From Vulcanimicrobiota bacterium (lineage in GTDB: Bacteria > Vulcanimicrobiota > Xenobia > Xenobiales > JADMJV01): a stretch of 64,000 nucleotides of DNA. The stretch lies in assembly GCA_050250895.1 (NCBI GenBank), contig JBFWNU010000001.1:2564891-2628890 (forward strand). The letters are read 5' to 3'. Positions 1-64,000 of the stretch are shown piece after piece (within the stretch, counting starts at the first letter, position 1; each line of letters starts with the position of its first letter). A model generated the notes under the pieces. It ran no database searches. It was not told where the DNA came from and saw nothing but the letters and a program-made list of their open reading frames with translations. The position numbers were made by a program, and so were the translations under genes.

Positions 1-480
1 AGCCCCGACAAGGCCCGCCAGGCGGCCAACCTGGCCGAAGAGTTTGACGGTGACTATAGCACCAAAACCCGTTGCCTGTTGGCGGTGGCCGCCGCGATCG
101 CCGGCAGTCGCGAGGCTTTCTTGCAGGCCTGGCAGGCGGCCGGGACAGCCGACGCGGGCAACAGTCACAAGACCCGCTCGGTTTTCGCGGTGGCGGCCGC
201 CATCGCCGGCTCCGACAGCGGTCGGATCTTTGAACTCGCTCAGGAGCTCGATGGCAACAACTCGACGCGCACGCGGGCCATGGCCGCCGTGGCGGCGGCT
301 ATCGCGGGCACTCCCGAGCGAGCCCGCCAGGCCCACGAACTCTCTTCCACCTGGGGCGAAAGCAGCTGGGGCCGGGCCCGGGCTCTGCAGATGATGGCCT
401 GTGCCGGGGCTCTCAACCCGGCCCGCGCCGGCTATGCCATGCCCATCCAGTGGGACTTCCTCTGGCCTCCTGACGATTGA
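1..480 (+). CDS. 5'-truncated helical repeat protein with three AVAAAIAG-containing repeats of about 33-35 aa
   Basis: Frame is open from position 1 to TGA at 478-480; (K/R)TR-x3-AVAAAIAG recurs three times. Confidence 0.7.
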   Translation, partial: SPDKARQAANLAEEFDGDYSTKTRCLLAVAAAIAGSREAFLQAWQAAGTADAGNSHKTRSVFAVAAAIAGSDSGRIFELAQELDGNNSTRTRAMAAVAAAIAGTPERARQAHELSSTWGESSWGRARALQMMACAGALNPARAGYAMPIQWDFLWPPDD

Positions 481-483
481 AAC

Positions 484-597
484 GGTGGGTTCCAACGGGG
501 CACGCCCAGGGATCAAAGACGTACCACCGGCAAGGTGGGATGCCACGGGTTCGCCGGCTCAAAGCGGTCCGGACTGTCGGGCGCGCCGATCTCTACC
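484..597. ncRNA. candidate rod-shaped structured RNA with a central A-rich bubble
   Basis: Nested complementary segments 484-489/592-597, 499-507/579-587, 510-514/566-570, 527-531/553-557 and 535-538/543-546, between convergent genes. Confidence 0.3.
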
Positions 598-627
598 GGG
601 TGGCGGGGAAATCTAGCCCCACGGCCC

Positions 628-3459
628 TTAGTCGAGGAGCTGACTCAGGCGCGTGAGGGCTTCTTTTTCGGAGGTCTTGTTGGCCACCAACTCCAGCAAC
701 TGCGGCTGGATTTTCTCGGCCCCCGGCAAGGCGAACCCATCCAGCCAGACCCTGGCCTGACGCGAATTGAGCTTACCCTCTTTCATGGCCTGCTCGAGGG
801 CCTTCAGGTCTTGCACCAACTCGACCTGAGGCTGGCGCTCGAGGCGGGCGTCGATGGCCTTCAGGGTGGCGCTGCGTAAGTTGTTCTGGTTGAGAAAACC
901 GTCTTTGACAAAGACTTCTTGATAGAGCTTGATGCGTTCGTCGAGCTCGCTGTGTCCCCGGGCTACCCAGTTCACCGCGCCACGCGCCTCCGAGCGAATC
1001 ACGCCTCGGCCCGGCAGGTCCGCCAGAAAGCTCCGGAGCGAAGGGCTGCCGAGCGCGAACTGATGGTAGAGGCGGAAGCTCTCCTGCAGGTCATAACGGC
1101 GACCGTAGCCGGCCTCTTCGTGGGCCTTCAACAGGCTCTGCATGCGACGGTCGGCTTCACTCGCATCGACGCCGGCGGCCCGTTCCTGACGGTAGGCTTC
1201 GAACACGTGGGCCCGCAGCCCATCCTGGTTGAATTTTGGGTTGCCCAAAATGAGCTGGCGATAGTCTTGCAGATTGTCGACGCTCAGTTGCGCGGTCGCT
1301 TCGATCGCCTCTTGACGCCGCACTCCGGCCTCGCGCAGCTCGGACAGAAAGTCTCTCACCGGCTGCAGCTCTTCACCGCCGCCCAGATACCGCTGGTAGG
1401 CCTGTAAAGCCGCGCGAAGATCGTAGGCGTTCTTCCATTGGCCCGGCTGGGCTAGCCGATCGAGCCGGGCGAGCGTGGTCTCGAGATCGTTGCCGGCCCG
1501 GACCTCTGTCCAGGCGCACTCGAGCAACTCAGCCCGAACGTAGTCGTGGTGGTAGAGTTCTTGGGGATTGGCGAACAGCTGCCGGGCGGCCGTTACCTTC
1601 TGGTCGAGGGTCAGGCTGGCTACCGGCTCGAGGCACAGACTCATCACTCTGGTCCGAACGGTCGGGCCCACTCCTTCGCGAATCATCTGGTCGAACAGGT
1701 CGCGGGCCGGCTCGAGCGCCTCACTACCCGCCAGATAGCGAGTAAAGCTCGCGAAGGCTTCACTCACATCGCTGCGGTAGCAGGTCGAGCGCGATCCAAA
1801 GGCCTGGGCCAGCCGGTCGATTCGGGACCGGGCCGTGGCCTCGTCACTGCCCGCCCCGCGCTGGGCCAGATAGGCGTCGAAGACCCGGCTGCGGACGCCC
1901 GCCTGGTTGAGGAGCTTGTGCTCGAGCAGGACCGTCTGGTAGAAATCCCACTGCTGCGAGTCGACCTCATGGACCTGTTCCAGGGCGGTGGAGAACTCGG
2001 CGCCACCGATACCCTTCTTCAGCAAATACGCGCCTCGCTGGCGAGCGGTGGCGGCCGCGGGTCCGGCGGCGAAATGGCTGTAGCTTTCGAGCACCGAGGC
2101 GATCTCGCTGCGATAACTGAGCCCGGCCTGGTTGACCTGAACCGCCAGCTCGGCCAGGCGCCCGTAAGCCTCTCGCGGGGTTGACCCGGCCTCGACTTCG
2201 GCTCGGAAGGCTTCGAAGGTGGTGGTCTGTTGATAGCTCTCGTGGAAGGGTGCGTACTTTTTCTGGCCCAGCTCTCGGAAGGCTTCCACTCGCTCGGGTA
2301 ACGATAGCGATCCGCAGGGCGCCAGCACCTGCTCGGCGGCCCGACGGGCCAGGTCACCACTCTTGTGCTGACCCAGGCTATCGCAGAACAGGTCGGGCAC
2401 GCAATCAGGCTGACCGGCTACCACCTGGCTGTAAGCCTGGCCAGCCGAGCGAATCTGGCTGGTGTAGCCCAGACGCTCGAGCGGCTGGCGCAGCTCTAGC
2501 AGTTGGGCGCAGGCCACTACCGGTGAGGCTCCCTTGAGCAGGGCCTGGTCGAAGGCCTGGCCCAGCTCGTCGGCCTGCTTGCCCTGGGCCACCAAATCGC
2601 GCAGCGAGCCGGCATGACTGGTCAGGCCCTGGGCCGATTGAGCCAGCTTGAGCAACCATTCTTCCTCGAGCGGGCCGAGCACTTTGAGGTAGCGATCCGA
2701 AAGCCCGCTGGCGGCCAGGCTGGCGCGGGCTTGCACGACGCTGGGCGAGCCGTCCAGCAGTTGCAGTTCATGCAGGCGGGCGGCCTGGTCCCCGGCCGCT
2801 TCCAGCCGGGCTTGCGCTTGAGCCGGAGGTGCTCCCTGGGCCAACAGGTTCTGGGCGATTCGCGTGGCGCGACTGGGAGGCGCCTTGGCCAGCAGGGCCT
2901 CGGCCTGGGGCAGGTTGGCCGACTGCCAATGGTCACCGTCCATCACCAGCCAGGCAGAGGCCGGCTCGAGATAAGCTTGATAGAGCGAGAGTTGTCGGCC
3001 CTGCTGGTCGAGGGCCAGGCGGGCCTGGGCCACGCGCTCGACCCCCTCGGGCGCCGGCCGGTGGCTCAGCCCGAATTCGAGCCGTTCGAAGGCAGCCAGT
3101 TCGTCGAGACTGCGTAACGGCAGGGGCTGGCCCCAGCTTTGCACGCGCAGGCTCTCATCGCCCTTTTCCAGGCGGGCAGCCGCCTCTTCGGCCGAGAGTT
3201 TGCGGTGGGCGCTCGTCCAGGGGAAGTGCCAGCTTTTCTTGACCAGAAAATCGCACGGCAGAGCGGCTAGTTCCTGGGCTAATCCAGCCCCTGCCGCACC
3301 CAGGGGAAAGCCGTCAAGGGCCCGCTCGGGCGCCACTGCGGGGCTGCTCGCTCGGGGGCTTAGCTCGACCTGATCCCCGCCTGGCTCGGCCGGGCTCGAC
3401 GAAGCCCGGGCCACCACCCGACCTGGTCTATGCAGGGGCAGACTGCCACCAATAATCAC
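628..3459 (-). CDS. large hypothetical alpha-helical repeat protein (943 aa)
   Basis: Long ORF with internal repeats about 100 aa apart, e.g. LNQAGVRSRVFDAY / FNQDGLRAHVFEAY / LNQNNLRSATLKAI. Confidence 0.8.
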   Translation of the reverse strand: MIIGGSLPLHRPGRVVARASSSPAEPGGDQVELSPRASSPAVAPERALDGFPLGAAGAGLAQELAALPCDFLVKKSWHFPWTSAHRKLSAEEAAARLEKGDESLRVQSWGQPLPLRSLDELAAFERLEFGLSHRPAPEGVERVAQARLALDQQGRQLSLYQAYLEPASAWLVMDGDHWQSANLPQAEALLAKAPPSRATRIAQNLLAQGAPPAQAQARLEAAGDQAARLHELQLLDGSPSVVQARASLAASGLSDRYLKVLGPLEEEWLLKLAQSAQGLTSHAGSLRDLVAQGKQADELGQAFDQALLKGASPVVACAQLLELRQPLERLGYTSQIRSAGQAYSQVVAGQPDCVPDLFCDSLGQHKSGDLARRAAEQVLAPCGSLSLPERVEAFRELGQKKYAPFHESYQQTTTFEAFRAEVEAGSTPREAYGRLAELAVQVNQAGLSYRSEIASVLESYSHFAAGPAAATARQRGAYLLKKGIGGAEFSTALEQVHEVDSQQWDFYQTVLLEHKLLNQAGVRSRVFDAYLAQRGAGSDEATARSRIDRLAQAFGSRSTCYRSDVSEAFASFTRYLAGSEALEPARDLFDQMIREGVGPTVRTRVMSLCLEPVASLTLDQKVTAARQLFANPQELYHHDYVRAELLECAWTEVRAGNDLETTLARLDRLAQPGQWKNAYDLRAALQAYQRYLGGGEELQPVRDFLSELREAGVRRQEAIEATAQLSVDNLQDYRQLILGNPKFNQDGLRAHVFEAYRQERAAGVDASEADRRMQSLLKAHEEAGYGRRYDLQESFRLYHQFALGSPSLRSFLADLPGRGVIRSEARGAVNWVARGHSELDERIKLYQEVFVKDGFLNQNNLRSATLKAIDARLERQPQVELVQDLKALEQAMKEGKLNSRQARVWLDGFALPGAEKIQPQLLELVANKTSEKEALTRLSQLLD

Positions 3460-3493
3460 CCTCCCATTCTAGGGCCGGGAACTGAAAACGGAC

Positions 3494-4927
3494 CTAAAAG
3501 CAGGGCAGGCGAAGTTCGACCACCACGCCGTCGCGGTCCTCGCGATTGCGGATGTGGCACTCGCCGCCCACCTCGAGCACCATGGAAGAGACCACCGACA
3601 GCCCCAGACCCATGCCCGGCACCTGGCCGGTGAAGTGGCGTTCGCCCTGGTAATAGGGCTGAAAGGCCTGGCGCAGTTGCTCGGGCGAGAGGGTCACCCC
3701 GTCGTCGCGCACGGCGATGTCGACGGTAGAGTTCTTGCGCTGGGCCGTCAGCTCGATCGCGGGCGATTTTTCGGGATGGAACTTCTTGCTGTTTTGCATC
3801 AGTTCGAGCAGGGTCAGCTCGAGGGCTCGATCCGACAGATTGATGGCTCCCTTGAGAGGGGTCTCCAGGCAGCAACGTACGGGCTTGAGCTCAAGCTGGG
3901 CCGCCAGTTCTTGAGCCACCGACTCGAGGCGAACCAGCTCGAAACCTTCGCCGTCGGGCACGGCCGTGGGCGCCTGCAGATACGCCAGCACGTCGTCGAG
4001 TTCGCCTTTGAGCTCGTTGACCCCGTCCAGGGACATCTTGGCGAACTCGGCGATCTTGTCGGGGGTGAGCTTGTCGCCTCGATCGACGATGAAGGAGAGT
4101 CCCCAGATCATCTTGGTCAGAGGAGTGCGCAGTTTGTGGGCGATGAGGGCGTTGAAGCTCCAGACGCTGCGTTGGGAAGTCATCTGGGCGGTGACGTCGC
4201 GCAGTTGCAGCAGGCGCTCGGTGCGGCCGCGCACCGAGTGGACCATGTTCTTGACCTCGATGAAGGCGGCTCCGGCCATGCTCGACTCGGGGCGCACCAG
4301 CTGAAACACCTTCTCGGGCTTGAGGTTGGGCCAATCCGCCAGGGCGTCGTCGGGTGAGGGCGAGAACTGGCGCTGCAGATGGGGCAGCAGCTGGTGGCCT
4401 TCACTACCGGTGGGGAGCGAGAGGATGGTCCTGGATTTGGCGTTGGAGTAAAGGATGACTCCCTGGTCGTTGACCAGCACATAGCCTTCTTCGGCGTTAT
4501 CTACGACCCAGCTAAAACGGGCCCGCTCGTCGCGAATGCGGGCGTAGCGGTTGAGACGCGTGACGCTGGCAATTTGAGCCCGAAACTCGCTGGGCTTGAA
4601 GGGCTTCGAGATAAAGTCGTCGGCCCCGGCCAAGAGCCCGGCCACCCGCGATTCTTCGTCTTCGAGGGCCGTCACCATGATGACCGGCACCTCGGCCAGC
4701 ACTTCGTTCTCGCGCAGTTCACGACAGACCTGATTGCCGTCCTTGCCGGGCATGACCACGTCGAGCAAGATGAGATCAGGGGTCAACTCGAGGGCCTTGG
4801 CCAGCGCCTCGTCGCCGTCGCCCGCAAACTCGAGCCGGTACGGCTCGTTCTTGAGCAGGCTCTTCATCAAGAGACGTTCAGCCCGGTCGTCGTCGACGAT
4901 GAGGATCAACGGTTGCTCGAAAGTCAC
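3494..4927 (-). CDS. hybrid response regulator / sensor histidine kinase (REC-PAS-HisKA-HATPase)
   Basis: ILIVDD...LLDVVMPG...KPF receiver domain; AHKLRTPL H-box; DDG and GMGLGL G-boxes. Confidence 0.92.
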   Translation of the reverse strand: MTFEQPLILIVDDDRAERLLMKSLLKNEPYRLEFAGDGDEALAKALELTPDLILLDVVMPGKDGNQVCRELRENEVLAEVPVIMVTALEDEESRVAGLLAGADDFISKPFKPSEFRAQIASVTRLNRYARIRDERARFSWVVDNAEEGYVLVNDQGVILYSNAKSRTILSLPTGSEGHQLLPHLQRQFSPSPDDALADWPNLKPEKVFQLVRPESSMAGAAFIEVKNMVHSVRGRTERLLQLRDVTAQMTSQRSVWSFNALIAHKLRTPLTKMIWGLSFIVDRGDKLTPDKIAEFAKMSLDGVNELKGELDDVLAYLQAPTAVPDGEGFELVRLESVAQELAAQLELKPVRCCLETPLKGAINLSDRALELTLLELMQNSKKFHPEKSPAIELTAQRKNSTVDIAVRDDGVTLSPEQLRQAFQPYYQGERHFTGQVPGMGLGLSVVSSMVLEVGGECHIRNREDRDGVVVELRLPCF

Positions 4928-4996
4928 GCTTTACTGTCCTTTGCGTCGGTTCACTGCAGAAGGATTTGCGTTGGTCGGTTCGAGAAACGGACCACA

Positions 4997-6190
4997 ATGT
5001 CCAACGTCCCCTTCCTCCGGCAACTTCGCCTGCGAAATTTCTTGTCCTATCAGGACGAGCAGATTGAGTGTCGCGGTCTCAATGTCCTGATTGGAGCCAA
5101 CGGGTCAGGAAAGTCTAATTTACTGGAATGCCTGCGAATTCTGCAAGCCACGCCGGATGATTTGGCTGCCGTGATTCGGGAAGGTGGGGGAGTGGATGAC
5201 TGGATATCCCGCGCTCCGGGCGGACCGGGTGCGGCTTCAATCGAGGCGATTCTATCAGCCGACCACACCAGGGAAGAGTTTCGCCAGCGCTACCAGTTGG
5301 ACTTCACATCGGTGAGGGGGCGCCTGGAACTGACGGATGAGACCCTGGAGAACGAGCAGGCCTTACCAGGGCACGAGAGACCCTACTTTTTCTATCGTTA
5401 CCAGGGGGGAGACCCCGTGCTGAATGTCCGGGTGGCGAACGCCGAAGTGGTGCCACGCCGTTTGAAGCGCCAAAGCCTCAAGCCGGACCAGTCGATCTTT
5501 GCCCAACGGCGGGACCCCGAGCAGTATCCAGAAGTCAGCCGAATAGCGGAGCTATTCGCCGAGTTTCGCATTTATCGGGAACTAGGCATCGGACCGAGTG
5601 CCGGCTATCGCTATCCTCAAAAACTAGATCTTCCGAGCGACCAGCTGGAGGAGGATGGCTCGAACCTGGTGCTGGTGCTGGGCACTCTCCAGCATTTCGA
5701 TGCCTTCCGACGCATTGAACACGAGTTGAGCCGTTTCTATGAGGGCGCGGAACGTCTTCTGATAACCCCCGAGGCCGGCACTCTCGCTCTTTATCTGAAG
5801 GAAGCACATCTTTCCAGGCCCACGCCCGCGACCAGGCTGTCGGACGGAACCCTGAGGTTCTTATGCCTGCTCACCGTTCTTTGTCATCCCGACCCGCCCC
5901 CGGTGGTCGCGATTGAAGAGCCTGAACTCGGGCTTCATCCAGACGCGGTGCTCCAGATTGCAGATCTCATCGTCGAGGCGAGTCAGAGAACGCAGTTGTT
6001 CATTACGACTCACTCCGAGGCGTTCGTGTCGGCCCTCTCAGAACAGGTGGACGATGTGGTGGTCTGTGAGAAAATCAACGGATTGACTCGCCTCCGGAGG
6101 CTAGAGTCAGAGGCGCTTCGGCTCTGGCTGGAGCGCTACTCGCTTGGTGAGCTTTGGCGGAAGGGAGAACTGGGTGGCAACCCGGTTTAA
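4997..6190 (+). CDS. ABC-type AAA ATPase (AAA_21/AbiEii-like)
   Basis: LRNFLS, Walker A GANGSGKS, signature LSDGT, Walker B IEEPE, TTHS; start set at ATG 4997 (MSNVPF). Confidence 0.9.
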   Translation: MSNVPFLRQLRLRNFLSYQDEQIECRGLNVLIGANGSGKSNLLECLRILQATPDDLAAVIREGGGVDDWISRAPGGPGAASIEAILSADHTREEFRQRYQLDFTSVRGRLELTDETLENEQALPGHERPYFFYRYQGGDPVLNVRVANAEVVPRRLKRQSLKPDQSIFAQRRDPEQYPEVSRIAELFAEFRIYRELGIGPSAGYRYPQKLDLPSDQLEEDGSNLVLVLGTLQHFDAFRRIEHELSRFYEGAERLLITPEAGTLALYLKEAHLSRPTPATRLSDGTLRFLCLLTVLCHPDPPPVVAIEEPELGLHPDAVLQIADLIVEASQRTQLFITTHSEAFVSALSEQVDDVVVCEKINGLTRLRRLESEALRLWLERYSLGELWRKGELGGNPV

Positions 6191-6806
6191 GGAGATTCGT
6201 CTCTACATCGAAGGCGCTAAGCGGGGAGACTTGAGAGCCCGATTACGCGTCGCGTTTGGTGAATTCCTCAAGCCTCTGAGGTCGAAGGCTCCGCGACGAG
6301 GCCTCCGCTGGAGTGTCGTGATGTCGGGCGGAACCCACGATACGCTAGAAGACTTCGACGTGGCAATGAAGAGCCATCCGCACGCGCTGGTTCTGGTGCT
6401 GGTTGACGCTGAGAAACCCATGGAATATACCGGTGACCGACTCGACGCTGCGGCTAAGCAGCTCATTTCGACTCAGAAAGGCGATTTTTCGTCGGAGCCG
6501 GACGAGAAGCAGATCCATCTTATGGTGCAGCTGATGGAGGCCTGGTTTTTTGCGGACCTGGCCGCCGTGAAGGATTGCTTTCCCGATTTAGTCGAGAGGC
6601 ATTTGAACGTCCCCAACAACGTCGAGACAGTCCCCAAGCAGGATGTGCTTCGCAAACTCAAGGATACCTCCAGAGGGCGGTATAGTAAGTCTGTCCACTC
6701 GCATGTGATTCTCGCCAAGCTCGATCCAGCGCTGGTCTGTAGCCGCGCGCCGTTTTGCCAACGTCTGTTTTCTATCATTGAGCAGGCGATTGATTCCCAG
6801 GGCTAG
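6174..6806 (+). CDS. DUF4276-family (TOPRIM-like) protein
   Basis: IRLYIEG, LVLVDAE, MVQLMEAWFFAD and YSKSVH motifs; overlaps the ATPase 3' end; start (GTG 6174) approximate. Confidence 0.8.
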   Translation: MATRFKEIRLYIEGAKRGDLRARLRVAFGEFLKPLRSKAPRRGLRWSVVMSGGTHDTLEDFDVAMKSHPHALVLVLVDAEKPMEYTGDRLDAAAKQLISTQKGDFSSEPDEKQIHLMVQLMEAWFFADLAAVKDCFPDLVERHLNVPNNVETVPKQDVLRKLKDTSRGRYSKSVHSHVILAKLDPALVCSRAPFCQRLFSIIEQAIDSQG

Positions 6807-6851
6807 GCCTGCGACAGCGGTCGTACGTTCGACAGGAGCCTCGCGCCGGGA

Positions 6852-7796
6852 TTGGAATGGAGGCTGGTGCCGACCATCTATGCCGGAGAATGGGCGCCCG
6901 AATACGGGGGGCCGCATCTGACCGAAGCCGACGGCCCTGAAGGCCAGGCCGAGGTGTGGGAGCATTCGCTGGTGACCTCGGTCGATTGCCCACCGCTGGC
7001 TCGGCCGCTGGCTTTTGTCGACGGTATCCGTCGGGTCGAAGCCCAGCTGTTCTACGCCGAGGGCAACGAGGAGCCGGCTCCCGGAGTGGCCGGGGCGCTG
7101 GCGGTGGGGGCGGTCGTGCCCAGTCCGGCCGGACCCCTCGAGGTGGTCGAGGTCGAGGTGCGCCGCCTGGCCATTTTCGGCTCCGGCAAGACGGCCAGCT
7201 TGCCCGCCCAGCCGGGCGGCTGGAGCTGGCAGACCGTCACCCTCGAAGACGGCAGCCTGGACGCGCCCATGCAAGAGTTGCAGCGCCTGATGCGCGAACG
7301 CGAGTGGGCTCTGGCCGAGCGGCTGGCTGCTGCCGGGCAACTGGTCCTTCTGGACGGGCCTTTGCACAGCACTCGTGACCATAAGGCCTCGATTGTGGGC
7401 TACGTCAAAACCCACCATCGGCGTCTGCTCGAGCCGGCTGCCCACGCCAAGGTGGCTCTGCTCGAGCACGGGCAGCGCACCAGCCTGTTCACGGTCAGCG
7501 AGCGACACTCGTGCTATTTCCGACTGGCTGGGCGCACGCCTCGACATCATCCCTGGTTTGGCATCGTGCGCCTCGAAGTGAGTGCGGCCGCCGGCCGCCA
7601 AGCCACCGTCGAGACCATCAACGCGGTCTGTGGCACGCTGCCGCGCTATGCCGGGGTCAGTCACGTCGACCCTCGGGCCCCCCAGAATTTGCAGCCGGTC
7701 GGAGCCCTAGAGCGCGAGTTGCGCCGCCGCTGCGGCGATACGGCTTTAGGCACACGGGCTACCCGCGAGGCGGTGGCTCAGTTAGCGGGAGGATAG
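6852..7796 (+). CDS. nurA: NurA-family nuclease
   Basis: AFVDGIRR, LLDGPL, VGYVKTH and DPRAPQNL-x-P motifs of bacterial NurA; abuts herA. Confidence 0.85.
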   Translation: MEWRLVPTIYAGEWAPEYGGPHLTEADGPEGQAEVWEHSLVTSVDCPPLARPLAFVDGIRRVEAQLFYAEGNEEPAPGVAGALAVGAVVPSPAGPLEVVEVEVRRLAIFGSGKTASLPAQPGGWSWQTVTLEDGSLDAPMQELQRLMREREWALAERLAAAGQLVLLDGPLHSTRDHKASIVGYVKTHHRRLLEPAAHAKVALLEHGQRTSLFTVSERHSCYFRLAGRTPRHHPWFGIVRLEVSAAAGRQATVETINAVCGTLPRYAGVSHVDPRAPQNLQPVGALERELRRRCGDTALGTRATREAVAQLAGG

Positions 7797-9590
7797 ATGG
7801 ATAACGAGAATCGGGTCGGATTGGTCGACGGGGTGGTGGAAGGCAGCACCAGCAAGTTTCGAGTCATCCTCGACGAAGACCGCTATCTGCAGCTCGACGA
7901 GCTGGTCAACACCTCACAGGTGCTGCCCACCGGCGAGCTGCATACCACTTATGGCATCGTCACCGAGGTCTATGGACGCATCGAGGGGGCTAGCTTCCCC
8001 TCCGACACGGTGCGCATCGCTCGCGATCAGACCATGCCCGGCTCGGCCGTGCGCACCGCCGATGTGAAGGTGCTCCGCACCGTGCCCGAGATCTGGGTGC
8101 CACCTGCTCCCGGAGCCACCGTCGAGCGAGCCCGCGATGCCCATCGCAAGAACGCGCTCTATCTCGACCAGATGGCCCGACCCATCCCGGTGGCTCTCGA
8201 CAACACGGGCGAGCCGGTCTTTCTCGACTTTGATTTCCTTGACGGCACCCGCGGCGGCCACGTTTCGATTTCGGGCGTGTCAGGGGTCGCCACCAAGACC
8301 TCGTTCGCGCTGCATCTGCTCTATCTGCTGCTCGAGACCAACACCGGTCGAGAAGCTCTGGGCATTCACGCGGCCGGCACCCGAGCCCTGATCTTCAACG
8401 TCAAAGGCGAGGATCTGCTTCATTTCGACAAGCCGTCTTCAGCCTATGAGAAGCGCTGCCAGAAGGATCCGGACCTGCCCCACCAGTGGCGCAAGCTCGA
8501 GGTGGACAGTCCCGGACCATTCCATTCGGTTCGCTTTCTGGCCCCGCTGTCGCGCCACGCGCAGGGAACTCCCTGCACCGACGTCGAGTCGCGCCCGGCG
8601 GACCAGCTCACACCCTATGGCTGGACTGTCTACGAATTCATTCGCCAAGGCCTGTTGCGCTTTTGCTTTTCGGATGTGGATGACTCGCGCAACCAGCTCT
8701 CGTTCGTCGAGCAGCGAGTGCGGGTCCAATTGGCCCGTTGGGCCTTCCCTCTCGAGGGCAAGCCAGGAGCGGTGGTGATGATCCCGCCGACCCAGGGGGT
8801 CGGCTACAACATCGACCAGCTGGCCCAGAAAAAGCGCGAGCCTCGGCCCGCCCTCGAGGGCGATGTGGTCGAAGACTTCCGCGGGCTGGTCGATTTTCTC
8901 GAGCGCCAGCTCGAAGAAGGCGAAAGCCGGGAGTGGACGGGCGGCACGCAAGCCGGCACCGTCAACGCTTTTCTCAGGCGGTTGCACGCGATGGTGCCGC
9001 GTTTCGGGCATCTGATTACCCATCGGGTCAAGAGCTTCACTCTGGAAGGCTCTGAGGCGCCCACCGAAAACCTCATCGTGGTCGACATCAACAGCCTGCA
9101 CGAAGACGGCCAACGCTTCGTAGTGGGCGCTCTGCTCAGCTCGATCTTCTCGGCCAAGGAGCGGGGCAAGCGGTTTCCCCTCCACTTCGTGGTGCTCGAC
9201 GAACTCAACAAATACGCGCCTCGCCACGGCAGCAGTCCGCTCAAAGAGGTGCTGGTCGATATCGCCGCTCGCGGTCGTTCGCTGGGTGTGATCCTCGTCG
9301 GCGCCCAGCAGTCGGCCTCGGATGTGGAAGGGGCTATCACTCGCAATGCCGCTATCCGCGTGGTGGGGCGGCTGGACGGAGCCGAGTCCACGGCCGACAT
9401 CTACCGTTTTCTCACCCCCGAGGTGCGCGAGCGGGCCACTCGGCTGTTGCCGGGAGCGATGATTCTGGATCAACCGCTCATCCCGGCGCCCATTCCCTTT
9501 CGCTTTCCCTTTCCCAACTATGCGACTCGGGCCGACGAGGTCCCTCAGCTCGACGAAGTCGAGATGGAACAGGCCTTTCTTTTCCGCTAG
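7797..9590 (+). CDS. herA: HerA/FtsK-family helicase-ATPase
   Basis: N-terminal HAS barrel, variant Walker A GVSGVATKT, IFNVKGED, Walker B VVLDELNKYAP, RGRSLG, GAQQ. Confidence 0.88.
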   Translation: MDNENRVGLVDGVVEGSTSKFRVILDEDRYLQLDELVNTSQVLPTGELHTTYGIVTEVYGRIEGASFPSDTVRIARDQTMPGSAVRTADVKVLRTVPEIWVPPAPGATVERARDAHRKNALYLDQMARPIPVALDNTGEPVFLDFDFLDGTRGGHVSISGVSGVATKTSFALHLLYLLLETNTGREALGIHAAGTRALIFNVKGEDLLHFDKPSSAYEKRCQKDPDLPHQWRKLEVDSPGPFHSVRFLAPLSRHAQGTPCTDVESRPADQLTPYGWTVYEFIRQGLLRFCFSDVDDSRNQLSFVEQRVRVQLARWAFPLEGKPGAVVMIPPTQGVGYNIDQLAQKKREPRPALEGDVVEDFRGLVDFLERQLEEGESREWTGGTQAGTVNAFLRRLHAMVPRFGHLITHRVKSFTLEGSEAPTENLIVVDINSLHEDGQRFVVGALLSSIFSAKERGKRFPLHFVVLDELNKYAPRHGSSPLKEVLVDIAARGRSLGVILVGAQQSASDVEGAITRNAAIRVVGRLDGAESTADIYRFLTPEVRERATRLLPGAMILDQPLIPAPIPFRFPFPNYATRADEVPQLDEVEMEQAFLFR

Positions 9591-9601
9591 TCTAACCCGA
9601 A

Positions 9602-9871
9602 ATGGTCTTTGAAGTAAGCCGCATCCGACATGAGAGCGATCTGCCGATCTTTGCTGGTAGGGTGACCGAGGGCCGTCTCGTGGTCGGTTTCTTACTCGAG
9701 GCACGCCGTCAAGGCGAGGCCGTCTGCCGGTCTCGCGTGACCGGAGTGTGCGTGGGTGGACGCTGGCTCGACCAGGCCTCGCCGGGTGACGAAGTCGAGA
9801 TTCTGCTGCGGGGAGAACCGGCTCGTCAGGTGAAGGTGGGGGACGTTCTCCATCATCTGCCCGAGAATTAG
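9602..9871 (+). CDS. stand-alone EF-Tu domain-II-like beta-barrel protein
   Basis: GRVTEG...LDQASPGDEVEILLRG...VKVGDVL resembles EF-Tu domain 2. Confidence 0.65.
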   Translation: MVFEVSRIRHESDLPIFAGRVTEGRLVVGFLLEARRQGEAVCRSRVTGVCVGGRWLDQASPGDEVEILLRGEPARQVKVGDVLHHLPEN

Positions 9872-9874
9872 TCT

Positions 9875-9939
9875 GTAAACAGTTGTTGACTTTTGCGAGA
9901 GGGCGAGGTATCCTTGCTGAATACTGAGTGAGTGTTCAG
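9875..9939 (+). promoter_or_regulatory. sigma70 promoter with two candidate TetR operators
   Basis: TTGACT(9886-9891)-N17-TATCCT(9909-9914); imperfect palindromes GTAAAC-AGTT-GTTGAC (9875-9890) and CTGAATACT-N5-AGTGTTCAG (9917-9939). Confidence 0.7.
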
Positions 9940-9944
9940 TCAAT

Positions 9945-10538
9945 TTGGTGGAGCCGGGCAAGAAAAAGTCAGAACGAACTCGCGAGGCGATTCTAGAATC
10001 GGCTCGCCGCGCTTTTCTAAGACAAAGTTACGACCAGGTGGGGGTGCGCGAGATCGCCGCCGAGGCGGGTGTCAACGCGGCCCTGGTCAACCGCTACTTC
10101 GGCTCCAAGCAAGGCCTGTTCGCCGAGGTGCTGGACTCGGGTACCGACTATGACGAACTCTATCAGGCTGCGCCTCACGAGCTCGGCCAGCAGCTAGCCC
10201 GTTTCTTGATCGAGGGCGAGTTGACCACTCGCAGCGGCAAACGCCTGCCCTACGATCCCGATCGATTGATGCTTTACGTTCGCTCCATCGGTTGCCCCGA
10301 GGCCACCGCCATCCTGCGCGAGCGGCTGGCCCGCAAGATCACGGGGCCCATGCTGGATTGTCTGCCCGAGCCGGGTCGGCAAGAGAAGGCGGCCTTGATC
10401 ACTTCTCACCTTTTCGGCTTTTTACTCATCCACCGCGTGGTCGGTGCCGCCTGTGTGGTGGCCGCCGACAAAGACATTCTTCTCGACCAGCTGGCCACCA
10501 GTCTACAGGCCATCATCGATTCTGGGAGCAAGCCATGA
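9945..10538 (+). CDS. TetR/AcrR-family transcriptional regulator
   Basis: VREIAAEAGVNAALVNRYFGSK HTH; start codon uncertain (TTG 9945 or GTG 9948). Confidence 0.92.
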   Translation: MVEPGKKKSERTREAILESARRAFLRQSYDQVGVREIAAEAGVNAALVNRYFGSKQGLFAEVLDSGTDYDELYQAAPHELGQQLARFLIEGELTTRSGKRLPYDPDRLMLYVRSIGCPEATAILRERLARKITGPMLDCLPEPGRQEKAALITSHLFGFLLIHRVVGAACVVAADKDILLDQLATSLQAIIDSGSKP

Positions 10539-11845
10539 AAAAGACTTACCTTCTCCTCATCCTTTTGCTGCTCGGCGGCTGCGCCAAAGAACAGGCCAAG
10601 CAAGCTCCGGCGGCGCCGCCTCCACCCGAGGTGACGGTCGAGGCGGCCCGGCGCGAGTCGGTGTCGGTCTATGACGACTACACGGCCGAACTCAAAGCCA
10701 ACGAGGTGGCCGAGGTGCGAGCCCGGGTCGAAGGCACCTTGCTCGACTACAGCTTTCGCGAAGGCAGCCTGGTCCAGCAGGGGCAGGTCCTCTTCGCTCT
10801 TGACCCGGGACCCTACCAGGCCGCCCTGTCGGCAGCCAGCGCTCAAGTCTCGCAGGCCGAAGGCCGGCTGGCCCAGGCAGAGGGCACTCTGGCCCAGGCC
10901 CGGGCCGAACTCGAACGGGCCCGCTCTTTGGTCAACCTGCAGCAGGTCACAGCCGAGCTGGCTCGCTCCAAATCCGCCTGGGACGCTGCCCAACGCGAGG
11001 TCGACCGCTATCAAGCCCTGGTCGACCAGGGGGCCGTGCCCAAACAGCGCTACGATCAGGCCGTCGACTCTCGCGATCTGGCCCGAGCCGACTATGAAGC
11101 CGTGCGGGCACGCCTGCAGAACACCAAGGTCGGTGATCAGGCCGATGTGGGGGTGGCCAAAGCCAACGTCGAGTCGGCTCAGGCCGGCGTCGTCTCGGCC
11201 CAGGCGGCCATCAAGTCGGCCCGCGCCGAGGTCGAGAAGGCCCAGCTCAATCTTTCCTATACCACCATTCGCGCTCCCTTCACCGGGGTCATCGGCACCC
11301 TGGGGGTCGACCCCGGCAGCCTGGTGCTGCCGGGCCAAACCCGGCTGGCCACGCTGTCGAATAGCGATCCCATCTATGCCGACTTCGCCATCAGCGAAGC
11401 CGAGTATCTTCGTCTGAGTCGCAGTCAAGGTTTTGACGGCAGCCCCTTCCGGCTCCAACTGGCCGATGGTAGCAAGTATGACGAACCCGGTCGCTTCGTG
11501 CTGGTGGACCGCTCGCTCAATCAGGGTACAGGCACCATCACCGTCCGAGCCAAGTTCGGCAATCCCGACCTGTTATTGCGCCCCGGCGGTTTCGGGCGAG
11601 TCACCATGCTCAAGGAGAAGGTGGCTGCCGCCGTGGTCATCCCCCAAAAGGCCTTGACCAACATCCAATCGCTGGACGCGGTCTTTGTGGTCAAGTCTGA
11701 CAATACCGTGGAACAGCGCCAGATCGAGCTGGGGGCCAGACTAGAGGGCGGCATCGTGGTGAAGAAGGGCCTCGAGCCGGGCGAGCGGGTGGTGGTCGAC
11801 GGGCTTCAGAAAGTGCGGCCAGGAATGGCCGTTCAGGTGCTCTGA
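10535..11845 (+). CDS. RND efflux periplasmic adaptor (MFP) lipoprotein
   Basis: Lipobox LLGGC after ATG 10535 (ATGA overlap with the TetR gene); EVRARVEG, IRAPFTG, GLEPGERVVVDG. Confidence 0.93.
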   Translation: MKKTYLLLILLLLGGCAKEQAKQAPAAPPPPEVTVEAARRESVSVYDDYTAELKANEVAEVRARVEGTLLDYSFREGSLVQQGQVLFALDPGPYQAALSAASAQVSQAEGRLAQAEGTLAQARAELERARSLVNLQQVTAELARSKSAWDAAQREVDRYQALVDQGAVPKQRYDQAVDSRDLARADYEAVRARLQNTKVGDQADVGVAKANVESAQAGVVSAQAAIKSARAEVEKAQLNLSYTTIRAPFTGVIGTLGVDPGSLVLPGQTRLATLSNSDPIYADFAISEAEYLRLSRSQGFDGSPFRLQLADGSKYDEPGRFVLVDRSLNQGTGTITVRAKFGNPDLLLRPGGFGRVTMLKEKVAAAVVIPQKALTNIQSLDAVFVVKSDNTVEQRQIELGARLEGGIVVKKGLEPGERVVVDGLQKVRPGMAVQVL

Positions 11846-14800
11846 TGTCGGCCAAGACCTTTATCCATCGTCCTGTTCTTTCCATCGTCATCGCCATCTT
11901 GATCACCATGGTCGGGGCCCTGGCCGTGCCCAACATGGCCGTGCAGCGCTTTCCCGACCTGGTTCCGCCCACCGTACTGGTGAGCGCCAACTATCCCGGC
12001 GCCAGCGCCGTTACCGTCGAGCAGACCGTGGCCAGCCAGATCGAGCAAGAGGTCAACGGTGCCGAGCACATGCTCTACATGACCAGCAAGTCCTCGAGCG
12101 ACGGCAACTATCAACTCACCTGCAGTTTCGAGGTGGGCACCGATGTGGACCTGGCCGCCGTCGATGTGCAGAACCGCGTCAACCGGGCCACTTCGACCCT
12201 GCCCGAAGAGGTGACGCGCAACGGCATCACGGTGGCCAAACAGTCGACCCAGTTTCTGATGGTGGCCACCCTCTATTCGCCCAACGGCACCTATGACAAG
12301 CTCTTCTTGAGCAACTATGCCTCCATCAATCTGCTCGACCCTCTCAGCCGCGTGCCCGGCGTGGGAGGGGTCGAGGTGCGTTTCGGCGGCGCCGACTACG
12401 CCATGCGCATGTGGGTCAAACCCGACGTGCTGGCCCGCCTGGGGGTCACTGCTGGCGACATCACCGGAGCCCTGCGCGAACAGAACGTGCAGGCCTCGGC
12501 CGGCAGTATCGGTCAGCCCCCTCAAGCGTCCGGGCTCGACTTTCAATACCCGGTCACGGTCGAGGGCCAGCTCAACACCGTCGATCAGTTCGCCAACGTG
12601 GTGGTCAAGGTCGATGACGACGGCAACATCGTGCGCATTCGCGATGTGGCGCGCACCGAGCTAGGGGCCGAGACCTATGACAGCTTCGGTCGCCGCAACG
12701 GTCAAGAAGCCATCCCCATGATCGTCTTCCAGCGACCCGGAGCGAACGCCCTCGAGGTGGCCACCAAAGCGCGGGCCGAACTCGAGCGGCTCAAGCAGAA
12801 CTTTCCCGACGACGTCGCAGTCGACGTGACCTATGACGCCACTCAGGTCGTCGAAGCCTCGATCCACGAGGTGCTCAAAACCCTCACCGAGGCTTTCATT
12901 CTGGTGGTGGTAGTGGTCTTCACTTTTTTGGGCAACTTCCGGGCCACCCTCATTCCGATTCTGGCGGTGCCGGTCTCGCTGGTGGGCACCTTCGCCATCC
13001 TGTTCGCTTTCGGATTCTCCATCAACACGCTGACCTTGCTGGCCATGGTGCTGGCCATCGGGATCGTGGTCGACGACGCCATCGTGGTGGTCGAGGCGGT
13101 CGAGCACCACATCGAGGAAGGCATGACTCCGCTGGCCGCTACCGAGCAAGCCATGAGCGAAGTGGCCGGACCGGTGGTGGCCATTGCCCTGGTCCTGTGC
13201 TCGGTGTTCGTCCCGGTGGCCTTCCTGGGTGGTCTGGCCGGTCAACTCTATCGCCAGTTCGCCATCACCATGTCGGCGGCAGTCTTGCTGTCGGCGGTGG
13301 TTGCGCTCACCCTCACCCCGGCCCTGTGCCAGATGATCCTGCGCCCGCGCCAGAAGATGTGGGGCCCCTTCGGCTGGTACATCAGCCTATTCGAAGGCTT
13401 CTTCAAACGGGTCGTGGGGGGCTATCGCAGCGTGGTGGCCGTGGCCGTGCGCCGCCTGGTTCTGGTGAGCGGACTGATGGCCCTCGTGTTCTTCGGCGTG
13501 TGGGGCCTCAACCGCGCCCTGCCCACCGGCCTGGTGCCCTCCGAGGACAACGGTTATCTGCTGATCAGCATCAGCCTCCCGCCGGGCAGTGCGCTCGAGC
13601 GCACCGACGCCATCGCGGCTCGGGTCGAGAAGATCGTCATGGACACGCCCGGAGTACGCTCCATGGTGATGATGGGCGGAACCAGCATCCTCACCGGCAG
13701 CCGCGGCCCCAACTATGCCTCCAGCTTCATCATCTTCGACCCCTGGGACGAGCGCTCCGAACACGAATCGGCCGAAGCCATCCTGGGTCACCTCTCGGCC
13801 GAGTTCTCGAAGATTCAAGAGGCTAACGTCATGGCCATCAATCCGCCGCCGATTCCGGGCCTGGGTCGGTCGGGCGGCTTTGTCTTCGAATTGCAAGACC
13901 GCGGGGGCGGCACGCCGGACGAACTCGAGGCCGCCACCCAGGCCTTCCTGGCGGCGGCCCGCCAGGACCCTCGCCTGGTCGGCTTGTTCACACCGTTCTC
14001 GACGGCCGTCCCCGAGATCGCTCTCGATGTCGACCGGGCCAAGGTCAAGGTGTTGGGGGTCAAGCTCGACGAGGTGTTCTCGACGCTGCAGGTCAACCTG
14101 GGCGGTGCCTTTGTCAACCTGTTCAACAAGTTCGGTCGCACCTGGCGGGTCTACGTCCAATCCGAGGCCGAATACCGCCGCACGCCGGAAGACATCGGCA
14201 ACCTCTATGTGCGCGGACGAAACGACGAGATGATTCCTCTGAGCACGCTGACCCACGCTCGTATGACCACCGCTCCCGACCTGCTGCAGCGCTACAACCT
14301 CTATCGCACCGCCGAGATTTACGGCTCGGCCCGGCCGGGCCTGAGTTCGGCCGAGGGTCTGGCGGCCATGGAGGAGTTGGCCCAACAGCACCTCCCCGCT
14401 GGCTATGGCTTCGAGTGGACAGGAACGGCCTATCAAGAGAAGATCTCTAGCGGCCAGCAAACCCAGATTCTGGCTCTGGCCCTGGTCTTCGTCTTCCTCT
14501 TTCTGGCTGCTCTTTACGAGAGCTGGGCCGTGCCGCTGTCGATTCTTATCGGCCTGCCGCTGGGCATTCTGGGGGCCTATCTCGGCTTGCTGAGCATGGG
14601 CTACACCAACAACGTGTATGCTCAAATCGGCATCATTACGCTGATGGGGTTGGCCGCCAAGAACGCTATCCTTATCGTCGAGTTCGCTAAGAACCAGTAC
14701 GAAAAGGGGGGCAAGAGCCTGACCGAGGCAGCCCTGGAGGGAGCCCGCCTGCGCTTTCGCCCCATTCTGATGACCTCGTTCGCCTTCATCCTGGGCGTGG

Positions 14801-14985
14801 TTCCGCTGGCTCTGGCCGATGGGGCCGGGGCGGCCGCCCAGAGCGCGCTGGGCGTGGCGGTGGTGGCCGGGATGACCTTCGCCACCCTCACCGGTGTGCT
14901 GGTCATTCCCGCCCTCTACGTGCTGGTGCAAGGCTTGGCCGAGAGGTTCTCGGGTGGGCCCTACAGCAAGCCTTCCTCGGTTTAG
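11845..14985 (+). CDS. RND efflux permease, AcrB/MexB (HAE1) type
   Basis: FIHRPV, YPGASA, AIGIVVDDAIVVVE, KNAILIVEFA, RFRPILMTS. Confidence 0.96.
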   Translation: MSAKTFIHRPVLSIVIAILITMVGALAVPNMAVQRFPDLVPPTVLVSANYPGASAVTVEQTVASQIEQEVNGAEHMLYMTSKSSSDGNYQLTCSFEVGTDVDLAAVDVQNRVNRATSTLPEEVTRNGITVAKQSTQFLMVATLYSPNGTYDKLFLSNYASINLLDPLSRVPGVGGVEVRFGGADYAMRMWVKPDVLARLGVTAGDITGALREQNVQASAGSIGQPPQASGLDFQYPVTVEGQLNTVDQFANVVVKVDDDGNIVRIRDVARTELGAETYDSFGRRNGQEAIPMIVFQRPGANALEVATKARAELERLKQNFPDDVAVDVTYDATQVVEASIHEVLKTLTEAFILVVVVVFTFLGNFRATLIPILAVPVSLVGTFAILFAFGFSINTLTLLAMVLAIGIVVDDAIVVVEAVEHHIEEGMTPLAATEQAMSEVAGPVVAIALVLCSVFVPVAFLGGLAGQLYRQFAITMSAAVLLSAVVALTLTPALCQMILRPRQKMWGPFGWYISLFEGFFKRVVGGYRSVVAVAVRRLVLVSGLMALVFFGVWGLNRALPTGLVPSEDNGYLLISISLPPGSALERTDAIAARVEKIVMDTPGVRSMVMMGGTSILTGSRGPNYASSFIIFDPWDERSEHESAEAILGHLSAEFSKIQEANVMAINPPPIPGLGRSGGFVFELQDRGGGTPDELEAATQAFLAAARQDPRLVGLFTPFSTAVPEIALDVDRAKVKVLGVKLDEVFSTLQVNLGGAFVNLFNKFGRTWRVYVQSEAEYRRTPEDIGNLYVRGRNDEMIPLSTLTHARMTTAPDLLQRYNLYRTAEIYGSARPGLSSAEGLAAMEELAQQHLPAGYGFEWTGTAYQEKISSGQQTQILALALVFVFLFLAALYESWAVPLSILIGLPLGILGAYLGLLSMGYTNNVYAQIGIITLMGLAAKNAILIVEFAKNQYEKGGKSLTEAALEGARLRFRPILMTSFAFILGVVPLALADGAGAAAQSALGVAVVAGMTFATLTGVLVIPALYVLVQGLAERFSGGPYSKPSSV

Positions 14986-15533
14986 AGGACGGCGAACGAG
15001 TCGGTGATCTTCTCGAGCACCGGCAGCCCGTCGTCCCAGCGCTCGGGCAGGCAAACCTGTAGCACCACCAGTAGCACCTTGGGATGGTCGGGGAACTCGA
15101 TGGCCGTGAAGCGATAGTGGTTGAGAGCTCCATCGCGCTCACCCGAGTAACTGGTGGACACCAATCGGGCTTTGTCGAGTTCCTTGAATTTGGGCGGGCG
15201 GATTTCCTTGAAGTTCTCGCGCTTGGAGGCCATGTCTTTGACCTGGTCATCGAGGGCTGACTCGATGGTGGTCTCTGGCCCGAGGCTTTCTCGGTCGTAC
15301 AAGAACACCCCGGTATTCATGGCCTGGTCGTTGGCCAGAAACTGCAGATCGAAGGGGTGCTTGGACGGGTTGGCGTTCCAATCGCCGGGCAGCTCTACCT
15401 CGACCTTCTCGTCGAGGCCTTCGAGGCTGACGATCTGCTTCTGGGTGGTCGGCGCCGGGGGCTGGGCAATCCCCGAGCAAGCGGCCAGGGCGAACAGTAG
15501 CAAAAGAGCTGGAACGAGTCGGTAGGTCTGCAT
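14982..15533 (-). CDS. hypothetical lipoprotein
   Basis: Signal peptide with lipobox LAAC. Confidence 0.75.
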   Translation of the reverse strand: MQTYRLVPALLLLFALAACSGIAQPPAPTTQKQIVSLEGLDEKVEVELPGDWNANPSKHPFDLQFLANDQAMNTGVFLYDRESLGPETTIESALDDQVKDMASKRENFKEIRPPKFKELDKARLVSTSYSGERDGALNHYRFTAIEFPDHPKVLLVVLQVCLPERWDDGLPVLEKITDSFAVL

Positions 15534-15659
15534 CTTTGGGTTTTCGCAGGCGCGCCCTCGCGGGCCTCCCTGGCCCTGGGTGCGGGGGGTAAATGAAAAT
15601 CAATCAAGGCTAGGCGAGTGCCTCTTGTGTCCGGCGAGATGTCGACTTAGACTGTTTGA

Positions 15660-16505
15660 GTGCGGGATGGTCTGGTCAAATTGCTCAAGGACGCTCGGGG
15701 CAAGCTGCTCGAGCTGGCTGCGGTCGAGGCAGCCCTGGTCTTGCTGCGTGACGATCCGGCCGGGCCGATGCTGGTGCGCGCCGTGCGCGGGGTCGAGGCC
15801 GCCGACCTCGAGAAGGACACCTGCAGCAACCTGTTGCTGGCCGAAGCCGAGGGACATGGACGCTCCGTGATCGTGCTCGACTCGCGTCAGGAGATCCGCT
15901 TCCATAACCGCCTGGTCGACTTTCGTTCGGCCCTGTGCGTGCCCATTACCATTCAGGGTCGAACCAGCGGTTTGCTCTTGGTGCTCAACCGCCAGCAGCC
16001 ACGAGCCTTCGAGGCCGACCATCGACGCCAGGTCGAGGAGTTGGCGGCACAGTTGGCCCACGACCTGGTGGCCCAGGGTTGGGGCGAGGCCGAGCCCGAC
16101 AGCTCCAAGGCGGTCGCACCCAAACCGGTGGCGGTAGCCTCGGGGCGTCCTCGCCTGCTGCTCTTCTTGATGGTCTGGCTGGTGATGTCTGGAGCGACGC
16201 TGGTAGGGCGTCGAGCGGTTTCGGCACCAGCGGCCGAGCCGGTCGTGGTGGTGGAAGGCGAGCTGCGAGCGCAGGGCCACCCGGCCAGCTTTCGCCAGTT
16301 GCGTCAGGCCCAGTTAGAAGTGGGTGGCCAGGCCCTTGGAGGCGGCCAGCTCGAGCTGCTAGGGCAGGGGCGCTTTCGGCTGCGCTGGGCCACCGCCGCC
16401 GACTCGGTGGAACTGCAAGTGAAGGTGCCCGACGTGGGCCAGGCCCGGGCCCGGGCTTCGGTCACCCAGGGCGCCGCCCAGCTCGGCCAACTGCAGTTGC
16501 GCTAA
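15660..16505 (+). CDS. GAF-domain membrane protein
   Basis: RSALCVPI...GLLLVLN...AF GAF motif followed by one TM segment. Confidence 0.7.
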   Translation: MRDGLVKLLKDARGKLLELAAVEAALVLLRDDPAGPMLVRAVRGVEAADLEKDTCSNLLLAEAEGHGRSVIVLDSRQEIRFHNRLVDFRSALCVPITIQGRTSGLLLVLNRQQPRAFEADHRRQVEELAAQLAHDLVAQGWGEAEPDSSKAVAPKPVAVASGRPRLLLFLMVWLVMSGATLVGRRAVSAPAAEPVVVVEGELRAQGHPASFRQLRQAQLEVGGQALGGGQLELLGQGRFRLRWATAADSVELQVKVPDVGQARARASVTQGAAQLGQLQLR

Positions 16506-16870
16506 GGATCCTCTACCAGGGCGTCCTCGAGGATCTCCTCGTAGGCCTCCTGAACGGCTCGAACTTCCTGCTCGATGAGCCTGGCCCGGTCGACCAGAGC
16601 GCGCAGCTGGTCGGCGGGCAGTCCCTCTTCAAAGCCGATCGAGGCCGCCTCGAGCACCTCGGTCATGGCCTCGAGGGCCGAGCGCAAGGTCTGCCAGGCC
16701 TCGAGTTCGCGGGGGTCGTCGGGGCCGGGTCTGAGCTGCTCGACCCCTTCGCGCCAGATGGCCAGACTATCGTCGAGACGGCCCAGGCGTTCGGTCAGCT
16801 CGACCGGTCCCGCCTGGCCGGCCAGATAATCCTCGACCACGCGCGCTAACTGGTCGGCCGGGCCTAGCAT
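16502..16870 (-). CDS. hypothetical helical protein (122 aa)
   Basis: ATG at 16870 (MLGPADQL) overlaps the stop of the upstream regulator; only this 3' part of the listed 350-aa ORF looks coding. Confidence 0.65.
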   Translation of the reverse strand: MLGPADQLARVVEDYLAGQAGPVELTERLGRLDDSLAIWREGVEQLRPGPDDPRELEAWQTLRSALEAMTEVLEAASIGFEEGLPADQLRALVDRARLIEQEVRAVQEAYEEILEDALVEDP

Positions 16871-19149
16871 TTGAGCAGGGCCTTCTGATGCGCGCGCAAG
16901 AGGTCGATAGACGGCTCGACGCCCAGTTCCTTGTGAAGCAGCTTCTTGCAGGCCTCGAACTGGCGGATGGCCTCTTCCGGAAAGTTCAAGTCGACGTTGG
17001 CCTCGACTACGTAAAGGTAGGCCTCCTGGCTGCAGGGGTCGAGTTCGAGGGCTCGCTGGGCATAGTCGAGGGCTTCGAGCGGCTGGCCCGACTGGTGGCC
17101 GTGGCGGGCCAGAGTGATGAGGGCATGCAAGAGCAACCTCTCGACGCGACTGCGCCGGTTGAGGGCCCAGTCCTCGTAATAGCCGTCGAGGTAGGGGCCT
17201 CGATAAAGCTCGGCCATGCGACGATAGGCCCGCAAGGCCGACTCGGGAGTGCCCTCGCGTTCGTAGCGGGTGGCCAGAGTCGAGGCCTTGTCCAGCTCGT
17301 CGAGATCGTGCCAGAAGGGCAGGTCCGGGTTGAATTGCAGGCCGGCCCGGGTGCGCACCAGATAGTTGAGCTCCTCCTTCCAACCGGTCGGACGCAAGTT
17401 GGCTCGCAAGTGAGAAAGGGTGGCCGACAGGTTGCGGCGGCCCCTTTCGAGGTCGTCGGGCCAGAAGGTCTCGAGCAGGATCTCTTCGGCCACCGGGCGG
17501 CCCGAGTGCGAGGCCAGAAAGGCCAGGAAATAGCGGACCTTGTTGCTCTTCCACTGGGTGTTTTCGATGCGCTCGTCGCCGCGAAAGACCTCGAGGGAGC
17601 CCAGCGAATAGACGCGCAGATAGGGCGGGGTGGCCGGTCCGCTCTGCTCGAGACTCTGGCGGGCAGCCTGACGGACCTCTTCGTCGGAATCAAGCGACAG
17701 GTGGCGCAGGGCCTCTTCAGGCCAGTGTCCACCCCAGGGGTTGAGCAGGCGGGCGGCCAGGCGCCGGCCGCGGGTCGAAATCTCGCCGGCCATGATCAAA
17801 CCGTGCAACTCGCGGGGAAACTCTCGCACCAGCAGCTTCAGGTTGTCGTCGTCGGCGGCGGCGTCGGCTTTGAGGTCGAGCAGAAGCGGCAGCAGCCAGC
17901 CCACCGAAGCCTCCAGCTGGCGCAGCTGAGCGGGCGTCACCAGCAGGCTGACGGCTCGGGCCATGGTCTCGGCCGGGACCTCATCGCCCAGCTGGGCTAG
18001 ATTGAGTTGGGCCCGGGCCTGCAGACTGTCGAGTCCGAGGTTGGCCGCCAACTGGCCGGCCCGACGAGCCAGCTCGACGGCCTCGGAGCGCTGGGCTCGA
18101 CCCAGAATCAGGCTGGCGTCGAGAGCGATCTCGCTCTCGGTCTGCGGTCCCAGCGCGGCCGAGCGCTCGACCGCCTGATGGGCTAGCTCGGCCGCCCGGT
18201 CGGGTTGGCGCCGGCTTAGTTCGAGGCGGGCTAGACCCAGTAAGCCTTCCACTGCCAGGCGTGGGCTCTCGCCCTCCGCCAGCTCTTGAAAGCTGTGGGC
18301 GGCGCTATCGAGTTCACCCGCTTGTTCCAGGGTGCGAGCCAGAGAGAACAGGCTTGGTCCCGTCTTGGGGGGCCGGCTGGCCGGCACCGCATCGTCGTCG
18401 TCAGCCCGCTCCAGAGCCTGAGCCACGGCCGGGCTGGCCCCTTCCCTGGCGTCGTTTAGCACCACCCAGGCGAGTTCCAACTCCGGGTCGCCCGGAGGCT
18501 CGCTCTGGCTCAGGCCTCGCACCCAATGGAGGATGGTGGGCGGCAGGCCTTCGAGCAAGAAAGGTGGCGTCTCGAGCCCGGCTTTCTGAACGGCGGCGAT
18601 CAGATAGGCCAGTCGCAATTGGTCCGAGGCCGCCGAGCCCAGCTTTTGAGCGGCGCGGCCCACCAGACGCCCCGACTCGGGCAAACTCGAGCCCTGGGTA
18701 ACCACCGTCTGGGCCAGCGACTCGATAGCCCAGGCGGCGGTGCGCTGAAGGGCCCGCTCGCGTTGCTGCACCTCGAGGGCATGCTGGCGCTTTTTGGCTT
18801 GCTTTTCGACGGCCTCGAGAAAGACCTTGATTTGAAAGGGCTTCTTGAGATAGTCGCCCACTCCCAGGCGAATGGCTCGGATGGAATCTTCTTCGGTGGA
18901 GTAACCGGTGATGACCAGGCTGCCAATGCCGGGGCGATGGCCCTGCACCCCTTCCACCGCGGCCAGACCGTCCATTCCTTCCATGCGCACATCGGCGATC
19001 ATGATGTCGAAGGGATCGGCCCGGGCTGCTTCGACAGCCGCCGCCCCCGACCCCACCGCGGTCACGGCGTAGCCGTTGAGACCCAGAGCTTCGGCCAGCA
19101 ATCCCCGCATCGTGTCATCGTCTTCAAGCAGCAGAATCCGAATCACCAT
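16864..19149 (-). CDS. response regulator with REC, TPR/HEAT-like repeats, winged-helix and BTAD (SARP/AfsR-type) domains
   Basis: ILLLEDD...ADVRMEGMDG...KPF; LRVYSLG...W...NLSATLSHLR wHTH; LYRGPYLDGYYEDW BTAD. Confidence 0.92.
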   Translation of the reverse strand: MVIRILLLEDDDTMRGLLAEALGLNGYAVTAVGSGAAAVEAARADPFDIMIADVRMEGMDGLAAVEGVQGHRPGIGSLVITGYSTEEDSIRAIRLGVGDYLKKPFQIKVFLEAVEKQAKKRQHALEVQQRERALQRTAAWAIESLAQTVVTQGSSLPESGRLVGRAAQKLGSAASDQLRLAYLIAAVQKAGLETPPFLLEGLPPTILHWVRGLSQSEPPGDPELELAWVVLNDAREGASPAVAQALERADDDDAVPASRPPKTGPSLFSLARTLEQAGELDSAAHSFQELAEGESPRLAVEGLLGLARLELSRRQPDRAAELAHQAVERSAALGPQTESEIALDASLILGRAQRSEAVELARRAGQLAANLGLDSLQARAQLNLAQLGDEVPAETMARAVSLLVTPAQLRQLEASVGWLLPLLLDLKADAAADDDNLKLLVREFPRELHGLIMAGEISTRGRRLAARLLNPWGGHWPEEALRHLSLDSDEEVRQAARQSLEQSGPATPPYLRVYSLGSLEVFRGDERIENTQWKSNKVRYFLAFLASHSGRPVAEEILLETFWPDDLERGRRNLSATLSHLRANLRPTGWKEELNYLVRTRAGLQFNPDLPFWHDLDELDKASTLATRYEREGTPESALRAYRRMAELYRGPYLDGYYEDWALNRRSRVERLLLHALITLARHGHQSGQPLEALDYAQRALELDPCSQEAYLYVVEANVDLNFPEEAIRQFEACKKLLHKELGVEPSIDLLRAHQKALLKC

Positions 19150-19199
19150 TCGCGTTTTGACTTGGACGGCATGGCTTCCTGTTCAATGTTTACATTTGA

Positions 19200-19252
19200 T
19201 TTACAACTGGCCGGAGCGACACAACAGACTCACAGCCCGAGCCTCGTAGGAT
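19200..19252 (+). promoter_or_regulatory. regulon promoter copy 1
   Basis: TTTACAA-N12-ACACAAC-agac-TCACAGC-N10-TAGGAT; the same geometry recurs at three other sites. Confidence 0.75.
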
Positions 19253-19308
19253 GAACTCAAGACGACCGGCACAACGGTCGGCCCCAAAACGGAAGGAGAA
19301 CAGAGGCA

Positions 19309-19626
19309 ATGGATGTTAAAGGAGTAGGTTTTGCGTTCGAGGCGAGCATGGGCATCGGTCAGGGTCAGGGACTCAAAGGGTTGGACGGTCCCAATCGCGC
19401 TCCCGAGGGTCACGGCCCCTGCAAGAGCCACCACGGTAAGGGCAATCAGAAGGGGGGCGGCGCCGACAAGATTCTCAAAGCCGTAGCCAAGTTGCTGCAG
19501 GCCGTGGCCGGAGGGGCCGGCGGCGAGGGTGGCGGCAAAGGCTGCGGTTGCAGCGGCGGGCAACTCGGTGGAGCCCCGGGACTGGCCGGTGGAGGCATCG
19601 GGCGGGCCAACCCGTTCCTGGGTTAA
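19309..19626 (+). CDS. small Gly/Lys-rich protein (105 aa)
   Basis: AAGGAG and GAGG upstream, own promoter and terminator. Confidence 0.75.
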   Translation: MDVKGVGFAFEASMGIGQGQGLKGLDGPNRAPEGHGPCKSHHGKGNQKGGGADKILKAVAKLLQAVAGGAGGEGGGKGCGCSGGQLGGAPGLAGGGIGRANPFLG

Positions 19627-19635
19627 GCACAGTTG

Positions 19636-19665
19636 GGGCGGGAGAGACTCTCTCCCGCCCTTTTT
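19636..19665 (+). terminator. intrinsic terminator
   Basis: GGGCGGGAGAG-act-CTCTCCCGCCC followed by TTTTT. Confidence 0.9.
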
Positions 19666-19684
19666 GAGCGGTTAGGAGGGACCG

Positions 19685-20521
19685 ATGGCGACCATGATTC
19701 AGGCCCTTTATGCGGCCTATGGCGGCGAGGAGCACGACGTTCCCCAGGGCAGCTTGCCGCGTTTGTTGGCGCTGGTTGAAGACTGGCTCGAGGGCAAAGG
19801 CGAACGGGAGGAGTTGCTGGGTGCGCTGCAGACTCAACAGGCCGAGCTCGTGCGAGCGGCCCGCCAGACGGTCGTTCAGCCACACCTCGACCCGGGTCTG
19901 GCCGAACTCTTGGGTTTTCAGAAGGAAGTCTTTGAAGAATTGGCCTCCAGCGTCGAGGACTTGCGCTCGGCCGTGGTCTGTCTGGACCCGGCTCTGATCG
20001 AGAGCCAGGCCGCCCGCTTAGAAGACGGGGTGGCCGCCCTGCGAGAGGTGACTGACGAGCTTCACCAGTGGCAAAACACGGGCCAGGTTCGTTGTCTTCG
20101 TTGCGGTCGCGAGGGTTTGGTGTGTCCCCACTGCGGTCTGATGGGATTGGTGGCTGATCTCGAGTGGGAAGGCCGCGAGCATGAGACCGGCCAGCTGGGT
20201 CGGGTAGGAGGCCACCTCTATCGTACGTTTCAGGCGGTGTTAGAAGGAAAGTCTTGCCTCACCAGGTTGCTGCATCAGTTGCAGAGCCTGGAGCCCGAGC
20301 TGGCTCAGGTCGCCCAGCTGGCCACCGAGTGGTGCGGGCAAGAGGCTCTGGCCGACGAGATTCTGGCCGATTTGGTGGCAGTGGAGGACGGCCTGGCGCG
20401 GATGGCGGCCTGCGCCCAGACTCGTCGCTTGACGGATCTGGCGATCGGTTGGGAACTGTTCTTTCGGGCCTGGCGAGACCTGCAGGCGCGCTTGTATCCG
20501 AGCCTGGCCCTGGCCAGTTAG
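19685..20521 (+). CDS. hypothetical helical protein with a central CxxC-x6-CxxC zinc ribbon
   Basis: AGGAGG RBS; RCLRCG...VCPHCG. Confidence 0.75.
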   Translation: MATMIQALYAAYGGEEHDVPQGSLPRLLALVEDWLEGKGEREELLGALQTQQAELVRAARQTVVQPHLDPGLAELLGFQKEVFEELASSVEDLRSAVVCLDPALIESQAARLEDGVAALREVTDELHQWQNTGQVRCLRCGREGLVCPHCGLMGLVADLEWEGREHETGQLGRVGGHLYRTFQAVLEGKSCLTRLLHQLQSLEPELAQVAQLATEWCGQEALADEILADLVAVEDGLARMAACAQTRRLTDLAIGWELFFRAWRDLQARLYPSLALAS

Positions 20522-21555
20522 AAGTTGCTCAACAGCTGAGCGGTGGGCAACACCGCCGCCAGGAAGAGAAAGGCCGTCAGACTACCCAGGACCGTCATCA
20601 TCAGGGGCTCGATCAGAGCTGTGGCCGTGGCCAGAGCCAGGTCGAGCTCCATTTCGTAAAGGGCGCAGGTGGTTCGGCTCATGGCCGCCAGGGTGGCTGT
20701 CTCTTCGCCGGCTTTGAGTAGCCCGGCCGGAATGCCGCCCAGCAGTTCGCATTCGACGATGGCCTCGCCCAGCCGCTCCCCGCCTTCGACCCGTTTGCGG
20801 GTGGCCATCAGTTGGGCGGCCACCACCCGATTACCGGACGCCCGCGCGGCCAGTTCTAGCGAGCTGAGCACATCGACTCCGGCCGACAGGCAACAGCCCA
20901 GCACGTAGAAGACTCTCACGGCCACGGTCTTGCGGGTGACGATAGACAGGCCCGGGGTCGAGAGCAAAAAGCGATCCCAGACCAGGCGCACGGCCGGACT
21001 GACCAGCCACTCTTGCAGGTAGGGGCCACAGCTCAACAGGAAGACCGGAATGGCCACCAGTTGGACCAGAAACAGTGGATGGCGTAGGATTTCTCCGACC
21101 CAGACCAGCAGACGCGTGGCCAGGGGCAACTGCAGGCGCAGCGACACGAACAGCTCGTTGAGGGCCGGCATGACGAAGGTCACGAAGGTCAGGGTGGTGA
21201 GCAAGAACGAGGCTACCAGGATGGCCGGATACACCATGGCCGAGGACAGCTTGCGGGCCAGCTCGGCCTGGCGTTCTTCGAGCTGGGCCAGGCGTTCGAT
21301 CATGCCCACCAGGGTGCCCGAGCGTTCACCGATCTCGAGCAGGGCGGTATAGGTGTCGGGAAAGACCTGGGGGAGCTCGCGCATGGCCCGCGACAGAGGC
21401 TGGCCCTGGCGCACGCGCAACGCAAGCAGGTCGCTGGCCTCGGTGAGTTTGGGACTCGACTGGCCGGCCAGGCTCAGCGCGTCTAACAGCGGAACACCGG
21501 TCCGCAGCATAAACGACAGCTGGCCACTAAAGACCGCCAGACCCCTCCGATCCAT
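20518..21555 (-). CDS. type II secretion / type IV pilus platform protein (GspF/PilC family)
   Basis: GVPLLDAL, GERSGTL, AMVYP, GEETATL and LIEP duplicated T2SSF domains. Confidence 0.92.
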   Translation of the reverse strand: MDRRGLAVFSGQLSFMLRTGVPLLDALSLAGQSSPKLTEASDLLALRVRQGQPLSRAMRELPQVFPDTYTALLEIGERSGTLVGMIERLAQLEERQAELARKLSSAMVYPAILVASFLLTTLTFVTFVMPALNELFVSLRLQLPLATRLLVWVGEILRHPLFLVQLVAIPVFLLSCGPYLQEWLVSPAVRLVWDRFLLSTPGLSIVTRKTVAVRVFYVLGCCLSAGVDVLSSLELAARASGNRVVAAQLMATRKRVEGGERLGEAIVECELLGGIPAGLLKAGEETATLAAMSRTTCALYEMELDLALATATALIEPLMMTVLGSLTAFLFLAAVLPTAQLLSNF

Positions 21556-21631
21556 CTTGTATGGTTACCGATTCGAGGGGGCTCCCCCTGCCGGTCGAGG
21601 AGTAGCCGACCAGTCGCGAGAAGGAGCCGTC

Positions 21632-24043
21632 TTGCAGACCTCGACCTCGTCACGATTGTTGCCGCTGGCCCTTTTGGCCTGTGCTGGTGGGTTGCTGGGC
21701 CTGGCCAGCGCCAACCCCCAGCCGGAACCGGCCTTGCTGGCTTTGTTGGCCGTGGGATGCCTGGCTCTGGAGGCGGCCGCTGCCAGCCTCGGCAATCTCG
21801 GTTTCGTGAGCGGGGCGGGAGCCTGCTATCTGGCCGCCGCTTTGAGCCCCCAGGTGGGGTATGGCTGGGCTTTGCTGCTCAGTCTGGGCGCTCTGGGTTT
21901 GCGCACCCTGCTGCGCGGGCAGGGACAGGGTAGCTGGCGGGTGATGGAGGGGCTGGTCGATTTGGTGCCGGTGACCCTGGCCTGTCTGGTTGGTTTGGGG
22001 CTGGGTTGGCTCTGGGCCAGTCCTCCAGCCTGGGCCGTGGCCCTGATTGTGCTCGAGGTCTATCTGCCCGCTGCCCTGGGTTTGCCCGGCTTGCTGGCCG
22101 CCGGACTGCCGCTAGAAGAGCGACCTTATTGGGCTCGCTGCCGGCGGGCGGTCACCCCGTTGGTGGTGGCCTCCGCCTTTCTAGGAGTGGCCGGGGCCAA
22201 GCTTTCCGGTCTGGGGCCCTGGCAGGTGCTCTGGATTGCTCCCGTGGCCGTCGCCCTGGCCACCCAGGTGGCCCGCAGCCTCGACGAGGTCGAACTGGCC
22301 GACCGCCAGACCCTGGCCGCCGAACTCGAATCGGTTCGTCGGGGCAAGGCCCGTGAGCAGGCTCAGGGCGACCGTTTGCGGCGCGAACTGCAGTCGAAGG
22401 TCGACGAGTATCTGGTGGTCGAGGAGTTATCGCTGGAACTGGCCGGCAGCCACACTGTCGACGAGTGCCTGGCGGTAGTGCTCGAGAAGCTGGCTCACAC
22501 GGTGGACTGCCAGAGCCTGGCTATCTTCGTTCCCGAGGACGAGCAGCTCGTGCCTTTGCGCTTTCGCAGCCCTTTTCAGACCCAATTGGCCGAGGCGCGC
22601 CTGCTGCGCAGCCGCGAGCCGCTGGTGGAGCAGTGCCAGCAAAGCGGTCGCCTCGAGACGCTGGGCCTGCCTGAACCAGCCGAGCGCCTCTTTCCTGGCG
22701 AGACGGTAGCGGTGGCCTTGCCCATCGAGGGTTTCGGCGTACTCTATGCCGGTCGTCGAGGCGATCCTTTCGGCTCCGAGCAACTCCGGCTGCTGGTCAT
22801 CGCCGCCACCCAGACCTCGGTGGCCGTTCGCTCGGCCTCGCGCCTGGAGTCTCAGCAACAGGCCTTGGATCTGCTCGAGCAGGCCAATGCCCGACTGGAG
22901 GAATGGAGCGGCGGATTGGCCCGTCTCATCGAGGGCACCCGGCTGGCGGCGGTGGCGCTAGACCCGGACGCTTTGCTTGAACTGTTGCCCCAAGAAATCG
23001 CCAAGCTCGCCCCTCACCACAGTCTGGTGGTGCTCACCCGCGACCGACGAGGGGCCGAGTACGAGCATCTCAGCGAGTTGATCCAGGCCGTAGGCGAGGG
23101 GGGTCGGCCGCTGCGCTTCGACGATCTCGAAGGGGCTCGTTTCGCCCCCATCAGCCAGGGGGAACGCAGCCTGTTGGCCATCCCTTTTGACGAAAGCGGG
23201 ATGTGGTTGCTGGGCCATCGCCAGGTGGGGGCCTTCGGTCAGGATCAGCAAGACCTGCTGGTGCTGCTGTCCTACCAGGCCGGAGCGGCCCTGCAGACGG
23301 CCCGTGCCCACAAGGAAACCACCGAGGCTTATCGGCTCTTGCAAGAGTCCAAGGCCCAGCTGTTTCAGTCGTCCAAGATGGCCGCCGTGGGCCAGCTGGC
23401 GGCCGGCGTGGCGCACGAACTCAACACCCCCCTGGGTAGCACCATCCTGGCCATCGAGGCGGCCGAGATGTTCATGGAGATGAGCCCGGATTCGGCCCGC
23501 GACAAGCTCTCCATTGCCTTGCGCGAAGCGCTGCGAGCCAAGGAGATCATCCACAAGATGCTTTACTATTCTCGCGATGCTCGTTACGGAAGACGCAGCG
23601 TCGACCTGGGCAAGGTCATCGCCGACACCCTCGGGCTCAACCAGCATCAGTTTTCCCTTGACGGCATCGAACTCGCCTCCGAACTGCAAGACGTGCCCAC
23701 CATCCATTGCAACGAAAACGAGATCCAGCAGGTCTTGCTCAACTTGCTGCTCAACGCTCGCGACGCTGTGGTCGGGCGCCCCGGAGCCCGGGTGGTGCTG
23801 GCCACCCGCCAGCAGGGCGACCGGGCTATCCTCGAGGTGCGTGACAACGGTCCCGGCATTGGCGAAGAGGAGGCCGAGCGTATCTTCGAGCCGTTTTTCA
23901 CCACCAAGCCGGTGGGCCGAGGCACCGGCCTGGGCCTGTCGGTGAGTCGTCAGATTGTCGAGAGTCACCAGGGCGAGCTGGTGTTGGCCGAAACCTCGCC
24001 GACGGGCAGCACCTTTCGAGTCAGTCTGCCCCTCAACGATTAA
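21632..24043 (+). CDS. membrane-bound GAF-GAF sensor histidine kinase
   Basis: Multiple TM segments, two GAF-like regions, [35 protein letters not shown]; start set at TTG after AAGGAG. Confidence 0.92.
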
Positions 24044-24092
24044 CATCCGAGGGCCGCTCCACAACACCTTCACAACGGCTCTACTCTAGGCT
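24040..24092 (+). promoter_or_regulatory. regulon promoter copy 2
   Basis: TTAACAT-N12-CCACAAC-acct-TCACAAC-N10-TAGGCT. Confidence 0.75.
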
Positions 24093-24109
24093 AAGGGTGG
24101 AGGTATCGT

Positions 24110-25027
24110 ATGCGACCCATCAGCCATTTTCTTCACCGAGCCCACCGATCTCATCGTCATTCCAGCCGGCTCTCTCACCTGTTGGGCGGCTTTCGCGGCC
24201 TGCTGAGCCGCTGGCGCGGCCAGCAGCAGCCCACCCATCCTCTGTCGGCGGGCCAGCCTCGCTTTGGTCAATCCCGCCAGCCCCAGACCCGGCAGCCCCT
24301 GAACGATTTTCTGGGCGGCCAGACCGAGCCCTCACGGCCCAGTGGGCAGACCCGCGAGCAGGCCTTTCGCCAAAACATCGTCAAGGCGGCCGAACAGGCC
24401 GGGGACGGTTGGGCTTTCACACCCAGTCCCACCCCCCAGTTGCGCGATGACCGCGGCCGCTTGGTGGAGGGCAATGACTATTGGGAGTTGGCTCGCCAGG
24501 ACGACCATCAGGTGCTCAAGCTGCGCCAGGGCGCCGACGCCAGTCAGGCCGTCGACGATCTCTTCGAAAACAAGCAGCGTTACGCCCTCGACTGCGCCAC
24601 GGCCATCCGGGCGCTCGGTCTCAAAGCCGAGCTCGACACGGTCGGTCGAGACGACTTTTCGAACGCTCATCAAGACCTGAGCCTGTACGGCCATTATGAC
24701 AGCTTTGACCACAGCTTCGACAGCGGCGCCTGGGACATCACCGCCGGGCCCAGGATAGACTACGGGGCAGGCCCCGAGTTTGGTCGCTTCGACTCGAGCA
24801 ACGACCAGCTGGTGGCCGGCGATCTTCGTTACTTCGAGCACCCTGGCGATACCACCACGGCCAACCAGGGATGGAACGCCCTCTACCTTGGCCAGGACGA
24901 AAACGGTCAGGACCGTTTCTGGCGCACCGCCGGGGGAGCCTTCACCGGCGGCCTCGAGGGTCATTATCTTTCCAATCTGCGAGGGGTGCCCGATGGCGAT
25001 CAGTTGGCGGCCGTCGACCGGACCTGA
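24110..25027 (+). CDS. Tgl-like protein-glutamine gamma-glutamyltransferase (transglutaminase)
   Basis: AVDDLF...YALDCATA (catalytic Cys) and GDLRYFEHP...QGWNALYLG match the recalled Bacillus Tgl pattern YAFECATA / GD-x-x-YF-x-NP...GEN-x-x-x-LG; GGAGGT RBS. Confidence 0.75.
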   Translation: MRPISHFLHRAHRSHRHSSRLSHLLGGFRGLLSRWRGQQQPTHPLSAGQPRFGQSRQPQTRQPLNDFLGGQTEPSRPSGQTREQAFRQNIVKAAEQAGDGWAFTPSPTPQLRDDRGRLVEGNDYWELARQDDHQVLKLRQGADASQAVDDLFENKQRYALDCATAIRALGLKAELDTVGRDDFSNAHQDLSLYGHYDSFDHSFDSGAWDITAGPRIDYGAGPEFGRFDSSNDQLVAGDLRYFEHPGDTTTANQGWNALYLGQDENGQDRFWRTAGGAFTGGLEGHYLSNLRGVPDGDQLAAVDRT

Positions 25028-25039
25028 TATACTTTCCGA

Positions 25040-25423
25040 ATGAGGTGTCGGGGGTATAACCTGCTGGAGTTGGTGGTGGCTATCTCCATCATGGGCACGC
25101 TCATCGCCTTCATTGCACCGGTTTGGCCAGCCTCCAAGCGCACGGTGCTGCTCTCGGGTGACGCGGCCGCCGCCTGGCAGGTGGCCTCGAGCGAACTCGA
25201 AGCCACCCTGGCTCAGGGCTACGACGCCATGGCCGACCGTGACGGCGACGCCACCCGCTCGATGGTGGCGGCCGGGATCGAACGTTCCATCACCTATCTC
25301 TACGAGGTGCGCATCACCGACCTGCCGCCCGACATGCGGCGAGCCCACGTGACCGTCGTCTGGAACGACGGTCGCGACAATCACGAGGTCCAAGTTGAGA
25401 CAACCCTCACCGACCCCAACTAG
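25040..25423 (+). CDS. minor pilin/pseudopilin (PilV-like)
   Basis: Prepilin cleavage motif RG|YNLLE followed by a hydrophobic helix. Confidence 0.85.
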   Translation: MRCRGYNLLELVVAISIMGTLIAFIAPVWPASKRTVLLSGDAAAAWQVASSELEATLAQGYDAMADRDGDATRSMVAAGIERSITYLYEVRITDLPPDMRRAHVTVVWNDGRDNHEVQVETTLTDPN

Positions 25424-25997
25424 AGGCACCACCCTGGTCGAGGTGATGATCGCTTCGGCCTTGTTGCTATTGGTGATGGTCGGGCTGACCACCGTGTTCG
25501 TGGGGGCCTATCGCTATCAGCGGGCCACCACCTATCTCACCGAGGTGCAGAGCCAGAGCCTGTTGGCCACCTCTGCCGTTACCCGAGAACTGGCCGAAAG
25601 CAGCGCCGGCAGCGTCCGCATCGATTCGGCTCCGATGGGCATCGTGTTCGGTTCTCCGCGCGGGGTCGACGGCGCCCTGCTGCGCGATGCCGAAGGCAAC
25701 CCGCTGTGGCGCAAGCTAATCTGTTTTTACCTCGATACCATGAACGGCATCCCGGTGCTGGTGCGCAAGGAAGAGCTGCTGGCCAGCCCCGATACCAATC
25801 CGCCGGTGGTGCTACCCACCCAGGGCACGGCCTACTTCCAGGGTCTAGATGTTCCCCGCGAAGTGGTGGCCCGGCATGTCACCGGGTTCACCGTCTCAGG
25901 CACCAACCCCGTGGCTCTCGAGTTTGAGGTCAGTCGCTCGGACGGCCCTCGCCTCTTTGCCATCACCAATCAAATGCGGGTGCTGTTGCGAAATTGA
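25395..25997 (+). CDS. minor pilin/pseudopilin (PilW-like)
   Basis: RG|TTLVEVMIA prepilin motif. Confidence 0.85.
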   Translation: MRQPSPTPTRGTTLVEVMIASALLLLVMVGLTTVFVGAYRYQRATTYLTEVQSQSLLATSAVTRELAESSAGSVRIDSAPMGIVFGSPRGVDGALLRDAEGNPLWRKLICFYLDTMNGIPVLVRKEELLASPDTNPPVVLPTQGTAYFQGLDVPREVVARHVTGFTVSGTNPVALEFEVSRSDGPRLFAITNQMRVLLRN

Positions 25998-27211
25998 GCA
26001 GACGACGACAGATACAAGGCATCGGCCTGGCCATGGTCTTGATGGTGGGGCTGGTGTTGGCCATCCTGGCCGGCAGCACCCACGCCCAGGCCCTTTTCGG
26101 CTTGCGCCAGACCAATCGCTACGGAGCCAACCTCGAGGCGCGCTACGCCGCCCAGGCCGGCTTTCAAGTCGCCCTGAGCGAACTCAAACGCGACGAGAAT
26201 TTCGCCGGTCCGGTGGATGGCTCGGCCAGCTACGACCCTCGCCTGACCTATCACGTCGAGGTGCTCAACAATGCCACCGGAGTCAATCCCCTTCCGGCTC
26301 CCGACGGGAGTTTCGTGCCCCCGGGAGCGGTCGCCCTGACGGCCACGGCCGGACGCTCTCCCCAGCTGATCGTGATGAGCGCCCTGGTGACTCGGGAGGG
26401 CAGTGCCCCTCCCTTCCAGGCGGTTTTCGCCTCGAGCGGCATCGATATGTCCATGTCTAGCACCATTCGTCCCTGGGGCTCGGTGGCCGCTCCCATCCAG
26501 ATCGGCACCAACGTGGTCGGGGGCGGCGACATCGAACTGTCCATGAACTCCGAGATTCAGGGCGACGTCTTGTTGGGGCCGGGCGGCGACCCGGCCACCG
26601 CCGTCGATCTGGCCATGGGCTCGAGCATCAGCGGCAGCATCACCGCCGCAACCACGGCCACGGTGCTGGCCCCTCAGGCCCCGCCGCCGGTGACGCCTCC
26701 GCTTGCCTCGGTCGATGTCTCCATGGCCGACAAGCTCGCCATCCCGCCGGGAGCCTACAGCAGCATCGACGTTTCGACCGGCTCGCAACTGACGCTCAGC
26801 AGCGGCGTCTATTATGTCGACCACGACTTCGAACTTTCGTTGGGTACCTCGCTAAAGTGCGACATCACGGCCGGTCCGGTCGAACTGTATATCGGCGGCG
26901 ATTTCGACGCGGCCAGCAACTCGCAGATCAATGTGGCCGGCCCGCCCGACAATCTGCGGGTCTATCTGCTGGGCTCGAGCCCCGAGGTCGAGTTGAGTTC
27001 GAACTCGACCGCCCATATGGTTGTGTATGGGCCCGGCGCATCCCTTGATATGTCCACCAACTCGACGCTCATCGGGGCTTTCGTCGGTGACCGCATCGAG
27101 ATGAGCATGAATTCCAGGCTACTCTTTGATACCAGCCTGGCCGGCTCGACCCCGGCTACGCCCGGAAACGGGCGCTGGATCCTCTCCAGCCAAAAGGTTC
27201 TCTCGCAATAG
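25994..27211 (+). CDS. PilX-like protein with a C-terminal beta-rich domain
   Basis: RRRQIQG|IGLAMVLM lacking E5; ARYAAQAG motif; repeated SMNS/STNS strands. Confidence 0.8.
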   Translation: MSRRRQIQGIGLAMVLMVGLVLAILAGSTHAQALFGLRQTNRYGANLEARYAAQAGFQVALSELKRDENFAGPVDGSASYDPRLTYHVEVLNNATGVNPLPAPDGSFVPPGAVALTATAGRSPQLIVMSALVTREGSAPPFQAVFASSGIDMSMSSTIRPWGSVAAPIQIGTNVVGGGDIELSMNSEIQGDVLLGPGGDPATAVDLAMGSSISGSITAATTATVLAPQAPPPVTPPLASVDVSMADKLAIPPGAYSSIDVSTGSQLTLSSGVYYVDHDFELSLGTSLKCDITAGPVELYIGGDFDAASNSQINVAGPPDNLRVYLLGSSPEVELSSNSTAHMVVYGPGASLDMSTNSTLIGAFVGDRIEMSMNSRLLFDTSLAGSTPATPGNGRWILSSQKVLSQ

Positions 27212-27213
27212 TG

Positions 27214-27266
27214 TTAACATGGCCGGGCGGGACCACAACAGGTCCACAGCCCTGACCTCCTACAAT
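27214..27266 (+). promoter_or_regulatory. regulon promoter copy 3
   Basis: TTAACAT-N12-CCACAAC-aggt-CCACAGC-N10-TACAAT. Confidence 0.78.
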
Positions 27267-27293
27267 CGGATCAAAGCTATCCAGGAGGTCAGA

Positions 27294-28664
27294 ATGCAGA
27301 TTCCCACCAACGCCAACCACAACTCGATCCAGTTTCGCATGGTCGCTTTTAGCTTCCAGTCCAACCCTACGCCTGCCGTCGGTTCCAGCGACGGCTGGGG
27401 CAAAGGCTGGTCAGGGCGGACCGGTCGCGCCCTGGGCGGCCTCGAACTGGCTCGTCAGTTCTTGCAGGGCGGCCAGACTCGCCCCGACCTCTCGGGCCTC
27501 AGACAAGCCCTCGAGCAGCTGGGTCGCGGGCTAGCCGATTTCGCTGGCTCGTGTCACTGCTCGCACTCGGCTGCTCGGCCCAACCAGGCTCCGCCGGCCA
27601 ACGACGCGCCAACGCCGAACCAGGCGCCGAAAGCCAACCAGGCTCCCGCGGCCAACCACGCGCCAGCGCCGAACCAGGCGCCGCCGGCCAACTGCGCCCC
27701 CGCAGCCAATCAGGCTCCGGCAGCCAATCAGGCTCCCGCGGCCAACGACGCGCCCACGCCGAACCAGGCGCCGAAAGCCAACCAGGCTGCCGCGGCCAAC
27801 CACGCGCCAGCGCCGAACCAGGCGCCGAAAGCCAACCAGGCTCCCGCGGCCAACCACGCGCCAGCGCCGAACCAGGCGCCGAAAGCCGACCAGGCCCCGG
27901 CCGCCAACTACGCCCCGGTGGCCAACGAGGCGCCCAAGCCCAAGGCCGTCCCCTATCAAGAGCCCGAGCAGACGGGCAAGACCTGGGATGTCTGGTTTGA
28001 CCACCGCGACGGACAAGAGACCGACCGCCGTTCCCCCATCGTGCTTGACCTCAACGGCAACGGCAAAGCCGATATCACCGGCCAGAACGTGCTGGGCGAC
28101 GGCAAGATCACGGGACCGACCACGAAGTTCGATATCGATCCCACCCGCAACTCATATGAATACAAGAGCAACAGCGAAGCCCGCCGCAAGCTGAAAGACC
28201 GGGCCAAGGGCGAGGGCGGACGCTGGGAAGGCGACAAATACTACGGCCGCTCTGACAAGGTGCAGGGCGAGCTCAAATCGGACGGCCTCTATCACTACGG
28301 CAAAGTGGAAGAGCGCGAAGAGACCGAGTGGCTGGCCAAAAATGGCGGCGACGGCTTCTTGACCTGGGACGTCGACGGCAATGGCAAGATCGAGAGCAGC
28401 AAAGAACTCTTCGGCGAGTTCGATGTCGACGGAACCAAGAAATACTCTCACGGCTATCAGAAGCTGGCCGAGCATTTTGACGCCGACCATAACGGAGTGG
28501 TGGCCGGAGACGAACTGGCGGGCCTGACGGTATGGAAAGACGGCAATGCCGATGGTGTTACGCAAGAGGGTGAGCTTCTTGGCCTGCAAGAACTGGGCAT
28601 CACCTCGTTTGACGTGTCCAACATCAACCAGGCCGATATGAGCTCATCCTACACCTATCGCTAG
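27294..28664 (+). CDS. hexapeptide-repeat protein with a C-terminal EF-hand-like (SPIVLDLNGNG) Ca-binding domain
   Basis: AGGAGG RBS before ATG 27294; DVDGNGKIESSKELFG, DADHNGVV and DGNADGVTQEGEL loops. Confidence 0.85.
   Translation: MQIPTNANHNSIQFRMVAFSFQSNPTPAVGSSDGWGKGWSGRTGRALGGLELARQFLQGGQTRPDLSGLRQALEQLGRGLADFAGSCHCSHSAARPNQAPPANDAPTPNQAPKANQAPAANHAPAPNQAPPANCAPAANQAPAANQAPAANDAPTPNQAPKANQAAAANHAPAPNQAPKANQAPAANHAPAPNQAPKADQAPAANYAPVANEAPKPKAVPYQEPEQTGKTWDVWFDHRDGQETDRRSPIVLDLNGNGKADITGQNVLGDGKITGPTTKFDIDPTRNSYEYKSNSEARRKLKDRAKGEGGRWEGDKYYGRSDKVQGELKSDGLYHYGKVEEREETEWLAKNGGDGFLTWDVDGNGKIESSKELFGEFDVDGTKKYSHGYQKLAEHFDADHNGVVAGDELAGLTVWKDGNADGVTQEGELLGLQELGITSFDVSNINQADMSSSYTYR
27582..27941 (+). 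repeat. coding tandem repeat, 20 x 18 bp (N-[Q/D/H]-A-P-x-[A/P])
   Basis: Units such as NQAPKA, NQAPAA, NHAPAP and NDAPTP, with higher-order periodicity. Confidence 0.92.
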
Positions 28665-28685
28665 ACACAGGTGAGGGACTCAGAT

Positions 28686-28717
28686 GGACCGGGAGGACCC
28701 CGGTCCTCTTTTTTTTT
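28686..28717 (+). terminator. intrinsic terminator
   Basis: GGACCGGG-aggac-CCCGGTCC plus a T-run. Confidence 0.9.
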
Positions 28718-28733
28718 GCCGCGTCGAGAAGGC

Positions 28734-28760
28734 AAAAAAAAGGACCCCGCCATGGGGTCC
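28734..28760 (-). terminator. intrinsic terminator of the minus-strand small ORF
   Basis: GGACCCC-atggc-GGGGTCC followed by T8 on the minus strand. Confidence 0.88.
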
Positions 28761-28789
28761 AGGCACGCGCTGGGTCGACGGCGCGGCCG

Positions 28790-28924
28790 TCAGGCCGCTG
28801 TGGCCGGAGCCAGTTGGTATTGCCGAGGCTGAGAATCTTCGCGAGCCGTAACCAGATTGGTCTGGTTGGGGGTCTCGTTGGAAAAGGTCACACTGACTTG
28901 CATCAAGATGGTGGGACTGTGCAT
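28790..28924 (-). CDS. unannotated 44-aa peptide MHSPTILMQVSVTFSNETPNQTNLVTAREDSQPRQYQLAPATAA
   Basis: TAGGAGG RBS, regulon promoter upstream and its own terminator downstream. Confidence 0.7.
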   Translation of the reverse strand: MHSPTILMQVSVTFSNETPNQTNLVTAREDSQPRQYQLAPATAA

Positions 28925-28958
28925 CACGACTTCCTCCTAAGTTTTCTTGCTTGCCCTG

Positions 28959-29011
28959 ACTATAGAGGAGTGGTGCTGTCGAACTGTTGTGGGTGCCGAG
29001 ACGGTTGTAAA
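28959..29011 (-). promoter_or_regulatory. regulon promoter copy 4
   Basis: Minus strand TTTACAA-N12-CCACAAC-agtt-CGACAGC-N10-TATAGT. Confidence 0.78.
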
Positions 29012-29027
29012 CAGTGTGGGCCGTGAA

Positions 29028-29170
29028 ATGAAAGACCCGCGATTGCTCGCGGGTCTCTGAGGTCCGTATGGTCATCTATGAGAGCGGGCCAGGTCCACGC
29101 CAATTTCCCCGGCCCGCGAGACACGAGGCTGATGTGCAGGAGGGTCAGTTTCTCGTGTCCGCTGTATGTG
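29028..29170 (-). ncRNA. putative sibling sRNA copy A (about 143 nt, three hairpins, anti-SD loop)
   Basis: -10 TATTCT (29176-29181); hairpins GACACGAG/CTCGTGTC with loop CCCTCCTGCACA and GCGGGCCGGG/CCTGGCCCGC; terminator GACCCGCGA/TCGCGGGTC-TTT. Confidence 0.7.
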
Positions 29171-29252
29171 CCCTTAGAATACCGGGCCGAGGTTGGCCAC
29201 ATGTTGGAAGCGCAGACCGGGTGCGACAAAACGGTTGCCGGCAGGTAAAATC
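29028..29252. repeat. 225-bp direct repeat, copy A (partner at 30883-31107)
   Basis: Seven mismatches counted between copies, none inside the predicted RNA. Confidence 0.95.
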
Positions 29253-29277
29253 GGGAGAAGAACTGGAATTGATCAAG

Positions 29278-30238
29278 ATGGAGGACGTCCTCTTCGAAGC
29301 GGTCGCCGGTATCACGTCTCTCTTGCCGCAGGTGGACAGCGCGGTTCTTTTCGGGGACCGCCAGACTCGCCTGGTTTTGTCAGACAAGGCCGAGGCTTTC
29401 GAAGGGAAGCGCCTGGATACGCGCTGGCTAGAAAGCCTGCGTGAGCCGGTGGTGTTGGACGAGCCTGTGGTCGAGAGCGAGCCGTCGGCCTTGCTGCTGC
29501 CCCTGGTCCACCGCGACATCCCCCTGGCGGTGCTCTACCTGGGCGCCTCGACGCCCCAGGCCTTTAGCGCTGCCCATCGGGTGGTGGCCAGCCTGCTGAC
29601 ACCAACTCTGGTCTTGATTCTGAGCGAACAGTGGGCTCAATATTCCGACGCCCTGACGGGGCTCTACAGTCATAGCCTCTTCCAGCAGAAACTGTCCGAC
29701 GAGTTGGAGTGGTGTCCACACCCATCTGCGCGAGAGCTGTTTCGGCCTCTTCGAGATTGACCATTTCCGACGCCTCAATGATGCTTTCGGTCACCTGCGC
29801 GGCGATGAGATCTTGCTCGAGATGGCCCGATTACTGCGGAGCCAGACGGGCCCCAATGACCTGGTGGCTCGCTGGAAAGGCGACTGCTTCGCGGTTTGCT
29901 TTCGCGAGCAGGGTCTCGAGCGAGCCCTCGAGGTCTGCGAGAAGATTCGTGACCAGGTGGCCAGAGACTTTGGCGGGCGAAGACTGACCTTGTCGATTGG
30001 GCTAGGCTTGGGCCCACCCTTCGGGTCGAGACCGGCCCTGGTGGCTGCCGTCGAGGATGCCCTACGCCGGTCCAAGCAAGGTGGCGGAGACCGGCTTACA
30101 ATAGCTGACGGAAGAGACGGCGCGGGGCGTGGGGCCCGGTTGCCCCGTGGTCCGAAGGGCCCGACCCCGGCTTCAGAACGCAGGCGACTCGAGGATGAAG
30201 GCGAGGGAGGCGGGGCACCTAGCCCATCTCGGCGGTGA
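29278..30238 (+). pseudogene. frameshifted GAF-GGDEF protein with a degenerate active site (KGDCF)
   Basis: DALTGLY in one frame continues as FEIDHFRRLNDAFGHLRGDEILL in another; shift near 29716. Confidence 0.75.
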
Positions 30239-30842
30239 AGAGGTAGCGCTTGCCGCGCAGTTCGAGCTGGTCGCCGAGCGCAAGGGCCACCGGCGAGTCT
30301 TTTTCGACCGGGCAGTACCACACGTTCTCGCTGATCAAGCGTACGACCTTGGCCTCGGCAAACTCGCCTCGGGAAATGACTTCGTAGTGTTGGCGCTCGC
30401 TGTTCCAGGCGACTTCGACCAGAGGGCTGATGGCCCGCGGCTTGGTGCGATTGAGGTAAAAGTTGTCCTGGTCGGGGCTGGTGAGTAAGTGGCGGGCCTT
30501 GCGTTCGCCGGTGGGTAGCCGCACCTCGCGCCGGACCAGTCGCATCACCGTTTGTCCCACGGCGATAAGGCACTCGCTGGTGAGGGGAATCTCGCCGCTC
30601 ACTTCTATCTGGTTCACCCGGGTGGGGTTGGTCTCGGAGATGTGGCGCAGCTTGAAGAAGCTTCGGTCGGGCATCCAGTCGAGGTCGAAGTGGTGGCGCG
30701 AGACAGTCGGGTCTTCGAGTAGCAGCCAACCGTAAAGACGAGCCCCCGGCATGGCCCGGCCCACACACAGCAGTCCGGGCTTGAGTTCGATGCTCTGGCG
30801 CGGAGCGGGACTCTCGATGAAATCCAGGGCCCAACCGGTCAT
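30219..30842 (-). CDS. FHA-domain protein
   Basis: VGR...DPTVSRHH...SETNPTRVN FHA signature. Confidence 0.85.
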   Translation of the reverse strand: MTGWALDFIESPAPRQSIELKPGLLCVGRAMPGARLYGWLLLEDPTVSRHHFDLDWMPDRSFFKLRHISETNPTRVNQIEVSGEIPLTSECLIAVGQTVMRLVRREVRLPTGERKARHLLTSPDQDNFYLNRTKPRAISPLVEVAWNSERQHYEVISRGEFAEAKVVRLISENVWYCPVEKDSPVALALGDQLELRGKRYLFTAEMG

Positions 30843-30882
30843 GCGGCATGATTCCTGGTCTTGCGTCCCGTAGCCTTTAAAG

Positions 30883-31025
30883 ATGAAAGACCCGCGATTG
30901 CTCGCGGGTCTCTGAGGTCCGTATGGTCATCTATGAGAGCGGGCCAGGTCCACGCCAATTTCCCCGGCCCGCGAGACACGAGGCTGATGTGCAGGAGGGT
31001 CAGTTTCTCGTGTCCGCTGTATGTG
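30883..31025 (-). ncRNA. putative sibling sRNA copy B
   Basis: Body identical to copy A; promoter TTCCAAC-atgt-GGCCAAC-N10-TATTCT (-10 at 31031-31036). Confidence 0.7.
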
Positions 31026-31105
31026 CCCTCAGAATACCCCGGTGCGGTTGGCCACATGTTGGAAGCGCAGACCGGGTGCGACAAAACGGTTGCCGCCAGG
31101 TAAAA

Positions 31106-32542
31106 TCAGTCCAGCGGGAGCAACAAGAGCCGGACGGGGGCATAGCTGTTGGTGGTCAGGCGGTGCTGATAGCGAAACGGGCCGGCGCCGCGATGGAGAA
31201 CCCGGCCCTGGAACGCGTAAAGACCGTCGGCCCAGCCGCCGGTGGGAACCAGGACCACCATACTCTCCCCGCTCAGCTGGAGTTCGACCTCGGTCAGGGC
31301 GCCATAGTTTCCGACCAGGGTATCGTCACCGTTGCTCAGCCAGTTTCGGTCCAGGGTGAGCAAGCGGGGTCCGTCGGCGGGTGAATAGGTGGCTCGCAGT
31401 CGCCGGTCCGGGGCCAGAAACAGGCCTCGAGACTGACCTCCCGTGCGTTCAGCCAGGGGACCGTCTAACTGGCTGTCGTCGGGTTTGGTCAGGCACAGGC
31501 GATAGTCGAGGGGTCCACTCGAGGCCAGCTCGAGCATGAGTCGGCCGTTGCTAAGACCCATTGGAAGGCGGGTGATGAACTGGTGACCCGGGGCCAGTTC
31601 TAGCTGGTCGGGCCAGACCGGGTCCCAGGCCTGGGTCATCCCAGGTTCGCTCGCCTCGGCCCGGGGTCGGCATTCGAGGCGGATGGGAGAGTCGCTAAAG
31701 TTGGTTAGAATGGCAGCCAGCTCGAGGTGGCGGCCCGTGGTATTGAAGTGAGAAGCGTAGAGACGTCCGCGCCCGGCCGGGAGTGTTTGCTCGAAGAGGA
31801 CCAGGCGGTCAGATTCCAGGCGCCGGATGTTCTCGGGATTGTTGCTGTAAGCCAGCCATTTCGGTTGGTCCAAAGGCTCGAGCCTGGCCTCGAGCTCGGG
31901 GATGGTGCTCGAATGGAGGTGGCCCGACTGCCCCACCAGTGAAGCCACCTTCCGAGCCGATAAGGGGCCGCCGAAAGGCAGGCCGGCCAGGGCCGCCAGG
32001 CAGAGCAGGGCCAGCCATCCGGGGTGGGTCCATTTGAGGCTGGCCAGGGCCAGCAGCAGGCCTGCTGCTCCTAGCCAGAAGGGCGAGAATTCGAGCGAGG
32101 GAACGAAGAAGAGCGGATTGGCGGGCAAGGCCCAGGGGGCCGTGCGCAGCCAGCTGGGAGTGGCCATCTCCACCCCTCCCTGTAGCAGCCAACCCGTCGC
32201 GATAAGAGTCAGACTGGCCCAAACCCGCGCTCTGGCCAGCAAGGCCAGGCCGGCGAACAGCAGCGGCAGCCAGTTCGAGAGCGTGTCCTGACCAAAATAG
32301 TGCTGGGCGGCCCACAGATTCGAGACCAGTGCAGCCATCGCCGCCCCAGCCACCAAGGGCTCTAGCTCGACCAGCACCAGACTCAGACCCAGCAGGTGGG
32401 CCATCGTCAGCCGAGCGCGCAGCCAGGGGTTGTGGGCGTGGAACAACATGACGGCGGCCAGGATACAGCCGACTAACAGCAATACCCGTCTGGTTTTGGC
32501 GTCTTGGCTCAAGGCCGGCAAGAGCCAGAAGCATAGGCCCAT
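31106..32542 (-). CDS. hypothetical multi-pass membrane protein with a soluble C-terminal domain
   Basis: Several N-terminal hydrophobic segments; may be 5'-truncated at the island edge. Confidence 0.7.
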   Translation of the reverse strand: MGLCFWLLPALSQDAKTRRVLLLVGCILAAVMLFHAHNPWLRARLTMAHLLGLSLVLVELEPLVAGAAMAALVSNLWAAQHYFGQDTLSNWLPLLFAGLALLARARVWASLTLIATGWLLQGGVEMATPSWLRTAPWALPANPLFFVPSLEFSPFWLGAAGLLLALASLKWTHPGWLALLCLAALAGLPFGGPLSARKVASLVGQSGHLHSSTIPELEARLEPLDQPKWLAYSNNPENIRRLESDRLVLFEQTLPAGRGRLYASHFNTTGRHLELAAILTNFSDSPIRLECRPRAEASEPGMTQAWDPVWPDQLELAPGHQFITRLPMGLSNGRLMLELASSGPLDYRLCLTKPDDSQLDGPLAERTGGQSRGLFLAPDRRLRATYSPADGPRLLTLDRNWLSNGDDTLVGNYGALTEVELQLSGESMVVLVPTGGWADGLYAFQGRVLHRGAGPFRYQHRLTTNSYAPVRLLLLPLD

Positions 32543-32575
32543 AGAGTCGCTACCCTACCAGTGTTTCATGGTCTG

Positions 32576-32604
32576 TTGACAAGAAATATTTGCAGTGGTA
32601 TAGT
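32576..32604 (+). promoter_or_regulatory. strong sigma70 promoter of the permuted tRNA gene
   Basis: TTGACA-N17-TATAGT with an extended -10 TG. Confidence 0.9.
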
Positions 32605-32643
32605 GTGGTTATCGCGCCCTCACCGGTCGACCTTACATACTAA

Positions 32644-32724
32644 CTGACTGTTAATCAGAAGGTTGCGGGTTCGAGTCCCGTCTTCTCCGCCAACTTGGAG
32701 AAGTAGCTCAATTGGTAGAGCATC
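32644..32724 (+). tRNA. circularly permuted tRNA-Asn(GUU)-like gene (3' part 32644-32692, linker ACTT, 5' part 32697-32724)
   Basis: Anticodon arm CTGA-CTGTTAA-TCAG, T-arm GCGGG-TTCGAGT-CCCGT and CTTCTCC-G-CCA precede GGAGAAG-TA-GCTC-AATTGGTA-GAGC-AT; acceptor strands are 7/7 complementary. Confidence 0.8.
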
Positions 32725-32757
32725 GTATACCACGGTCCATCAACTTGCGCGAATCAG

Positions 32758-32783
32758 AAGCCCGGCTGCTAGCCGGGCTTTTT
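32758..32783 (+). terminator. intrinsic terminator of the permuted tRNA unit
   Basis: AAGCCCGGCT-gct-AGCCGGGCTT followed by a T-run. Confidence 0.9.
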
Positions 32784-32820
32784 GGTTTTACCTCGTCTGG
32801 TTGGTGACCAGGGCCATCAC

Positions 32821-33193
32821 CCCGCCGGCGTCGGTCATGCAGAGGCTGCGCGAGCATCGGATCCGCCAGCTCGAGACGCGCTTGGCCTTCGCCGGCACCT
32901 ACGTCGACCACGGCTTCGGTTTCACCACGCGCACCGGGGCGCCGCTCCATGAGAGCAACGTTCAGAAAGCGTTTCGGCGGGTTTGCAAGCGGGCCGTGCT
33001 AGCCCCGGTGCGACTCTACACACTCCGGCATACCTGCGCCACCCTGATGCTGCTCCGCCGGGTGCCGCCGAAAATCGTTTCGGAGTGGCTCGGCCACGCC
33101 AGCATCACGATCACGCTGGATGTCTACTCCCACGTCCTGCCCAGTATGCGGCAGGAGGCGGCGGCTGAGCTGGAGGCTACCGGCCTGTTTTAG
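32821..33193 (+). pseudogene. C-terminal fragment of a tyrosine recombinase/integrase
   Basis: LRHTCATLML, LGHASITITLDVYSHV; N-terminal half and catalytic Arg-I absent. Confidence 0.85.
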
Positions 33194-33194
33194 C

Positions 33195-33257
33195 CACGTG
33201 CTGCCGACGATGCAGCGTGAAGCGGCCAACGAGCTCGAGGCAACGGGGTTGTTTTGA
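33195..33257 (+). pseudogene. second, diverged integrase C-terminus (HVLPTMQREAANELEATGLF*)
   Basis: Immediately follows the first copy (HVLPSMRQEAAAELEATGLF*), with many synonymous changes. Confidence 0.8.
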
Positions 33258-33342
33258 CGGTTGGCGTCAAAATTTCAATTTTCTCGCGATCGGGCTGTGG
33301 AAAACCGCCTTGGAACGCCCTAGATAGCGAACATTCTGACGC

Positions 33343-33371
33343 TTGCACCTTAGTTCAGTCCGTCGTATAAT
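33343..33371 (+). promoter_or_regulatory. sigma70 promoter of the small hydrophobic ORF
   Basis: TTGCAC-N17-TATAAT. Confidence 0.8.
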
Positions 33372-33440
33372 ACGCCGAGCCTATTTCCCCTCTGGGGGTC
33401 CAGGACGCAAGTCCTAGCTCCCCAGTAAGGAGAACCGCAA

Positions 33441-33536
33441 ATGTGGTTCGAAATAGACCCAAAAGTGCTAGTCTGCTTGATCGGCGCCATCGTTGCGATC
33501 GTGAAGGTGGTCTGGGCGTATAAGAAGGAAGACTGA
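33441..33536 (+). CDS. 31-aa type I toxin-like membrane peptide MWFEIDPKVLVCLIGAIVAIVKVVWAYKKED
   Basis: TAAGGAG RBS, single TM helix, charged tail, own promoter, convergent antisense promoter. Confidence 0.7.
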   Translation: MWFEIDPKVLVCLIGAIVAIVKVVWAYKKED

Positions 33537-33648
33537 GAAATCCTCAGCCTTCCACTCAACGCGGAGGCCGCAGTCTAACCTTACCGGGGGACGACTGCGG
33601 TCTCCCTCTTTGCCAGCGTGACGGTGCGTTAACTTTACCGTATACGCT
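33525..33648 (-). ncRNA. putative antisense (antitoxin) RNA
   Basis: Minus-strand TTGACA(33683-33678)-N17-TATTCT(33660-33655); hairpin CCGCAGTC/GACTGCGG; ends approximate. Confidence 0.55.
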
Positions 33649-33977
33649 TGCCTCAGAATAGACGAATGACTCATCCGTGTCAACAGTTGTAAAGCGTTTC
33701 TGCATATTTAAAAGCCCGCAAATATAGGCTTTGCGCCGATTTTTGACGAGTTTCTATTCTAAATCGTCGAAGGAATCATATTCTAAATCGCTATCCTGTT
33801 CCCCGCGCAACGCTAGCATCGCATCCCTAAAAGATCCAGTTGCTCTTGGGTCGTGGCTGCGGCTTGGGTGCGCCCGACGGTGGTGGGGGTGGCTTGTGAC
33901 CTCCTGCCTTCGCGCGGAGGTGGCGGTGGCGGCGCTGGGTCGCCCGATGGCTTGGGTGAGCTTGCGCTCGGCTGGGC

Positions 33978-34073
33978 CGGCCACGCCAGTACACGATCAC
34001 GCTGGATGTAATACTCTCACTTGCCCAGCATGCGGCAGGAGGCGGCGGCTGAGCTGGAGGCTACAGGCCTGTT
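33978..34073 (+). pseudogene. third, frameshifted integrase 3' remnant (direct repeat of about 33091-33190)
   Basis: Shares ATGCGGCAGGAGGCGGCGGCTGAGCTGGAGGCTAC exactly with copy 1. Confidence 0.85.
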
Positions 34074-34177
34074 CCGAGGCCCTACTGTGTCCTGGCTTGG
34101 TGCAAGTTAGACTTCTGTTTGCGAACGAATTTTTGCGAGGATTCTGGACTTTGTAGAGAAGCAATCTTCGACATCAT

Positions 34178-34399
34178 TTGGACACTAGGAGAATGTCGAT
34201 GCAACCCTACTATTTTGACAATATGACCTTCGGCCCACGCGGCTTCAACGCAACCACGGACCAAGACAAGTACATTCAGACGCTTTGGAAAAACGTTGCA
34301 AAGCTCATAGACATCGTACCTGCGCAAGATAAGCAGATAGAATCTTTGAAGCATGAAATCGAGACCCTACGCAAAGAAATCGAGGAGTTGAAGAGGTAG
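34178..34399 (+). CDS. small hypothetical protein with a C-terminal coiled coil
   Basis: AGGAG RBS before internal ATGs (34193/34199); IESLKHEIETLRKEIEELKR heptads. Confidence 0.6.
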   Translation: MDTRRMSMQPYYFDNMTFGPRGFNATTDQDKYIQTLWKNVAKLIDIVPAQDKQIESLKHEIETLRKEIEELKR

Positions 34400-34419
34400 C
34401 CACGGCCGAAAAACGCTTC

Positions 34420-34872
34420 TTAGAAGACCCAGTTCTGCTCTTTGATCATCTCCAAGCAAGTAATGGCCGTGACGCCGTGTTGACGGCACAGCACAGGTAT
34501 TTTTGGGCGATCCGCTGAGCCCCTTCGGCGCTCCTGGGTGACAACTTTAAAGCCCATCTCCTTAGCGTAGGCTACGACATGGGGATCGGCTTCGTTCTCG
34601 TGACCGACGACGAGCCCGGGATACTTGTTGATGATCTCTCGGACAATGTTCTCGACTTTGGCGTTGGTCGACATCACCATTTGGCTGTGCATGTCTACCC
34701 ACTTCTTAAGGTGATCGTCCTTTCGGCCCAACTCAATATGAACCGCCTTCACGATGTGGAAGCGCCCTTGATTCACAAGGTTCTGGACCTGGGTCCAGAA
34801 CTGGGGAAAATTCTGATGAGGATAGAGATCGTTTTCGGCGGTGATCAGTGCCGAAGCATCGACGCTATACAC
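34420..34872 (-). CDS. DUF4411-family PIN-like protein
   Basis: YSVDASALI...LYP...FPQFW...ADPHVVAYA...VVTQE...KIP-x-x-C; GTG start overlapping the upstream stop. Confidence 0.85.
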   Translation of the reverse strand: MYSVDASALITAENDLYPHQNFPQFWTQVQNLVNQGRFHIVKAVHIELGRKDDHLKKWVDMHSQMVMSTNAKVENIVREIINKYPGLVVGHENEADPHVVAYAKEMGFKVVTQERRRGSADRPKIPVLCRQHGVTAITCLEMIKEQNWVF

Positions 34873-36076
34873 TCCAAGCTCCCTTCTTCTCGAGCAGTTG
34901 TCGCATCTCACTGAAATGCTGGACCTTTGCCCCGAGGTACCCAGAGGCGCTCGAGAGAGTGATGGTTCTGGAGTCGAGAGCGTCGAAAACCAGTCGAGAG
35001 TAGGCGACGCCGTTGTAGGCGACTTTCCGCACGGCGTATCTCGGGCCACCTTCGCTTTCAGCAAGGTTCTGTCGGTGCTCACGGCGTTGGGCCCTATACT
35101 GGCTAACCTTGCGGCCGAATTCAGCTTGGGTCATTCGATGGTGGTCGAGCAGCCTTCTAACGATGACATCGCGACTAACGGAGAAACGATTCGCAACCGA
35201 CTTTATAACTTCGTCGGGCCAGCGATTAGCATCGTCATGGGCATTGACCTCCTCGTCCCTTTCTAGAACGCTCCAAGGCACCAGCAACTCAGCGGCAAAC
35301 GCGTTGCAATAGACCTCAATCTCTCTTTGCTCGGGGGGGAGCCTGGAGTTGTCGGTGGCTTCGGCGTGCAACCCGGACACTCTCATTAGGACGTGGCCCA
35401 ACTCGTGGGCCATCGAAAACAGACGGCCCAATGGAGGGTCTTGGGTATTCACAGCGATGGTGGGTAGAGGTGTTTCTGCAATACAGACGCCTCTAAAAAC
35501 ATCGAGGTCGATTTCAGGGATCTGAAAAACCAAGAGCCCAGCATCCTCAAGAGCCCTCGTCCATAGCGAGACCGCTTCGTATTGGCCTCTGCACTTAAGT
35601 TGGCTCTCGAGAGTTAGTCCGAGGCGGGTGCGAATTTCTCCGGTAACCCGCGGAATCTCCGCCGGACTCGAACTTATGATCTCTATGTCACCAAGAAGAA
35701 AGTCGGGTGGTTCTTCCTGCAATTCCTCGTAGAGTTCCAGTGCTGTCCGCCGTCGATTTCGGATTTCACGTAGAGCAAAACGTAACTTCGGGGGATAGTC
35801 TTGAATCACACCGGGTAACGTGCGAAAGTCCGTCACCCCAGGGTCTTCGATTGGAGGTTTTTCGAGATAAAAGAGGCCGATGGGTCGGTCGAAGACATGG
35901 GCAGCCTTGGTCAACTGATTAAAGGACGGACGAAGCTCACCAGCCTCGAACGCCCTCAGTCGTTCCGGCTTGACCCCGACCTTGGCCGAGGCCTGCTCGA
36001 TGGTATAGCCAGCCGTCTCCCTAGCCCAGGTTAAGAGGGCCGGTGTGATCAGAGCTTCCACCTTTTCTTTAGCCAC
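34865..36076 (-). CDS. XRE-HTH + ImmA/IrrE zinc metallopeptidase
   Basis: LTWARE...HTH; FSMAHELGH (HExxH); EVYCNAFAAELLVP. Confidence 0.92.
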   Translation of the reverse strand: MAKEKVEALITPALLTWARETAGYTIEQASAKVGVKPERLRAFEAGELRPSFNQLTKAAHVFDRPIGLFYLEKPPIEDPGVTDFRTLPGVIQDYPPKLRFALREIRNRRRTALELYEELQEEPPDFLLGDIEIISSSPAEIPRVTGEIRTRLGLTLESQLKCRGQYEAVSLWTRALEDAGLLVFQIPEIDLDVFRGVCIAETPLPTIAVNTQDPPLGRLFSMAHELGHVLMRVSGLHAEATDNSRLPPEQREIEVYCNAFAAELLVPWSVLERDEEVNAHDDANRWPDEVIKSVANRFSVSRDVIVRRLLDHHRMTQAEFGRKVSQYRAQRREHRQNLAESEGGPRYAVRKVAYNGVAYSRLVFDALDSRTITLSSASGYLGAKVQHFSEMRQLLEKKGAWSV

Positions 36077-36154
36077 GTAAGATCTCCACGGTACAACATG
36101 CGCTGCGGAATCGGGCTCTTCCTGTACCTCGGGAGAAGTGCCCCTATTCCATAT

Positions 36155-36175
36155 TTATCCACAAGCTTGTGAATA
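36155..36175. promoter_or_regulatory. 20-bp palindrome containing a perfect DnaA box; candidate operator
   Basis: TATCCACAAG|CTTGTGAATA (one mismatch); TTATCCACA at 36155-36163. Confidence 0.45.
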
Positions 36176-36205
36176 TCCATTGGTATTTTTCTACTAACTT
36201 CCAGC

Positions 36206-36946
36206 TTAGATCATTTCTTCATCGGGCAGGTCGACTTCGGCTACCCGAAGGAGTAAGTCGCCCAGTGAGGTGATTCTATAACCGTTCAGTTCCGGTCTGC
36301 CCTCGGAATCATAAACCGGTGTCTTCGTTTTTGGGTTGACCTTGTATTTCGGCTTGAGCAGCCCCAGTCGGGCCAAGTGTGCTCTGTAGCTATCGTCAAG
36401 CGCAACGGCATTCGCCCTCTCCTCGTCCATCGGATTTGATTTGGACGGAGGAGTGATGACCGAGCCATGGCGCCGCCTGAACTCGTGGTCCGTTGATAGC
36501 GCTGGCTGGTAGTATGACCGAAGAATGAGAAGCTCGATGTCGTTAATGTCACCGAGTATCTTCAAGAGATGCTTCGCTTGTATATGCGAGACCTGAGTGG
36601 ATGTTAGACTGCTTGCGACAACGGTCGCAATTTGGTCTATTCGACGCTTCCTAGTGGCTCTCGCCGCCTGAACGGCCCCTTCTTCGACAACATCAAGAAA
36701 CTCGGCGTCGTCCCAACAGGCGTCCTCGCTTGCCTGTTCGACTCGCTGGAGCCGAGCCTCCAATGCTTTGACGAAGCTCTCCACTCTATCTAGCCGTTGG
36801 CCTGGGATAGCGCCTATTGCCTCGGCGATGGCGCCGCCAACAAAGGGAACGAAGCTCGCCCCGGCTTTGAGCCCAGTGATGACTTTGTCGGTCCACAGCG
36901 AACCGATTTTGTCGCTGCTGATCTCTATGAGGCGGTCATCGCTCAT
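36206..36946 (-). CDS. hypothetical MGE protein (Abi-alpha-like layout)
   Basis: VPFVGGAIAE N-terminal helix; C-terminal L-x-RLGLL...ITSLG winged-helix-like end. Confidence 0.7.
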   Translation of the reverse strand: MSDDRLIEISSDKIGSLWTDKVITGLKAGASFVPFVGGAIAEAIGAIPGQRLDRVESFVKALEARLQRVEQASEDACWDDAEFLDVVEEGAVQAARATRKRRIDQIATVVASSLTSTQVSHIQAKHLLKILGDINDIELLILRSYYQPALSTDHEFRRRHGSVITPPSKSNPMDEERANAVALDDSYRAHLARLGLLKPKYKVNPKTKTPVYDSEGRPELNGYRITSLGDLLLRVAEVDLPDEEMI

Positions 36947-37118
36947 GCTACCTTACCCCCCTGACTTTGAATGGATCTCCGCGGCGGGTCCGGTAGCGGG
37001 GCTTGAGCCCCGGCGGCGGCCGCCAACCCTCAACAATGACCAGCTTGCCCTTCCAGAACGGCGAATCCCCAGGCGCGCGCAGTTGGCCGCTTGGGCTCGC
37101 CAGGGATGCAGGCGGGCA

Positions 37119-37652
37119 TCACAGCCGGTTCGAAATCGTGACGACCCCATAGGGTGCTCTGGTACTTTGCCAGCCGATCTGGTGAGCATCCGACTGAACG
37201 GAAACGATCAGGCTCCCTTCCTCCGACTGTTTCTGGAAACTGCAGCTGAAGACGCTTTTCGCATCCATGGTAAAGTTGTCGGGGATAGTCCCTGACACCG
37301 ATTTCTGACCGTTTACATCCCCATAGGAACCTTGGAATGGTGTCCCCGCGTCGCCAGAGACCTGAATGTTGATCTGGTGTGCTCCGAAGGACCCGAAGCT
37401 AGGCAAGCCGATTCCTGCGCCGGCCCACTTTATTCCGAGCCAGGCGAAGATGACCAATGCAAAGACTGCGATTCCGGCGGCCGCCTTCTTCTCCGTATCC
37501 GGATCCATCTTGACGCCGTGATGCTTGGTGAGGGCGTTCTCTACAACCGGTTGTGGCTTGGCGTCCGGTCGCTCCGCTAGCATCTCCCCGCAATGCTTAC
37601 ACTTGATGGCTTCGTCCTGGATCTCTTCGGCACAAAATGGGCACTTCTTCAT
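37119..37652 (-). CDS. zinc-ribbon membrane protein (prophage accessory type)
   Basis: MKKCPFCAEEIQDEAIKCKHCG start with GGGGAAG RBS, one TM segment. Confidence 0.8.
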   Translation of the reverse strand: MKKCPFCAEEIQDEAIKCKHCGEMLAERPDAKPQPVVENALTKHHGVKMDPDTEKKAAAGIAVFALVIFAWLGIKWAGAGIGLPSFGSFGAHQINIQVSGDAGTPFQGSYGDVNGQKSVSGTIPDNFTMDAKSVFSCSFQKQSEEGSLIVSVQSDAHQIGWQSTRAPYGVVTISNRL

Positions 37653-38372
37653 AACTTCCCCCGGTCTAGCTCCCCCGCCCCGCCCGGCATAGCCGGCCGA
37701 AACCAGCACCACCAGGTCGTCGCCGGCCAGGGTCAGGCGATCCGAGTTGGAGAAGTAGTCGCGAGTCTCACGCAGCATCCGGGCCTCGAGCGCCTCGTAG
37801 GCCCGGCCCAGACTGACGGTGCGGCCCTCCTCTTGCGACACCCACAGCAGGCAACCGGGACAGCCGGCGTTGTAGGTCACCACCGAGGAGCGGGCCGGTT
37901 CGAATAACAAAATGGCCGTTTCGACCCGTTCACGAAAGCCCTGGCGGACCAGGTGTTCGAGTAACAGATAGGCGGCCAGGCCCGGGTCCGAGTCTTCTTG
38001 AAGCGAGGTCGTCAGCACGGCGAAGGCATCATCCGAGGGTCGGGCCAGGCTCTGGCCGTCGGCGTCGACCAGGCGAAGATAGGCCAGAGCGAAGCGACCC
38101 TGGCCAAGGTCGAGGGGGCGAAACCATTCCGGCCCAGCCCCGGGCACCACCTGATCGAGCAACGACAGTTCGAAGCGACCGGTAACCACCTGGCTGAGTT
38201 CTGCCGGTAGCGGACTCTGGATCTCTTCGCCGGACCTTCCCGGCGAGGTCTGGCGCACCGAAAAGCGCTGCACCAGCAGCACCGACCCGCAGTAGCTGCA
38301 GGTCACCTGTTGAGCGTCGCCCGGGTTGATGGGCGCGCCGCAACCCGGGCAATAGAGAGCGTGGAGCCTCAT
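37653..38372 (-). pseudogene. zinc-ribbon + SpoIIE/PP2C-like protein, truncated and fused in frame to the island gene
   Basis: CPGCGA...CSYCG; YNAG and LAGDDLVVLVSAG motifs, then an abrupt switch to unrelated sequence. Confidence 0.55.
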
Positions 38373-38446
38373 TCCCGGGCGTTCCCCGCCCGGGGCGGTG
38401 GTTCCTCGAAGGCAGGATCCCTCGCACCGGTCGACAACTGGGCCGC

Positions 38447-39013
38447 ATGGCTCGAATGCAAGGCCTCACTCGAGGCGGCGGTCTGTTGGCCCGAATCAGC
38501 TTTCTTTTCACTCACTGGCGCATGGGCAAAGTGGTCACGCCCTTGCGAATTCATGCTCTCTCCACCGGTGTGTTGTGGGGCATGACCCAAATGCAGACCG
38601 GCCAGGAATTGGCCAGCAAGCTGTCGCGGCGCCTCAAGTTGTTGGCTCAGCTGCGGGTGGCCTGGCTGGTCGGCTGCCCGTTTTGAAGTGACACGGCCTC
38701 TGCCGGCGGCAGAGAACACGGGCTCACGGCCGAGCAAATCCTGGCCGTGCCGGATTATGGCGAAAGCGAACTCTTCGATGAACTCGACAAGCTGGTGCTG
38801 GCCTATGCCGACGGGCTCACCACCACGCCGGCCCGGGTCGACGACGCGCTCTATGCCGACCTCGCTAAGAAACTCGGCAACGAGCAAATGGTTGAATTGA
38901 CATCGGCCATCGCCTGGAAAAATTATCTAGCTCGATTCAATTGCGGCTTTGCCGTCGAGGCCGAGGGGATGAGCGAAGCCGGCTTCTGTCTGCTGCCGGA
39001 TCAGGCCAATTAG
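38447..39013 (+). CDS. AhpD/carboxymuconolactone-decarboxylase-like selenoprotein (CxxU)
   Basis: ORFs 38447-38686 and 38747-39013 share a frame and are separated only by TGA in GCPF*; SECIS-like hairpin follows. Confidence 0.8.
38688..38719 (+). promoter_or_regulatory. candidate bacterial SECIS element
   Basis: Stem CTCTGCC/GGCAGAG with a G-starting loop 18 nt after the UGA; lower stem GTG/CAC. Confidence 0.65.
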
Positions 39014-39050
39014 GGGTTGTTCTCGGCCGGGCATGAGGGTATAACAAAGT

Positions 39051-39461
39051 ATGCTGCAGTGGGCCCACCACATTCAGGAACACTACGGCGTAGAGCCCTT
39101 CACCTTTATCGCGCTCTACGTCTTTTTTCACGTGGTGGCGTTCTATGGGTGCCTGGCTCTGGCCCTGTTGCGTTTCAAAGCCGGCCGCAAATTGGCTGCC
39201 GGAGTATGCGTGGCCGGAGCCATCGTGAGCTACTTCGTTCCTTACGGCTATCTGGCCATGCTCGGGCATGACATGCCCCGGGCGGCCTGGATCGGGTTGT
39301 TGTTGGTGTTGGTGCTCTCGAGCGCATTTTTGCTCAGCAAGTTGCGCACCTTCGCTCGTAAGGCCGTGGCTGCGCCCAAACTCGCCAGGTCGCGCACCAG
39401 CACTACCCGTGCTCGCTCGGCCCAGCCGCCCCAGGCCTACGAACGAAGCGTCGGTCTGTGA
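39051..39461 (+). CDS. small three-TM membrane protein
   Basis: Three hydrophobic segments; YGVEP-x-x-F...FVPYGYL. Confidence 0.7.
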   Translation: MLQWAHHIQEHYGVEPFTFIALYVFFHVVAFYGCLALALLRFKAGRKLAAGVCVAGAIVSYFVPYGYLAMLGHDMPRAAWIGLLLVLVLSSAFLLSKLRTFARKAVAAPKLARSRTSTTRARSAQPPQAYERSVGL

Positions 39462-39574
39462 CGTGAAATTAAAACTCTCTTAACAATTTTCAGGTTTCTT
39501 TAACACTTTTCGCCTCTGTCTCGCCCTCGATGGCCTATAAGATAGGCCCATCGTAGCGAAGAAACGGAGCACCC

Positions 39575-40579
39575 ATGGGACTGATTAGAGGACGCGGACA
39601 GCATAGACCTATCTTCGGAGGACGACGTTTCTCGCGTCAGCGACCGGTGCAACACCAGTCGAGTCAGGTTCACCGGCCCGTGCAACAGCCTCAGGCCAAT
39701 CACACTCAGGCAGCCAACAAGCCCGCGCCGGCCACCAATACGGCCCCGGCCACTCAGAGCAAGCCAGCTCCCGCCAACAACGCGGCTCCCGCCGCTCAGA
39801 CCGCTAGTCAGCCCGCCCCTAGCACCCAGACCGGCTCGGCGGCACCGGCCAATCAGACCACCGCGCCCAAGCCTGCGGATACCTCCGGCCAGGGCTGGGG
39901 ACAGAAGCTATTCAACGGCTTCTCTAACCTGGTCGGTAGCGAGAACCTGGGCGCCATCGGCGCTGCCGGCAAATCCTTCAAGTTCAATGACACCGAGCGA
40001 CATACGGCCGAGTCGGGGTTGGCCGCTCTGCGCAAGATGGCCGGCAAAGACGGCGTTCTCACTCCTGACGACCGGGGCAACATCATCGGCCAGATGAACG
40101 GAGCCCTGACTCAGGAGAAGAACCGCCAGGTTGGCGCCATCGCCAATCAGAAGATCGCTCAGGCCAAAGCCAACCGGCCGCGCTTTCTGCAGCGGCTGGC
40201 CCCCAATGCGCCGCTGGTGTCGCGCATCGGAGCCAAGAAGAAGGCCGAAGCCATGCGCGACCCGCAGCACATGGCCACCGCTCGCAACACCGCCCTGGGC
40301 CAGCTCAGCCAGGGCATGCAGCAGATGGGCATGAACACCTCGGCCGGCGTCAACATGGGTCAGGGTCTTCGCAACGCCCAGAGCCTGCCGCCCATCAGCA
40401 TGCAAGATACGAAGAACTTCGAGCAGACCATGAAGATGGTCGAAGCCAAGGCCAAGGAGATGGGCCTGCCCGAGGGCAAGTTCAAAGAGGGCTTGTCGGT
40501 GAAGTTCCTCGAGGAAGTGCTAAAGGGAACCCCCGCCATCGGTCTGCGCCAGCATCAGCTCCACCCCTTTGGGCAGTGA
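39575..40579 (+). CDS. hypothetical protein with a Pro/Ala/Thr/Gln-rich N-terminal region
   Basis: GGAG RBS, GC3-rich codons, AT-rich upstream region. Confidence 0.8.
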   Translation: MGLIRGRGQHRPIFGGRRFSRQRPVQHQSSQVHRPVQQPQANHTQAANKPAPATNTAPATQSKPAPANNAAPAAQTASQPAPSTQTGSAAPANQTTAPKPADTSGQGWGQKLFNGFSNLVGSENLGAIGAAGKSFKFNDTERHTAESGLAALRKMAGKDGVLTPDDRGNIIGQMNGALTQEKNRQVGAIANQKIAQAKANRPRFLQRLAPNAPLVSRIGAKKKAEAMRDPQHMATARNTALGQLSQGMQQMGMNTSAGVNMGQGLRNAQSLPPISMQDTKNFEQTMKMVEAKAKEMGLPEGKFKEGLSVKFLEEVLKGTPAIGLRQHQLHPFGQ

Positions 40580-40585
40580 GTGATA

Positions 40586-40726
40586 CTAGGGGCGTTGCTC
40601 GAGTCTATCGACACGAGGCTCTAGCCGGTCGCTGCGATCGAACTTCTCTTCCAGCCTGTCGAGCTTGCAGCCCTGCTCCTCCAGGGTGTTGGTGTTTTTC
40701 TTCACCTCTGCTCTTAGCTCTTCCAT
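40586..40726 (-). CDS. possible 46-aa coiled-coil peptide or gene remnant
   Basis: MEELRAEVKKN...KLDRLEEKFDRSDRLEPRVDRLEQRP; no clear RBS. Confidence 0.35.
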   Translation of the reverse strand: MEELRAEVKKNTNTLEEQGCKLDRLEEKFDRSDRLEPRVDRLEQRP

Positions 40727-40800
40727 TGGACCAGCATACGGCAATCGTGACATCTCGACAAGAAGACAAACATTCGCCGCTTCATCTCGGGTTGTCTACG

Positions 40801-41493
40801 TCAGGCCATGTCCAGCGGCACGATGCGCGCTGTTGGGATCCGCGCGTCGACGATGGCTCGGGCCAGGTTGAACCAGGCGGCGGCCCGGTCCAGGATGGCG
40901 CTATCGGCGCTGGCAATCATGGCTGCGCAATCAGCCAGGAGGGGATCGGGGTCAGGGACCAGTTCGACCGTCCACGGCCAGCCTCGCTGGTCAGCCAGTT
41001 CGCGCACCAGAGCGGCCAGGCGTCCGCTGTTGGAGACGGGTTGATCGAATAACCAGTGAGCCTCGGTGGGGCCCGTGAACTCACCCACCAGAACCACCGC
41101 CTGGGCTGTCTCGTCGACCCGGCGGTAGGTCCCGTGCAGGCTGGCCATGTCGCGATAACAGCCATCTTGGGCTGCCAGGATGAAGCCTCCAGCCAGAGCC
41201 GCCTCGAGGGTGGTCAGCAGGTTGAAGCCGTCGATCCACAGACGAGAAGCGAGCCTGGTGCACTGGCGAGATAGGCGGGCCGCTCGCTCCTGCTCGGAAC
41301 AGGTGCAGCGGCTCACCGCGATGCGCTGGCGCTCGCGCAGTTGATGGTGGTCGCCCACGAGCTTGAGGGCCGACTTGCGAGCATAGCCGCGGCTCAAAAG
41401 CCAGCTGAGTTCGGCGGTGGCCGCCTGGAGCTCGGGCCAGGTCGAGGGGGCGAAGAGTTCTTCGTCCTCAGGGTGAGGCCCCCGGTGCCTCAT
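40801..41493 (-). CDS. DUF434-domain protein
   Basis: LLSRGY...ALKLVGDH, IDGFNLL, DGCYRDMAS, PVSNSG. Confidence 0.85.
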   Translation of the reverse strand: MRHRGPHPEDEELFAPSTWPELQAATAELSWLLSRGYARKSALKLVGDHHQLRERQRIAVSRCTCSEQERAARLSRQCTRLASRLWIDGFNLLTTLEAALAGGFILAAQDGCYRDMASLHGTYRRVDETAQAVVLVGEFTGPTEAHWLFDQPVSNSGRLAALVRELADQRGWPWTVELVPDPDPLLADCAAMIASADSAILDRAAAWFNLARAIVDARIPTARIVPLDMA

Positions 41494-42926
41494 TCGATAT
41501 AGACCGGATTGGAAAGGCCCAGAATGCGATCGTGGGCCAGAATCTCTTCCGGGGTCATCCCGAACGGCAGCCCGGTGGTGGCATGGTACTGGCGGACCAG
41601 CCCGGAATAGGCGTGGTCTTCGGCCACCGGGATGAACAGCTCCAGGCGCACGAAATCCTGACCCCTCAGCACGAAGGGCTGGTCCTGAGCTTTGCCCTGC
41701 ATGACCACGCCCTGGCTATCGACCACTCGGAGTTGGCATTCGCCGGCCCCGATCAGCTTGATTTCAAGCGGCGTTCCCCCGGGTAGGGTTTGGCCGGTGA
41801 CCACTTTGCCCTCGTGCTCGAAGTAGGCCATCGGGCCGTTGGGGCCCTCCGAGATGGAGGCTCCTCCGGCTTTGAGGGCGGCCAGAATGTCGGCTTCGGC
41901 GTTGCTTTGAGCATAGACCCAGGTGGTGGGGCCGCCCAGCTGCAGGAGGGGGTGGTCGGGGTCGGGCAGGGGCGGCTGATGGCGATCGCTGCCTCCCACC
42001 GCCGGGAGGCGACGTCCTGCACACAAGAGCTTGTGCCACAGCTCGAGCGAAACCCAGTTGCGGGTGGCCCAGGGCAAGTTCCAGACCTCGATGCAGTCGA
42101 CATCGTCCCAGTAGTCGTATTTCCAGTCGTCGTGAATCGGCTTGGGGTGGTTGACCACCCGCAGGGCACCGCCCTGGCGGGCGCTGGCCAGAGCCTGCTT
42201 GAGGCCCTCGAGATCGTCGAAGCGAAAGTCGATCCACTGGCCCGTGCCCAGGGCGTTGAAGTGACCTTTGTAGGTGGTCACCTCCTGGCCCAGGATCAGG
42301 GTCAGGCCCCAATCGCCCCTCATCTCGAGGTGGTGGGCGATAGTGTTGTGGTCGGTCACGGCCAGAAAATCGAGTTGCTTCTGGCGGGCCATCTGCAACA
42401 GTTCGTCGAGACTCCCCAGGGCATCGGAGTGGTGGGTGTGGCAGTGCAGGTCGCCCTTGAGCCAGCCCGGCCCTCGGCGGGGATTGTCCAGGTCAGGAGA
42501 CTGCGAACCGAGCCGGCGGCGGTCTTCGTCGCTGGCCCGAATCGAGAGGTGGACGGTGGTGGGCTCGCTCACCTGATAGCGGCCTAACAGAATCTTCCAG
42601 CGGCCGGCCTCGAGGGGCCCGGCCAGATAGCCGGGTGTGGCCGAAGAGGTGGCCACGTAGAACTCTTCCCGAGCCGCCCCGCTCCAGCCGCGAAAGCCCC
42701 GCAGACTGGGATAGTCGGTCAGTTCGGGTCCGCCCAGACCGATGTCGACCCGAGCCTGACCCTCGGCATAGTAGCTCACTTCGAGGCAGCGCACGCCATC
42801 GGGCAGGTCGATGGGAACCTCCACGAAGGCGGGCCCCTCGGGACGCAATTCTACTTCCAATTCCATTCTTAGCACGGGTGCCCACTTTGGCGCCCCGAGG
42901 CGGGCATCCTTTGGCGAGAGGTTCAC
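41490..42926 (-). CDS. PHP-domain (CehA/McbA-type) metallohydrolase
   Basis: GDLHCHTHHSD, AVTDHN, GQEVT, NHP, GGSDRH. Confidence 0.9.
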   Translation of the reverse strand: MNLSPKDARLGAPKWAPVLRMELEVELRPEGPAFVEVPIDLPDGVRCLEVSYYAEGQARVDIGLGGPELTDYPSLRGFRGWSGAAREEFYVATSSATPGYLAGPLEAGRWKILLGRYQVSEPTTVHLSIRASDEDRRRLGSQSPDLDNPRRGPGWLKGDLHCHTHHSDALGSLDELLQMARQKQLDFLAVTDHNTIAHHLEMRGDWGLTLILGQEVTTYKGHFNALGTGQWIDFRFDDLEGLKQALASARQGGALRVVNHPKPIHDDWKYDYWDDVDCIEVWNLPWATRNWVSLELWHKLLCAGRRLPAVGGSDRHQPPLPDPDHPLLQLGGPTTWVYAQSNAEADILAALKAGGASISEGPNGPMAYFEHEGKVVTGQTLPGGTPLEIKLIGAGECQLRVVDSQGVVMQGKAQDQPFVLRGQDFVRLELFIPVAEDHAYSGLVRQYHATTGLPFGMTPEEILAHDRILGLSNPVYIE

Positions 42927-42993
42927 AGTTCGGTGACAAATCGTTCATCTGGGCGGCATAGATTTGGGAGCAACTTCGAAAGGACTCTTCGTC

Positions 42994-45219
42994 ATGATTT
43001 CACGCCTCAACAGCCAGCCCATCCTGCCCGCCAGCCGCCCCGCCACCGCTCCCGCGGCGGCCGAGGCCAGCGCCGAGCCCGCCGACCAGGCGGCCATCAG
43101 CTCGGGTCGGGTCGACCTGGCGGCCGTGCTTAAAGCTACCGCTCGCGAAGCCGCTTCGCTCGAGCAGAAGCTGCCGGCCCACATGCCCGGCGAGTTGCTG
43201 GTGAAAACGCCTTCCGGCATGGCCCTCGAGAGCATCGAGCTGCTGGCCGCTGACTATGGCGCTACCGTCATCGAGAAGTTCCAGGTGCCCGACAAGATGA
43301 AGGCGGCCTTCGGAGGCGAATTGGTCCAGCTCAAGCTGCCCGCCAACCTCAGCGTGGCCCAGGCCATGGCCGCCATGAACAAAGACGAGCGCGTCGTCTA
43401 TGCCGAGTGCAACGCCAAGCGCGAATTGCTGGCCAACCCGGTCACTCCAAACGACCTCGACCCCGCTCTCTGGGGCCTCAACAACACCGGCCAGAACGGC
43501 GGCACGGCCGACGCCGACATCGACGCTCCCGAAGCCTGGGCTCTGACCCATGGCTCGCGTTCGGGCCCGGTCATCGCCGTCATCGACACCGGCGTCGACT
43601 ACAATCACCAGGACCTGGCCGCCAACGTCTGGACCAATCCTAACGAGATCGCCGGCGACGGCATCGACAACGACGGCAACGGGGTGGTTGACGACGTGCA
43701 CGGCTACAATGCCGCCGACAACTCGGGCAACCCCCTCGATGACAACAGCCACGGCAGCCACTGTTCGGGCACCATCGGAGCCGTCGGCAACGACGAGCAC
43801 GGTGTGGTCGGCGTCAACTGGGAAGCCCAGATCATGGGCGTGAAGTTCCTTTCGGCCACCGGCGGTGGCTCGGTAGCCGACGTGGTCAAGAGCGTGTTCT
43901 ACGCCACCCAGAACGGCGCCCGTATCACCTCCAACTCGTACGGCGGCGGAGCTGCCGAGGCCGAACGCGAGGCCTTTGCCGCCTCGCCGCTCCTGCACAT
44001 CTGCGCGGCCGGCAACGAGTCGAGCGACAACGACCGGCGCGGCTCCTTCCCGGCCACCTACGACCTGCCCAACATCGTCTCGGTGGCGGCCACCGACCGC
44101 AACGACGCCCTGGCCCGCTTCTCGAACTGGGGCGCCACCACGGTCGACCTGGCCGCCCCCGGCGTCGACATCAAATCGACCGTGCCCGGCGGTGGCTACG
44201 ACAGCTACAGCGGCACCTCGATGGCCACCCCGCATGTGGCCGGTGTGGCCGGCCTCATCGCCACCCTCTATCCCGACGCCACCAACGACCAGATCAAGGC
44301 TCGCTTGATGAACGGCACCGACAAGAAGCCCAACCTGGCTGGCAAGATGGTCAGCGGCGGTCGCCTCAACGCCTATAACGCCCTCGAGAACGACCAGGTC
44401 GCTCCCGGCGCTCCCAACGACTTCCGCCAGGCTAGCGCCAACAGCCGCGGCGTGACCCTGAGTTGGACCGCCACCGGCGACGACGGCTGGTGCGGCGGGG
44501 CTCCTAACGGTTACGAACTGCGCGTGTCGGATCGTCCCATCGTCGACGGCGAGGCCCAGCAGGGCGAAGTGTCGTTCGACCAGGCGACCCCGGTAGCCAC
44601 GGCTGCCCCGGCCGAGACCGGAACCATCGAGCAGGCTGGCGTCAGCCTGGTGCCCTCGGGCTCCGAGCGCACTCTCTATTTCGCCCTCAAGGTGACCGAC
44701 AATGTCGGCAACGCCTCCGAGATTCGCACCACCAGCGCCGCCGTGCCGGCCGCCGCCGTGTCGTTCGAAGACGACATGTCCCAGGCCAACGACAACTGGG
44801 CCGCCCAGTCGGGCTGGGCCCGGGTCGAGGTCGATGGCCGTCACGCCTACACCGACAGCCCCAACGGGCAGTATGGCAACGACGCCAACACCTCGTTGAC
44901 CTCCAAGACCCTATCGCTGGCCAACTCGACCGGCTCGACCCTGATCTTCGACTCGAAGTTCGATCTCGAGTCGGGCTATGACTACATCAACATCGAGGTG
45001 GCCGAGATCGTGCCTCCGGCCCAGGGCCAGCCCCCGGCCGAACCGGTCTTCACCAGCCTGCAGCGCTTCGACGGCGCCTCGGATTGGGCCACCCGCACGC
45101 TCGACCTGTCGGCTTATGACGGCAAAGAAGTGCAACTGCGTTTCCGCCTGACCAGCGACTCGAGCCAGACCCGCGATGGGTTCTATCTGGGCAAAGTGGT
45201 CATCGCCGGCGACAACTAG
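42994..45219 (+). CDS. S8 subtilisin-like serine protease with FN3-like and C-terminal beta-sandwich domains
   Basis: Catalytic triad VIDTG / HGSH / GTSMATPH; start set at ATG 42994 after AAGGA; no Sec signal peptide. Confidence 0.95.
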   Translation: MISRLNSQPILPASRPATAPAAAEASAEPADQAAISSGRVDLAAVLKATAREAASLEQKLPAHMPGELLVKTPSGMALESIELLAADYGATVIEKFQVPDKMKAAFGGELVQLKLPANLSVAQAMAAMNKDERVVYAECNAKRELLANPVTPNDLDPALWGLNNTGQNGGTADADIDAPEAWALTHGSRSGPVIAVIDTGVDYNHQDLAANVWTNPNEIAGDGIDNDGNGVVDDVHGYNAADNSGNPLDDNSHGSHCSGTIGAVGNDEHGVVGVNWEAQIMGVKFLSATGGGSVADVVKSVFYATQNGARITSNSYGGGAAEAEREAFAASPLLHICAAGNESSDNDRRGSFPATYDLPNIVSVAATDRNDALARFSNWGATTVDLAAPGVDIKSTVPGGGYDSYSGTSMATPHVAGVAGLIATLYPDATNDQIKARLMNGTDKKPNLAGKMVSGGRLNAYNALENDQVAPGAPNDFRQASANSRGVTLSWTATGDDGWCGGAPNGYELRVSDRPIVDGEAQQGEVSFDQATPVATAAPAETGTIEQAGVSLVPSGSERTLYFALKVTDNVGNASEIRTTSAAVPAAAVSFEDDMSQANDNWAAQSGWARVEVDGRHAYTDSPNGQYGNDANTSLTSKTLSLANSTGSTLIFDSKFDLESGYDYINIEVAEIVPPAQGQPPAEPVFTSLQRFDGASDWATRTLDLSAYDGKEVQLRFRLTSDSSQTRDGFYLGKVVIAGDN

Positions 45220-45292
45220 GGCAGCTTCGCTGCGAAAAGGAGCGGCTGCGCCGAGAGTTCGCCTTCGGCGACAAGTGGCGGCGCTCCGCGCC

Positions 45293-45325
45293 GAGAAGGG
45301 CGGCCTGGGCCGCCCCTTTCTTTTT
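45293..45325 (+). terminator. intrinsic terminator
   Basis: GGGCGGC/GCCGCCC stem plus a T-rich tail. Confidence 0.8.
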
Positions 45326-45331
45326 GGCTGT

Positions 45332-45727
45332 CTACTTTAACTCGCGTAGGACGGCGGCGTCGGTTTGCAGGCGGAAGGTGGTCTCGCTGCCAGCGATGTC
45401 GCGTTGGTAGAGGCCGTGGGTGAACAGGCCCAGCCCTACCGTGGTGGTGGCGATCGAGGCAACCTGCAAGGGTAGGGGGTTGTTGAGCAGGCTCGAGGCC
45501 ACCGTGCCGGTCAGGCCGGCGATGAGAGTGCCCAGGCCGATCTTGGCCCGCTGGTGGCCGCGGGCGGCCTGGTGTCGATAGGCCGCAAGTTGCTCTTGCA
45601 CCCGGGCTAGTTCGGCGTCGACCCGGTCCACCCGGTCCTGGCCCTGCAGGCTGGCCAGTTCCGTGTAGGGCACTTCGCGATAAGGCTGGGGTCGCACGGT
45701 AGTTTGGTTGGCAGGCGTGAGTCTCAT
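45332..45727 (-). CDS. hypothetical protein, coiled coil plus two TM segments
   Basis: Open frame with a hydrophobic hairpin. Confidence 0.65.
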   Translation of the reverse strand: MRLTPANQTTVRPQPYREVPYTELASLQGQDRVDRVDAELARVQEQLAAYRHQAARGHQRAKIGLGTLIAGLTGTVASSLLNNPLPLQVASIATTTVGLGLFTHGLYQRDIAGSETTFRLQTDAAVLRELK

Positions 45728-45811
45728 AACCCGATGATAGAGATCGAGCCTGAAGAAAACCTAAACCTCCGTCCCAGGCGGGAAATCGAACGCGACGCCG
45801 AAGATTACCCT

Positions 45812-46060
45812 ATGTCGGATCTTCACGAACCTACACCTTGCCCTGGCTGCGGGCGAGTGATGCGGTCCAACCTGCGAGAGTGCGCCTTTTGCGGCGCCAT
45901 GATTCGTCAGGACCTGCCGCCGGTCGACCCTGACTTTGAAGAGCTAGCCAAAGCCAAGAATTCTCCCATCTTTCGCTTTATCGTGTGGGCCTTCGGCGCC
46001 ATTCTGGTGGTGGCCGTGGTGGGCAGCATTCTGCTCAACTTCTCGGTCATCTTCCAGTAG
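45812..46060 (+). CDS. small zinc-ribbon membrane protein
   Basis: CPGCG...CAFCG followed by a C-terminal TM segment. Confidence 0.7.
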   Translation: MSDLHEPTPCPGCGRVMRSNLRECAFCGAMIRQDLPPVDPDFEELAKAKNSPIFRFIVWAFGAILVVAVVGSILLNFSVIFQ

Positions 46061-46903
46061 CTACAGGGCCGTGTAGCGCCGGCCTTGCTCGAGACTGAGC
46101 GGAGCGTTGGCGCCGGCTACCGCAAATCTCAGGGGCAGCGATTCGCGCAGCCTGCCGCTTTTGGCTTTGAACACCATGAAGTGCAGGTGGGGCCCGCCGC
46201 TGTAGCCACTGTTGCCCGAGTATCCCAGCAGGTCTCCCACCTCGACTACCGTGCCCGGCTTGACCGCCACGCCTCCCGCCTTGAGGTGGAAATACTCGGC
46301 CACCGTGTCGTCTTCATGCTGTACGAACACGTAGTTGCCGCCGATCTCCTTGCCCAGGGCAGCATAGCGAAAGTCGTCTTCGGTATCGACCACCACCCCG
46401 GCTCGGGCGGCCAACACCGGCGTGCCGATGGGCATGTCGAAGTCGACGGCGTGGAAAGACTCGCCGGAATGGCTGAACTCGCCTCCAGGCCCCTGGCTGA
46501 CCCCGAAGGTCTTACCCGAGGCAAAAGGCAGATGATAGATGCAGTCCGGGTCGTGATGGGCGGTCAAGGAGCCCCACACCCAATGGTAGTCGACCGAGAT
46601 CTGGTGCCCCGGCGCGGTCTTCCAGAGACGGGCCACACAAACGGTGGTGGCTCCGGGAATCACGCGCTCCAGTGGCAATTGCTCTTCGGGAGCCAGGTGG
46701 TGGACGATCCTCCAGTCAAACGAGGCGGTCACCATCACGCCATAGCGATTGTCGACGATGACTTCCACAAACCGGTCCGACTCGACCACTTCCACATCGC
46801 AGTGGATGTGCCGCTTGACGGGGCGCTTCTTCTCTTTTTGCGCGATGTAGACGAGCCAGGCGGTGACACCCAGCAAAACCCATTCCAACACGGCCCGCTC
46901 CAC
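46061..46903 (-). CDS. M23-family metallopeptidase
   Basis: HAVDF, GTPVLAARAG, YFHL, GPHLHF. Confidence 0.9.
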   Translation of the reverse strand: MERAVLEWVLLGVTAWLVYIAQKEKKRPVKRHIHCDVEVVESDRFVEVIVDNRYGVMVTASFDWRIVHHLAPEEQLPLERVIPGATTVCVARLWKTAPGHQISVDYHWVWGSLTAHHDPDCIYHLPFASGKTFGVSQGPGGEFSHSGESFHAVDFDMPIGTPVLAARAGVVVDTEDDFRYAALGKEIGGNYVFVQHEDDTVAEYFHLKAGGVAVKPGTVVEVGDLLGYSGNSGYSGGPHLHFMVFKAKSGRLRESLPLRFAVAGANAPLSLEQGRRYTAL

Positions 46904-46953
46904 GTCCCCGCAGGCTCATTCTCTACCTGAGGCTGGCCTGCCTTTTCGTGGGT

Positions 46954-47808
46954 TTAAGAGAAACTGTCGCTCTGGTTGAGTTCCTGGAGGGCGCTGGCCA
47001 GCGAAGCGTGCTGGCGCTCGATGGCTTTCATCGAGGTCTCGGCTTCGGGAAAATGCTGGCCCTTCTCGCGTCGCTTTTCGATGGTGCTACGAATCAGCTG
47101 CAGAGCGGCCCCGATCGAGCTGGCCCCCTCGGTGACCAGACCCTTGGTCCAGTCAAAAGCGAAGCGTCCGACCTCGAGGTGACCGATGGGCGAGAGAGCG
47201 TTTGGGTCGCGCGTGGCCGCCGCCATCTGCAGTTCGGGAGTCAAGAAATTGAGACCGCTCTTGTCCTGCAACTCGCTCGGGTCGACCAGGGTCGAAGCCT
47301 TGTGAATTCCCTGATTGAGGCGATTCATGCCGGTCATCAACGAGACCATCGGGCGCAGCATGCCGGCCAGGCTCGAGGCGGTGGTGAGCACGCCACGGAT
47401 GGCGGCCATCAGAGCGCCCTGGTCGGCCTGGCTGGCGATGGCTTTAGCCAGGTCTTTCATGGCCTTGCGGAAGTTGCGGAAATACTTGGCCACCTTCTTG
47501 TTGAGCTTGCGCATCAGGTGGATCAGGGTGTTCTTGCCTTTGGTGTTCCAGTGATAGGTGTCGTGCTGGCGGTCCAGGCGGTTCTGCAGATCGTGCTGTT
47601 TATCTTGATAGGCGCGGCGTTCGCCTTCGCTCGGCTCGGCCGTGGTGCGCAAAGCAAAATGCAAACGGTCGCTGGTGCGCAGGCGGGCCCAGCGCTCCCC
47701 CGGTCGCACAGGCCGGGAGTGGGGCGCAGCGGGCCGAAAGTCGGCCGTCTGGCACAGGGTCGGCAGGTGAGCCGCGAAGAGTCTTTCTTGAACCGCCAGG
47801 GCTTGCAT
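46954..47808 (-). CDS. hypothetical helical protein
   Basis: 284-aa ORF with AAGGA RBS. Confidence 0.6.
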   Translation of the reverse strand: MQALAVQERLFAAHLPTLCQTADFRPAAPHSRPVRPGERWARLRTSDRLHFALRTTAEPSEGERRAYQDKQHDLQNRLDRQHDTYHWNTKGKNTLIHLMRKLNKKVAKYFRNFRKAMKDLAKAIASQADQGALMAAIRGVLTTASSLAGMLRPMVSLMTGMNRLNQGIHKASTLVDPSELQDKSGLNFLTPELQMAAATRDPNALSPIGHLEVGRFAFDWTKGLVTEGASSIGAALQLIRSTIEKRREKGQHFPEAETSMKAIERQHASLASALQELNQSDSFS

Positions 47809-47900
47809 GCTTATCCTTCACGGCCGTCCTTCGGAGGGTCAACCCGAGCAACAAAGGTTTAACATTGACAACATTTTGGATCCTGTCTAATATTGGTGTC

Positions 47901-48473
47901 ATGACAAGCCATTACCTGGTGGTGGATCTCGAGGCCACCTGTTGTGACCAGCGTTCTATCCCCCGCAGTCAGACCGAGATCATCGAGATTGGGGCGGTCA
48001 TGGTCAAGACCGGCAGCTGGAAAGCCCTCGACGAGTTTCAAGCATTTGTCAAGCCGAAGCTTCATCCCCGGCTCACCGACTTCTGCCTCGAATTGACCGG
48101 CATCACCCAGGCTCAGGTGGATGGGGGTCGACCTTTTTCCGAGGTTTTGCAAGCCCTGGTCGAGTGGGCCGAGGGCTTTCCCGACTATCTGTTTTGCTCG
48201 TGGGGCAACTACGACAAGCATCAGTTCGATCAGGACTGCACCCAGCATGGGCTGGCCATGCCGTTTGCCAACCATTGCAATCTCAAAGGCGCGTTTGCGG
48301 CCCAGCGAGGGCTGCGGCGCGGCGTGGGCATGAAGGGTGCCCTGGGCATGTGCGGCCTCGAGCTAAAAGGGCAACATCATCGGGGTATCGACGACGCGCG
48401 CAACATCGCTCGTCTGGTGCCCTATGCCCTGGGGCTTACTGACCCATGCGCTGGTTCAGCAGCTGGCCCATGA
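47901..48473 (+). CDS. DEDDh 3'-5' exonuclease (ERI-1/KapD-like)
   Basis: VVDLEATC, EIIEIGAV, SWGNYD, HRGIDDA. Confidence 0.92.
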   Translation: MTSHYLVVDLEATCCDQRSIPRSQTEIIEIGAVMVKTGSWKALDEFQAFVKPKLHPRLTDFCLELTGITQAQVDGGRPFSEVLQALVEWAEGFPDYLFCSWGNYDKHQFDQDCTQHGLAMPFANHCNLKGAFAAQRGLRRGVGMKGALGMCGLELKGQHHRGIDDARNIARLVPYALGLTDPCAGSAAGP

Positions 48474-49569
48474 TATAGGGCGAGGGCTTGATGAAGGTGT
48501 CCTTGTTCTTGACGAACGCCTGGGGCGGCAGCTGGTCGCTCTGGGTGCCGATGCCGTCCATCTTCTTGACGGCCGTGCCCAGCGCCATGAACTCGATGAT
48601 GCCGCCGCCCAGCTGCGAGATGTAGGTCTTGATACCGACCACGTCATCGGCCCCGCAGGCATCGGCCTCTTTGGCCAAACGGACGATGGCGTTCTCGCGG
48701 GCGTCGTAAATGAGGGTGGTGAGCTGATCGATCTCGCCCCGCTTGAACGACTGAAAGAAGCTGCTCACGCCGCCCACCAGGCCCAGCGAATAAACCGACA
48801 CGCCCAGCACCAGACGCAGCGGCATGTAGCCGGCTTTGATGATGTTCCACATCTCTTGATTGGTCAGATCGCTGGTGATGGGCTCGTTGTCGTACTGCTC
48901 GGGCAAGGCCGGGTGGCGCGAGGCGGTGCCGATCATGACCATCTCTTGCATGCCCATCAAAGGCAACAGGGTGGTCTGGATGCCAACCACGGCGTTGGCG
49001 CCGGCCGACTTGGCCTCGGCGGTAATGCGCTCGAGGGCCAGATGTCGGGTTTGATTGAAGACATCGGAGTATTCCTTGACTTCGCCGCGACCGAGGCTTC
49101 GCACCAGACCGCCGATGCCACCGCCGATGCCGATCGAGTAGGCCACGTTGCCGAAGGCGAACTTGATCGGCTCAAAGCCGGCGTCCATCTGGCAGAACAG
49201 CTCTTGACCGTCGGCCGAGCTCGAGAAGTGCAAGTTGTCGTCGCCTTGGCGACGTACGCAAGAACCCACCGACAAGAACTCGATATTGCCGCCGTGCCAG
49301 ACCAGTTCGTTGGTCACGCCGGTCACGCCCACGCCGCCGCGCTGGCGGGCTTCGGTGACCAGTCGCTCGTAGGCGCGCTGGCGGCCGTCGTGAATGACAT
49401 CGGTGACCTGGGTGACCTCGCCCCCCACCAGAGTGCGGACCGAGGCGGTGATGCCACCGATAAAGCCCATCGAATACACACTATTGCCGATGACCAGATC
49501 GCCAGGCGTCAGCCCCACCCGGTCAAGGCAATAGATCTCGTTGCCAGATAACCCCGTTACAATAGACAT
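48436..49569 (-). CDS. protein with three YbjQ/UPF0145 heavy-metal-binding-like domains
   Basis: Three repeats of GE-x4-5-(T/S)...R-x-x-A-x-x-R...EA...GA-x-x-VVG. Confidence 0.85.
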   Translation of the reverse strand: MSIVTGLSGNEIYCLDRVGLTPGDLVIGNSVYSMGFIGGITASVRTLVGGEVTQVTDVIHDGRQRAYERLVTEARQRGGVGVTGVTNELVWHGGNIEFLSVGSCVRRQGDDNLHFSSSADGQELFCQMDAGFEPIKFAFGNVAYSIGIGGGIGGLVRSLGRGEVKEYSDVFNQTRHLALERITAEAKSAGANAVVGIQTTLLPLMGMQEMVMIGTASRHPALPEQYDNEPITSDLTNQEMWNIIKAGYMPLRLVLGVSVYSLGLVGGVSSFFQSFKRGEIDQLTTLIYDARENAIVRLAKEADACGADDVVGIKTYISQLGGGIIEFMALGTAVKKMDGIGTQSDQLPPQAFVKNKDTFIKPSPYIMGQLLNQRMGQ

Positions 49570-49580
49570 TGAGCGGACTT

Positions 49581-50603
49581 CTATAACCCCGGCCCGGCAC
49601 CTGCGCCAACCGAAATGACAACCTTGCCGAAATGGGCTCCCGAGGCCAGATGAGCGAAGGCCCGGGGAGCCTCTTCAAAGGGGAAGACTCGGTCGATGAC
49701 AGGCTGCAGCCGGGCCTGGGTGATGGCCCGGTTCATCGACTCGAAGCCGCTCTTGCTGCCCACCAGGATGCCCTGAACGCGCACGTTCTTCATCAGGATG
49801 GGCAGCACGTTGAGCGGTTGCTGCACGCCGTCGAGCACTCCGATCAGACTGACCTGTCCGCCTACTCGAACGGCCGCCAGCGACTCTGATAGCGTGCCGG
49901 CCCCACCCACCTCGACCACCAGGTCCACGCCGCCGGTCAGGTCGCGCACCAGCTTGCCCCAGGCCGGTTGCCGTTTGTAGTTGATGGTGTGATCGGCTCC
50001 CATTTGACGCACTCGCTCGAGCTTGTCGTCAGAGGACGAGGTGACCACCGTGCGCAGGCCCAGCATCTTGGCGAACTGCAGCCCGAAAATCGAGACCCCA
50101 CCCGTGCCCAACAGCAAGACCCAGTCCCCTGGCTGCAGTCGAGCTTGAGTGAACATAGCGCTCCAGGCCGTCAGGGCCGCGCAGGGCAGGCAGGCGGCTT
50201 CTTCATCACTCAAGTGGGCAGGCACCTCGAGCACGCCCGCGGCCGGAAGCACCACGGCCTGAGCCAGAGTACCGTCGATAGGGCCCCCGAGCGTGGCCCG
50301 CACGTTCTCTTGACGCGGTGGTCCGGCCATCCATTCCTGGCAGAACAGCGGGCAAACCCGGGTGCCTACGGCCAGCGCGACCCCTTCGCCGACAGCTTCG
50401 ATGACCCCCACGCCGTCCGAGCAAGGAATCAGTGGCAGCGGCTGGCGGGGATTGTAGTGGCCTTTGACCATCAGCAGGTCGCGATAGTTGAGCGACACCG
50501 CTCGCATGCCCAGGCGCACCTGGCCGGGGCCGGGTCGTCCGGGGTCGACCGTCTCGGCGGCCAGCTGGTCGAGGCCGAACGAGTGAATACGAAACGCTTG
50601 CAT
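49581..50603 (-). CDS. NAD(P)-dependent MDR-family (zinc-type ADH-like) oxidoreductase
   Basis: SLNYRD, PCSDGVG, LPCAALTAW, GTGGVS, HFGKVVI. Confidence 0.92.
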   Translation of the reverse strand: MQAFRIHSFGLDQLAAETVDPGRPGPGQVRLGMRAVSLNYRDLLMVKGHYNPRQPLPLIPCSDGVGVIEAVGEGVALAVGTRVCPLFCQEWMAGPPRQENVRATLGGPIDGTLAQAVVLPAAGVLEVPAHLSDEEAACLPCAALTAWSAMFTQARLQPGDWVLLLGTGGVSIFGLQFAKMLGLRTVVTSSSDDKLERVRQMGADHTINYKRQPAWGKLVRDLTGGVDLVVEVGGAGTLSESLAAVRVGGQVSLIGVLDGVQQPLNVLPILMKNVRVQGILVGSKSGFESMNRAITQARLQPVIDRVFPFEEAPRAFAHLASGAHFGKVVISVGAGAGPGL

Positions 50604-50658
50604 GGGCGGCCATTCGACGGCCCAGGGGGAACCCCTCGACTAGCGAAACTGGCTTCTT

Positions 50659-52620
50659 ATGCGGCGTCTGTGGTTGGTTGGCTTGTTGGTCGCCCTCTCG
50701 TTGGTAGGGGGCGAGAGCCAGGGTCGCAATCGCCTTTCCACGGCCGCCAGCCCCTATCTGCGCCAGCATGCCGACAACCCGGTCGAGTGGTATCCCTGGG
50801 GCGAAGAGGCCTTCGCCGCTGCCCGCGCCCAGAACAAGCCCATCTTTTTATCCATCGGCTACTCGACTTGCCACTGGTGCCACGTCATGGAGCGCGAGAG
50901 CTTCATGGACCAAGACCTGGCCGCCATCCTCAACCGAGACTTTATCGCCATCAAGGTCGACCGCGAAGAGCGGCCCGATGTCGACCGGGTCTACATGCAG
51001 TTTCTACTCTCGCTGCAAGATTCGGGCGGCTGGCCCATGAGTGTCTTTCTTACCCCTGAGCTCGAGCCGTTCTTCGGGGGCACCTACTTTCCGCCCCACG
51101 CTCGCGACGGCATGCCCGGTTTTGACGAGGTGCTGACTCGCGTGCACCAGCTCTGGACCGACCAACCCGAGCGGGTGAAGGCGGCCGCCGCCGAAAGGAT
51201 GCAAGAACTGCAAGACCAGGCGCGTGCCTTGCCCGGGCCCGAGCCGCGCCAGGAGTGGTCCAACCGGGCCCAACGAGCCCTACTCGCCAGCTATGACGAG
51301 GAGTTCGGCGGCTTTGGTCTGGCTCCCAAGTTTCCGCGCCCGGTCAATTTGACTTTTCTGCTGCAGAGAGGTCAATCCGCGCCGGTGGTGGCCACGCTCA
51401 AGGCCATGGCCCGCGGAGGCATTCACGACCAGCTCGAGGGCGGTTTTCACCGCTACTCGACCGACCGCTTCTGGCGTGTGCCTCACTTCGAGAAGATGCT
51501 CTACGACCAGGCGCTGCTGGCCGAGGTCTACAGTCAGGCCTACGCTCTGACCAACGATCCAGAGCTGGGAACCCTCGCCGCCGATATCCTCGACTATTGC
51601 CTGGCCCGTCTCCGTTCGCCCGAGGGCGCCTTCTACTGCGCCGAGGATGCCGACGAAGATTTCTATCGCTGGACCCCCGAGCAAGTCGGCGAGCTGCTCG
51701 CCCCAGCCATGGCCGAGGGCATCGTCCACGACGGGGTAGTCACCGCCGCGGGCCCCTATCCCGAGGCTCGCGCCAGGCTGCTCCAAGCTCGCAATCAGCG
51801 CCCCCGGCCGGCAGTCGACACCAAGGTGCTGGCCAGCTGGAACGGTCTTATGATTGCGGCTCTGGCCCAGGCCGGTCGCTATCTCGAGCGACCCGACTAC
51901 CTGGCCGCCGCCGAGGATTGTCTGGCCGCCTTGCTCCAGACCCTTTACGGGCAGGGTGAGCTACTGCACCAGGTGGGGGTCCCGGCCTTTTGTGAGGACT
52001 ATGCCGACTTGATCCACGGGTTGCTAGAGCTGCACCAGGCCACCCAGAAGGCCGACTACCTGCGCTTGGCCTTCGAGCTGCAGGCTCGCCAGGACGAGCT
52101 TTTCTGGGACGCCGAAGAGGGCGGCTATTTCGAGACGCGGGCCGACCAGAAGCACTTGTTGGTGCGCACCAAAGACCGCTTCGACGCGGCCACCTGGACG
52201 GCCAACTCGCGCTCGGCCCACAATCTGGTGCGGCTGGCCCAACTGGCCGACGACCCTGTCTTCGCCCGCCGGGCAGACCAGCTGGTGGCCGCCTTCGCGG
52301 GAGTCATCGAACGCGATCCCACCGCCCTGCCGGGATTACTGACCGCCTTCGACCTGAGTCGCTCGCCTCACCAACAGGTGGTGGTGGCCGGACCCGAGGC
52401 CGGCCCGATGCTCCACGAGGCCCTGGCCGGTTATGCTCCCAACCGCACCGTGCTGTGGGCTGACGACGGCCCCAATCAACGCCTCCTCGAGCAACGCCTG
52501 GATTTCTTGAAGTCGGTCCGGCCCCAACAGCCCACGGCGTATCTATGCACCGATTTCGTGTGCGGGCCGCCCATCGAGAGCCTGGACCAGTTGAAGGCTA
52601 CTCTTCGTCGAGCCCCTTGA
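50659..52620 (+). CDS. thioredoxin-domain protein, YyaL/SSP411 family
   Basis: [40 protein letters not shown]; N-terminal signal peptide. Confidence 0.93.
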
Positions 52621-53356
52621 TGCCCTCGAGTTGCGACTTCTTCTTGAAGTCGTCGTCTTTTTTGCCGTTCGAGTCCATATCGATGTCCATGTCGAAGTCG
52701 GCGTCCATCTCCTTGTCGAGCTGATCAAAGGTCTTCTCGACCTCCATCCGGTCGTCTTCTTTCGGTTTGGGGATCAGGGGAGGAACGCTCTTGACACCCT
52801 CGAGGGGGGGGTCGAGCTTGGGAGTCTCGGCTGGGGCCGGCGGGGGTGGCGCAGGCTGTTCGACCACCGGCGCGGGCGGGGGTGCCGGCTTGGGCGGCGG
52901 CGGGGGAGCCGGCTGGGGCTCGGGGGTCGGCTGAGGCGGGGGCGAGGCGACCGGAGTCGGGGTCGCGACGGGCGTGGCGGCGACAGCGGGCGTCTCTATC
53001 GGCGTCGGGGTCACCGCGGGCGTGGCCGCCTCGACGGGAGTGGCCGCTTCGCCCGGGGTCGAGGCCTCGGCCGGAGTGGCCGCCTCGGCGGGCGGTGCGC
53101 CGCTCGGAGCGACCGTCGGCGCGGCCGGCGTTTCGCCGGGGTAAAGCTTGTCGAAGGCCTCCTGCATTTCTGGGCTGGGGCCCTTGGATTCGCTCTTGGT
53201 GCAGCCTGTCAGCAGACAGAACGCCACCAGAATCAGGCTAAGAGCGACCCTCGAGAGCTTGCATAGCCGCCTGTTGAGCGTTGAGGTTGAGCACGATCTC
53301 TTGGACGCGAGCATCGAATCTCTCCTTTTCGGCCTGGGCACTGGCTTCTTTCTCAA
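52598..53356 (-). CDS. Pro/Ala/Thr-rich lipoprotein (true start probably near 53250)
   Basis: Lipobox LTGC followed by EAATP repeats and poly-Pro. Confidence 0.65.
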
Positions 53357-54911
53357 ACCGTTTGTAGCCCTCCATCAGTTCGCAAAGACGGGCCTTGGTC
53401 ATGGGCTTGGCCAGGTCCCGCAGAATCTTCTTCCGTTCGTCGAAACCGACGCGATAGTATTCCTCGGGCGGCTCGACGTCTTGAATCTCGACCAGGATCT
53501 TCTGGCAGATGCTGTCGACATTGCGGCCCGAGAACTCATATTCGATGCAGAGCTTGCCGATTTCGAACCAATCCTCATCGGTGAGTTGCAACAACTCGGC
53601 GAATTCCTTGAGCTTCTTCTCGCGCATCAACTCGACGAAATCCTCGGGAGTGACCGGACCCAGAATCTTGTAAGGGTCCTGGGTGATCCGGCTGAGCGTG
53701 GCCTCGTCCATGTTCATGTAGTTAGCATCGCAGATCAAGAACCACTTGCCGTTCTTGGGAATCAGGGTGCCGTCGAAGATGCCGAAGCTGGCCCCCAGGA
53801 TGTTGGATTCCTCCGAGCGCATCCCCGGGTCCGAGCGAGCGGCGAAGGCCGTGTCGATGTCGGGCCAATAGACGCCCACCACCCCGTGAAAGCCCTGGAC
53901 TTGCTCTTTGAAGATGTTGACCAGTTGATTGGCCGAGGCGTTCTGAAAGGACGAAGCCCAGTCGGTGCGGCGAATGACCAGAAAACGGGCGGCCACGCCG
54001 CGCTCGCGGCAGTAATCGAGAAAGAAGTTGCCGATGGCGTGGGCGGTGATGGTCTTACCACAACCCGGGCTGCCCTGCCCGAACAAGACGGGATTGATCT
54101 TCTTCGGGTTCTGCCCCCGCTCGAAGTCAAAACCGGCCACATCCCGGGCCAGCCGCAAGCCGGCGGCGATGTACTCCTTATTGCCCACGATGTCATCGGG
54201 GGCGATGGGCAAGAGCTCGCCGGGCTCTTCGTCTTCGGCCGGAGCGGCCAGATACTCGAAACCGCGATAGTGGCGACCGCAGACATCCACCTGCATCTGC
54301 TCGAGGGCCCGGCAGTGGCGCTCGAAGCGGGCGTCGGTTCCGATCTGTTTGACCCCGTTGGCCAGCAGACTGAAAAAGGCGAAGGTGCAGGCCGCCATTT
54401 GCTCAGGCTCCTTGACCCGGCGCTCTTTGTCGGGATGATTGCGGTGATGGTCGTAGAAGGCGCTGATTTCACCCACCAACACCTGAATCAGTTGGCGCGG
54501 CATCATCTCTTCGATCTGCTGCACCCAGGCCTGGGTAAAGGCCCCCTTCACGTCGGGGATCTCGGTGGCAAAAGTGCGGGCGCGGGCGGCCGCGGTCTCG
54601 CTGGCTACATAGGCGGCGAACAGGTTGCAGAAAGCGTCGTCGATGGGCTCGGTCTTCGACGAGAAGGCGAACCCAGCTGCCTGCCGATCGGCCACGATCT
54701 TGTGGCTGACGGCTTTGGCCACCTCCAGCATCTGAGCCCCGGCATGCTCGATGATGTCGAGCAGACTCAGGTGAATCGGGTGAAGCCCGTAGGGGCCCGG
54801 ACAGTTGGCTTGCATCAACTGATGCAGACTCTGCATCTTGATGGTCGAGCGAACGATGGGGATCTCTTGCTCTAGGTCGGCTTCGACGACAATGATCTGG
54901 CGCTTTTGCAT
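53238..54911 (-). CDS. AAA+ ATPase with an atypical Walker B
   Basis: DDIVGN, Walker A GSPGCGKT, VYWPDID in place of hhhhDE, FSGRNV. Confidence 0.85.
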   Translation of the reverse strand: MQKRQIIVVEADLEQEIPIVRSTIKMQSLHQLMQANCPGPYGLHPIHLSLLDIIEHAGAQMLEVAKAVSHKIVADRQAAGFAFSSKTEPIDDAFCNLFAAYVASETAAARARTFATEIPDVKGAFTQAWVQQIEEMMPRQLIQVLVGEISAFYDHHRNHPDKERRVKEPEQMAACTFAFFSLLANGVKQIGTDARFERHCRALEQMQVDVCGRHYRGFEYLAAPAEDEEPGELLPIAPDDIVGNKEYIAAGLRLARDVAGFDFERGQNPKKINPVLFGQGSPGCGKTITAHAIGNFFLDYCRERGVAARFLVIRRTDWASSFQNASANQLVNIFKEQVQGFHGVVGVYWPDIDTAFAARSDPGMRSEESNILGASFGIFDGTLIPKNGKWFLICDANYMNMDEATLSRITQDPYKILGPVTPEDFVELMREKKLKEFAELLQLTDEDWFEIGKLCIEYEFSGRNVDSICQKILVEIQDVEPPEEYYRVGFDERKKILRDLAKPMTKARLCELMEGYKRFEKEASAQAEKERFDARVQEIVLNLNAQQAAMQALEGRS

Positions 54912-55015
54912 GGTAGGTTGTCCCAAGTTTTGCCAGCCCTGGCTAGTTTCCTTCGCCCAGGCCAGGGCGTCTCCAAGCAGGTCAGCTCACGGCTCTCTAC
55001 GAATTACTCGATCCC

Positions 55016-56230
55016 ATGATTGACACCAGGCTGACTCCCACTCTCGTGACTGCCGCTCGTCCGGCAACTCATCCCCCCGTGGCCAATAAAGCGCCCTCCC
55101 CGGTCTCGAGCGAGCCGAACGATGGCTATGCAGGTTCTGCGGTCACGGGCCAGCCTGATCCGGCGACCCCCACGCCGAGAGCGTCCGAGGCTGAGCCGAC
55201 AGCCACAGTTCAAGCCCCGTCGGGTCCGGTGCCGGTCGACCGAAAGGTTCCCATGTTGCTTGAGCCGGTAGCCCACTCCCTGGGGCGACACTGGGATTTC
55301 CTCTACTCCCGGGTCGACCCCGCCCGCCCCACCCCCGACCCTAACAAGGTTTGGTGCGATCGTCAGAGAGCGGCAACCGCCACCGGCGTAGCCCGGGCCC
55401 TGGCTCAACTGCAGGCCCAGGGCCACCAGCAGGGCACCGGCAAGGTGGCTGTCCTGGGCGGTGGTTACGAGGTTGATCTCAAGCCTCTGCTGGAACAGTT
55501 TGCCGAGGTCCATGTGGTGGACCTGACCGACAAGCCCTTCCCCGTCGTCGAGCGACAGAACGCCGACGACCCGAACCTGAGCAAGCTTCGTTTTGTCCAG
55601 ACCGATCTGTCCGGCGTCGACCCGCTCGTGCAAGGATTCGAGATCGAGCGTCTCCGCGGCCAAAGAGACCAGGGTCGAGAACTCGATCTGGAAGGAATCA
55701 AGAGTTATATGGGCGGGCTGGGCGAAATGTCCCCCTCGGCCCTGGAGAGTGGGGCCTACAAAATGGTGGTGGCCCCGGTGTTGACCGAGAGCATGCCATA
55801 CGGGCCTTTGTTGACCGATGTCGAGGCGCGACGCGACCAGTCCATTGCGGCGGCTGGTGTCGACGATAGTCAAGACCGCCGTTCGACCTGGAAGCATGTG
55901 AGTTCGTATCTGCCAGACTCTTTCTATTTCGACCCTCAGGTGCGCCAGGGCTTCGATCGGTTATTCTTGCACCAGTCCCAGGAACTCCATCGCCTGCTCG
56001 AACCCGGTGGTGTGGGCGTGACTTCTTTTTGGACTCGTCCCGACGAGCGCCAGGCCGAGCACGCGCCTGGCGAAGAAAATCTATCCCGATTGGGCGACAA
56101 CACGGTGACCGCGGCTACAGTCGAGGCTTTTTTCTCGCCTTTCCAGCACGAGCAGGTTGGCGAAGCCAAGATCTACGGACCCGAGAACAAGCCGACCGTT
56201 CGCGTCTATACCCTGGCCAAGCCTACCTGA
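55016..56230 (+). CDS. hypothetical protein with a class I SAM-methyltransferase-like fold
   Basis: KVAVLGGG...EVHVVDL...QTDLSG...LLEPGG. Confidence 0.6.
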   Translation: MIDTRLTPTLVTAARPATHPPVANKAPSPVSSEPNDGYAGSAVTGQPDPATPTPRASEAEPTATVQAPSGPVPVDRKVPMLLEPVAHSLGRHWDFLYSRVDPARPTPDPNKVWCDRQRAATATGVARALAQLQAQGHQQGTGKVAVLGGGYEVDLKPLLEQFAEVHVVDLTDKPFPVVERQNADDPNLSKLRFVQTDLSGVDPLVQGFEIERLRGQRDQGRELDLEGIKSYMGGLGEMSPSALESGAYKMVVAPVLTESMPYGPLLTDVEARRDQSIAAAGVDDSQDRRSTWKHVSSYLPDSFYFDPQVRQGFDRLFLHQSQELHRLLEPGGVGVTSFWTRPDERQAEHAPGEENLSRLGDNTVTAATVEAFFSPFQHEQVGEAKIYGPENKPTVRVYTLAKPT

Positions 56231-57320
56231 TCGGATAGATGACACACGGTTTGCCGGTGCCTTTGAGCAACTCGTTGAGGGGCTTGAGGATACCGGGGGT
56301 GCAGCTGAATTTGCGCTCTTTGTGGACCACATAGCCCAGCTTCCTGGCCCGGGCGTCGGCCAGGGCCTTCGAGTCGGCATCGAGCGACTCGCGATAGAAT
56401 CGCCCGAAAGGGTCGCGATTGGTGTCGGGTTTGTCTTCCTTGTCGGGCAGGGCCACGCGTTCCTGGGGAAAGTTGAGGATCAGATTGCCGGGGTGAGCGT
56501 GCATCAGGTCCTGGATGACAGCCGGCATGCGCACGCCTTCCATCCACAGAGGGCCGATGCGACCGCGCACCACCTCTTCGACCGTAATGCCCTCGACGTT
56601 CGAAAGTAGAATGAAGGCAAACTCGGCCTCGTCGGAAGAGTAGCGCGAGATGACGTTGCGAAAGCCTTCGGTGTACTGCAGGTCGTCGCCCTTGAGTTCG
56701 ACTTTGGGACGGCTCCACCGTTGGTGCTGGTGGGATAGGTGAATGGTGTACTGGGTGAAGACACCCTCGCCCGGGTCGTACCGTTCGAATAGCGCCACGA
56801 ATTGAGCTGTCTTGCGGTCGTCGACCACCCGTTTGAGCTTGAGTTCGAGATTGTAGCGCTTGGGCACCGAGCGCTCGTTGACCTCGCGATAGTATTGAAC
56901 CCTCTTGAACAGCCGAACCGAGGCGTCGTCGGTGCGACCCTTGAGTTCTTCGAAGTCGTGCTTCGAGAGAAAGCGCGAGGCGATCTCTTTGTCGGCGATG
57001 ACGCGCCCGATCTCGGGCTCGTCGGGCAAACCCATGCGAAGATTGAGTCGCAGCGAATCTTGCAACCCCCGATTGGCATCGGGAGTCATCAGGTAATAGA
57101 GATTCTCCACCGACCGGCCGTCGGGAAAGAACTTGTTGGGCTTGCCCGCCCGGACCAGCTTTTGCAGCAGATCGAGATACACCTGAGCTGGTTCTCGGTC
57201 GAGAACTCGGACCGGGTCCCGTTCCACTGACGGGGTGGACGCAGTCGCCTGCTCGGAGGGGCGCTTTCGCTCTGGCTCTTCGTAGTCCGGGAGCTTCGGG
57301 GTGTTTCCAAAGAAGGCCAT
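56223..57320 (-). CDS. hypothetical protein (365 aa)
   Basis: Long ORF with typical codon bias, 9 bp downstream of the coiled-coil gene. Confidence 0.8.
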   Translation of the reverse strand: MAFFGNTPKLPDYEEPERKRPSEQATASTPSVERDPVRVLDREPAQVYLDLLQKLVRAGKPNKFFPDGRSVENLYYLMTPDANRGLQDSLRLNLRMGLPDEPEIGRVIADKEIASRFLSKHDFEELKGRTDDASVRLFKRVQYYREVNERSVPKRYNLELKLKRVVDDRKTAQFVALFERYDPGEGVFTQYTIHLSHQHQRWSRPKVELKGDDLQYTEGFRNVISRYSSDEAEFAFILLSNVEGITVEEVVRGRIGPLWMEGVRMPAVIQDLMHAHPGNLILNFPQERVALPDKEDKPDTNRDPFGRFYRESLDADSKALADARARKLGYVVHKERKFSCTPGILKPLNELLKGTGKPCVIYPIR

Positions 57321-57329
57321 AGGCCGTGG

Positions 57330-58388
57330 CTATTGTTCCTCGCGAGCCGCCTTGAGGAGGCCGAACTCCTTTTGGGCCAGCTTGAGGGTGTCATCGATAC
57401 GAGCGTCTTGAATCTCGCGCTCCGCCTGCAGATTGCTCTCGACCAGCTTCTGGGTCTCTTCGTCGTAGATGCGCATCTGGCTGGTCATACGATCGACGTT
57501 CTGGGTCAGATAAAGCGAAGTGTTCGAGGCCAGGGTGGCCACCCGGTTGACGCTTTCCTTGAGCGAGTCCATCGACTGTTTCATATCCATGGTCAGCTCG
57601 CTGGCCTCGGTAGCGGTGGTCAAAGAGGCCAGGTTGCCGCGCAACTCGTCGAGAACCTCCTGGCCCGCGTCGTAAAGAGTCTGCATGTTGGTATGCAGAT
57701 TGGTGAGCAGTTCCATGAAATTGTTGTTCATGATGACGATGCTCGAAATGCGATCTTCGGCGTTGGAATACAGACGCAGCTTGCCGCCGTGCTGCCAGAT
57801 CAGCCGCTTGACTTCGTCGATCTCGGCCTGTTTTTCGCGGTGGGCGGCGGTGACTTCGTCACCAAGTCCCTCGATCTCGGCTTTGAGCTGGGACTCGATA
57901 TCCTTGAGTTGCAGGATATACTCGGCCGCCTTCTCTTCATTCTGGGCGGCCACGATCATCTTCTTGTTGAGACGCACCACGTCTTGGCGCACGTTCTCGA
58001 TTTCGGACTCCATCCGGTCGAGAAAGCCGCCCACTTCGCGGATGCGGGTTTCGGTCACGTGGATTTTCTCTTGCAGCAACTCCGAGATGGGACGGTCGGG
58101 CATTTTATCGCGGATGACTGGAATACGCTCGAGCAGTCCACGGGCGGCGCCCATGACGTTGCCAGAGGCGGCGTCTTTCATGCAGTCCCAAACCGATTTT
58201 TGCTCGGCCAACTCTTCGGTCATCTCACGAGCGATGATGTCGTGCGTTTTCTTGAGTTCTTCAAGCTCGCCGATGCGCTCGCCGTGTTCGTTCTGATACT
58301 CGTTGACCATGGTCTGCAGCGAGTCACGAGTATAATCCTCACCATCATAGACGATGCTCTTCTGCAGAATGTTGGAGCGGTCGGACAT
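57330..58388 (-). CDS. long coiled-coil protein (TelA/PspA-like character)
   Basis: GGAGG RBS before ATG 58388 (MSDRSN); heptad-rich, all-helical. Confidence 0.8.
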   Translation of the reverse strand: MSDRSNILQKSIVYDGEDYTRDSLQTMVNEYQNEHGERIGELEELKKTHDIIAREMTEELAEQKSVWDCMKDAASGNVMGAARGLLERIPVIRDKMPDRPISELLQEKIHVTETRIREVGGFLDRMESEIENVRQDVVRLNKKMIVAAQNEEKAAEYILQLKDIESQLKAEIEGLGDEVTAAHREKQAEIDEVKRLIWQHGGKLRLYSNAEDRISSIVIMNNNFMELLTNLHTNMQTLYDAGQEVLDELRGNLASLTTATEASELTMDMKQSMDSLKESVNRVATLASNTSLYLTQNVDRMTSQMRIYDEETQKLVESNLQAEREIQDARIDDTLKLAQKEFGLLKAAREEQ

Positions 58389-58520
58389 TAGATAGCCTCC
58401 TCGAAAAACCCGTGATTGCAGGCATGGTTCTGTTTCTGGAACCCGGATCCTCCATGGCCATCGCGAGGTTTTCCTTGTCTGGCAGCGTAACAACCCTGAC
58501 GAGGGAGTCAAGCGAGCAAC

Positions 58521-59225
58521 TTGGAGCGTCTACAGAAAGTGATGGCTGCGGCGGGGGTGGGCTCGCGCCGGCATTGCGAGGGCTTGATTCGCGCTGGCCG
58601 CGTGCGCGTCAACGGCGAGGTGGCCGAAGTGGGCCTGTCGGTCGAGCCGGGGCTGGACCAGATCGAGCTCGACGGCAAGAAGCTCGAGGGGCCGCGCCAA
58701 CTGGTCTATCTGGCCCTCAATAAACCGGTGGGCTACATCACTACCGCCAGCGATCCCCAGGGCCGGCCCACGGTCATGGACTTGCTTCCCAAGAATTTGC
58801 CCCGGGTATTTCCGGTGGGGCGTCTCGACCGCGATACCGAGGGGCTACTGGTGCTGACCAACAACGGACCCCTGGCCCACGGTCTGCTGCATCCCACTCG
58901 CGGAGTCCGAAAGCTCTATCACGCCACCGTGCGCGGCCGCCCTAGTCCGGCCCTTTTAAAGAAGTTGGCGGCCGGGGTGGAACTCGAGGACGGACCCACT
59001 GCTCCCTGTCGGGCTCGCCTGCTGGGACCCCACCTGGTCGAAATCGAGCTCAAGGAGGGTCGCAAGCGCCAGGTTCGGCGCATGCTGGGGTTGATCGGGC
59101 ACCCGGTCGAGAGCCTGCGCCGGGTTCGCTTCGGCCCCCTCGAACTGGGCGAGATCCCGCTGGGTAAGTGCCGTCCCATCCAGGGTCAGGCTCTCTCTGA
59201 GTTGCTGGCGGCGGCCGGCCTGTGA
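58521..59225 (+). CDS. rluB: RsuA/RluB-family pseudouridine synthase
   Basis: S4 domain ERLQK...SRR; GRLD-x-DTEGLL; [10 protein letters not shown]. Confidence 0.9.
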
Positions 59226-59240
59226 GCGGGGAGGACCATC

Positions 59241-60979
59241 ATCGCCAAGATTCCCGATAAGACCGTCGAGGCAGTTCTCGACCGGACCTCGATTGCCGAT
59301 GTGGTCGGACGTTACGTCAAGCTCAAGAAGCAGGGGCGCCGGCTGGTGGGGTTGTGCCCTTTTCACTCCGAGCGCACGCCTTCGTTTTCGGTCGACCCGG
59401 TCAAAGGTCTGTGGTACTGCTTCGGCTGTCAGGAGGGCGGCAGCCTCTTCAACTTCATCATGAAAGTCGAGGGCATCACCTTCCCCGAGGCGGTGCGCAA
59501 GATGGGGGCCGAGGTAGGGGTGGTGGTCGAAGCCGACGAGGAAGAGACCCCCGAGCAGCTCCATCGCAAACGGCTCCTTGAGCTACTCGAGCGCTGCGCC
59601 CAGTATTACCACGAGCTACTGGTAAAAAGCCCGCTGGGGCGCGCCGCTCTCGACTATTGCCGCGGCCGAGGGCTGAGCGAGGCCGCCGTCGAGCGCTTTC
59701 GGCTGGGATGGGCCCCCGACGGCGGCCAGGCCCTGGTGCAGAAGCTGCAAGCCGCCGGCTATTCCCTCGAGGACGGCTTGGCCGCCGGAGTCCTGCGCGA
59801 GCGGGGCGGACGTTACGCCGACACCCTGCGCGGACGGCTGGTCTTTCCGATCACGAATGCCCAGGGCAAAGTCCTGGCTTTCGGCGGTCGAGTGTTGGGC
59901 GACGGTCAGCCCAAATACCTGAACACTCCCGAAACCGACCTCTACTCCAAGCGGCGTCACCTGTTCGGGCTGGCTCAGCATCGCGGCGCGATCAGCCGGG
60001 CCGAACGGGCGGTGGTGGTCGAGGGTTATCTCGATGTCATCAGTATGAGTCAGGCCGGGGTCGAGCTGGGGGTGGCTTCGCTGGGAACCTCCCTGACCGA
60101 AGAGCAGACCGAGCTGCTCAAGCGCTACGCCCACCAGGCTATTCTGGCCTACGACGCCGACCGGGCCGGCGAAGCGGCCACCATCAAGGCTATCGAATTG
60201 TTCGAGAATATCGGCTTGCGGGTTTCTATCGCCCCCCTCCCGCCAGGGCACGATCCCGACTCCCTGGCCCGGGCCGGCGGGGCCACCGCCATCGAAGCGT
60301 GTCTCGAGGGAGCCATCGAGGTGATCGAGTTCTTGATCGCGCGAAGCCAGCGCCGATGGGACTTGAATACGCCGGGAGGGAAACAAGATTTCGCGAGCGA
60401 AGTTCTGCCGGCTATTGGGCGGATTGCGGACCCCATTCGGCGCGACGCTTACGTCGTGAAGGTTGCGAACCTACTGCACGTCAGCGAGCAGCGACTGGCC
60501 TGGAGGCTACAGGGGGCTGAGGCTCCTGAAGGGCGCCGGGTTGCCAAACGAGGCCGTCGTTTGTCCGATATCGAAGAGCGACTTTTGAGCATTTGCGCCA
60601 CGGAGCCGAAATGGATCACTCTGGTCAAAGCCGAGTTGTCCCCTGACGACATCCAGCGCGAGGACCTTCGGCCCCTCTACGTCGCCCTTTTTGAGGTGGA
60701 ACGCAGAGACGAGCCGATCCGGCTGCAGGATTTTCTCGCCCATCTCACGGATGAGGTCCAGGTCGAGAGACTCTCTGAGCTTCTCATGGGTGAGGAATTG
60801 AGTTCCTCGGAAGAGGATATACGACGGCTGATTAGAGATGTTCGTAAGAAAGGGCTTGAGGTGAAGGTCGAGCGGCTGCGCCAGCGGGTTGTCGACCAGA
60901 TGCAGGCGGGGACCTTGAATTCGGAAGACGAACTGTATCAGGAGTATTTGAGGCTTCAGCAACAGCTGAAAGGTGTTCG

Positions 60980-60983
<4 letters not shown>
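59241..60983 (+). CDS. dnaG: DNA primase
   Basis: CPFH...CFGC zinc finger, [25 protein letters not shown]; start inferred at ATC 59241. Confidence 0.95.
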
Positions 60984-62562
<1,579 letters not shown>

Positions 62563-62566
<4 letters not shown>

Positions 62567-63258
62567 AGCTCTCGCAAGTCCTGGCCACGGGGGTCCTCTG
62601 GGCCCTCGTCTGCTTTCCTGCTCAAGCCCAGCAAGACCCTTACGCCGACGCAGTGGCTCGCATCTCGACGGTGCAATCGATGCTCGAGTTCTTCTTCATG
62701 GAGGCCGGCGTCTATCCGGCCGAACTCGAGGACCTCAATCGCGCCTTCAATGAACGGGTGCCCAAAGGTTTCAAGCCGGTGCCCGTTCCCCTAGACCCGG
62801 CTACCAACAAGCCGTTCGCCTATCAGGTAGGACCCAAGCATAAGAGTTACACGTTGGGGTTTCCGGATGCCTCGAAGTACTCTGGCCCGGCGGTCAAGTT
62901 GGTCCAGGTGCAGTGGGGTTGGCTGGCCTGGGAGGCCGAGCGCAAGCGCTTCGAGCAATTGGCCCAACTCTCGAAAGAGCACATGGAACTCCTGGCCACC
63001 CAGTTGGAGATGTTCGCCAAAGACAACAGCGGCAAATACCCTGCCGCCATGGACGAACTGTTCCCCAAGTACATCCGCCGCCACCCCCAGGACCCCCTCA
63101 CGGGCAAGAACTATCAATACAAGCCTCTGGCTGACGGTTACATCGTCGCGAACCCCAACCCGGAGCGCTACGGCCTGAAGCTCTTTCAGTACTCGTCTTC
63201 GCAAGGGTGGCAGGTCGAGGCCCTGCCCGACCCCAAAGCCGCCGAGAGCAAGAACTAG
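62563..63258 (+). CDS. exported protein with two GspG-like globular repeats
   Basis: Signal peptide; two LE-x-F...G-x-YP...L...DP-x-T-x-K-x-(F/Y)-x-Y units. Confidence 0.7.
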
Positions 63259-63262
63259 CCTC

Positions 63263-64000
63263 TCAGGCTTCGACCGCTCGCTCGATGCGCTTCATCAACA
63301 CCGGTAGCGACGACGAGCGGGCCACGCAGTCAAAGGCGCCCTGATCGAAGGCATCGATGAGAGCCTGCTCTTGCTCGGCGTAAACCACCACCTTGGTGAT
63401 GCGGCGTAGCGAACCCAGCTTTTCCAGGACGGCCTGATCGGGCAACAGCAAGACTCTGGCCATCGTGGTCGGTCGCTCGCCGGTAAGCTCTCGGATGGCG
63501 GTGTCGGCCTCGGCATAGTAGCGGGTGGAATAGTCTCGCGCTTTGGCCGCTTCGATGACGGCCTGGGCCCGGGCCTGGTCGGCATCCACTACCACGAGAT
63601 CGATGTCATCTGGCTCGGGCCCGTCCTCAGAGGCGGTGGCCGCCAGCACGATGCGGTTCCCTCCGGTGCCCTTGGCCTGGGCCAGGGCCAGATCGCAGCA
63701 CCTGAGCAGTCGCTGCAGATTCGACGAGTCTTCGGGGAACTGCGCTACACCGATGCTGGTCGTCACCTTGAGGTTGACTCCCTCGACTGGCGAGAAGCCC
63801 CCTTCGAGTTGCTGGCCCAGAATATGCTCGAGGCGATTCTCGGCCACCGACTTCTCGATGTTGTAGAGGCAGATGGCCAGCTCCGAGCGCCCCCAACGGG
63901 TGACCACGTCCTGGCCTCGGAGGGCTTTGCTCAGGCGACGCCCGAGTTCTTCCACCACCTTGTCACCGGCCATCCGGCCGTGCTCTTTGACGATGGCCTC
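63263..64000 (-). CDS. 5'-truncated degenerate GGDEF + receiver-like protein
   Basis: GDKVV...VTRWGRSEL...TTSIGVA...DLALAQAK-x-x-GGNR; runs off the window end. Confidence 0.8.
   Translation of the reverse strand, partial: EAIVKEHGRMAGDKVVEELGRRLSKALRGQDVVTRWGRSELAICLYNIEKSVAENRLEHILGQQLEGGFSPVEGVNLKVTTSIGVAQFPEDSSNLQRLLRCCDLALAQAKGTGGNRIVLAATASEDGPEPDDIDLVVVDADQARAQAVIEAAKARDYSTRYYAEADTAIRELTGERPTTMARVLLLPDQAVLEKLGSLRRITKVVVYAEQEQALIDAFDQGAFDCVARSSSLPVLMKRIERAVEA

Follow-up and report, generated by a model that had tools for sequence, protein, structure and literature searches.

Which protein reads promoters in which tandem repeats stand in place of a -35 element, and can its targets be named from the DNA around it? 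The question is raised by a stretch of 64,000 nt (the window), in which four promoters of one exact layout surround the gene of a SARP-type response regulator.

Four promoters with one geometry

A 53-nt pattern, scanned with up to three mismatches on both strands of the window, has exactly four matches, at 19200-19252(+), 24040-24092(+), 27214-27266(+), and 28959-29011(-). No match was found in 100 shuffles, the pattern itself being derived from the same four sites. The promoters, P1 to P4, and the genes behind them are as follows:

19189..19252, forward strand: P1, with distal boxes TTTACAT (19189-19195) and TTTACAA (19200-19206), repeats ACACAAC (19219-19225) and TCACAGC (19230-19236), and -10 TAGGAT (19247-19252); divergent from the regulator gene
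19309..20521, forward strand: P1 unit, with a 105-aa Gly-rich protein (19309-19626) and a 278-aa CxxC...CxxC protein (19685-20521)
24040..24092, forward strand: P2, TTAACAT, N12, CCACAAC, N4, TCACAAC, N10, TAGGCT
24110..27211, forward strand: P2 operon of four genes
24110-25027, forward strand: Tgl-like transglutaminase (Pfam TGL, 1.6e-21)
25040-25423 and 25395-25997, forward strand: two proteins with prepilin-type N-termini (N_methyl, 17-19 bits, under the cut-off)
25994-27211, forward strand: DUF7305 protein (Pfam DUF7305, 2.6e-18)
27214..27266, forward strand: P3, TTAACAT, N12, CCACAAC, N4, CCACAGC, N10, TACAAT
27294..28664, forward strand: P3 gene, 456 aa, (APxANQ)n followed by a C-terminal part with DxDxDG-type motifs
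28959..29011, reverse strand: P4, TTTACAA, N12, CCACAAC, N4, CGACAGC, N10, TATAGT
28790..28924, reverse strand: P4 gene, a 44-codon ORF with AGGAGG upstream and a terminator downstream

The first-pass annotation had described four sites that share one pattern at invariant spacing. The scan confirms this, and so does a leave-one-out ranking, which also places the sites far above random positions in the window: with a weight matrix from three sites (all 53 columns), every held-out site ranked 4th of 127,894 positions with 25.3-27.6 bits, and the next best position reached at most 10.9 bits. When 430 TANNNT-anchored segments were compared pairwise, nine pairs matched at 16 or more of 22 box positions; six are the pairs among P1-P4, and the other three come from within a 225-nt direct repeat. 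We conclude that the motif is genuine and that the constraint is specific to its boxes, with 19 columns invariant at fixed spacing across the four sites and an identity of 86% in box columns (129/150) against 29% in spacer columns (49/168), which shows that P1-P4 did not arise by recent duplication. The adjoining 225-nt units are true duplicates and could suggest that the similarity as a whole is a relic of duplicated DNA without regulatory meaning, but spacer identity is at background level, the flanks of the four sites do not align, and each site stands in register ahead of a gene start; we give this explanation next to no credence.

The duplicated units contain two further promoters, which had been proposed as variants of the motif:

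29028-29252 and 30883-31107: 225-nt direct repeat, copies 97% identical
29030..29252, reverse strand: unit of repeat copy 1, with boxes TTTTACC, GGCAACC, and TGTCGCA, repeats TTCCAAC and GGCCAAC, and -10 TATTCT (29181-29176)
30885..31107, reverse strand: unit of repeat copy 2, 46 nt upstream of an FHA-domain gene (30219-30842, reverse strand)

Both copies carry TTCCAAC-ATGT-GGCCAAC-N10-TATTCT (29176-29209(-) and 31031-31064(-)). The layout is indeed common to these and to P1-P4, but the word is not clearly so, as the sRNA promoters score 9.6 bits on the four-site matrix and P1-P4 score 31.6-33.6. Past the -10 of copy 1, a structured RNA of about 140 nt with a terminator hairpin at its end is predicted (fold z = -4.3), and copy 2 may encode an sRNA or act as a terminating leader for the FHA-domain gene. 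Eight of 227 positions distinguish the copies; the 10-nt spacer accounts for five of these, and the transcribed part is free of differences. No match to Rfam 15 reached the gathering score in the whole window, and at E ≤ 1 the region 28600-31300 gave one chance-level match, located elsewhere than the sRNA units. An ORF at 29791-30849(-) was rejected as lying in the wrong frame.

A sigma-70 consensus scan recognized a canonical -35/-10 promoter at none of the six promoters, in agreement with the earlier observation that they lack a consensus -35. The proximal repeats follow the consensus CCACAAC(A), 3 nt, YSACARC, with a period of 11 and a conserved part of 7-8 bp; the second 7-mer ends 10 nt before TAnnnT (9 nt if the 8-bp conserved part is counted). 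With TAnnnT taken as -12..-7, the repeats come to lie at about -40..-33 and -29..-22. A ribosome-binding site with its start codon follows each -10 after 17-56 nt. None of the four sites is more than 10 kb from the regulator gene, and the other 54 kb of the window contain no site with the CCACAAC/YSACARC word.

The distal box of P2 overlaps the stop codon of a kinase gene, P3 begins 3 nt past the stop codon of the DUF7305 gene, and the terminator region at 28686-28760 is used for both strands. The targets had been thought an unrelated-looking set of orphan genes, which holds for the two P1-unit proteins, as family-model searches gave no match for them (their reading frames are backed by the codon-position GC pattern), but not for the P2 operon with its transglutaminase, prepilin-type, and DUF7305 proteins. 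The first prepilin-type protein reaches 21.7 bits with TIGR02532 (cut-off 16.3). The P3 gene starts at ATG 27294, and its (APxANQ)n part corresponds to an 18-nt tandem repeat (27580-27934, 19.7 copies); its product is repeat-rich and appears to carry motifs of the calcium-binding type, with weak EF-hand matches under the cut-off. Neither a T2SSE-type ATPase nor a prepilin peptidase was found among 61 scanned ORFs of the window, and the T4P/T2SS components consist of a T2SSF protein and the two weak prepilin-type N-termini only. SARP activators are the textbook regulators of antibiotic clusters in actinomycetes; among the scanned ORFs, there were no biosynthetic enzymes and no such cluster.

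A SARP-type regulator and its candidate kinase

Three genes near P1 and P2 are relevant for the question of who reads the repeats:

16864..19149, reverse strand: response regulator, 761 aa, with REC (5-114), a region that looks TPR-like (~120-520), a winged helix (~541-589), and BTAD (615-756)
20518..21555, reverse strand: PilC/GspF-like (T2SSF) membrane protein, 345 aa (Pfam T2SSF, 3.4e-42)
21632..24043, forward strand: sensor histidine kinase, with a polytopic membrane N-terminus (~215 aa), GAF, HisKA, and HATPase

The regulator is the only protein with a recognized DNA-binding domain among 22 ORFs scanned between 11.8 and 33.2 kb. The proposal that it is a SARP-type response regulator with REC, winged helix, and BTAD was borne out by Pfam matches to REC (77.6 bits) and BTAD (67.3 bits, cut-off 22.1), with Trans_reg_C just under its cut-off (24.9 versus 26.2), and by a family profile that matched the AfsR chain 8hvr_I in the PDB (E=2.8e-19, profile 525-777, chain residues 39-282). 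The winged helix aligns with the DNA-binding domains of the OmpR/PhoB family, its predicted recognition helix is SATLSH, and together with the BTAD it constitutes a SARP module. Across 40 family members, the REC domains all have D53 and K103, and almost all have D10/D11.

According to PMC10936776, SARP proteins recognize direct repeats with a spacing of 11 or 22 bp, of which the 3' one is 8 bp from the -10; the afs box covers -40..-19, and the contacts involve the first 8 bp within each 11-bp repeat. The expectation that a SARP protein would bind direct repeats of 11-bp period over the -35 region agrees with this rule in period and position. The resemblance to the AfsR/SARP promoters of Streptomyces (PDB 8HVR; PMC10936776) extends to direct repeats of 11-bp period that cover the absent -35 at about -40..-19, to conservation in the initial 8 bp of each repeat, and to the match of the C-terminal winged helix and BTAD. 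Between the repeats and the -10 there are 10 nt with 7-mers counted, or 9 nt with the 8-bp part, versus about 8 bp in that source, a distance that depends on the repeat register. The regulator gene is, by our prediction, likewise located beside its targets. Several features differ from AfsR. The control domains are an N-terminal REC and a TPR-like region of ~400 aa instead of a C-terminal NOD/TPR, and the input is a predicted histidine kinase instead of Ser/Thr phosphorylation. Furthermore, the phylum is Eremiobacterota-like and not Actinomycetota, a biosynthetic gene cluster is absent here, and there is an extra conserved distal box at -59/-70.

The likeness to PhoB/OmpR-type regulators lies in the two-component architecture, the aligned winged helix, and tandem repeats that replace the -35. 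The pho box is 10 bp from the -10, and regulators of this type have about 230 aa, compared with 761 aa here, where a BTAD is present and REC and DNA-binding domain are ~400 residues apart. Several homologs carry the JGI label 'two-component SARP family response regulators', which we take to be COG3947; these have the same REC-wHTH-BTAD domains in the same order, and the long TPR-like insert and the HD_5 matches of some members distinguish the present family from them. Our literature search found no description of promoters or function of REC-TPR-SARP proteins.

As had been proposed, the kinase start is TTG 21632, and it is preceded by GAAGGAG. A long GAF-HisKA-HATPase homolog occurs in 17 of the 27 family loci that we analysed, in 12 of these at most 150 nt from the regulator gene, and the topology of the kinase tree mirrors that of the regulator tree. 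Matching trees and gene proximity support the suggestion that the GAF kinase is the regulator's likely partner, and this genomic association points to a conserved and co-diversifying pair. In the window, the two genes are 2.5 kb apart on opposite strands, unlike in most family loci. A homolog of the PilC-like protein, which itself matches GspF/PilC models with 1e-52 to 1e-56 (under their cut-offs), is also present in 17 of the 27 loci.

We consider it fairly probable that the regulator, with the GAF kinase, drives P1-P4 via the tandem repeats. P1-P4 would then be sigma-70-type promoters that have kept the -10 (TAnnnT) and have replaced the -35. The membrane kinase would phosphorylate the REC domain, and two C-terminal SARP modules would then sit next to each other on the two repeats and bring in RNA polymerase, substituting for -35 recognition in the manner solved for AfsR ('sigma adaptation'). 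Such a regulon would be local, with two small orphan proteins behind P1, the operon behind P2, the repeat-rich protein behind P3, and a 44-aa peptide behind P4. The motif with its geometry, the homology of the domains, and the pattern across related loci are observed; from these we infer the identity of the binding protein, activation rather than repression, the phosphotransfer, and the start sites.

The same layout with other words in related loci

At least 80 related loci were found, the source genome not being among them, and the nearest relatives among the matches listed are MAGs named Eremiobacterota, Vulcanimicrobiota, or Xenobia. The 27 paralogous or orthologous loci are from Eremiobacterota/Xenobia MAGs of one phylum, and the controls are from other phyla. 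These loci repeat the layout (7-mer repeat, period 11, N10, TAnnnT) and use other words in it. Anchors were TANNNT elements followed by a ribosome-binding site and an ORF (326 in family loci, 797 in controls), and a repeat was counted when 7-mers were at least 6/7 identical at period 11. Family anchors with a repeat peak at the 10-nt gap (5, 7, and 5 at gaps 9, 10, and 11; background 0.4 per cell, maximum 2 in 95 cells), and one of the 797 control anchors has a repeat at this geometry. As the family loci all belong to one phylum and the controls to others, the geometry could also reflect a promoter habit of the whole phylum, on which other winged-helix regulators act; the same-phylum control remote from such regulators is about 50 kb of the window alone.

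The words follow the regulators in two clades. L001 and L007 are sisters (SH-aLRT 100) with the word GGTTGA-N5-GGTTGA, and L005, L006, and L009 form one clade (100) with TTCTCC-N4-nTTCAC. The recognition helix is hypervariable, with at least 39 different 6-mers among 62 proteins parsed of 93, and is identical within clades; SATLSH is found in six proteins that are only 45-59% identical overall. In these two clades, sister regulators have word and helix in common. L015's word was not seen in L013, L014, and L017, which have the same NSAVSS helix, and L012 and L025 have similar words (CTTTCA) though they are not sisters. The recurrence of the layout with clade-specific words makes it very likely that the targets of the regulator can be read from sequence.

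The reader of the repeats might instead be a different winged-helix regulator with its gene elsewhere in the 3.95-Mb genome, for instance a REC-TPR-SARP paralog or one of the OmpR/PhoB type, and the adjacency would then be incidental. Relatives do contain several paralogous modules per genome, one MAG having at least four (L002, L005, L010, and L048). The L002 regulator, a SATLSH sister with one available locus, has no P1-P4-type site there (best 5.7 bits), and neither a kinase nor a PilC-like neighbour. The window itself contains a fifth promoter, alike in layout but with another word:

39469..39543, forward strand: distal TTAACAA, repeats TCGCCTC and TCGCCCT, N10, TAAGAT

It stands before an orphan gene (39575-40579) 20 kb from any REC-TPR-SARP regulator, which means that targets need not be adjacent. 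Against another reader speak the proximity of all four sites to the regulator, the link between word and recognition helix in the two clades, and the fact that sites in L001, L006, L009, L010, and L026 often directly adjoin the regulator or kinase gene. We regard it as rather unlikely.

An alternative sigma factor, whose recognition pattern would be the shared sequence, could account for the features that are common outside the repeats, as many family promoters have a TAnnCT-type -10 followed by GAG. However, the repeats stop 21 and 10 nt short of TAnnnT, unlike two-element sigma recognition, there is no GG-N10-GC, and a word that is repeated with period 11 and changes between clades fits a dimeric winged-helix protein better, which renders this explanation highly improbable.

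The regulator as reader of the proximal repeats also leaves the distal element to be placed. TT(A/T)ACA had been included in the regulator's own word, and this part of the proposal has to be abandoned: the TTWACA box lies at about -59, and additionally at -70 in P1, and recurs at this fixed distance in loci of many clades, so that it is probably bound by another, common factor (RNA polymerase alpha-CTD or a global regulator) and not by the regulator 16864-19149. It seems to belong to a promoter chassis common to all clades of the regulator family. Roles could also be swapped, with the REC-TPR-SARP regulators on the distal TTWACA/GGCAAT and the proximal repeats read otherwise or serving as promoter-specific spacers. 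The distal boxes are as family-wide as the regulators and are tandem at period 11 in P1, L007, L015, and L026. Nevertheless, recognition helices vary strongly between clades and distal boxes do not, it is the proximal repeats that lie at the position solved for SARP, and paralogs in one genome need distinct addresses; we deem swapped roles improbable.

Possible addresses on a common chassis

A wider reading, which we put forward tentatively and hold to be possible, is that Xenobia-type Eremiobacterota have many three-gene modules per genome that use one promoter chassis, each with a private 7-bp address and recognition helix. Each module would pair a REC-TPR-SARP regulator with a polytopic GAF histidine kinase and add a PilC-like membrane protein, itself an orphan. 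The chassis would comprise the distal TTWACA/GGCAAT at about -70/-59 and TAnnnT, often followed by GAG, with the address at -40/-29. It would amount to a promoter code, modular and insulated, that lets the wiring of regulators to targets be read from genomes of a phylum with hardly any cultured members. As outputs there are small proteins, either Gly/His/Cys-rich or built of repeats, which often have an N-terminal L[KRG]GL motif, and this motif and the PilC-like partner hint at a dedicated export or assembly route.

The locus thus combines a SARP DNA-reading module with a receiver domain ahead of it; the phylum is represented almost exclusively by metagenomes, and the likely targets of the regulator can be named from sequence alone. 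It also points to a connection of two-component signalling with small low-complexity protein families and an orphan PilC-like protein. If the rule of address plus chassis is true, it would provide regulator-target maps for uncultured bacteria without experiments, and a set of mutually insulated activator/promoter pairs.

Four promoter sites of one geometry

The first-pass annotation had described four promoters that share one invariant geometry, and this observation is confirmed, as its 53-nt pattern has exactly four matches in the window (P1 to P4), which are listed here together with the surrounding features.

Promoters and genes of the region (coordinates, strand, description)
16864-19149, minus: regulator (761 aa) with REC, a TPR-like region of about 400 aa, winged helix and BTAD
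19200-19252, plus: promoter P1
19309-19626 and 19685-20521: two proteins without family match, presumably driven by P1
20518-21555, minus: orphan PilC/GspF-like membrane protein
21632-24043, plus: histidine kinase with polytopic membrane N-terminus, GAF, HisKA and HATPase
24040-24092, plus: promoter P2, with a Tgl-like transglutaminase, two prepilin-type proteins and a DUF7305 protein as predicted targets
27214-27266, plus: promoter P3; its gene starts at 27294 (456 aa, 18-nt tandem repeat and DxDxDG-type motifs)
28959-29011, minus: promoter P4; its gene is a 44-codon ORF with its own terminator
29028-29252 and 30883-31107: copies 1 and 2 of a 225-nt direct repeat with sRNA promoters
29270-30238, plus: GAF-GGDEF gene, split by a frameshift near 29700-29760, active-site motif degenerate
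30219-30842, minus: FHA-domain protein, the real gene of that strand
39469-39543, plus: fifth promoter of the same layout (TTAACAA, repeats TCGCCTC/TCGCCCT, N10, TAAGAT), preceding an orphan gene (39575-40579)

The 53-nt pattern had been derived from the four sites themselves, and the later tests were designed not to reuse them. In a leave-one-out analysis with weight matrices built from any three sites over all 53 columns, the held-out site ranked 4th among 127,894 positions, directly behind its three training sites; held-out sites scored 25-28 bits and everything else in the window at most 10.9 bits. A comparison of 430 TANNNT-anchored windows yielded nine pairs with at least 16 of 22 box positions alike, namely six among P1-P4 and three inside the 225-nt duplication, and no others. 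Identity at P1-P4 amounts to 129/150 (86%) in the box columns versus 49/168 (29%, the background level) in the spacer columns, and the likeness has therefore been kept box by box and is not the leftover of a duplication. Downstream of every site come a ribosome-binding site (RBS) and a start codon, 17-56 nt past TAnnnT, and the P2 distal box overlaps the stop codon of the kinase gene. The earlier statement that a consensus -35 is lacking holds, as a sigma-70 consensus scan gave no -35/-10 pair at P1-P4. Alternative sigma factors of the ECF and sigma-54 types were also considered as the source of the pattern and were rejected on spacing, as read from the sequence.

A SARP-type regulator and its probable kinase

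The regulator had been proposed to be of the SARP type, which agrees with its REC, winged helix and BTAD domains and with the match of a 40-member family profile to the SARP domain of AfsR (8hvr_I; E=2.8e-19, profile positions 525-777). Its winged helix aligns with OmpR/PhoB-family DNA-binding domains, whose recognition helix falls opposite RRNLSATLSHLR in the alignment. Excerpts of PMC10936776 describe SARP promoters with direct repeats 11 or 22 bp apart, of which the 3' one lies 8 bp from the -10, an afs box from -40 to -19 in which each 11-bp repeat is contacted over its first 8 bp, and a solved complex in which the SARP touches alpha-CTD. If TAnnnT is taken as -12 to -7, the repeats in the window lie at -40 to -33 and -29 to -22, which is the same place as the afs box and supports the suggestion that they sit like SARP direct repeats. 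Homologs of the regulator have about 700-800 aa and are found nearly exclusively in MAGs named Eremiobacterota, Vulcanimicrobiota, Xenobia or, by an older label, Armatimonadetes. Our literature search found no description of this regulator family or of its composite promoter, and the passages seen of PMC11484240 concern metabolism.

A profile scan of genome contigs with regulator alignment A2 (the source contig of the window has 3.95 Mb) gave at least 80 loci from related MAGs and other phyla. Those listed comprise 27 with a full-length family member, one family-type locus in which only the REC part was matched (L019), and 52 REC-only loci that served as controls, 51 from other phyla and one (L034) from a Xenobia MAG; L034 was excluded from the control set in the anchor counts for repeats and distal boxes. 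The best regulator match among the listed loci is 46%; this set includes neither the source genome nor the closest regulator homologs (59%, 48%). We scored a kinase homolog as long if its alignment covered 500 residues or more and began no later than query residue 350 of the 896-aa ORF. By this measure, 17 of the 27 listed family loci have a long homolog, which in 12 cases lies no more than 150 nt from the regulator gene, and none of the 52 listed REC-only loci has one. The kinase tree repeats the regulator clades, including paralogs of one genome. Because of this co-occurrence and the mirrored trees, the earlier nomination of the GAF kinase as the likely partner is supported, and it is probably the cognate kinase of the regulator. 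T2SSF homologs also occur in 17/27 listed family loci (2 of the 52 REC-only loci), together with the kinase in 11/27, and neither is found in 4/27; the T2SSF tree matches the regulator clades for shallow clades only. The PilC-like protein is thus a recurrent third member beside the kinase-regulator pair, and no assembly ATPase or prepilin peptidase was detected among the window ORFs scanned.

Conserved layout, variable repeats

The 7-mer direct-repeat pair before the -10, which we call the word (CCACAAC-N4-YSACARC in the window), is absent from all 80 listed loci. A search of these loci for near-exact copies of the window motif gave only two matches, with 2 mismatches each and in unrelated contexts, which were rejected. 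The geometry recurs with other words. We counted 7-mer repeats with at least 6/7 identity at periods of 8-14 and gaps of 3-18 nt (repeat end to TANNNT) before anchors, defined as TANNNT followed within 110 nt by an RBS and an ORF with 40 codons or more. Among 326 anchors in the 27 listed family loci, the counts peak at period 11 and gap 10 nt (7 anchors), flanked by gaps of 9 and 11 nt with 5 anchors each, versus a mean of 0.4 and a maximum of 2 in the other 95 period/gap cells; the 797 control anchors gave a flat profile with 1 anchor at period 11 and gap 10. The words themselves are unlike from locus to locus among the listed family loci.

Words in related family loci
L001: GGTTGAG/GGTTGAT, at three sites, of which two are good and the third has a degenerate -10
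L007: GGTTAAG/GGTTGAA
L006: TGTTCTC/TCTTCAC, with counterparts in L005 and L009
L010: TGCAAAG/TGCAAGG, divergent from the kinase-regulator pair
L025: CTTTCAG/CTTTCAC and TTTTCAG/CTTTCAT
L026: GTTTTGC twice, in two promoters

A tree of 28 regulators (quick IQ-TREE, SH-aLRT support only) supports the view that the word tracks the regulator clade. L001 and L007 are sisters (SH-aLRT 100) and both have GGTTGA, with different genes downstream, and L005, L006 and L009 form a clade (SH-aLRT 100) and share an orthologous promoter immediately 3' of the regulator gene, in which boxes and -10 are kept and the spacers vary. The recognition helix is identical inside each of these two clades and unlike between them; across the family, at least 39 different helix 6-mers occur among the 62 parsable of 93 proteins, and the helix SATLSH is common to six proteins with an overall identity of only 45-59%. 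However, some loci count against a link between word and regulator. L002, whose regulator is the sister of the one in the window and carries its helix, showed no site in the 10 kb to each side (best score 5.7 bits), and this locus has neither a kinase nor a PilC-like neighbour. Likewise, the word of L015 was not found in L013, L014 and L017, although they share its helix, and the similar CTTTCA words of L012 and L025 had to be discarded as clade-linked, as the two regulators are not sisters and the similarity is inconsistent with the tree.

The distal box TT(A/T)ACA(A/T) had been regarded as part of the regulator's own pattern, and this has to be revised, as TTWACA is not private to the regulator of the window. 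For the 86 TTWACWW boxes of the 28 listed family-type loci (the 27 and L019), the distance between TTWAC end and a TANNNT is sharply peaked, with 7 boxes at 41-42 nt and 10 at 52-53 nt versus about 0.4 per gap; the box at these peak distances is found in 17 promoters of 13 listed loci. With distances taken from the first base of the box, TTWAC[AT] has its maxima at 47 nt (5 boxes) and 57 nt (11 boxes; mean 1.44) and GGCAA[TCA] at 47 nt (15 boxes versus 3.81), counts that are partly non-independent, as L005 and L006 are near-identical and L026 contains a duplication. The profiles are flat in the control loci. The common layout is (G)TTWACA - N4 - TTWACA or GGCAAT - N12 - word - N4 - word - N10 - TAnnnT, often followed by GAG. 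P1 has the TTTACA box twice, 11 bp apart (19189 and 19200), and in the sRNA promoters the repeats are preceded by TTTTACC, GGCAACC and TGTCGCA, spaced at period 11. Since the boxes are constant and the recognition helices vary, a common factor probably binds the distal boxes; alpha-CTD is one candidate, because a SARP contacts it in the solved complex, and a global regulator would be the alternative. The TTTACA pair of P1 (19189-19206) lies 40-57 nt from the start codon of the regulator gene on the opposite strand, and any protein occupying these boxes may influence expression of the regulator itself as well. The other word of the fifth promoter implies that a second family regulator may be encoded elsewhere in the genome.

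In L003, a 40-nt tandem repeat (1-273, 6.9 copies, 94% matches) with TAGGCT- and TATAGG-like words lies directly upstream of that locus's regulator gene.

Putative sRNA units and predicted target genes

As noted earlier, both repeat copies carry a variant, TTCCAAC-ATGT-GGCCAAC-N10-TATTCT (29176-29209 and 31031-31064, minus strand), with the same layout; its membership in the regulon is the doubtful part of the claim, as on the four-site matrix these promoters reach 9.6 bits, which places them 9th and 10th in the window. They have CAAC and CARC in common with P1-P4 but lack the A that is invariant there. The roughly 140 nt past each TATTCT fold better than 200/200 shuffles (z = -4.3) and end in a terminator hairpin; no Rfam family was matched, and the 80 listed loci contain no homolog. 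The copies differ at 8/227 positions, of which 5 fall in the 10-nt spacer between downstream repeat and -10 (chance of such clustering 2.8e-6) and 0 in the transcribed part, which fits a promoter whose spacer is the sole unconstrained stretch. From their layout, we treat the sRNA promoters as members of the same class as P1-P4; control by this very regulator is possible, but we consider it less likely than not. Copy 2 may be a terminating leader and not a free sRNA, because 46 nt separate it from the FHA gene downstream and no further promoter lies in between. The GAF-GGDEF gene faces a sigma-70-like match, GCGACA-17-TAAAAT (29223-29251), inside copy 1. A long ORF at 29791-30849 (minus) was rejected as wrong frame, with an Arg/Pro/Ser-rich translation and inverted codon-position GC.

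The targets had been called unrelated-looking orphans, which holds for the two P1 proteins and fails for the P2 operon with its transglutaminase, prepilin-type and DUF7305 proteins. The tandem repeat of the P3 gene (27580-27934, period 18 nt, 19.7 copies, higher-order periods 54 and 144) encodes (APxANQ)n, and the P3 protein shows no similarity to the NolX-like target of L010. Most ORFs preceded by such promoters in the other listed loci encode small proteins that are Gly/His/Cys-rich or repetitive and match no family; the rest include the NolX-like protein, a PLD-like protein in L012 and a clostripain-family protease in L025. The motif L[KRG]GL is found within the N-terminal 70 residues of 7/23 target ORFs (5 if orthologs are counted once) versus 50/2,955 in the background, a lead only, as the motif was picked after viewing the alignment. 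It is seen near the N-termini of the proteins at 19309-19626 and 27294-28664 and of targets in L005, L006, L007, L009 and L010; the Tgl-like protein (24110-25027) has FRGL near its N-terminus.

L026 encodes paralogous His/Gly-rich proteins of 124-147 aa (12362-12805 and 18841-19215, minus), each preceded by a duplicated promoter that has GTTTTGC repeats and shares its -10, TATTCT, with the sRNA promoters of the window. The flanks of the window at 3494-9590 (AAA_21/AbiEii-like ATPase, DUF4276, NurA-like protein) and 32663-39269 (integrase fragment, IrrE/HTH protein with DUF4411, zinc-ribbon proteins) look like accessory or defence DNA, and GC falls to 54-60% at 32-38 kb.

In summary, homology, geometry and the comparative pattern support the core of the proposed interpretation, with three details corrected, namely the distal box, the membership of the sRNAs and the nature of the targets. 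The system, of which we found no published description, would represent SARP-type activation under two-component control, acting through a composite promoter in an almost uncultured phylum.

Follow-up and report, generated by a model that had tools for sequence, protein, structure and literature searches.

Twin copies of a 225-nt repeat in a Vulcanimicrobiota genome as candidate genes for sibling small RNAs with an exposed anti-Shine-Dalgarno loop

The window, i.e. the 64-kb stretch of DNA analysed here, contains two nearly identical copies of a 225-nt direct repeat, which can be read as a pair of sibling sRNA genes, each copy forming a unit from promoter to terminator. This reading is credible but unproven, and we put its chances at about even. 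It builds on the repeat itself, on a predicted fold with an exposed loop, on a common promoter-like motif, on complementarity to a ribosome-binding site and on the absence of a coding signal. We suggest that each copy makes up a complete gene by itself, whose product would be a non-coding RNA of ~140 nt from the minus strand. This RNA would most likely act in trans, with its anti-Shine-Dalgarno loop pairing to ribosome-binding sites and blocking the initiation of translation.

The principle of multicopy sRNAs with a C-rich loop that blocks the Shine-Dalgarno (SD) sequence is well known, and the gain is therefore one of breadth and not a new mechanism. What is new here is the promoter-like motif core CAACA-N20-TANNNT ahead of each RNA copy. 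If the RNA is made, it would be a first entry point to post-transcriptional regulation in a phylum that is known largely through metagenomes; the literature joining 'Eremiobacterota' with 'sRNA' consisted, in the parts available, only of a review of phototrophs.

The repeat and the predicted RNA

The repeat covers 29028-29252 (copy A) and 30883-31107 (copy B). The copies are 97% identical and spaced by 1855 nt, and the repeat search in the 64-kb window recovered the same coordinates as a previous sequence-only reading. There are seven differences between the copies, in copy A coordinates 29175, 29184, 29185, 29187, 29188, 29190 and 29241. A script comparing positions placed all of them upstream of the predicted RNA, in line with the earlier claim that they fall outside it: 29028-29174 (147 nt) is identical in both copies, and every difference lies at 29175 or above. 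No third copy was found in the 64 kb, neither by blastn with word size 7 nor by a covariance model of the predicted RNA run without filters. This model scores copies A and B equally, at 194.9 bits, and its next matches in the window are the terminator hairpins read on the opposite strand (16.2 and 15.1 bits). The parts of the predicted RNA are as follows.

29028..29169, minus strand: copy A predicted RNA, ~140 nt, from the fold; identical in both copies up to 29174
30883..31024, minus strand: copy B predicted RNA, identical to that of copy A, from the covariance model
29119..29160, minus strand: hairpin 1, with the 12-nt loop CCCUCCUGCACA (29144-29133) on an apical stem CUGA/UCAG
29084..29117, minus strand: hairpin 2, a 10-bp GC stem with a 14-nt loop (fold, -22.9 kcal/mol)
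29059..29083, minus strand: linker of ~25 nt, mostly single-stranded (unpaired probabilities mostly 0.25-1.0)
29028..29058, minus strand: terminator-like hairpin, 12 bp and GC-rich, with an interrupted U-rich tail (fold, -21.5 kcal/mol)

The putative transcription start site of copy A was placed 7 nt past the -10 box. The minus strand folds in the order described previously, i.e. hairpin 1, hairpin 2, an unpaired stretch and a terminator-like hairpin. Its minimum free energy is -67.3 kcal/mol compared with a shuffle mean of -49.9 (z = -4.2), and none of 200 shuffles folds equally well. Hairpin 1 alone has -15.1 kcal/mol, and the nucleotides of its loop CCCUCCUGCACA are unpaired with a probability of 0.77-1.00, leaving the anti-Shine-Dalgarno core (CCUCCU) exposed. 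The transcript would end at the last, strong hairpin and its U-rich tail. This hairpin was not flagged by the terminator scan because the U-tract is interrupted; other terminators elsewhere in the window carry 5-9 consecutive T.

No alternative antiterminator fold was found, as a forced alternative reaches -39.5 kcal/mol against -61.7, i.e. ~22 worse. A riboswitch or transcription attenuator was rejected, there being no competing folds and no Rfam aptamer. The proposed Rfam check was run, and the predicted RNA matches no family model: with Rfam 15 there are no matches at the gathering score in the whole window, and at E<=10 the region 28600-31500 gives three noise matches to eukaryotic or archaeal families, none of them on the minus strand of the RNA. 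Readings as attC, retron or omega-RNA were dropped by eye: no R'/R'' core sites were seen, nor did a scan of 45 ORFs of the window show a reverse transcriptase or TnpB.

An exact-match search for the 18 nt at the apex of hairpin 1 in the contigs of the GTDB representative genomes (596 Gb) gave 17 loci, which is the chance expectation. At these loci the blastn similarity to the element extends over only 18-33 nt, and the highest covariance-model score is 15.5 bits, over 30 nt. None of them folds as hairpin 1, several read as lying inside coding sequence, and all are single matches. This blank scan says little about conservation, as it requires exact identity and the closest RpoD in the protein collection is 87% identical. 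The plasmid and phage collections contain no match to the element.

A common promoter-like motif and a candidate target

29176..29206, minus strand: copy A promoter-like core (motif count, site alignment, PWM)
29206-29202, 29197-29193 and 29181-29176, minus strand: copy A boxes CAACA, GCCAA (second box) and TATTCT (-10-like)
29192-29182, minus strand: variable 11-nt spacer of copy A
31031..31061, minus strand: copy B promoter-like core, same boxes but a different spacer (motif count, alignment, PWM)
27214..27266, plus strand: full-length motif before the 27294 gene (TTAACAT, N13, CACAACA, N4, CACAG, N11, TACAAT)
27282..27292, plus strand: CAGGAGGUCAG, proposed as the target site; it includes the SD of the 27294 gene
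29223..29251, plus strand: sigma-70-like match GCGACA-17-TAAAAT from the promoter scan, copy A, facing the GAF-GGDEF gene
31078-31106, plus strand: the same sigma-70-like match in copy B, facing the 3' end of the 478-aa ORF

The core CAACA-N20-TANNNT has seven sites in the window against 0.19 expected, a number that none of 100 shuffles reaches. It precedes both RNA copies, where AGGGCA follows TANNNT. A longer, 53-nt form of the motif has four sites, each just ahead of a protein gene start. These genes are a Gly-rich 105-aa ORF, a transglutaminase-like gene heading a pseudopilin cluster, the EF-hand gene at 27294 and a 45-aa ORF. One motif promoter is adjoined by a gene with receiver, Trans_reg_C, BTAD and TPR domains (16864-19149). 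The idea of a promoter and a regulon, put forward in the sequence-only reading, gains support as the RNA copies share the motif core with the 27294 gene and three others. That reading had assigned five of the differences to a 10-nt promoter spacer; they do cluster in the unconserved spacer of the motif, which is 11 nt long.

A PWM was trained on the four gene sites without the sRNA sites. In its core+start model copies A and B rank 5th and 6th of 127,920 positions and are the best non-training sites; the copy A site is 9th in the core-only model and 6th in the full model. The sRNA sites score 13.9 (A) and 11.4 bits (B) compared with 41.5-49.1 for the training sites, whose scores are inflated by training. 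The upstream TTWACAW box, common to the four protein-gene promoters, is absent at the sRNA promoters. We suggest that transcription of the RNA would start from an activator-type promoter, in which two direct CAAC-type boxes 11 nt apart replace the -35 and a TANNNT -10 is placed 20 nt past the first box. The same core would then serve the local gene set named above.

A standard sigma-70 reading of the RNA promoter was rejected by eye, in agreement with the sigma-70 scan, which finds no minus-strand promoter at the RNA copies; a sigma-54 reading was also rejected by eye. The motif match at 58374-58344 is taken as chance, lying inside an ORF and having no second box. Separately, the sigma-70-like match at the right end of the repeat lies on the plus strand, opposite to the predicted RNA.

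Among the genes of the window, the mRNA of the 27294 gene appears as the best candidate target. The window has a single occurrence of CAGGAGGTCAG, at 27282-27292, immediately 5' of the ATG at 27294; it pairs with CUGACCCUCCUG, leaving one C bulged out (-16.2 kcal/mol for the 12/11-mer by itself). The complementarity to this ribosome-binding site that had been claimed does exist as a one-bulge pairing, but it goes only marginally beyond that of any loop with a CCUCCU core (p ~0.03-0.055). With this core kept, 5.5% of 2000 shuffled seeds match one of the four regulon TIRs as well, and 3.1-5.5% of the loop shuffles pair as well as the actual loop. The 27294 start ranks 10th of 2025 candidate starts for predicted pairing, and its site is not in the top 40 of the whole-window duplex scan. 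Compared with the other three regulon TIRs, that of 27294 pairs best, with a duplex of -18.0 and a net -7.3 kcal/mol on the predicted short leader. If transcription begins upstream of 27252, a cis hairpin of -19.4 kcal/mol sequesters the SD. Opening this hairpin costs ~14 kcal/mol, and the net gain from pairing is therefore ~0 on the longer 27294 transcripts.

An activator common to the RNA and its target would make the circuit an incoherent feed-forward loop. It can be speculated further, though we consider this full scenario doubtful, that a SARP-like response regulator turns on a regulon of surface or secreted proteins together with the twin sRNAs, and that the sRNAs cap translation of the EF-hand mRNA when it is transcribed from its own promoter. 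On read-through transcripts from the pseudopilin operon, the same SD would instead be locked in cis by a near-identical anti-SD sequence. The RNAs would then be the first sRNA family of the Eremiobacterota/Vulcanimicrobiota. Should the RNA be made, 12 kb of sequence would contain a circuit ready to be tested, consisting of a common activator-type promoter and of candidates for both the regulator and the target.

Alternative explanations of the repeat

The repeat could be a recent product of recombination or duplication, or belong to a genome-wide intergenic repeat family, the structure and the anti-SD loop being incidental and without RNA function. We consider this unlikely. The two copies known from the window are 97% identical and bracket a 1.6-kb segment with a frameshifted, degenerate GGDEF gene and an FHA gene, and at a distance of 1.5-6 kb there are an integrase fragment and an island of low GC. 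A young duplication would also leave the RNA parts identical. The hypergeometric p for all seven differences falling in the 78 nt ahead of the RNA part, and none in its 147 nt, is 0.0005, but it rises to 0.04 when the five clustered changes are counted as one event. However, the differences avoid not only the whole RNA but also the CAACA, GCCAA and TATTCT boxes, the promoter core is common to four genes, and the fold is far more stable than those of shuffled sequences. The boundaries of the repeat also fit a promoter-to-terminator unit and not arbitrary points: similarity ends in the U-rich tail, and the flanks of copies A and B are unrelated on both sides. These boundaries and flanks count for a self-contained gene. 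A MITE had been named as a refuting possibility. A test of the 225-nt element for terminal inverted repeats was negative, its score of 5.0 lying below the null mean of 6.4-6.5, and its copies are not flanked by target-site duplications, the longest word common to the flanks being 3 nt, and there are only two copies within the 64-kb window.

The element could also act in cis, with copy B as the structured 3'UTR and terminator of the 478-aa gene or as a leader or attenuator of the FHA gene, and copy A as a leader or insulator of the 45-aa ORF. Each copy does lie upstream of a same-strand gene: the hairpin of copy A ends ~100 nt before the start of the 45-aa ORF (28927), and the predicted RNA of copy B ends ~40 nt before the FHA start (30842). 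Further, copy B of the repeat overlaps by 2 nt with the stop codon (31106-31108) of the 478-aa ORF, which runs in the same direction, the predicted RNA of this copy beginning 82 nt past the stop, and the weak U-tract makes read-through plausible. However, the two downstream genes are unrelated to each other, and the similarity of the copies stops in the U-tail, short of either downstream start. Copy A is not simply the leader of the 45-aa ORF, because a separate, complete copy of the motif stands after the sRNA hairpin and ahead of the start codon of this ORF. With no competing antiterminator (-39.5 against -61.7 kcal/mol) and no riboswitch or leader family in Rfam, we regard action in cis as rather improbable.

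As an observation apart, the ESM Atlas gives weak leads for the 478-aa neighbour (scores <=0.79, TM ~0.5), to Bacillota stalk or copper-amine-oxidase-N-like proteins.

Small is the chance that the RNA is made but binds a protein, for example as a CsrA-type decoy through GGA motifs, instead of base-pairing through its anti-SD loop. The hairpin 2 loop and the linker hold two GGA-containing unpaired stretches ~30 nt apart, which we take to resemble CsrA sites. However, such sites number only two, no CsrA, Hfq or ProQ gene was seen among the 45 ORFs scanned in the window, and the C-rich loop is the most exposed and most distinctive feature of the RNA.

Finally, it is very improbable that the repeat encodes a small protein or an N-terminal extension (minus ORFs of 81/89 aa, or a plus ORF in frame with the GAF-GGDEF gene): open frames span it on both strands, three of the seven differences read as synonymous in the plus frame and an AGGAGG lies on the plus strand 11 nt before a GTG, but the 67 aa of the minus frame have no match at E<=0.001 among 1,835,955,588 protein representatives, for residues 1-70 of the plus frame three candidates shared words and none scored, no Pfam match was found, both ORFs run on into unrelated sequence outside the repeat, and the plus ORF of copy B is antisense to a gene of higher GC3. 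The protein searches and Pfam thus bear out the description of the repeat as non-coding, both long frames lacking a coding signal.

Comparison with known systems

The predicted RNA does not belong to LhrC or to cuckoo/CcsR and resembles these families in principle only. The cuckoo/CcsR (RSs0680) RNAs of alphaproteobacteria are described as multicopy RNAs of adjacent hairpins, with proposed pairing to ribosome-binding sites; they have 2-4 hairpins and every loop carries CCUCCUCCC (PMC4615179). The RNA predicted here would likewise be a multicopy, adjacent-hairpin RNA with an anti-SD-like loop motif. However, only hairpin 1 has the related CCCUCCUG, while the loops of hairpin 2 and of the terminator are not C-rich, the host belongs to another phylum and there is no covariance-model match.

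In RNAIII, RsaE, SprD and FsrA of Staphylococcus and Bacillus, an unpaired C-rich UCCC motif blocks the SD (PMC4132741, PMC4615179). The principle is alike, but there is no sequence or structure homology to the RNA here by Rfam. These UCCC-loop sRNAs of Staphylococcus and Bacillus are mostly single-copy genes.

LhrC1-5 of Listeria monocytogenes exist as near-identical copies whose expression depends on a two-component system. Through a C-rich motif they bind the SD region, rich in G, of an mRNA for a surface protein, and in the duplex finally formed, loop A and the 5' side of stem A have opened together; LhrC has three CUCCC/UCCC sites, i.e. loop A, the single-stranded linker and the terminator loop (PMC4132741). 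The likeness to LhrC lies in the multiple near-identical copies, here two counted in the window with identical RNA parts, and in the duplex, which here is likewise predicted to pair the CUGA of the apical stem along with the loop. In contrast to LhrC, there is one C-rich site here, loop 1, the terminator loop being GCAA and the linker having none. Further, there is no Rfam match, the host appears to be a high-GC member of the Eremiobacterota/Vulcanimicrobiota, and both the RNA and its binding are predicted.

The promoters can be compared with those activated by SARP/AfsR regulators. There the -35 is poor and is overlapped by direct repeats, which are placed ~8 nt 5' of a good -10, and the -35/-10 distance is unusually long at 20 bp (PMC11301090). 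The putative promoters here have a SARP-like layout: the boxes are spaced by 11 nt, 9-10 nt separate the second from the -10, and CAACA stands 20 nt from TANNNT. They differ in that the candidate regulator has a receiver domain and is not from Streptomyces, and in that the sRNA promoters lack the upstream box of the four gene promoters. The BTAD domain of this candidate, whose gene adjoins one of the motif promoters, is a further likeness to the SARP systems.

The twin repeat and its predicted RNA

The only long direct repeat in the window consists of copy A (29028-29252) and copy B (30883-31107), each 225 nt long, 97% identical and spaced 1855 nt apart. The repeat is confirmed as the sequence-only reading had reported it. 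Similarity ends abruptly on the left and right of both copies, and no third copy was found in the 64 kb, either by blastn (word size 7) or by an unfiltered covariance-model search. In the latter, copies A and B score 194.9 bits each, and the next matches (16.2 and 15.1 bits) are opposite-strand readings of terminator hairpins.

The fold proposed earlier for the minus-strand RNA was reproduced, with the following predicted elements.

Predicted fold of the minus-strand RNA
Hairpin 1 (minus strand): 9-bp lower stem and 4-bp apical stem, loop CCCUCCUGCACA
Hairpin 2 (minus strand): 10 GC-rich pairs, 14-nt loop
Linker (minus strand): about 25 nt, mostly open
3' hairpin (minus strand): 12 bp, then a U-rich interrupted tail, within which the repeat terminates

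The minus-strand fold has an energy of -67.3 kcal/mol, compared with -49.9 kcal/mol for shuffled sequences (z = -4.2; 0 of 200 shuffles as stable), and the nucleotides of loop 1 have unpaired probabilities of 0.77-1.0. Scans for terminators passed over the 3' hairpin, and those for sigma-70 promoters gave no match on the minus strand of the repeat. Each copy does hold a sigma-70-like match, GCGACA-17-TAAAAT, at its right end on the opposite (plus) strand:

29223-29251, plus strand: sigma-70-like match in copy A
31078-31106, plus strand: sigma-70-like match in copy B

That of copy A aims into a GAF-GGDEF gene, and that of copy B faces, in antisense, the 3' end of the 478-aa ORF upstream of the predicted RNA. 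The GAF-GGDEF gene (29278-30238, plus strand), located between the repeats, is split over two frames near 29700-29760 and has the signature KGDCF instead of GGDEF; the gene has either degenerated into a pseudogene or been affected by a sequencing error. On the other side of copy B lies a truncated ORF for a tyrosine recombinase (Phage_integrase; 32663-33193), and after it, within 32663-37000, comes a low-GC stretch (51-56% vs about 63%), which contains an HTH and Peptidase_M78 (IrrE-like) gene (34865-36076). The region 32663-37000 is probably a mobile-element remnant, 1.5 kb from copy B.

A putative promoter motif common to the repeat and neighbouring genes

The main new result is a putative promoter motif common to the candidate sRNA copies and neighbouring genes. 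It was found by comparing the sequence upstream of the RNA with that upstream of a 45-aa ORF 3' of copy A, as CAACA, 20 nt and TANNNT are present in both. With 0.19 sites expected, CAACA-N20-TANNNT is present seven times across the window, a number attained by none of 100 shuffles, and a gap relaxed to 19-21 nt brings in no further sites. Two of the seven sites are copies A and B. Another, at 58374-58344, lies within an ORF, has no second box and is probably a chance match. The other four have a longer, 53-nt motif (TTWACAW, N13, CACAACA, N4, SACAR, N11, TANNNT).

Exact matches to the 53-nt motif
19200-19252, plus strand: before a Gly-rich 105-aa ORF, start 19309
24040-24092, plus strand: before a transglutaminase-like gene, start 24110, the first of a pseudopilin/DUF7305 cluster
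27214-27266, plus strand: before an EF-hand-type gene, start 27294
29011-28959, minus strand: before the 45-aa ORF, start 28927

Allowing up to two mismatches to the 53-nt motif gives one extra site in the window against 0.23 expected. At these four sites the end of the -10-like hexamer lies 17-56 nt upstream of good start sites. The two boxes form a direct repeat with an 11-nt offset, most clearly at 24062, where CACAAC is seen twice, and in the sRNA, where CCAAC is; the second box lies 9-10 nt from the -10. The predicted sRNA promoters contain the motif core and the same AGGGCA 3' of the -10, without the upstream TTWACAW box.

PWMs were trained solely on the four protein-gene sites, leaving the sRNA sites out.

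Ranks of the sRNA sites
PWM core+start: sRNA A 5th, sRNA B 6th, 127,920 positions scored
PWM full: sRNA A 6th, sRNA B 7th, 127,876 positions scored
PWM core only: sRNA A 9th, sRNA B outside the top 12, 127,934 positions scored

With the core+start PWM, the two sRNA sites are the top non-training positions; their scores (13.9 and 11.4 bits) are far under the 41.5-49.1 bits of the training sites.

The copies differ at seven positions (29175, 29184, 29185, 29187, 29188, 29190 and 29241 in copy A coordinates). As all of these fall elsewhere, 29028-29174 is identical between the copies, and the earlier claim that the differences lie outside the predicted RNA, five of them in the promoter spacer, holds. 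These five are clustered inside the 11-nt spacer from box 2 to the -10 (29192-29182), which is also unconserved in the four other promoters except for CTC immediately 5' of the -10; none of the seven hits a promoter box. The placement has p = 0.0005 if the seven changes are independent and 0.04 if the cluster counts as one. This pattern fits constraint on both promoter and RNA, with the spacer free to vary, although two copies give thin statistics.

The layout of the motif (repeat boxes, distance to the -10, 20-nt spacing) resembles that of SARP/AfsR promoters as described in PMC11301090, where the repeats overlap a poor -35, lie 8 nt from the -10 and have a 20-bp spacing. A receiver, Trans_reg_C, BTAD and TPR gene (16864-19149) adjoins, and is divergent from, the 19222 promoter, and we infer that its product may drive the motif. 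A GAF histidine kinase gene (21353-24043) is also found beside motif sites. The Gly-rich ORF (19309-19626, plus strand) behind the 19222 promoter has no NCBIfam family, and beyond it come an 11-12-bp GC hairpin and a T run (about 19637-19665). Besides its own full motif, the 45-aa ORF (28790-28927, minus strand) has a terminator to itself (28760-28742) and a strong AGGAGG SD, and it matches no Pfam or NCBIfam family.

Candidate sRNA genes and alternative readings

We regard the sRNA reading as the best explanation of the twin repeat, although whether these candidates are sRNA genes is an even call. The reading is strengthened because the promoter core is shared and the boundaries match a unit. 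Copy A is not merely the leader of the 45-aa ORF, because a full motif (29011-28959) belonging to that ORF lies after the hairpin. The case of copy B is less clear: it may represent the 3'UTR of the co-directional 478-aa gene or the leader of the downstream FHA gene, as it begins at the stop codon of the former and ends just 40 nt before the latter.

On either strand the repeat is traversed by open frames. A coding repeat was rejected, since the 67-aa minus frame has no relative in 1.84 billion representative proteins, the 70-aa plus frame has none in a word-indexed protein collection, and Pfam gave no match. No riboswitch-type switch was seen: an antiterminator-like pairing, when imposed on the fold, costs 22 kcal/mol. 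A MITE, the alternative named in the sequence-only reading, appears unlikely, there being no inverted repeat at the repeat ends and no target-site duplication in the flanks.

Returning to the sRNA reading, Rfam 15 has no match in the whole window at gathering score, and its three matches at E<=10 over the repeat region are all noise, which is consistent with an RNA absent from known families.

Proposed pairing at the 27294 gene and comparison with known sRNAs

The apex of hairpin 1, which contains the anti-SD core, had been proposed to pair at the RBS of the EF-hand-type gene starting at 27294. The site CAGGAGGTCAG (27282-27292, plus strand) spans the SD and is unique in the window. The duplex with the 16-nt apex has -18.0 kcal/mol, the best among the start regions of the four protein genes behind the motif. 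Only 0.1% of fully shuffled seeds attain this value, but when the CCUCCU core is retained (2000 shuffles) the share rises to 5.5% for any of the four start regions and to 3.1% for 27294 itself. The pairing signal is mostly an anti-SD meeting a strong SD. Among 2025 candidate starts the site takes 10th place, with the sRNA's own antisense at ranks 1-2, and the start of the 36946 ORF scores -19.6 in the same ranking; in a whole-window scan the site is absent from the top 40. The complementarity is present, but its specificity is marginal by the core-retaining shuffles.

Four of the paired sRNA bases lie within the apical stem, at an opening cost of 3.8 kcal/mol. From the predicted start at about 27273 (about 7 nt past TACAAT), the leader would be 21 nt and the net energy about -7.3 kcal/mol. 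In transcripts starting upstream of 27252, a 10-bp perfect cis hairpin (27252-27292, plus strand) pairs CUGACCUCCU with the SD AGGAGGUCAG (-19.4 kcal/mol locally; z = -4.8 for the 96-nt fold), and its opening, at about 14 kcal/mol, offsets the pairing gain. As the cis arm overlaps the spacer and -10 in the 27294 gene's own promoter, only transcripts reading through from the upstream operon would carry it. The arm has nearly the same sequence as the sRNA apex because both are complementary to one SD, and this likeness is not independent evidence for pairing. The 27294 gene is a plausible but weak target, and we think it unlikely to be the true one.

Its product (27294-28664, plus strand), like that of 39575-40579 (plus strand), has long Pro/Ala/Asn/Gln-rich repeat regions, and by eye its C-terminal domain has DxDxDG-like motifs. 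This domain has 45 relatives (best 61% identity), many with EF-hand Pfam domains; relatives also carry the newer family PF26745. Nine matches are labelled by organism, one of them as an Eremiobacterota MAG at 61% identity and the others as Nitrosotenuis, Myxococcota, Bradyrhizobium, Stutzerimonas or plain 'bacterium'. For RpoD, the nearest relative in the protein collection has 87% identity and the next about 75%, with named matches to Vulcanimicrobiota (75%), Eremiobacteraeota (63%) and a few MAGs with other labels. The source is probably a sparsely sampled member of Vulcanimicrobiota/Eremiobacterota.

Exact matches of the 18-nt apex in GTDB species representatives number 17 loci, the chance expectation, and such an 18-mer is a blunt probe for relatives of the twin RNA. 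None of the 17 exceeds 33 nt of similarity or 15.5 bits to the covariance model, and none has the hairpin. Plasmid and phage collections gave no match to the twin RNA. No description of it was found in the literature searched; 'Eremiobacterota' and 'sRNA' occur together there only in a phototroph review, which was also the sole paper naming a phylum among those listed by a looser search.

In its proposed way of working the twin RNA would resemble the C-rich-loop sRNAs. According to PMC4132741, LhrC1-5 are multicopy and two-component-system dependent, have three UCCC sites, and bind a surface-protein mRNA at its SD region through loop A together with the 5' strand of the loop A stem. Cuckoo/CcsR RNAs have 2-4 hairpins with CCUCCUCCC in each loop (PMC4615179), whereas the twin RNA has one C-rich loop. 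Because of this single loop and the lack of a model match, it falls outside the LhrC and cuckoo/CcsR families. If the sRNA reading is true, the twin RNA would be a known, C-rich-loop kind of sRNA in an unexplored phylum.

Follow-up and report, generated by a model that had tools for sequence, protein, structure and literature searches.

We identified a gene in the 64-kb window (the whole stretch of DNA analysed) that probably encodes an orphan YrlA-type mimic of tRNA-Asn, transcribed independently and probably cleaved by RNase P to leave two halves paired with each other. The RNA carries the 3′ part of a tRNA-Asn ahead of its 5′ part, between leader and trailer sequences that pair with each other (Table 1). 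The locus does not represent a novel type of bacterial gene; YrlA-type tRNA mimics are a published family. Four features distinguish the window copy: its orphan setting, the lack of a recognizable Rsr motif at the homologous place, a promoter and terminator of its own, and the full set of tRNA-Asn parts. The CUGUUAA hairpin or orphan copies may already be present in the supplementary tables or alignments of Chen 2014.

Table 1. Features of the permuted RNA gene, in coordinates of the window
Feature	Position	Strand	Sequence or partner	Basis
Sigma-70-type promoter	32576..32604	+	TTGACA, 17-nt spacer with TG, TATAGT	sequence read
Predicted primary transcript, ~173 nt	32611..32783	+		start predicted from −10 box, end predicted from terminator
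Terminal (end-clamping) helix, 5′ strand	32612..32617	+	TCGCGC; partner 32747-32752	fold
Middle helix, 5′ strand	32625..32632	+	GGT-C-GACC; partner 32734-32741, one C/C mismatch	fold
Inner helix, 5′ strand	32637..32640	+	ATAC; partner GTAT 32725-32728	fold
tRNA-Asn anticodon arm, positions 28-43	32644..32659	+	stem CTGA/TCAG, loop CTGTTAA	sequence, ARAGORN
Variable loop (44-48) and T arm (49-65)	32660..32681	+	AGGTT; GCGGG-TTCGAGT-CCCGT	sequence, Rfam alignment, ARAGORN
Closed acceptor stem (66-72 / 1-7)	32682..32703	+	CTTCTCC / GGAGAAG	sequence, fold, ARAGORN
Acceptor loop, 8 nt	32689-32696	+	G-CCA-ACTT	sequence
Predicted RNase P site	between 32696 and 32697	+		by analogy with M. smegmatis YrlA (Chen 2014)
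U8, A9, D arm, positions 26-28	32704..32724	+	GCTC-AATTGGTA-GAGC (D arm), ATC (26-28)	sequence, Rfam alignment, ARAGORN
Trailer with 3′ strands	32725..32752	+	GTAT 32725-32728, GGTC-C-ATC 32734-32741, GCGCGA 32747-32752	fold
Intrinsic terminator	32756..32787	+	12-bp stem, 3-nt loop, T run	terminator scan

A sequence-only reading of the window had described a circularly permuted tRNA-Asn gene with its own promoter, terminator and nested leader/trailer pairing, and its descriptive statements proved correct. On re-reading, 32644-32692 correspond to tRNA positions 28-76 ending in GCCA, 32693-32696 are ACTT, and 32697-32724 correspond to positions 1-27/28. ARAGORN calls the re-permuted 76-mer (32697-32723 followed by 32644-32692) a tRNA-Asn (GTT) and finds no tRNA in the native order. 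The parts of a tRNA-Asn are complete: all four arms, including an anticodon stem of 4-5 bp and an acceptor stem of 7 bp, together with the D-loop GG, the T-loop TTCGA, an A15:U48 Levitt pair, G73 and CCA.

The promoter scan matches TTGACA-17-TATAGT to 11 of 12 consensus positions, with TG before the −10 box; in 2.5 kb the same scan finds 3 promoter-like sites against 0.5 expected. The terminal helix fits almost exactly between the predicted start (~32611) and the hairpin of the terminator (from 32756). All three leader/trailer helices are present in the minimum-energy fold of the whole transcript (−65.2 kcal/mol, z −4.55), which none of 200 shuffles equals. The leader-trailer duplex alone folds at −15.6 kcal/mol (z −3.4), a value equalled by 1 of 200 trailer shuffles. 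The inner helix (ATAC/GTAT) occupies the place of the YrlA ‘anticodon-stem’ helix, and AACTT stands in the trailer before the GCGCGA strand of the terminal helix.

Relatives were gathered by scanning one genome per species with a pattern taken from the window that demands the CUGUUAA hairpin; the matches were sorted first by acceptor complementarity and then by eye. The scan gave at least 119 loci, and at least 26 loci (27 RNAs) were judged by eye to share the permuted layout. About three quarters of the at least 119 loci are tandem tRNA pairs among the matches listed, and 6 of the other 93 listed loci, when re-read, were all tandem pairs. The source genome of the window is not among the matches listed. 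By our grouping, the record titles of the 26 listed loci cover several bacterial groups.

All 27 listed RNAs have the CUGUUAA hairpin (as set by the pattern), a closed acceptor stem, paired ends and a break after the D arm. Across the family, 97.8% of cells are paired among the matches listed, a level reached by 0 of 500 shuffles, and changes on both sides occur at 7 of 7 acceptor pairs among these matches. The Levitt pair 15:48 also covaries (19 G:C, 4 A:U and no other combination among the matches listed), with A:U in the window. For 23 of the 27 listed RNAs, at most 4 of 200 shuffles match the leader-trailer duplex, and 23 of the 27 share with the window a common duplex plan of terminal helix, internal loop and upper helix. 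The hairpin stem is 3-5 bp long among the matches listed. While the loop itself is fixed by the pattern, the hairpin bases flanking the pattern core (T and C before, G after) are identical in all 27 listed RNAs. These relatives are not the random truncations without conserved pairing that the earlier reading had named as a counter-case: they have the same break point and paired ends.

An Rsr gene adjoins the RNA in 21 of the 26 listed loci, 14 recognized by Pfam TROVE/vWA_Ro60 and 7 more by tblastn, and Pfam identifies an encoded RtcB in 5 listed loci. The listed permuted RNAs are YrlA-type Y RNAs, members of a published tRNA-mimic family. We also considered whether paralogous YrlAs each mimic the anticodon loop of another tRNA. 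Two second copies fit, CUACGAA in a Roseibium locus (L042) and UUGUGGA in a Rhizobiaceae locus (L021); most other paralogs have irregular hairpins, and the idea found no support as a general rule.

The family comparison bears on whether the window locus is simply debris, that is, a collapsed or truncated tRNA-Asn tandem, a product left behind by integrase recombination at a tRNA-Asn attachment site, or an error of assembly. Immediately downstream of the RNA gene are remnants of integrase genes. Islands often insert at tRNA genes, duplicating tRNA 3′ parts, and closely spaced tandem tRNA pairs are frequent, forming the majority of the scan matches listed. We nonetheless consider an origin as debris very unlikely: 27 RNAs from 26 other loci among the matches listed agree with the window RNA in break point, hairpin, closed acceptor stem and paired ends, the leader-trailer pairing beats 199 of 200 shuffles, and the terminal helix is bracketed by promoter start and terminator. 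Nor does the sequence look like an array of intact tRNA genes that has collapsed, because across the 64-kb window ARAGORN finds no tRNA or tmRNA and Rfam no match at gathering score. No repeat of the RNA ends marking an island border was found in 18 kb. A 17-nt repeat of the acceptor junction (37742-37758), in which only a 12-nt core is exact, was tried as a border and rejected, because by a hand estimate about 10 such repeats are expected by chance in 18 kb. A blastn search of 32560-32800 against phage and plasmid collections found no place covering 80% of the query; among the matches listed, the best correspond to tRNA-Asn closely followed by another tRNA or are unannotated. For the AcrB-like protein, tblastn against plasmids reached no more than 49% identity, too little to inform on taxonomy.

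YrlA (Rfam accession RF02553) is the sole Rfam family whose match to the RNA has an E-value well under 1 (38.8 bits, E 4e-7). The match extends from the T arm through the acceptor loop to the D arm, aligning window positions 32658-32724 to model positions 24-84. The score lies below the gathering cut-off of 69, which is a weak membership test here because nine CUGUUAA-type copies in 8 loci, scoring 36.5-48.1 bits among the matches listed, all fall below it too; the window score is inside their range. Of the 7 among these 8 loci that were checked for Rsr, 6 have it alongside the RNA and 1 does not. Against the Rfam model tmRNA_permuted, the window RNA scores 17 bits, compared with a cut-off of 47.

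We also built a core model (R1) with the window left out. R1 aligns the window anticodon arm (32644..32659) to the family hairpin, the arm thus being the counterpart of the YrlA ‘V’ stem-loop, and gives the window 78.3 bits over the full model length. Ordinary tandem tRNA pairs score up to 76.2 bits on R1. The model therefore cannot separate YrlA-type RNAs from tandem tRNA pairs and was dropped as a membership test; its core score shows descent from a tRNA-Asn-like sequence, not to YrlA membership as such. A family-wide full-length alignment anchored on the terminal helix was unworkable, and no second model of the flanks was made, because the inner helix ends are too uneven.

The nearest core to that of the window among the matches listed is L021 (80% identity), located at 2673-2808 of the Rhizobiaceae locus. 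Both RNAs have the CUGUUAA hairpin, G-CCA-ACT in the acceptor loop (GCCAACTAT in L021, GCCAACTT in the window) and an identical T-arm stretch, GCGGGTTCGAGTCCCGTC. Among the matches listed, G-CCA in the acceptor loop is kept only by L021, L042 and the window, and these three are also alike in having ACTTG or CCTTG ahead of the terminal helix. Unlike the window copy, L021 carries the Rsr motif GGCGAATG, is flanked by rsr and rtcB, and attains the gathering score of Rfam. Its CUGUUAA copy matches YrlA over the full length with 73.8 bits, the model accommodating the hairpin as an insert that separates positions 23 and 24. The window leader and trailer are only ~45-55% identical to those of any listed relative, so homology of the flanks rests on architecture, not on sequence.

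Nearly all YrlAs lie within 4 kb of rsr and on the same strand, according to Chen 2014. The window copy departs from this norm, with no rsr within ~31 kb on either side. We found no TROVE, vWA_Ro60 or RtcB domain among 47 ORFs scanned across the 64-kb window, and tblastn of 8 Rsr, 3 RtcB and 1 RlaP proteins against the window gave a best E-value of 0.08. The sequence-only reading had noted that such RNAs usually lie beside ro/rsr; with rsr alongside 21 of 26 listed relatives and none in the 64 kb, the setting is indeed unusual.

The proposed Rsr-binding site of YrlA is GNCGAAN0-1G near the 5′ end (Chen 2014). By inspection, listed relatives have GGCGAATG or GTCGTAG-like words directly after the terminal helix, and the window has CCTCACC there, with no GNCGAAN0-1G at this homologous place. 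The nearest match in the window is GTCGAC, which agrees with 5 of 6 positions of GNCGAA, lacks the following G, and is found 8 nt beyond that place, within the middle helix. YrlA RNAs also open the V loop with a YUAY word (Chen 2014); a candidate for it in the window is UUAC at 32633-32636, directly after the middle helix as in relatives (GGGTTACTTC). The distance from UUAC to the hairpin core (GACTG, from 32646) is 9 nt in the window, compared with 3 nt in the relatives.

These differences invite a reading in which the gene encodes an Rsr-independent tRNA-Asn look-alike at the edge of a mobile island. In this case RNase P would produce a two-piece RNA with a CCA end, which would either be charged by AsnRS or divert enzymes or toxins that recognize the tRNA-Asn anticodon loop, working as a decoy or sponge. 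The absence of rsr and rtcB from the 64 kb, the lack of the Rsr motif at its homologous place, and the strong promoter and terminator are consistent with such a role. The RNA has also kept G73, a CCA that is encoded, and a 7-nt loop with GUU above a stem of 4-5 bp; the GUU anticodon, G73 and the CCA end are what we take to be AsnRS identity elements. Three integrase-gene remnants and a low-G+C island encoding a DUF4411 protein and an HTH-M78 protein directly follow the terminator. The constancy of the hairpin bases beside the pattern core in the 27 listed relatives also fits. However, the hairpin does not imply Rsr independence, because 21 of the 26 listed loci that bear it are rsr-linked, and an rsr gene could lie elsewhere in the genome. 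In addition, the RNA would probably be hampered on the ribosome by the extra stem that leaves its body at position 26/27. We judge an Rsr-independent look-alike to be unlikely.

A true circularly permuted tRNA-Asn gene of the Cyanidioschyzon or Thermofilum type would give a transcript that is circularised or ligated where positions 27 and 28 meet and is opened at the acceptor loop, yielding a translating tRNA-Asn. The joined halves do form a canonical 76-nt tRNA-Asn by ARAGORN, and the acceptor loop carries G-CCA followed by a 4-nt linker. Inspection of the fold argues against such processing, as the leader/trailer junction lacks a bulge-helix-bulge. The junction instead has a 4-bp helix (ATAC/GTAT) with a 3-nt bulge (TAA), and symmetric cuts would miss the 27/28 join because this bulge is on the leader side only and, on the trailer side, a 4x5 internal loop lies on the far side of the helix. 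The splicing endonuclease is not known in bacteria, according to Wang et al. 2018. Among the matches listed, the acceptor loop lacks CCA in 24 of the 26 related loci, and in 5 loci an ordinary tRNA-Asn gene adjoins the permuted RNA, which thus is not the cell's tRNA-Asn there. We therefore regard a true permuted tRNA gene as extremely improbable and the window RNA as an unlikely source of translating tRNA.

Three interpretations had been offered from the sequence: a tRNA that is circularised or in two pieces, a tRNA decoy, and a Y-RNA-like mimic that keeps its anticodon arm. The last of these agrees with the evidence, given the 27 listed RNAs of the same layout, the rsr linkage of 21 of 26 loci and the YrlA match; maturation to a normal tRNA is unsupported, as the bulge-helix-bulge is missing. 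To call the locus a ‘circularly permuted tRNA gene in a bacterium’ overstates the novelty, because the permuted topology is the published hallmark of YrlA (Wang et al. 2018).

For the YrlA-type mimic that we favour, we propose the following course. A transcript of ~140-173 nt would fold into a tRNA-like body made of an anticodon-like hairpin, a T arm, a closed acceptor stem and a D arm, and the three-part stem formed by the 5′ and 3′ ends would shut this body. By analogy with M. smegmatis YrlA, RNase P would cut the 8-nt acceptor loop before G32697, leaving two halves that the acceptor stem and the end stem hold together; CCA would form the end of the 5′ half, directly or after trimming. In the relatives, the end stem would bind Rsr (Ro60) and the RNA would act within RNA repair and decay loci (rsr, rtcB). 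The window copy may either serve an Rsr encoded elsewhere or act alone as a tRNA-Asn look-alike.

According to Chen 2014 and Wang et al. 2018, the role of the tRNA-like half of bacterial Y RNAs is still unsettled. A stand-alone copy with its own promoter, all tRNA-Asn parts and no Ro-binding motif amounts to a natural experiment: if the window RNA is expressed and processed, the tRNA-like module would have a job of its own. The identity of the upstream hairpin with the tRNA-Asn anticodon loop in a widespread YrlA subgroup raises questions about G34 modification, recognition by AsnRS, and cleavage and repair with RtcB. There are consequences for annotation as well: among the matches listed, ARAGORN labels 7 of these permuted RNAs ‘tRNA-Asn’, and the Rfam cut-off misses the window RNA and all nine scored copies.

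A wider and quite unlikely extension is that the YrlA ‘variable arm’ is a retained tRNA-Asn anticodon arm, so that Y RNAs of this kind would be whole permuted tRNA-Asn molecules with a Ro-binding stem inserted at 26/27. The window RNA would then be the extreme, Rsr-free case, a two-piece look-alike opened by RNase P, with GUU, G73 and CCA, that may be charged or modified like tRNA-Asn or may soak up factors acting on the anticodon loop.

Among known systems, the permuted tRNA genes described in Cyanidioschyzon merolae and Thermofilum pendens resemble the window locus in placing the 3′ half before the 5′ half, in an acceptor stem that starts out as a closed loop and in leader/trailer pairing. 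Unlike the window RNA, their precursors contain a bulge-helix-bulge, are cut by splicing endonuclease and are ligated to a working tRNA. Two-piece (permuted) tmRNA is likewise a bacterial RNA with a permuted tRNA-like domain, two paired pieces and a CCA end; the window RNA differs from it in keeping the anticodon arm and in having no tag reading frame and no pseudoknots.

The closest likeness is to YrlA, known from Salmonella, Mycobacterium smegmatis, Rhizobium and others. YrlA and the window RNA share the order of T arm, closed acceptor stem-loop and D arm, a stem-loop upstream of the T arm (‘V’ in Chen 2014), 5′ and 3′ ends that pair into a long stem, and conservation of the bases that make tRNA tertiary contacts, the Levitt pair among them. 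In M. smegmatis, YrlA has an acceptor stem of 7 bp, as does the window RNA; this YrlA is cut by RNase P and gains CCA, and both of its halves remain bound by Rsr (Chen 2014). The crystal structure of YrlA is a tRNA fold, and its resemblance to permuted tRNA genes has already been pointed out (Wang et al. 2018). The window copy differs from YrlA in having no rsr, no GNCGAAN0-1G in place, a promoter and terminator of its own and a sub-cut-off Rfam score. It also differs in its 4-5 bp hairpin stem and the encoded G-CCA in its acceptor loop, and because of these two features its parts add up to a complete tRNA-Asn.

The window contains all parts of a tRNA-Asn body, encoded in permuted order, and sequence and comparison with relatives show this body to be closed by paired ends. 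Its two parts are separated by a 4-base linker (ACTT) that follows the CCA and precedes tRNA position 1, an arrangement that the sequence-only reading had described correctly to the single-base level. ARAGORN reported no tRNA in the native order and none elsewhere within the 64 kb; with the halves joined by script in re-permuted order, it called a 76-nt tRNA-Asn (GTT). The permuted tRNA-Asn unit is confirmed as an observation and is not a chance pattern.

This gene (the window copy) is shown to be a predicted stand-alone transcription unit, with a near-consensus, extended -10 promoter and a strong intrinsic terminator. The predicted transcript ends coincide almost exactly with the outermost leader-trailer helix. 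All three nested leader-trailer helices proposed earlier are present in the minimum-energy fold, and the duplex beats 199 of 200 trailer shuffles.

Features in the window and in loci from the genome pattern scan (L-handles)
Feature	Coordinates	Strand	Remarks
Promoter	32576-32604
Upstream part of body	32644-32692		tRNA positions 28-76: stem CTGA/TCAG, loop CTGTTAA, variable loop AGGTT, T arm, CTTCTCC, G73, CCA
Downstream part of body	32697-32724		tRNA positions 1-28: GGAGAAG, TA, D arm, ATC
Terminator	32756-32782
Integrase 3'-end copies	32801-33193; 33202-33253; 33973-34073
DUF4411 protein	34420-35082	minus	overlaps HTH + M78-peptidase protein
HTH + M78-peptidase protein	34865-36076	minus	matches RmrA, CapP and spr1629-antitoxin models
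AAA_21/AAA_15 ATPase, AbiEii/OLD-like kind	4379-6190		no evidence of link to RNA
DUF434-DUF5616 protein	40801-41493		adjoins PHP-domain protein (41490-42926); no evidence of link to RNA
YrlA-like paralog arrays	L013 4169-5884; L047 3717-4395; L018 5089-5427; L064 99-582; L021 2673-3787
Ordinary tRNA genes within or beside rsr-YrlA-rtcB loci	L004 2354-2615; L021 2816-3150; L033 6542-6788; L094 5931-7281		L094: array of 12 tRNA genes
YrlA-type RNAs called tRNA-Asn by ARAGORN	L001 7138-7212; L005 4247-4318; L017 3844-3912; L033 6798-6867; L047 3875-3946; L092 191-280; L098 617-694

Species-representative genomes were scanned once with a pattern of hairpin loop, T loop and D arm that left the acceptor region free. 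The scan returned at least 119 loci, the majority being an ordinary tRNA-Asn gene with another tRNA close behind. Among those listed, 26 loci (27 RNAs) were assigned the layout of the window copy, defined by the absence of an upstream D arm and a downstream anticodon arm and by a closed, self-complementary acceptor hairpin. These relatives, with grouping into higher taxa being ours throughout, come from Alphaproteobacteria (Brevundimonas, Hyphomonadaceae, Rhizobiaceae, Roseibium and Bradyrhizobium), Paenibacillus and Cohnella, Bacteroidota (Rapidithrix, Saprospiraceae, Prevotella, Ginsengibacter and Sphingobacteriales), actinomycetes (Stackebrandtia, Streptomyces, Salininema and Halostreptopolyspora), a Fibrobacter MAG and a Saccharibacteria MAG. 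The YrlA regions of the Prevotella MAG (L081) and the Fibrobacter MAG (L112), flanks included, are identical save for one acceptor-loop base. Since the phylum assignments of the two MAGs differ, this near-identity suggests that the region was transferred recently or that contigs were binned wrongly.

Among these 27 RNAs, both partners of all seven acceptor pairs have changed, and pairing holds in 97.8% of cells, a level reached in none of 500 shuffles. Levitt pair 15:48 is G:C in 19 and A:U in 4 of the 23 RNAs of alignment A2, covarying with no exceptions, and at the level of the alignments tertiary-contact bases are shown to be under selection among the relatives. End-helix sequences are wholly different from group to group. 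For 23 of the 27 RNAs, no more than 4 of 200 shuffles equal the leader-trailer duplex, against 9 of 200 for L005 and L099; L092 and L094 failed the test within the 38-nt trailer examined. Because acceptor, Levitt and leader-trailer pairing are kept, the relatives are not random truncations lacking conserved pairing. Recombination debris or misassembly is likewise very unlikely as the origin of the window copy, since the architecture is conserved.

The relatives are YrlA RNAs, the bacterial Y-RNA-like tRNA mimics that usually partner Rsr, the Ro60 ortholog. An adjoining rsr gene was identified at 21 of the 26 listed loci, 14 through Pfam (TROVE or vWA_Ro60, E ≤1e-8) and 7 more through tblastn with Rsr proteins of other loci. 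Of the 5 loci lacking a visible Rsr, 4 place the RNA no more than about 1.3 kb from an edge of the fixed 8-kb block examined. RtcB, RlaP, other RNA ligases and polynucleotide kinase-phosphatase are also encoded there, as are WYL/WCX proteins, which are likely regulators of RNA-repair loci. Genes for the latter adjoin the YrlA-rsr unit in Paenibacillus/Cohnella and Bacteroidota loci (L004, L013, L018, L028, L047, L051, L088 and L099). The copy in the Rhizobiaceae locus L021 reaches the Rfam YrlA gathering score over the full model, which aligns its hairpin as an insertion between positions 23 and 24. In published YrlA RNAs, whose genes are no more than 4 kb from rsr, a GNCGAAN0-1G motif stands close to the 5' end, the T, AS and D stem-loops mimic tRNA, and a further stem-loop upstream of T, named V, is 'less conserved' and begins after a YUAY word (Chen et al., 2014, PMC4201824). 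The crystal structure gives the YrlA domain a tRNA-like fold; its authors term the upstream element a long variable loop and liken YrlA to circularly permuted pre-tRNAs (Wang et al., 2018, bioRxiv 10.1101/312249).

The rsr loci often hold 2-5 YrlA-like paralogs in an array, and every paralog opens with a word resembling G(G/A)GTTACTTCG. Their upstream hairpins vary and are mostly irregular; two 7-nt loops resemble other anticodon loops (CUACGAA in the second copy of the Roseibium locus L042, UUGUGGA in the second copy of L021). Ordinary tRNA genes for Asn (five loci), His, Pro, Gln, Ile and Trp occur in or beside rsr-YrlA-rtcB loci. That the window copy is a true permuted tRNA gene is most improbable: an ordinary tRNA-Asn gene stands beside the permuted RNA in five related loci, the 27/28 junction has no bulge-helix-bulge, and no bacterial enzyme is known for that step.

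The window copy is probably a tRNA mimic of the YrlA lineage. It scores 38.8 bits (E 4e-7) on Rfam YrlA, the only family match with an E-value far below 1. Such a sub-threshold score is typical of the subgroup, because nine copies of this type in eight loci (Rsr alongside at six) score 36.5-48.1 bits. The window copy is interrupted behind the D arm as its relatives are, and shares with them the hairpin loop and the layout in which a terminal helix is followed by an internal loop and then an upper helix; it also has the Levitt pair A15:U48. UUAC stands immediately after the upper helix, 9 bases ahead of the hairpin where relatives have 3. The window copy differs further in its own promoter and terminator. 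Its flanks, 45-55% identical to those of relatives, cannot be aligned by sequence. The Rsr motif is absent at the relatives' site, the best match being GTCGAC (5/6) in the middle helix, and no rsr, rtcB or rlaP was found anywhere in the 64-kb window (47 ORFs scanned; tblastn best E 0.08). The proposed Y-RNA-like mimic thus holds for YrlA-type tRNA mimicry, by Rfam and layout, and lacks the Rsr motif and rsr neighbourhood, two features that define a Y RNA; we therefore file the window copy as a variant YrlA-type mimic rather than a proven Y RNA.

Directly downstream of the terminator lie three partial 3'-end copies of a tyrosine-integrase gene. The first encodes 130 aa of the C-terminal region and aligns to profile positions 92-169 of 172 in Pfam Phage_integrase. 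Similarity over 52 nt reaches 96% for two of the copies and 69% for the third, and the copies suggest that related elements inserted repeatedly at one spot. No repeat of the RNA's ends that would mark an attachment site turned up. G+C is 52-58% at about 33000-37100 versus about 64% elsewhere, and the DUF4411 and HTH-M78 genes resemble a toxin-antitoxin or defence-regulator pair left on the remnant of an island. The live alternative, if a rather unlikely one, is that a mobile island carries an Rsr-independent mimic or decoy here, which differs from a YrlA-lineage mimic solely in its partner. AsnRS identity elements are GUU and G73, and the queuine-inserting enzyme reads a 7-nt loop containing UGU.

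For a YrlA-lineage mimic, processing may follow that in Mycobacterium smegmatis, where RNase P cuts at the 7-bp acceptor stem of YrlA, addition of CA completes the CCA end, and Rsr keeps hold of both halves (Chen et al., 2014, PMC4201824). At the predicted site in the window copy, the acceptor stem (7 bp) stacks on the T stem (5 bp), with U at -1 and GCCA opposite. Cleavage between U32696 and G32697 would leave two halves that remain paired, the 5' half ending in CCAACUU and possibly trimmed to CCA. Provided that the genome encodes Rsr, the RNA would act with it in RNA repair or decay, as its family suggests.

ARAGORN labels seven YrlA-type RNAs 'tRNA-Asn (gtt)', mistaking the leader for an acceptor plus D arm and using the hairpin for the anticodon arm. 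YrlA-type RNAs in public genomes may thus be mis-annotated as tRNA-Asn genes.

The core closest to the window copy among the matches listed is the Rsr-linked L021 RNA (80% identity), with a common T arm and acceptor-loop word GCCAACT. The window copy is more tRNA-like than any of these matches, combining an anticodon stem of 4-5 bp and an acceptor stem of 7 bp with G73 and an encoded CCA; G-CCA otherwise occurs in only 2 of the 26 loci. The loop is fixed by the pattern; the three bases flanking the pattern core (T and C before, G after) are constant in all 27 listed RNAs. The hairpin is treated as a variable arm in the relevant passages of Chen et al. (2014, PMC4201824) and Wang et al. (2018, bioRxiv 10.1101/312249); it is not addressed in the other listed titles and abstract openings on YrlA. 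For YrlA, the literature already covers permuted topology, mimicry of tRNA, cleavage by RNase P and the CCA end; what may be new is an orphan copy with the full tRNA-Asn complement and no Ro module, and the reading of the 'variable arm' in a widespread YrlA subgroup as a conserved tRNA-Asn anticodon arm.
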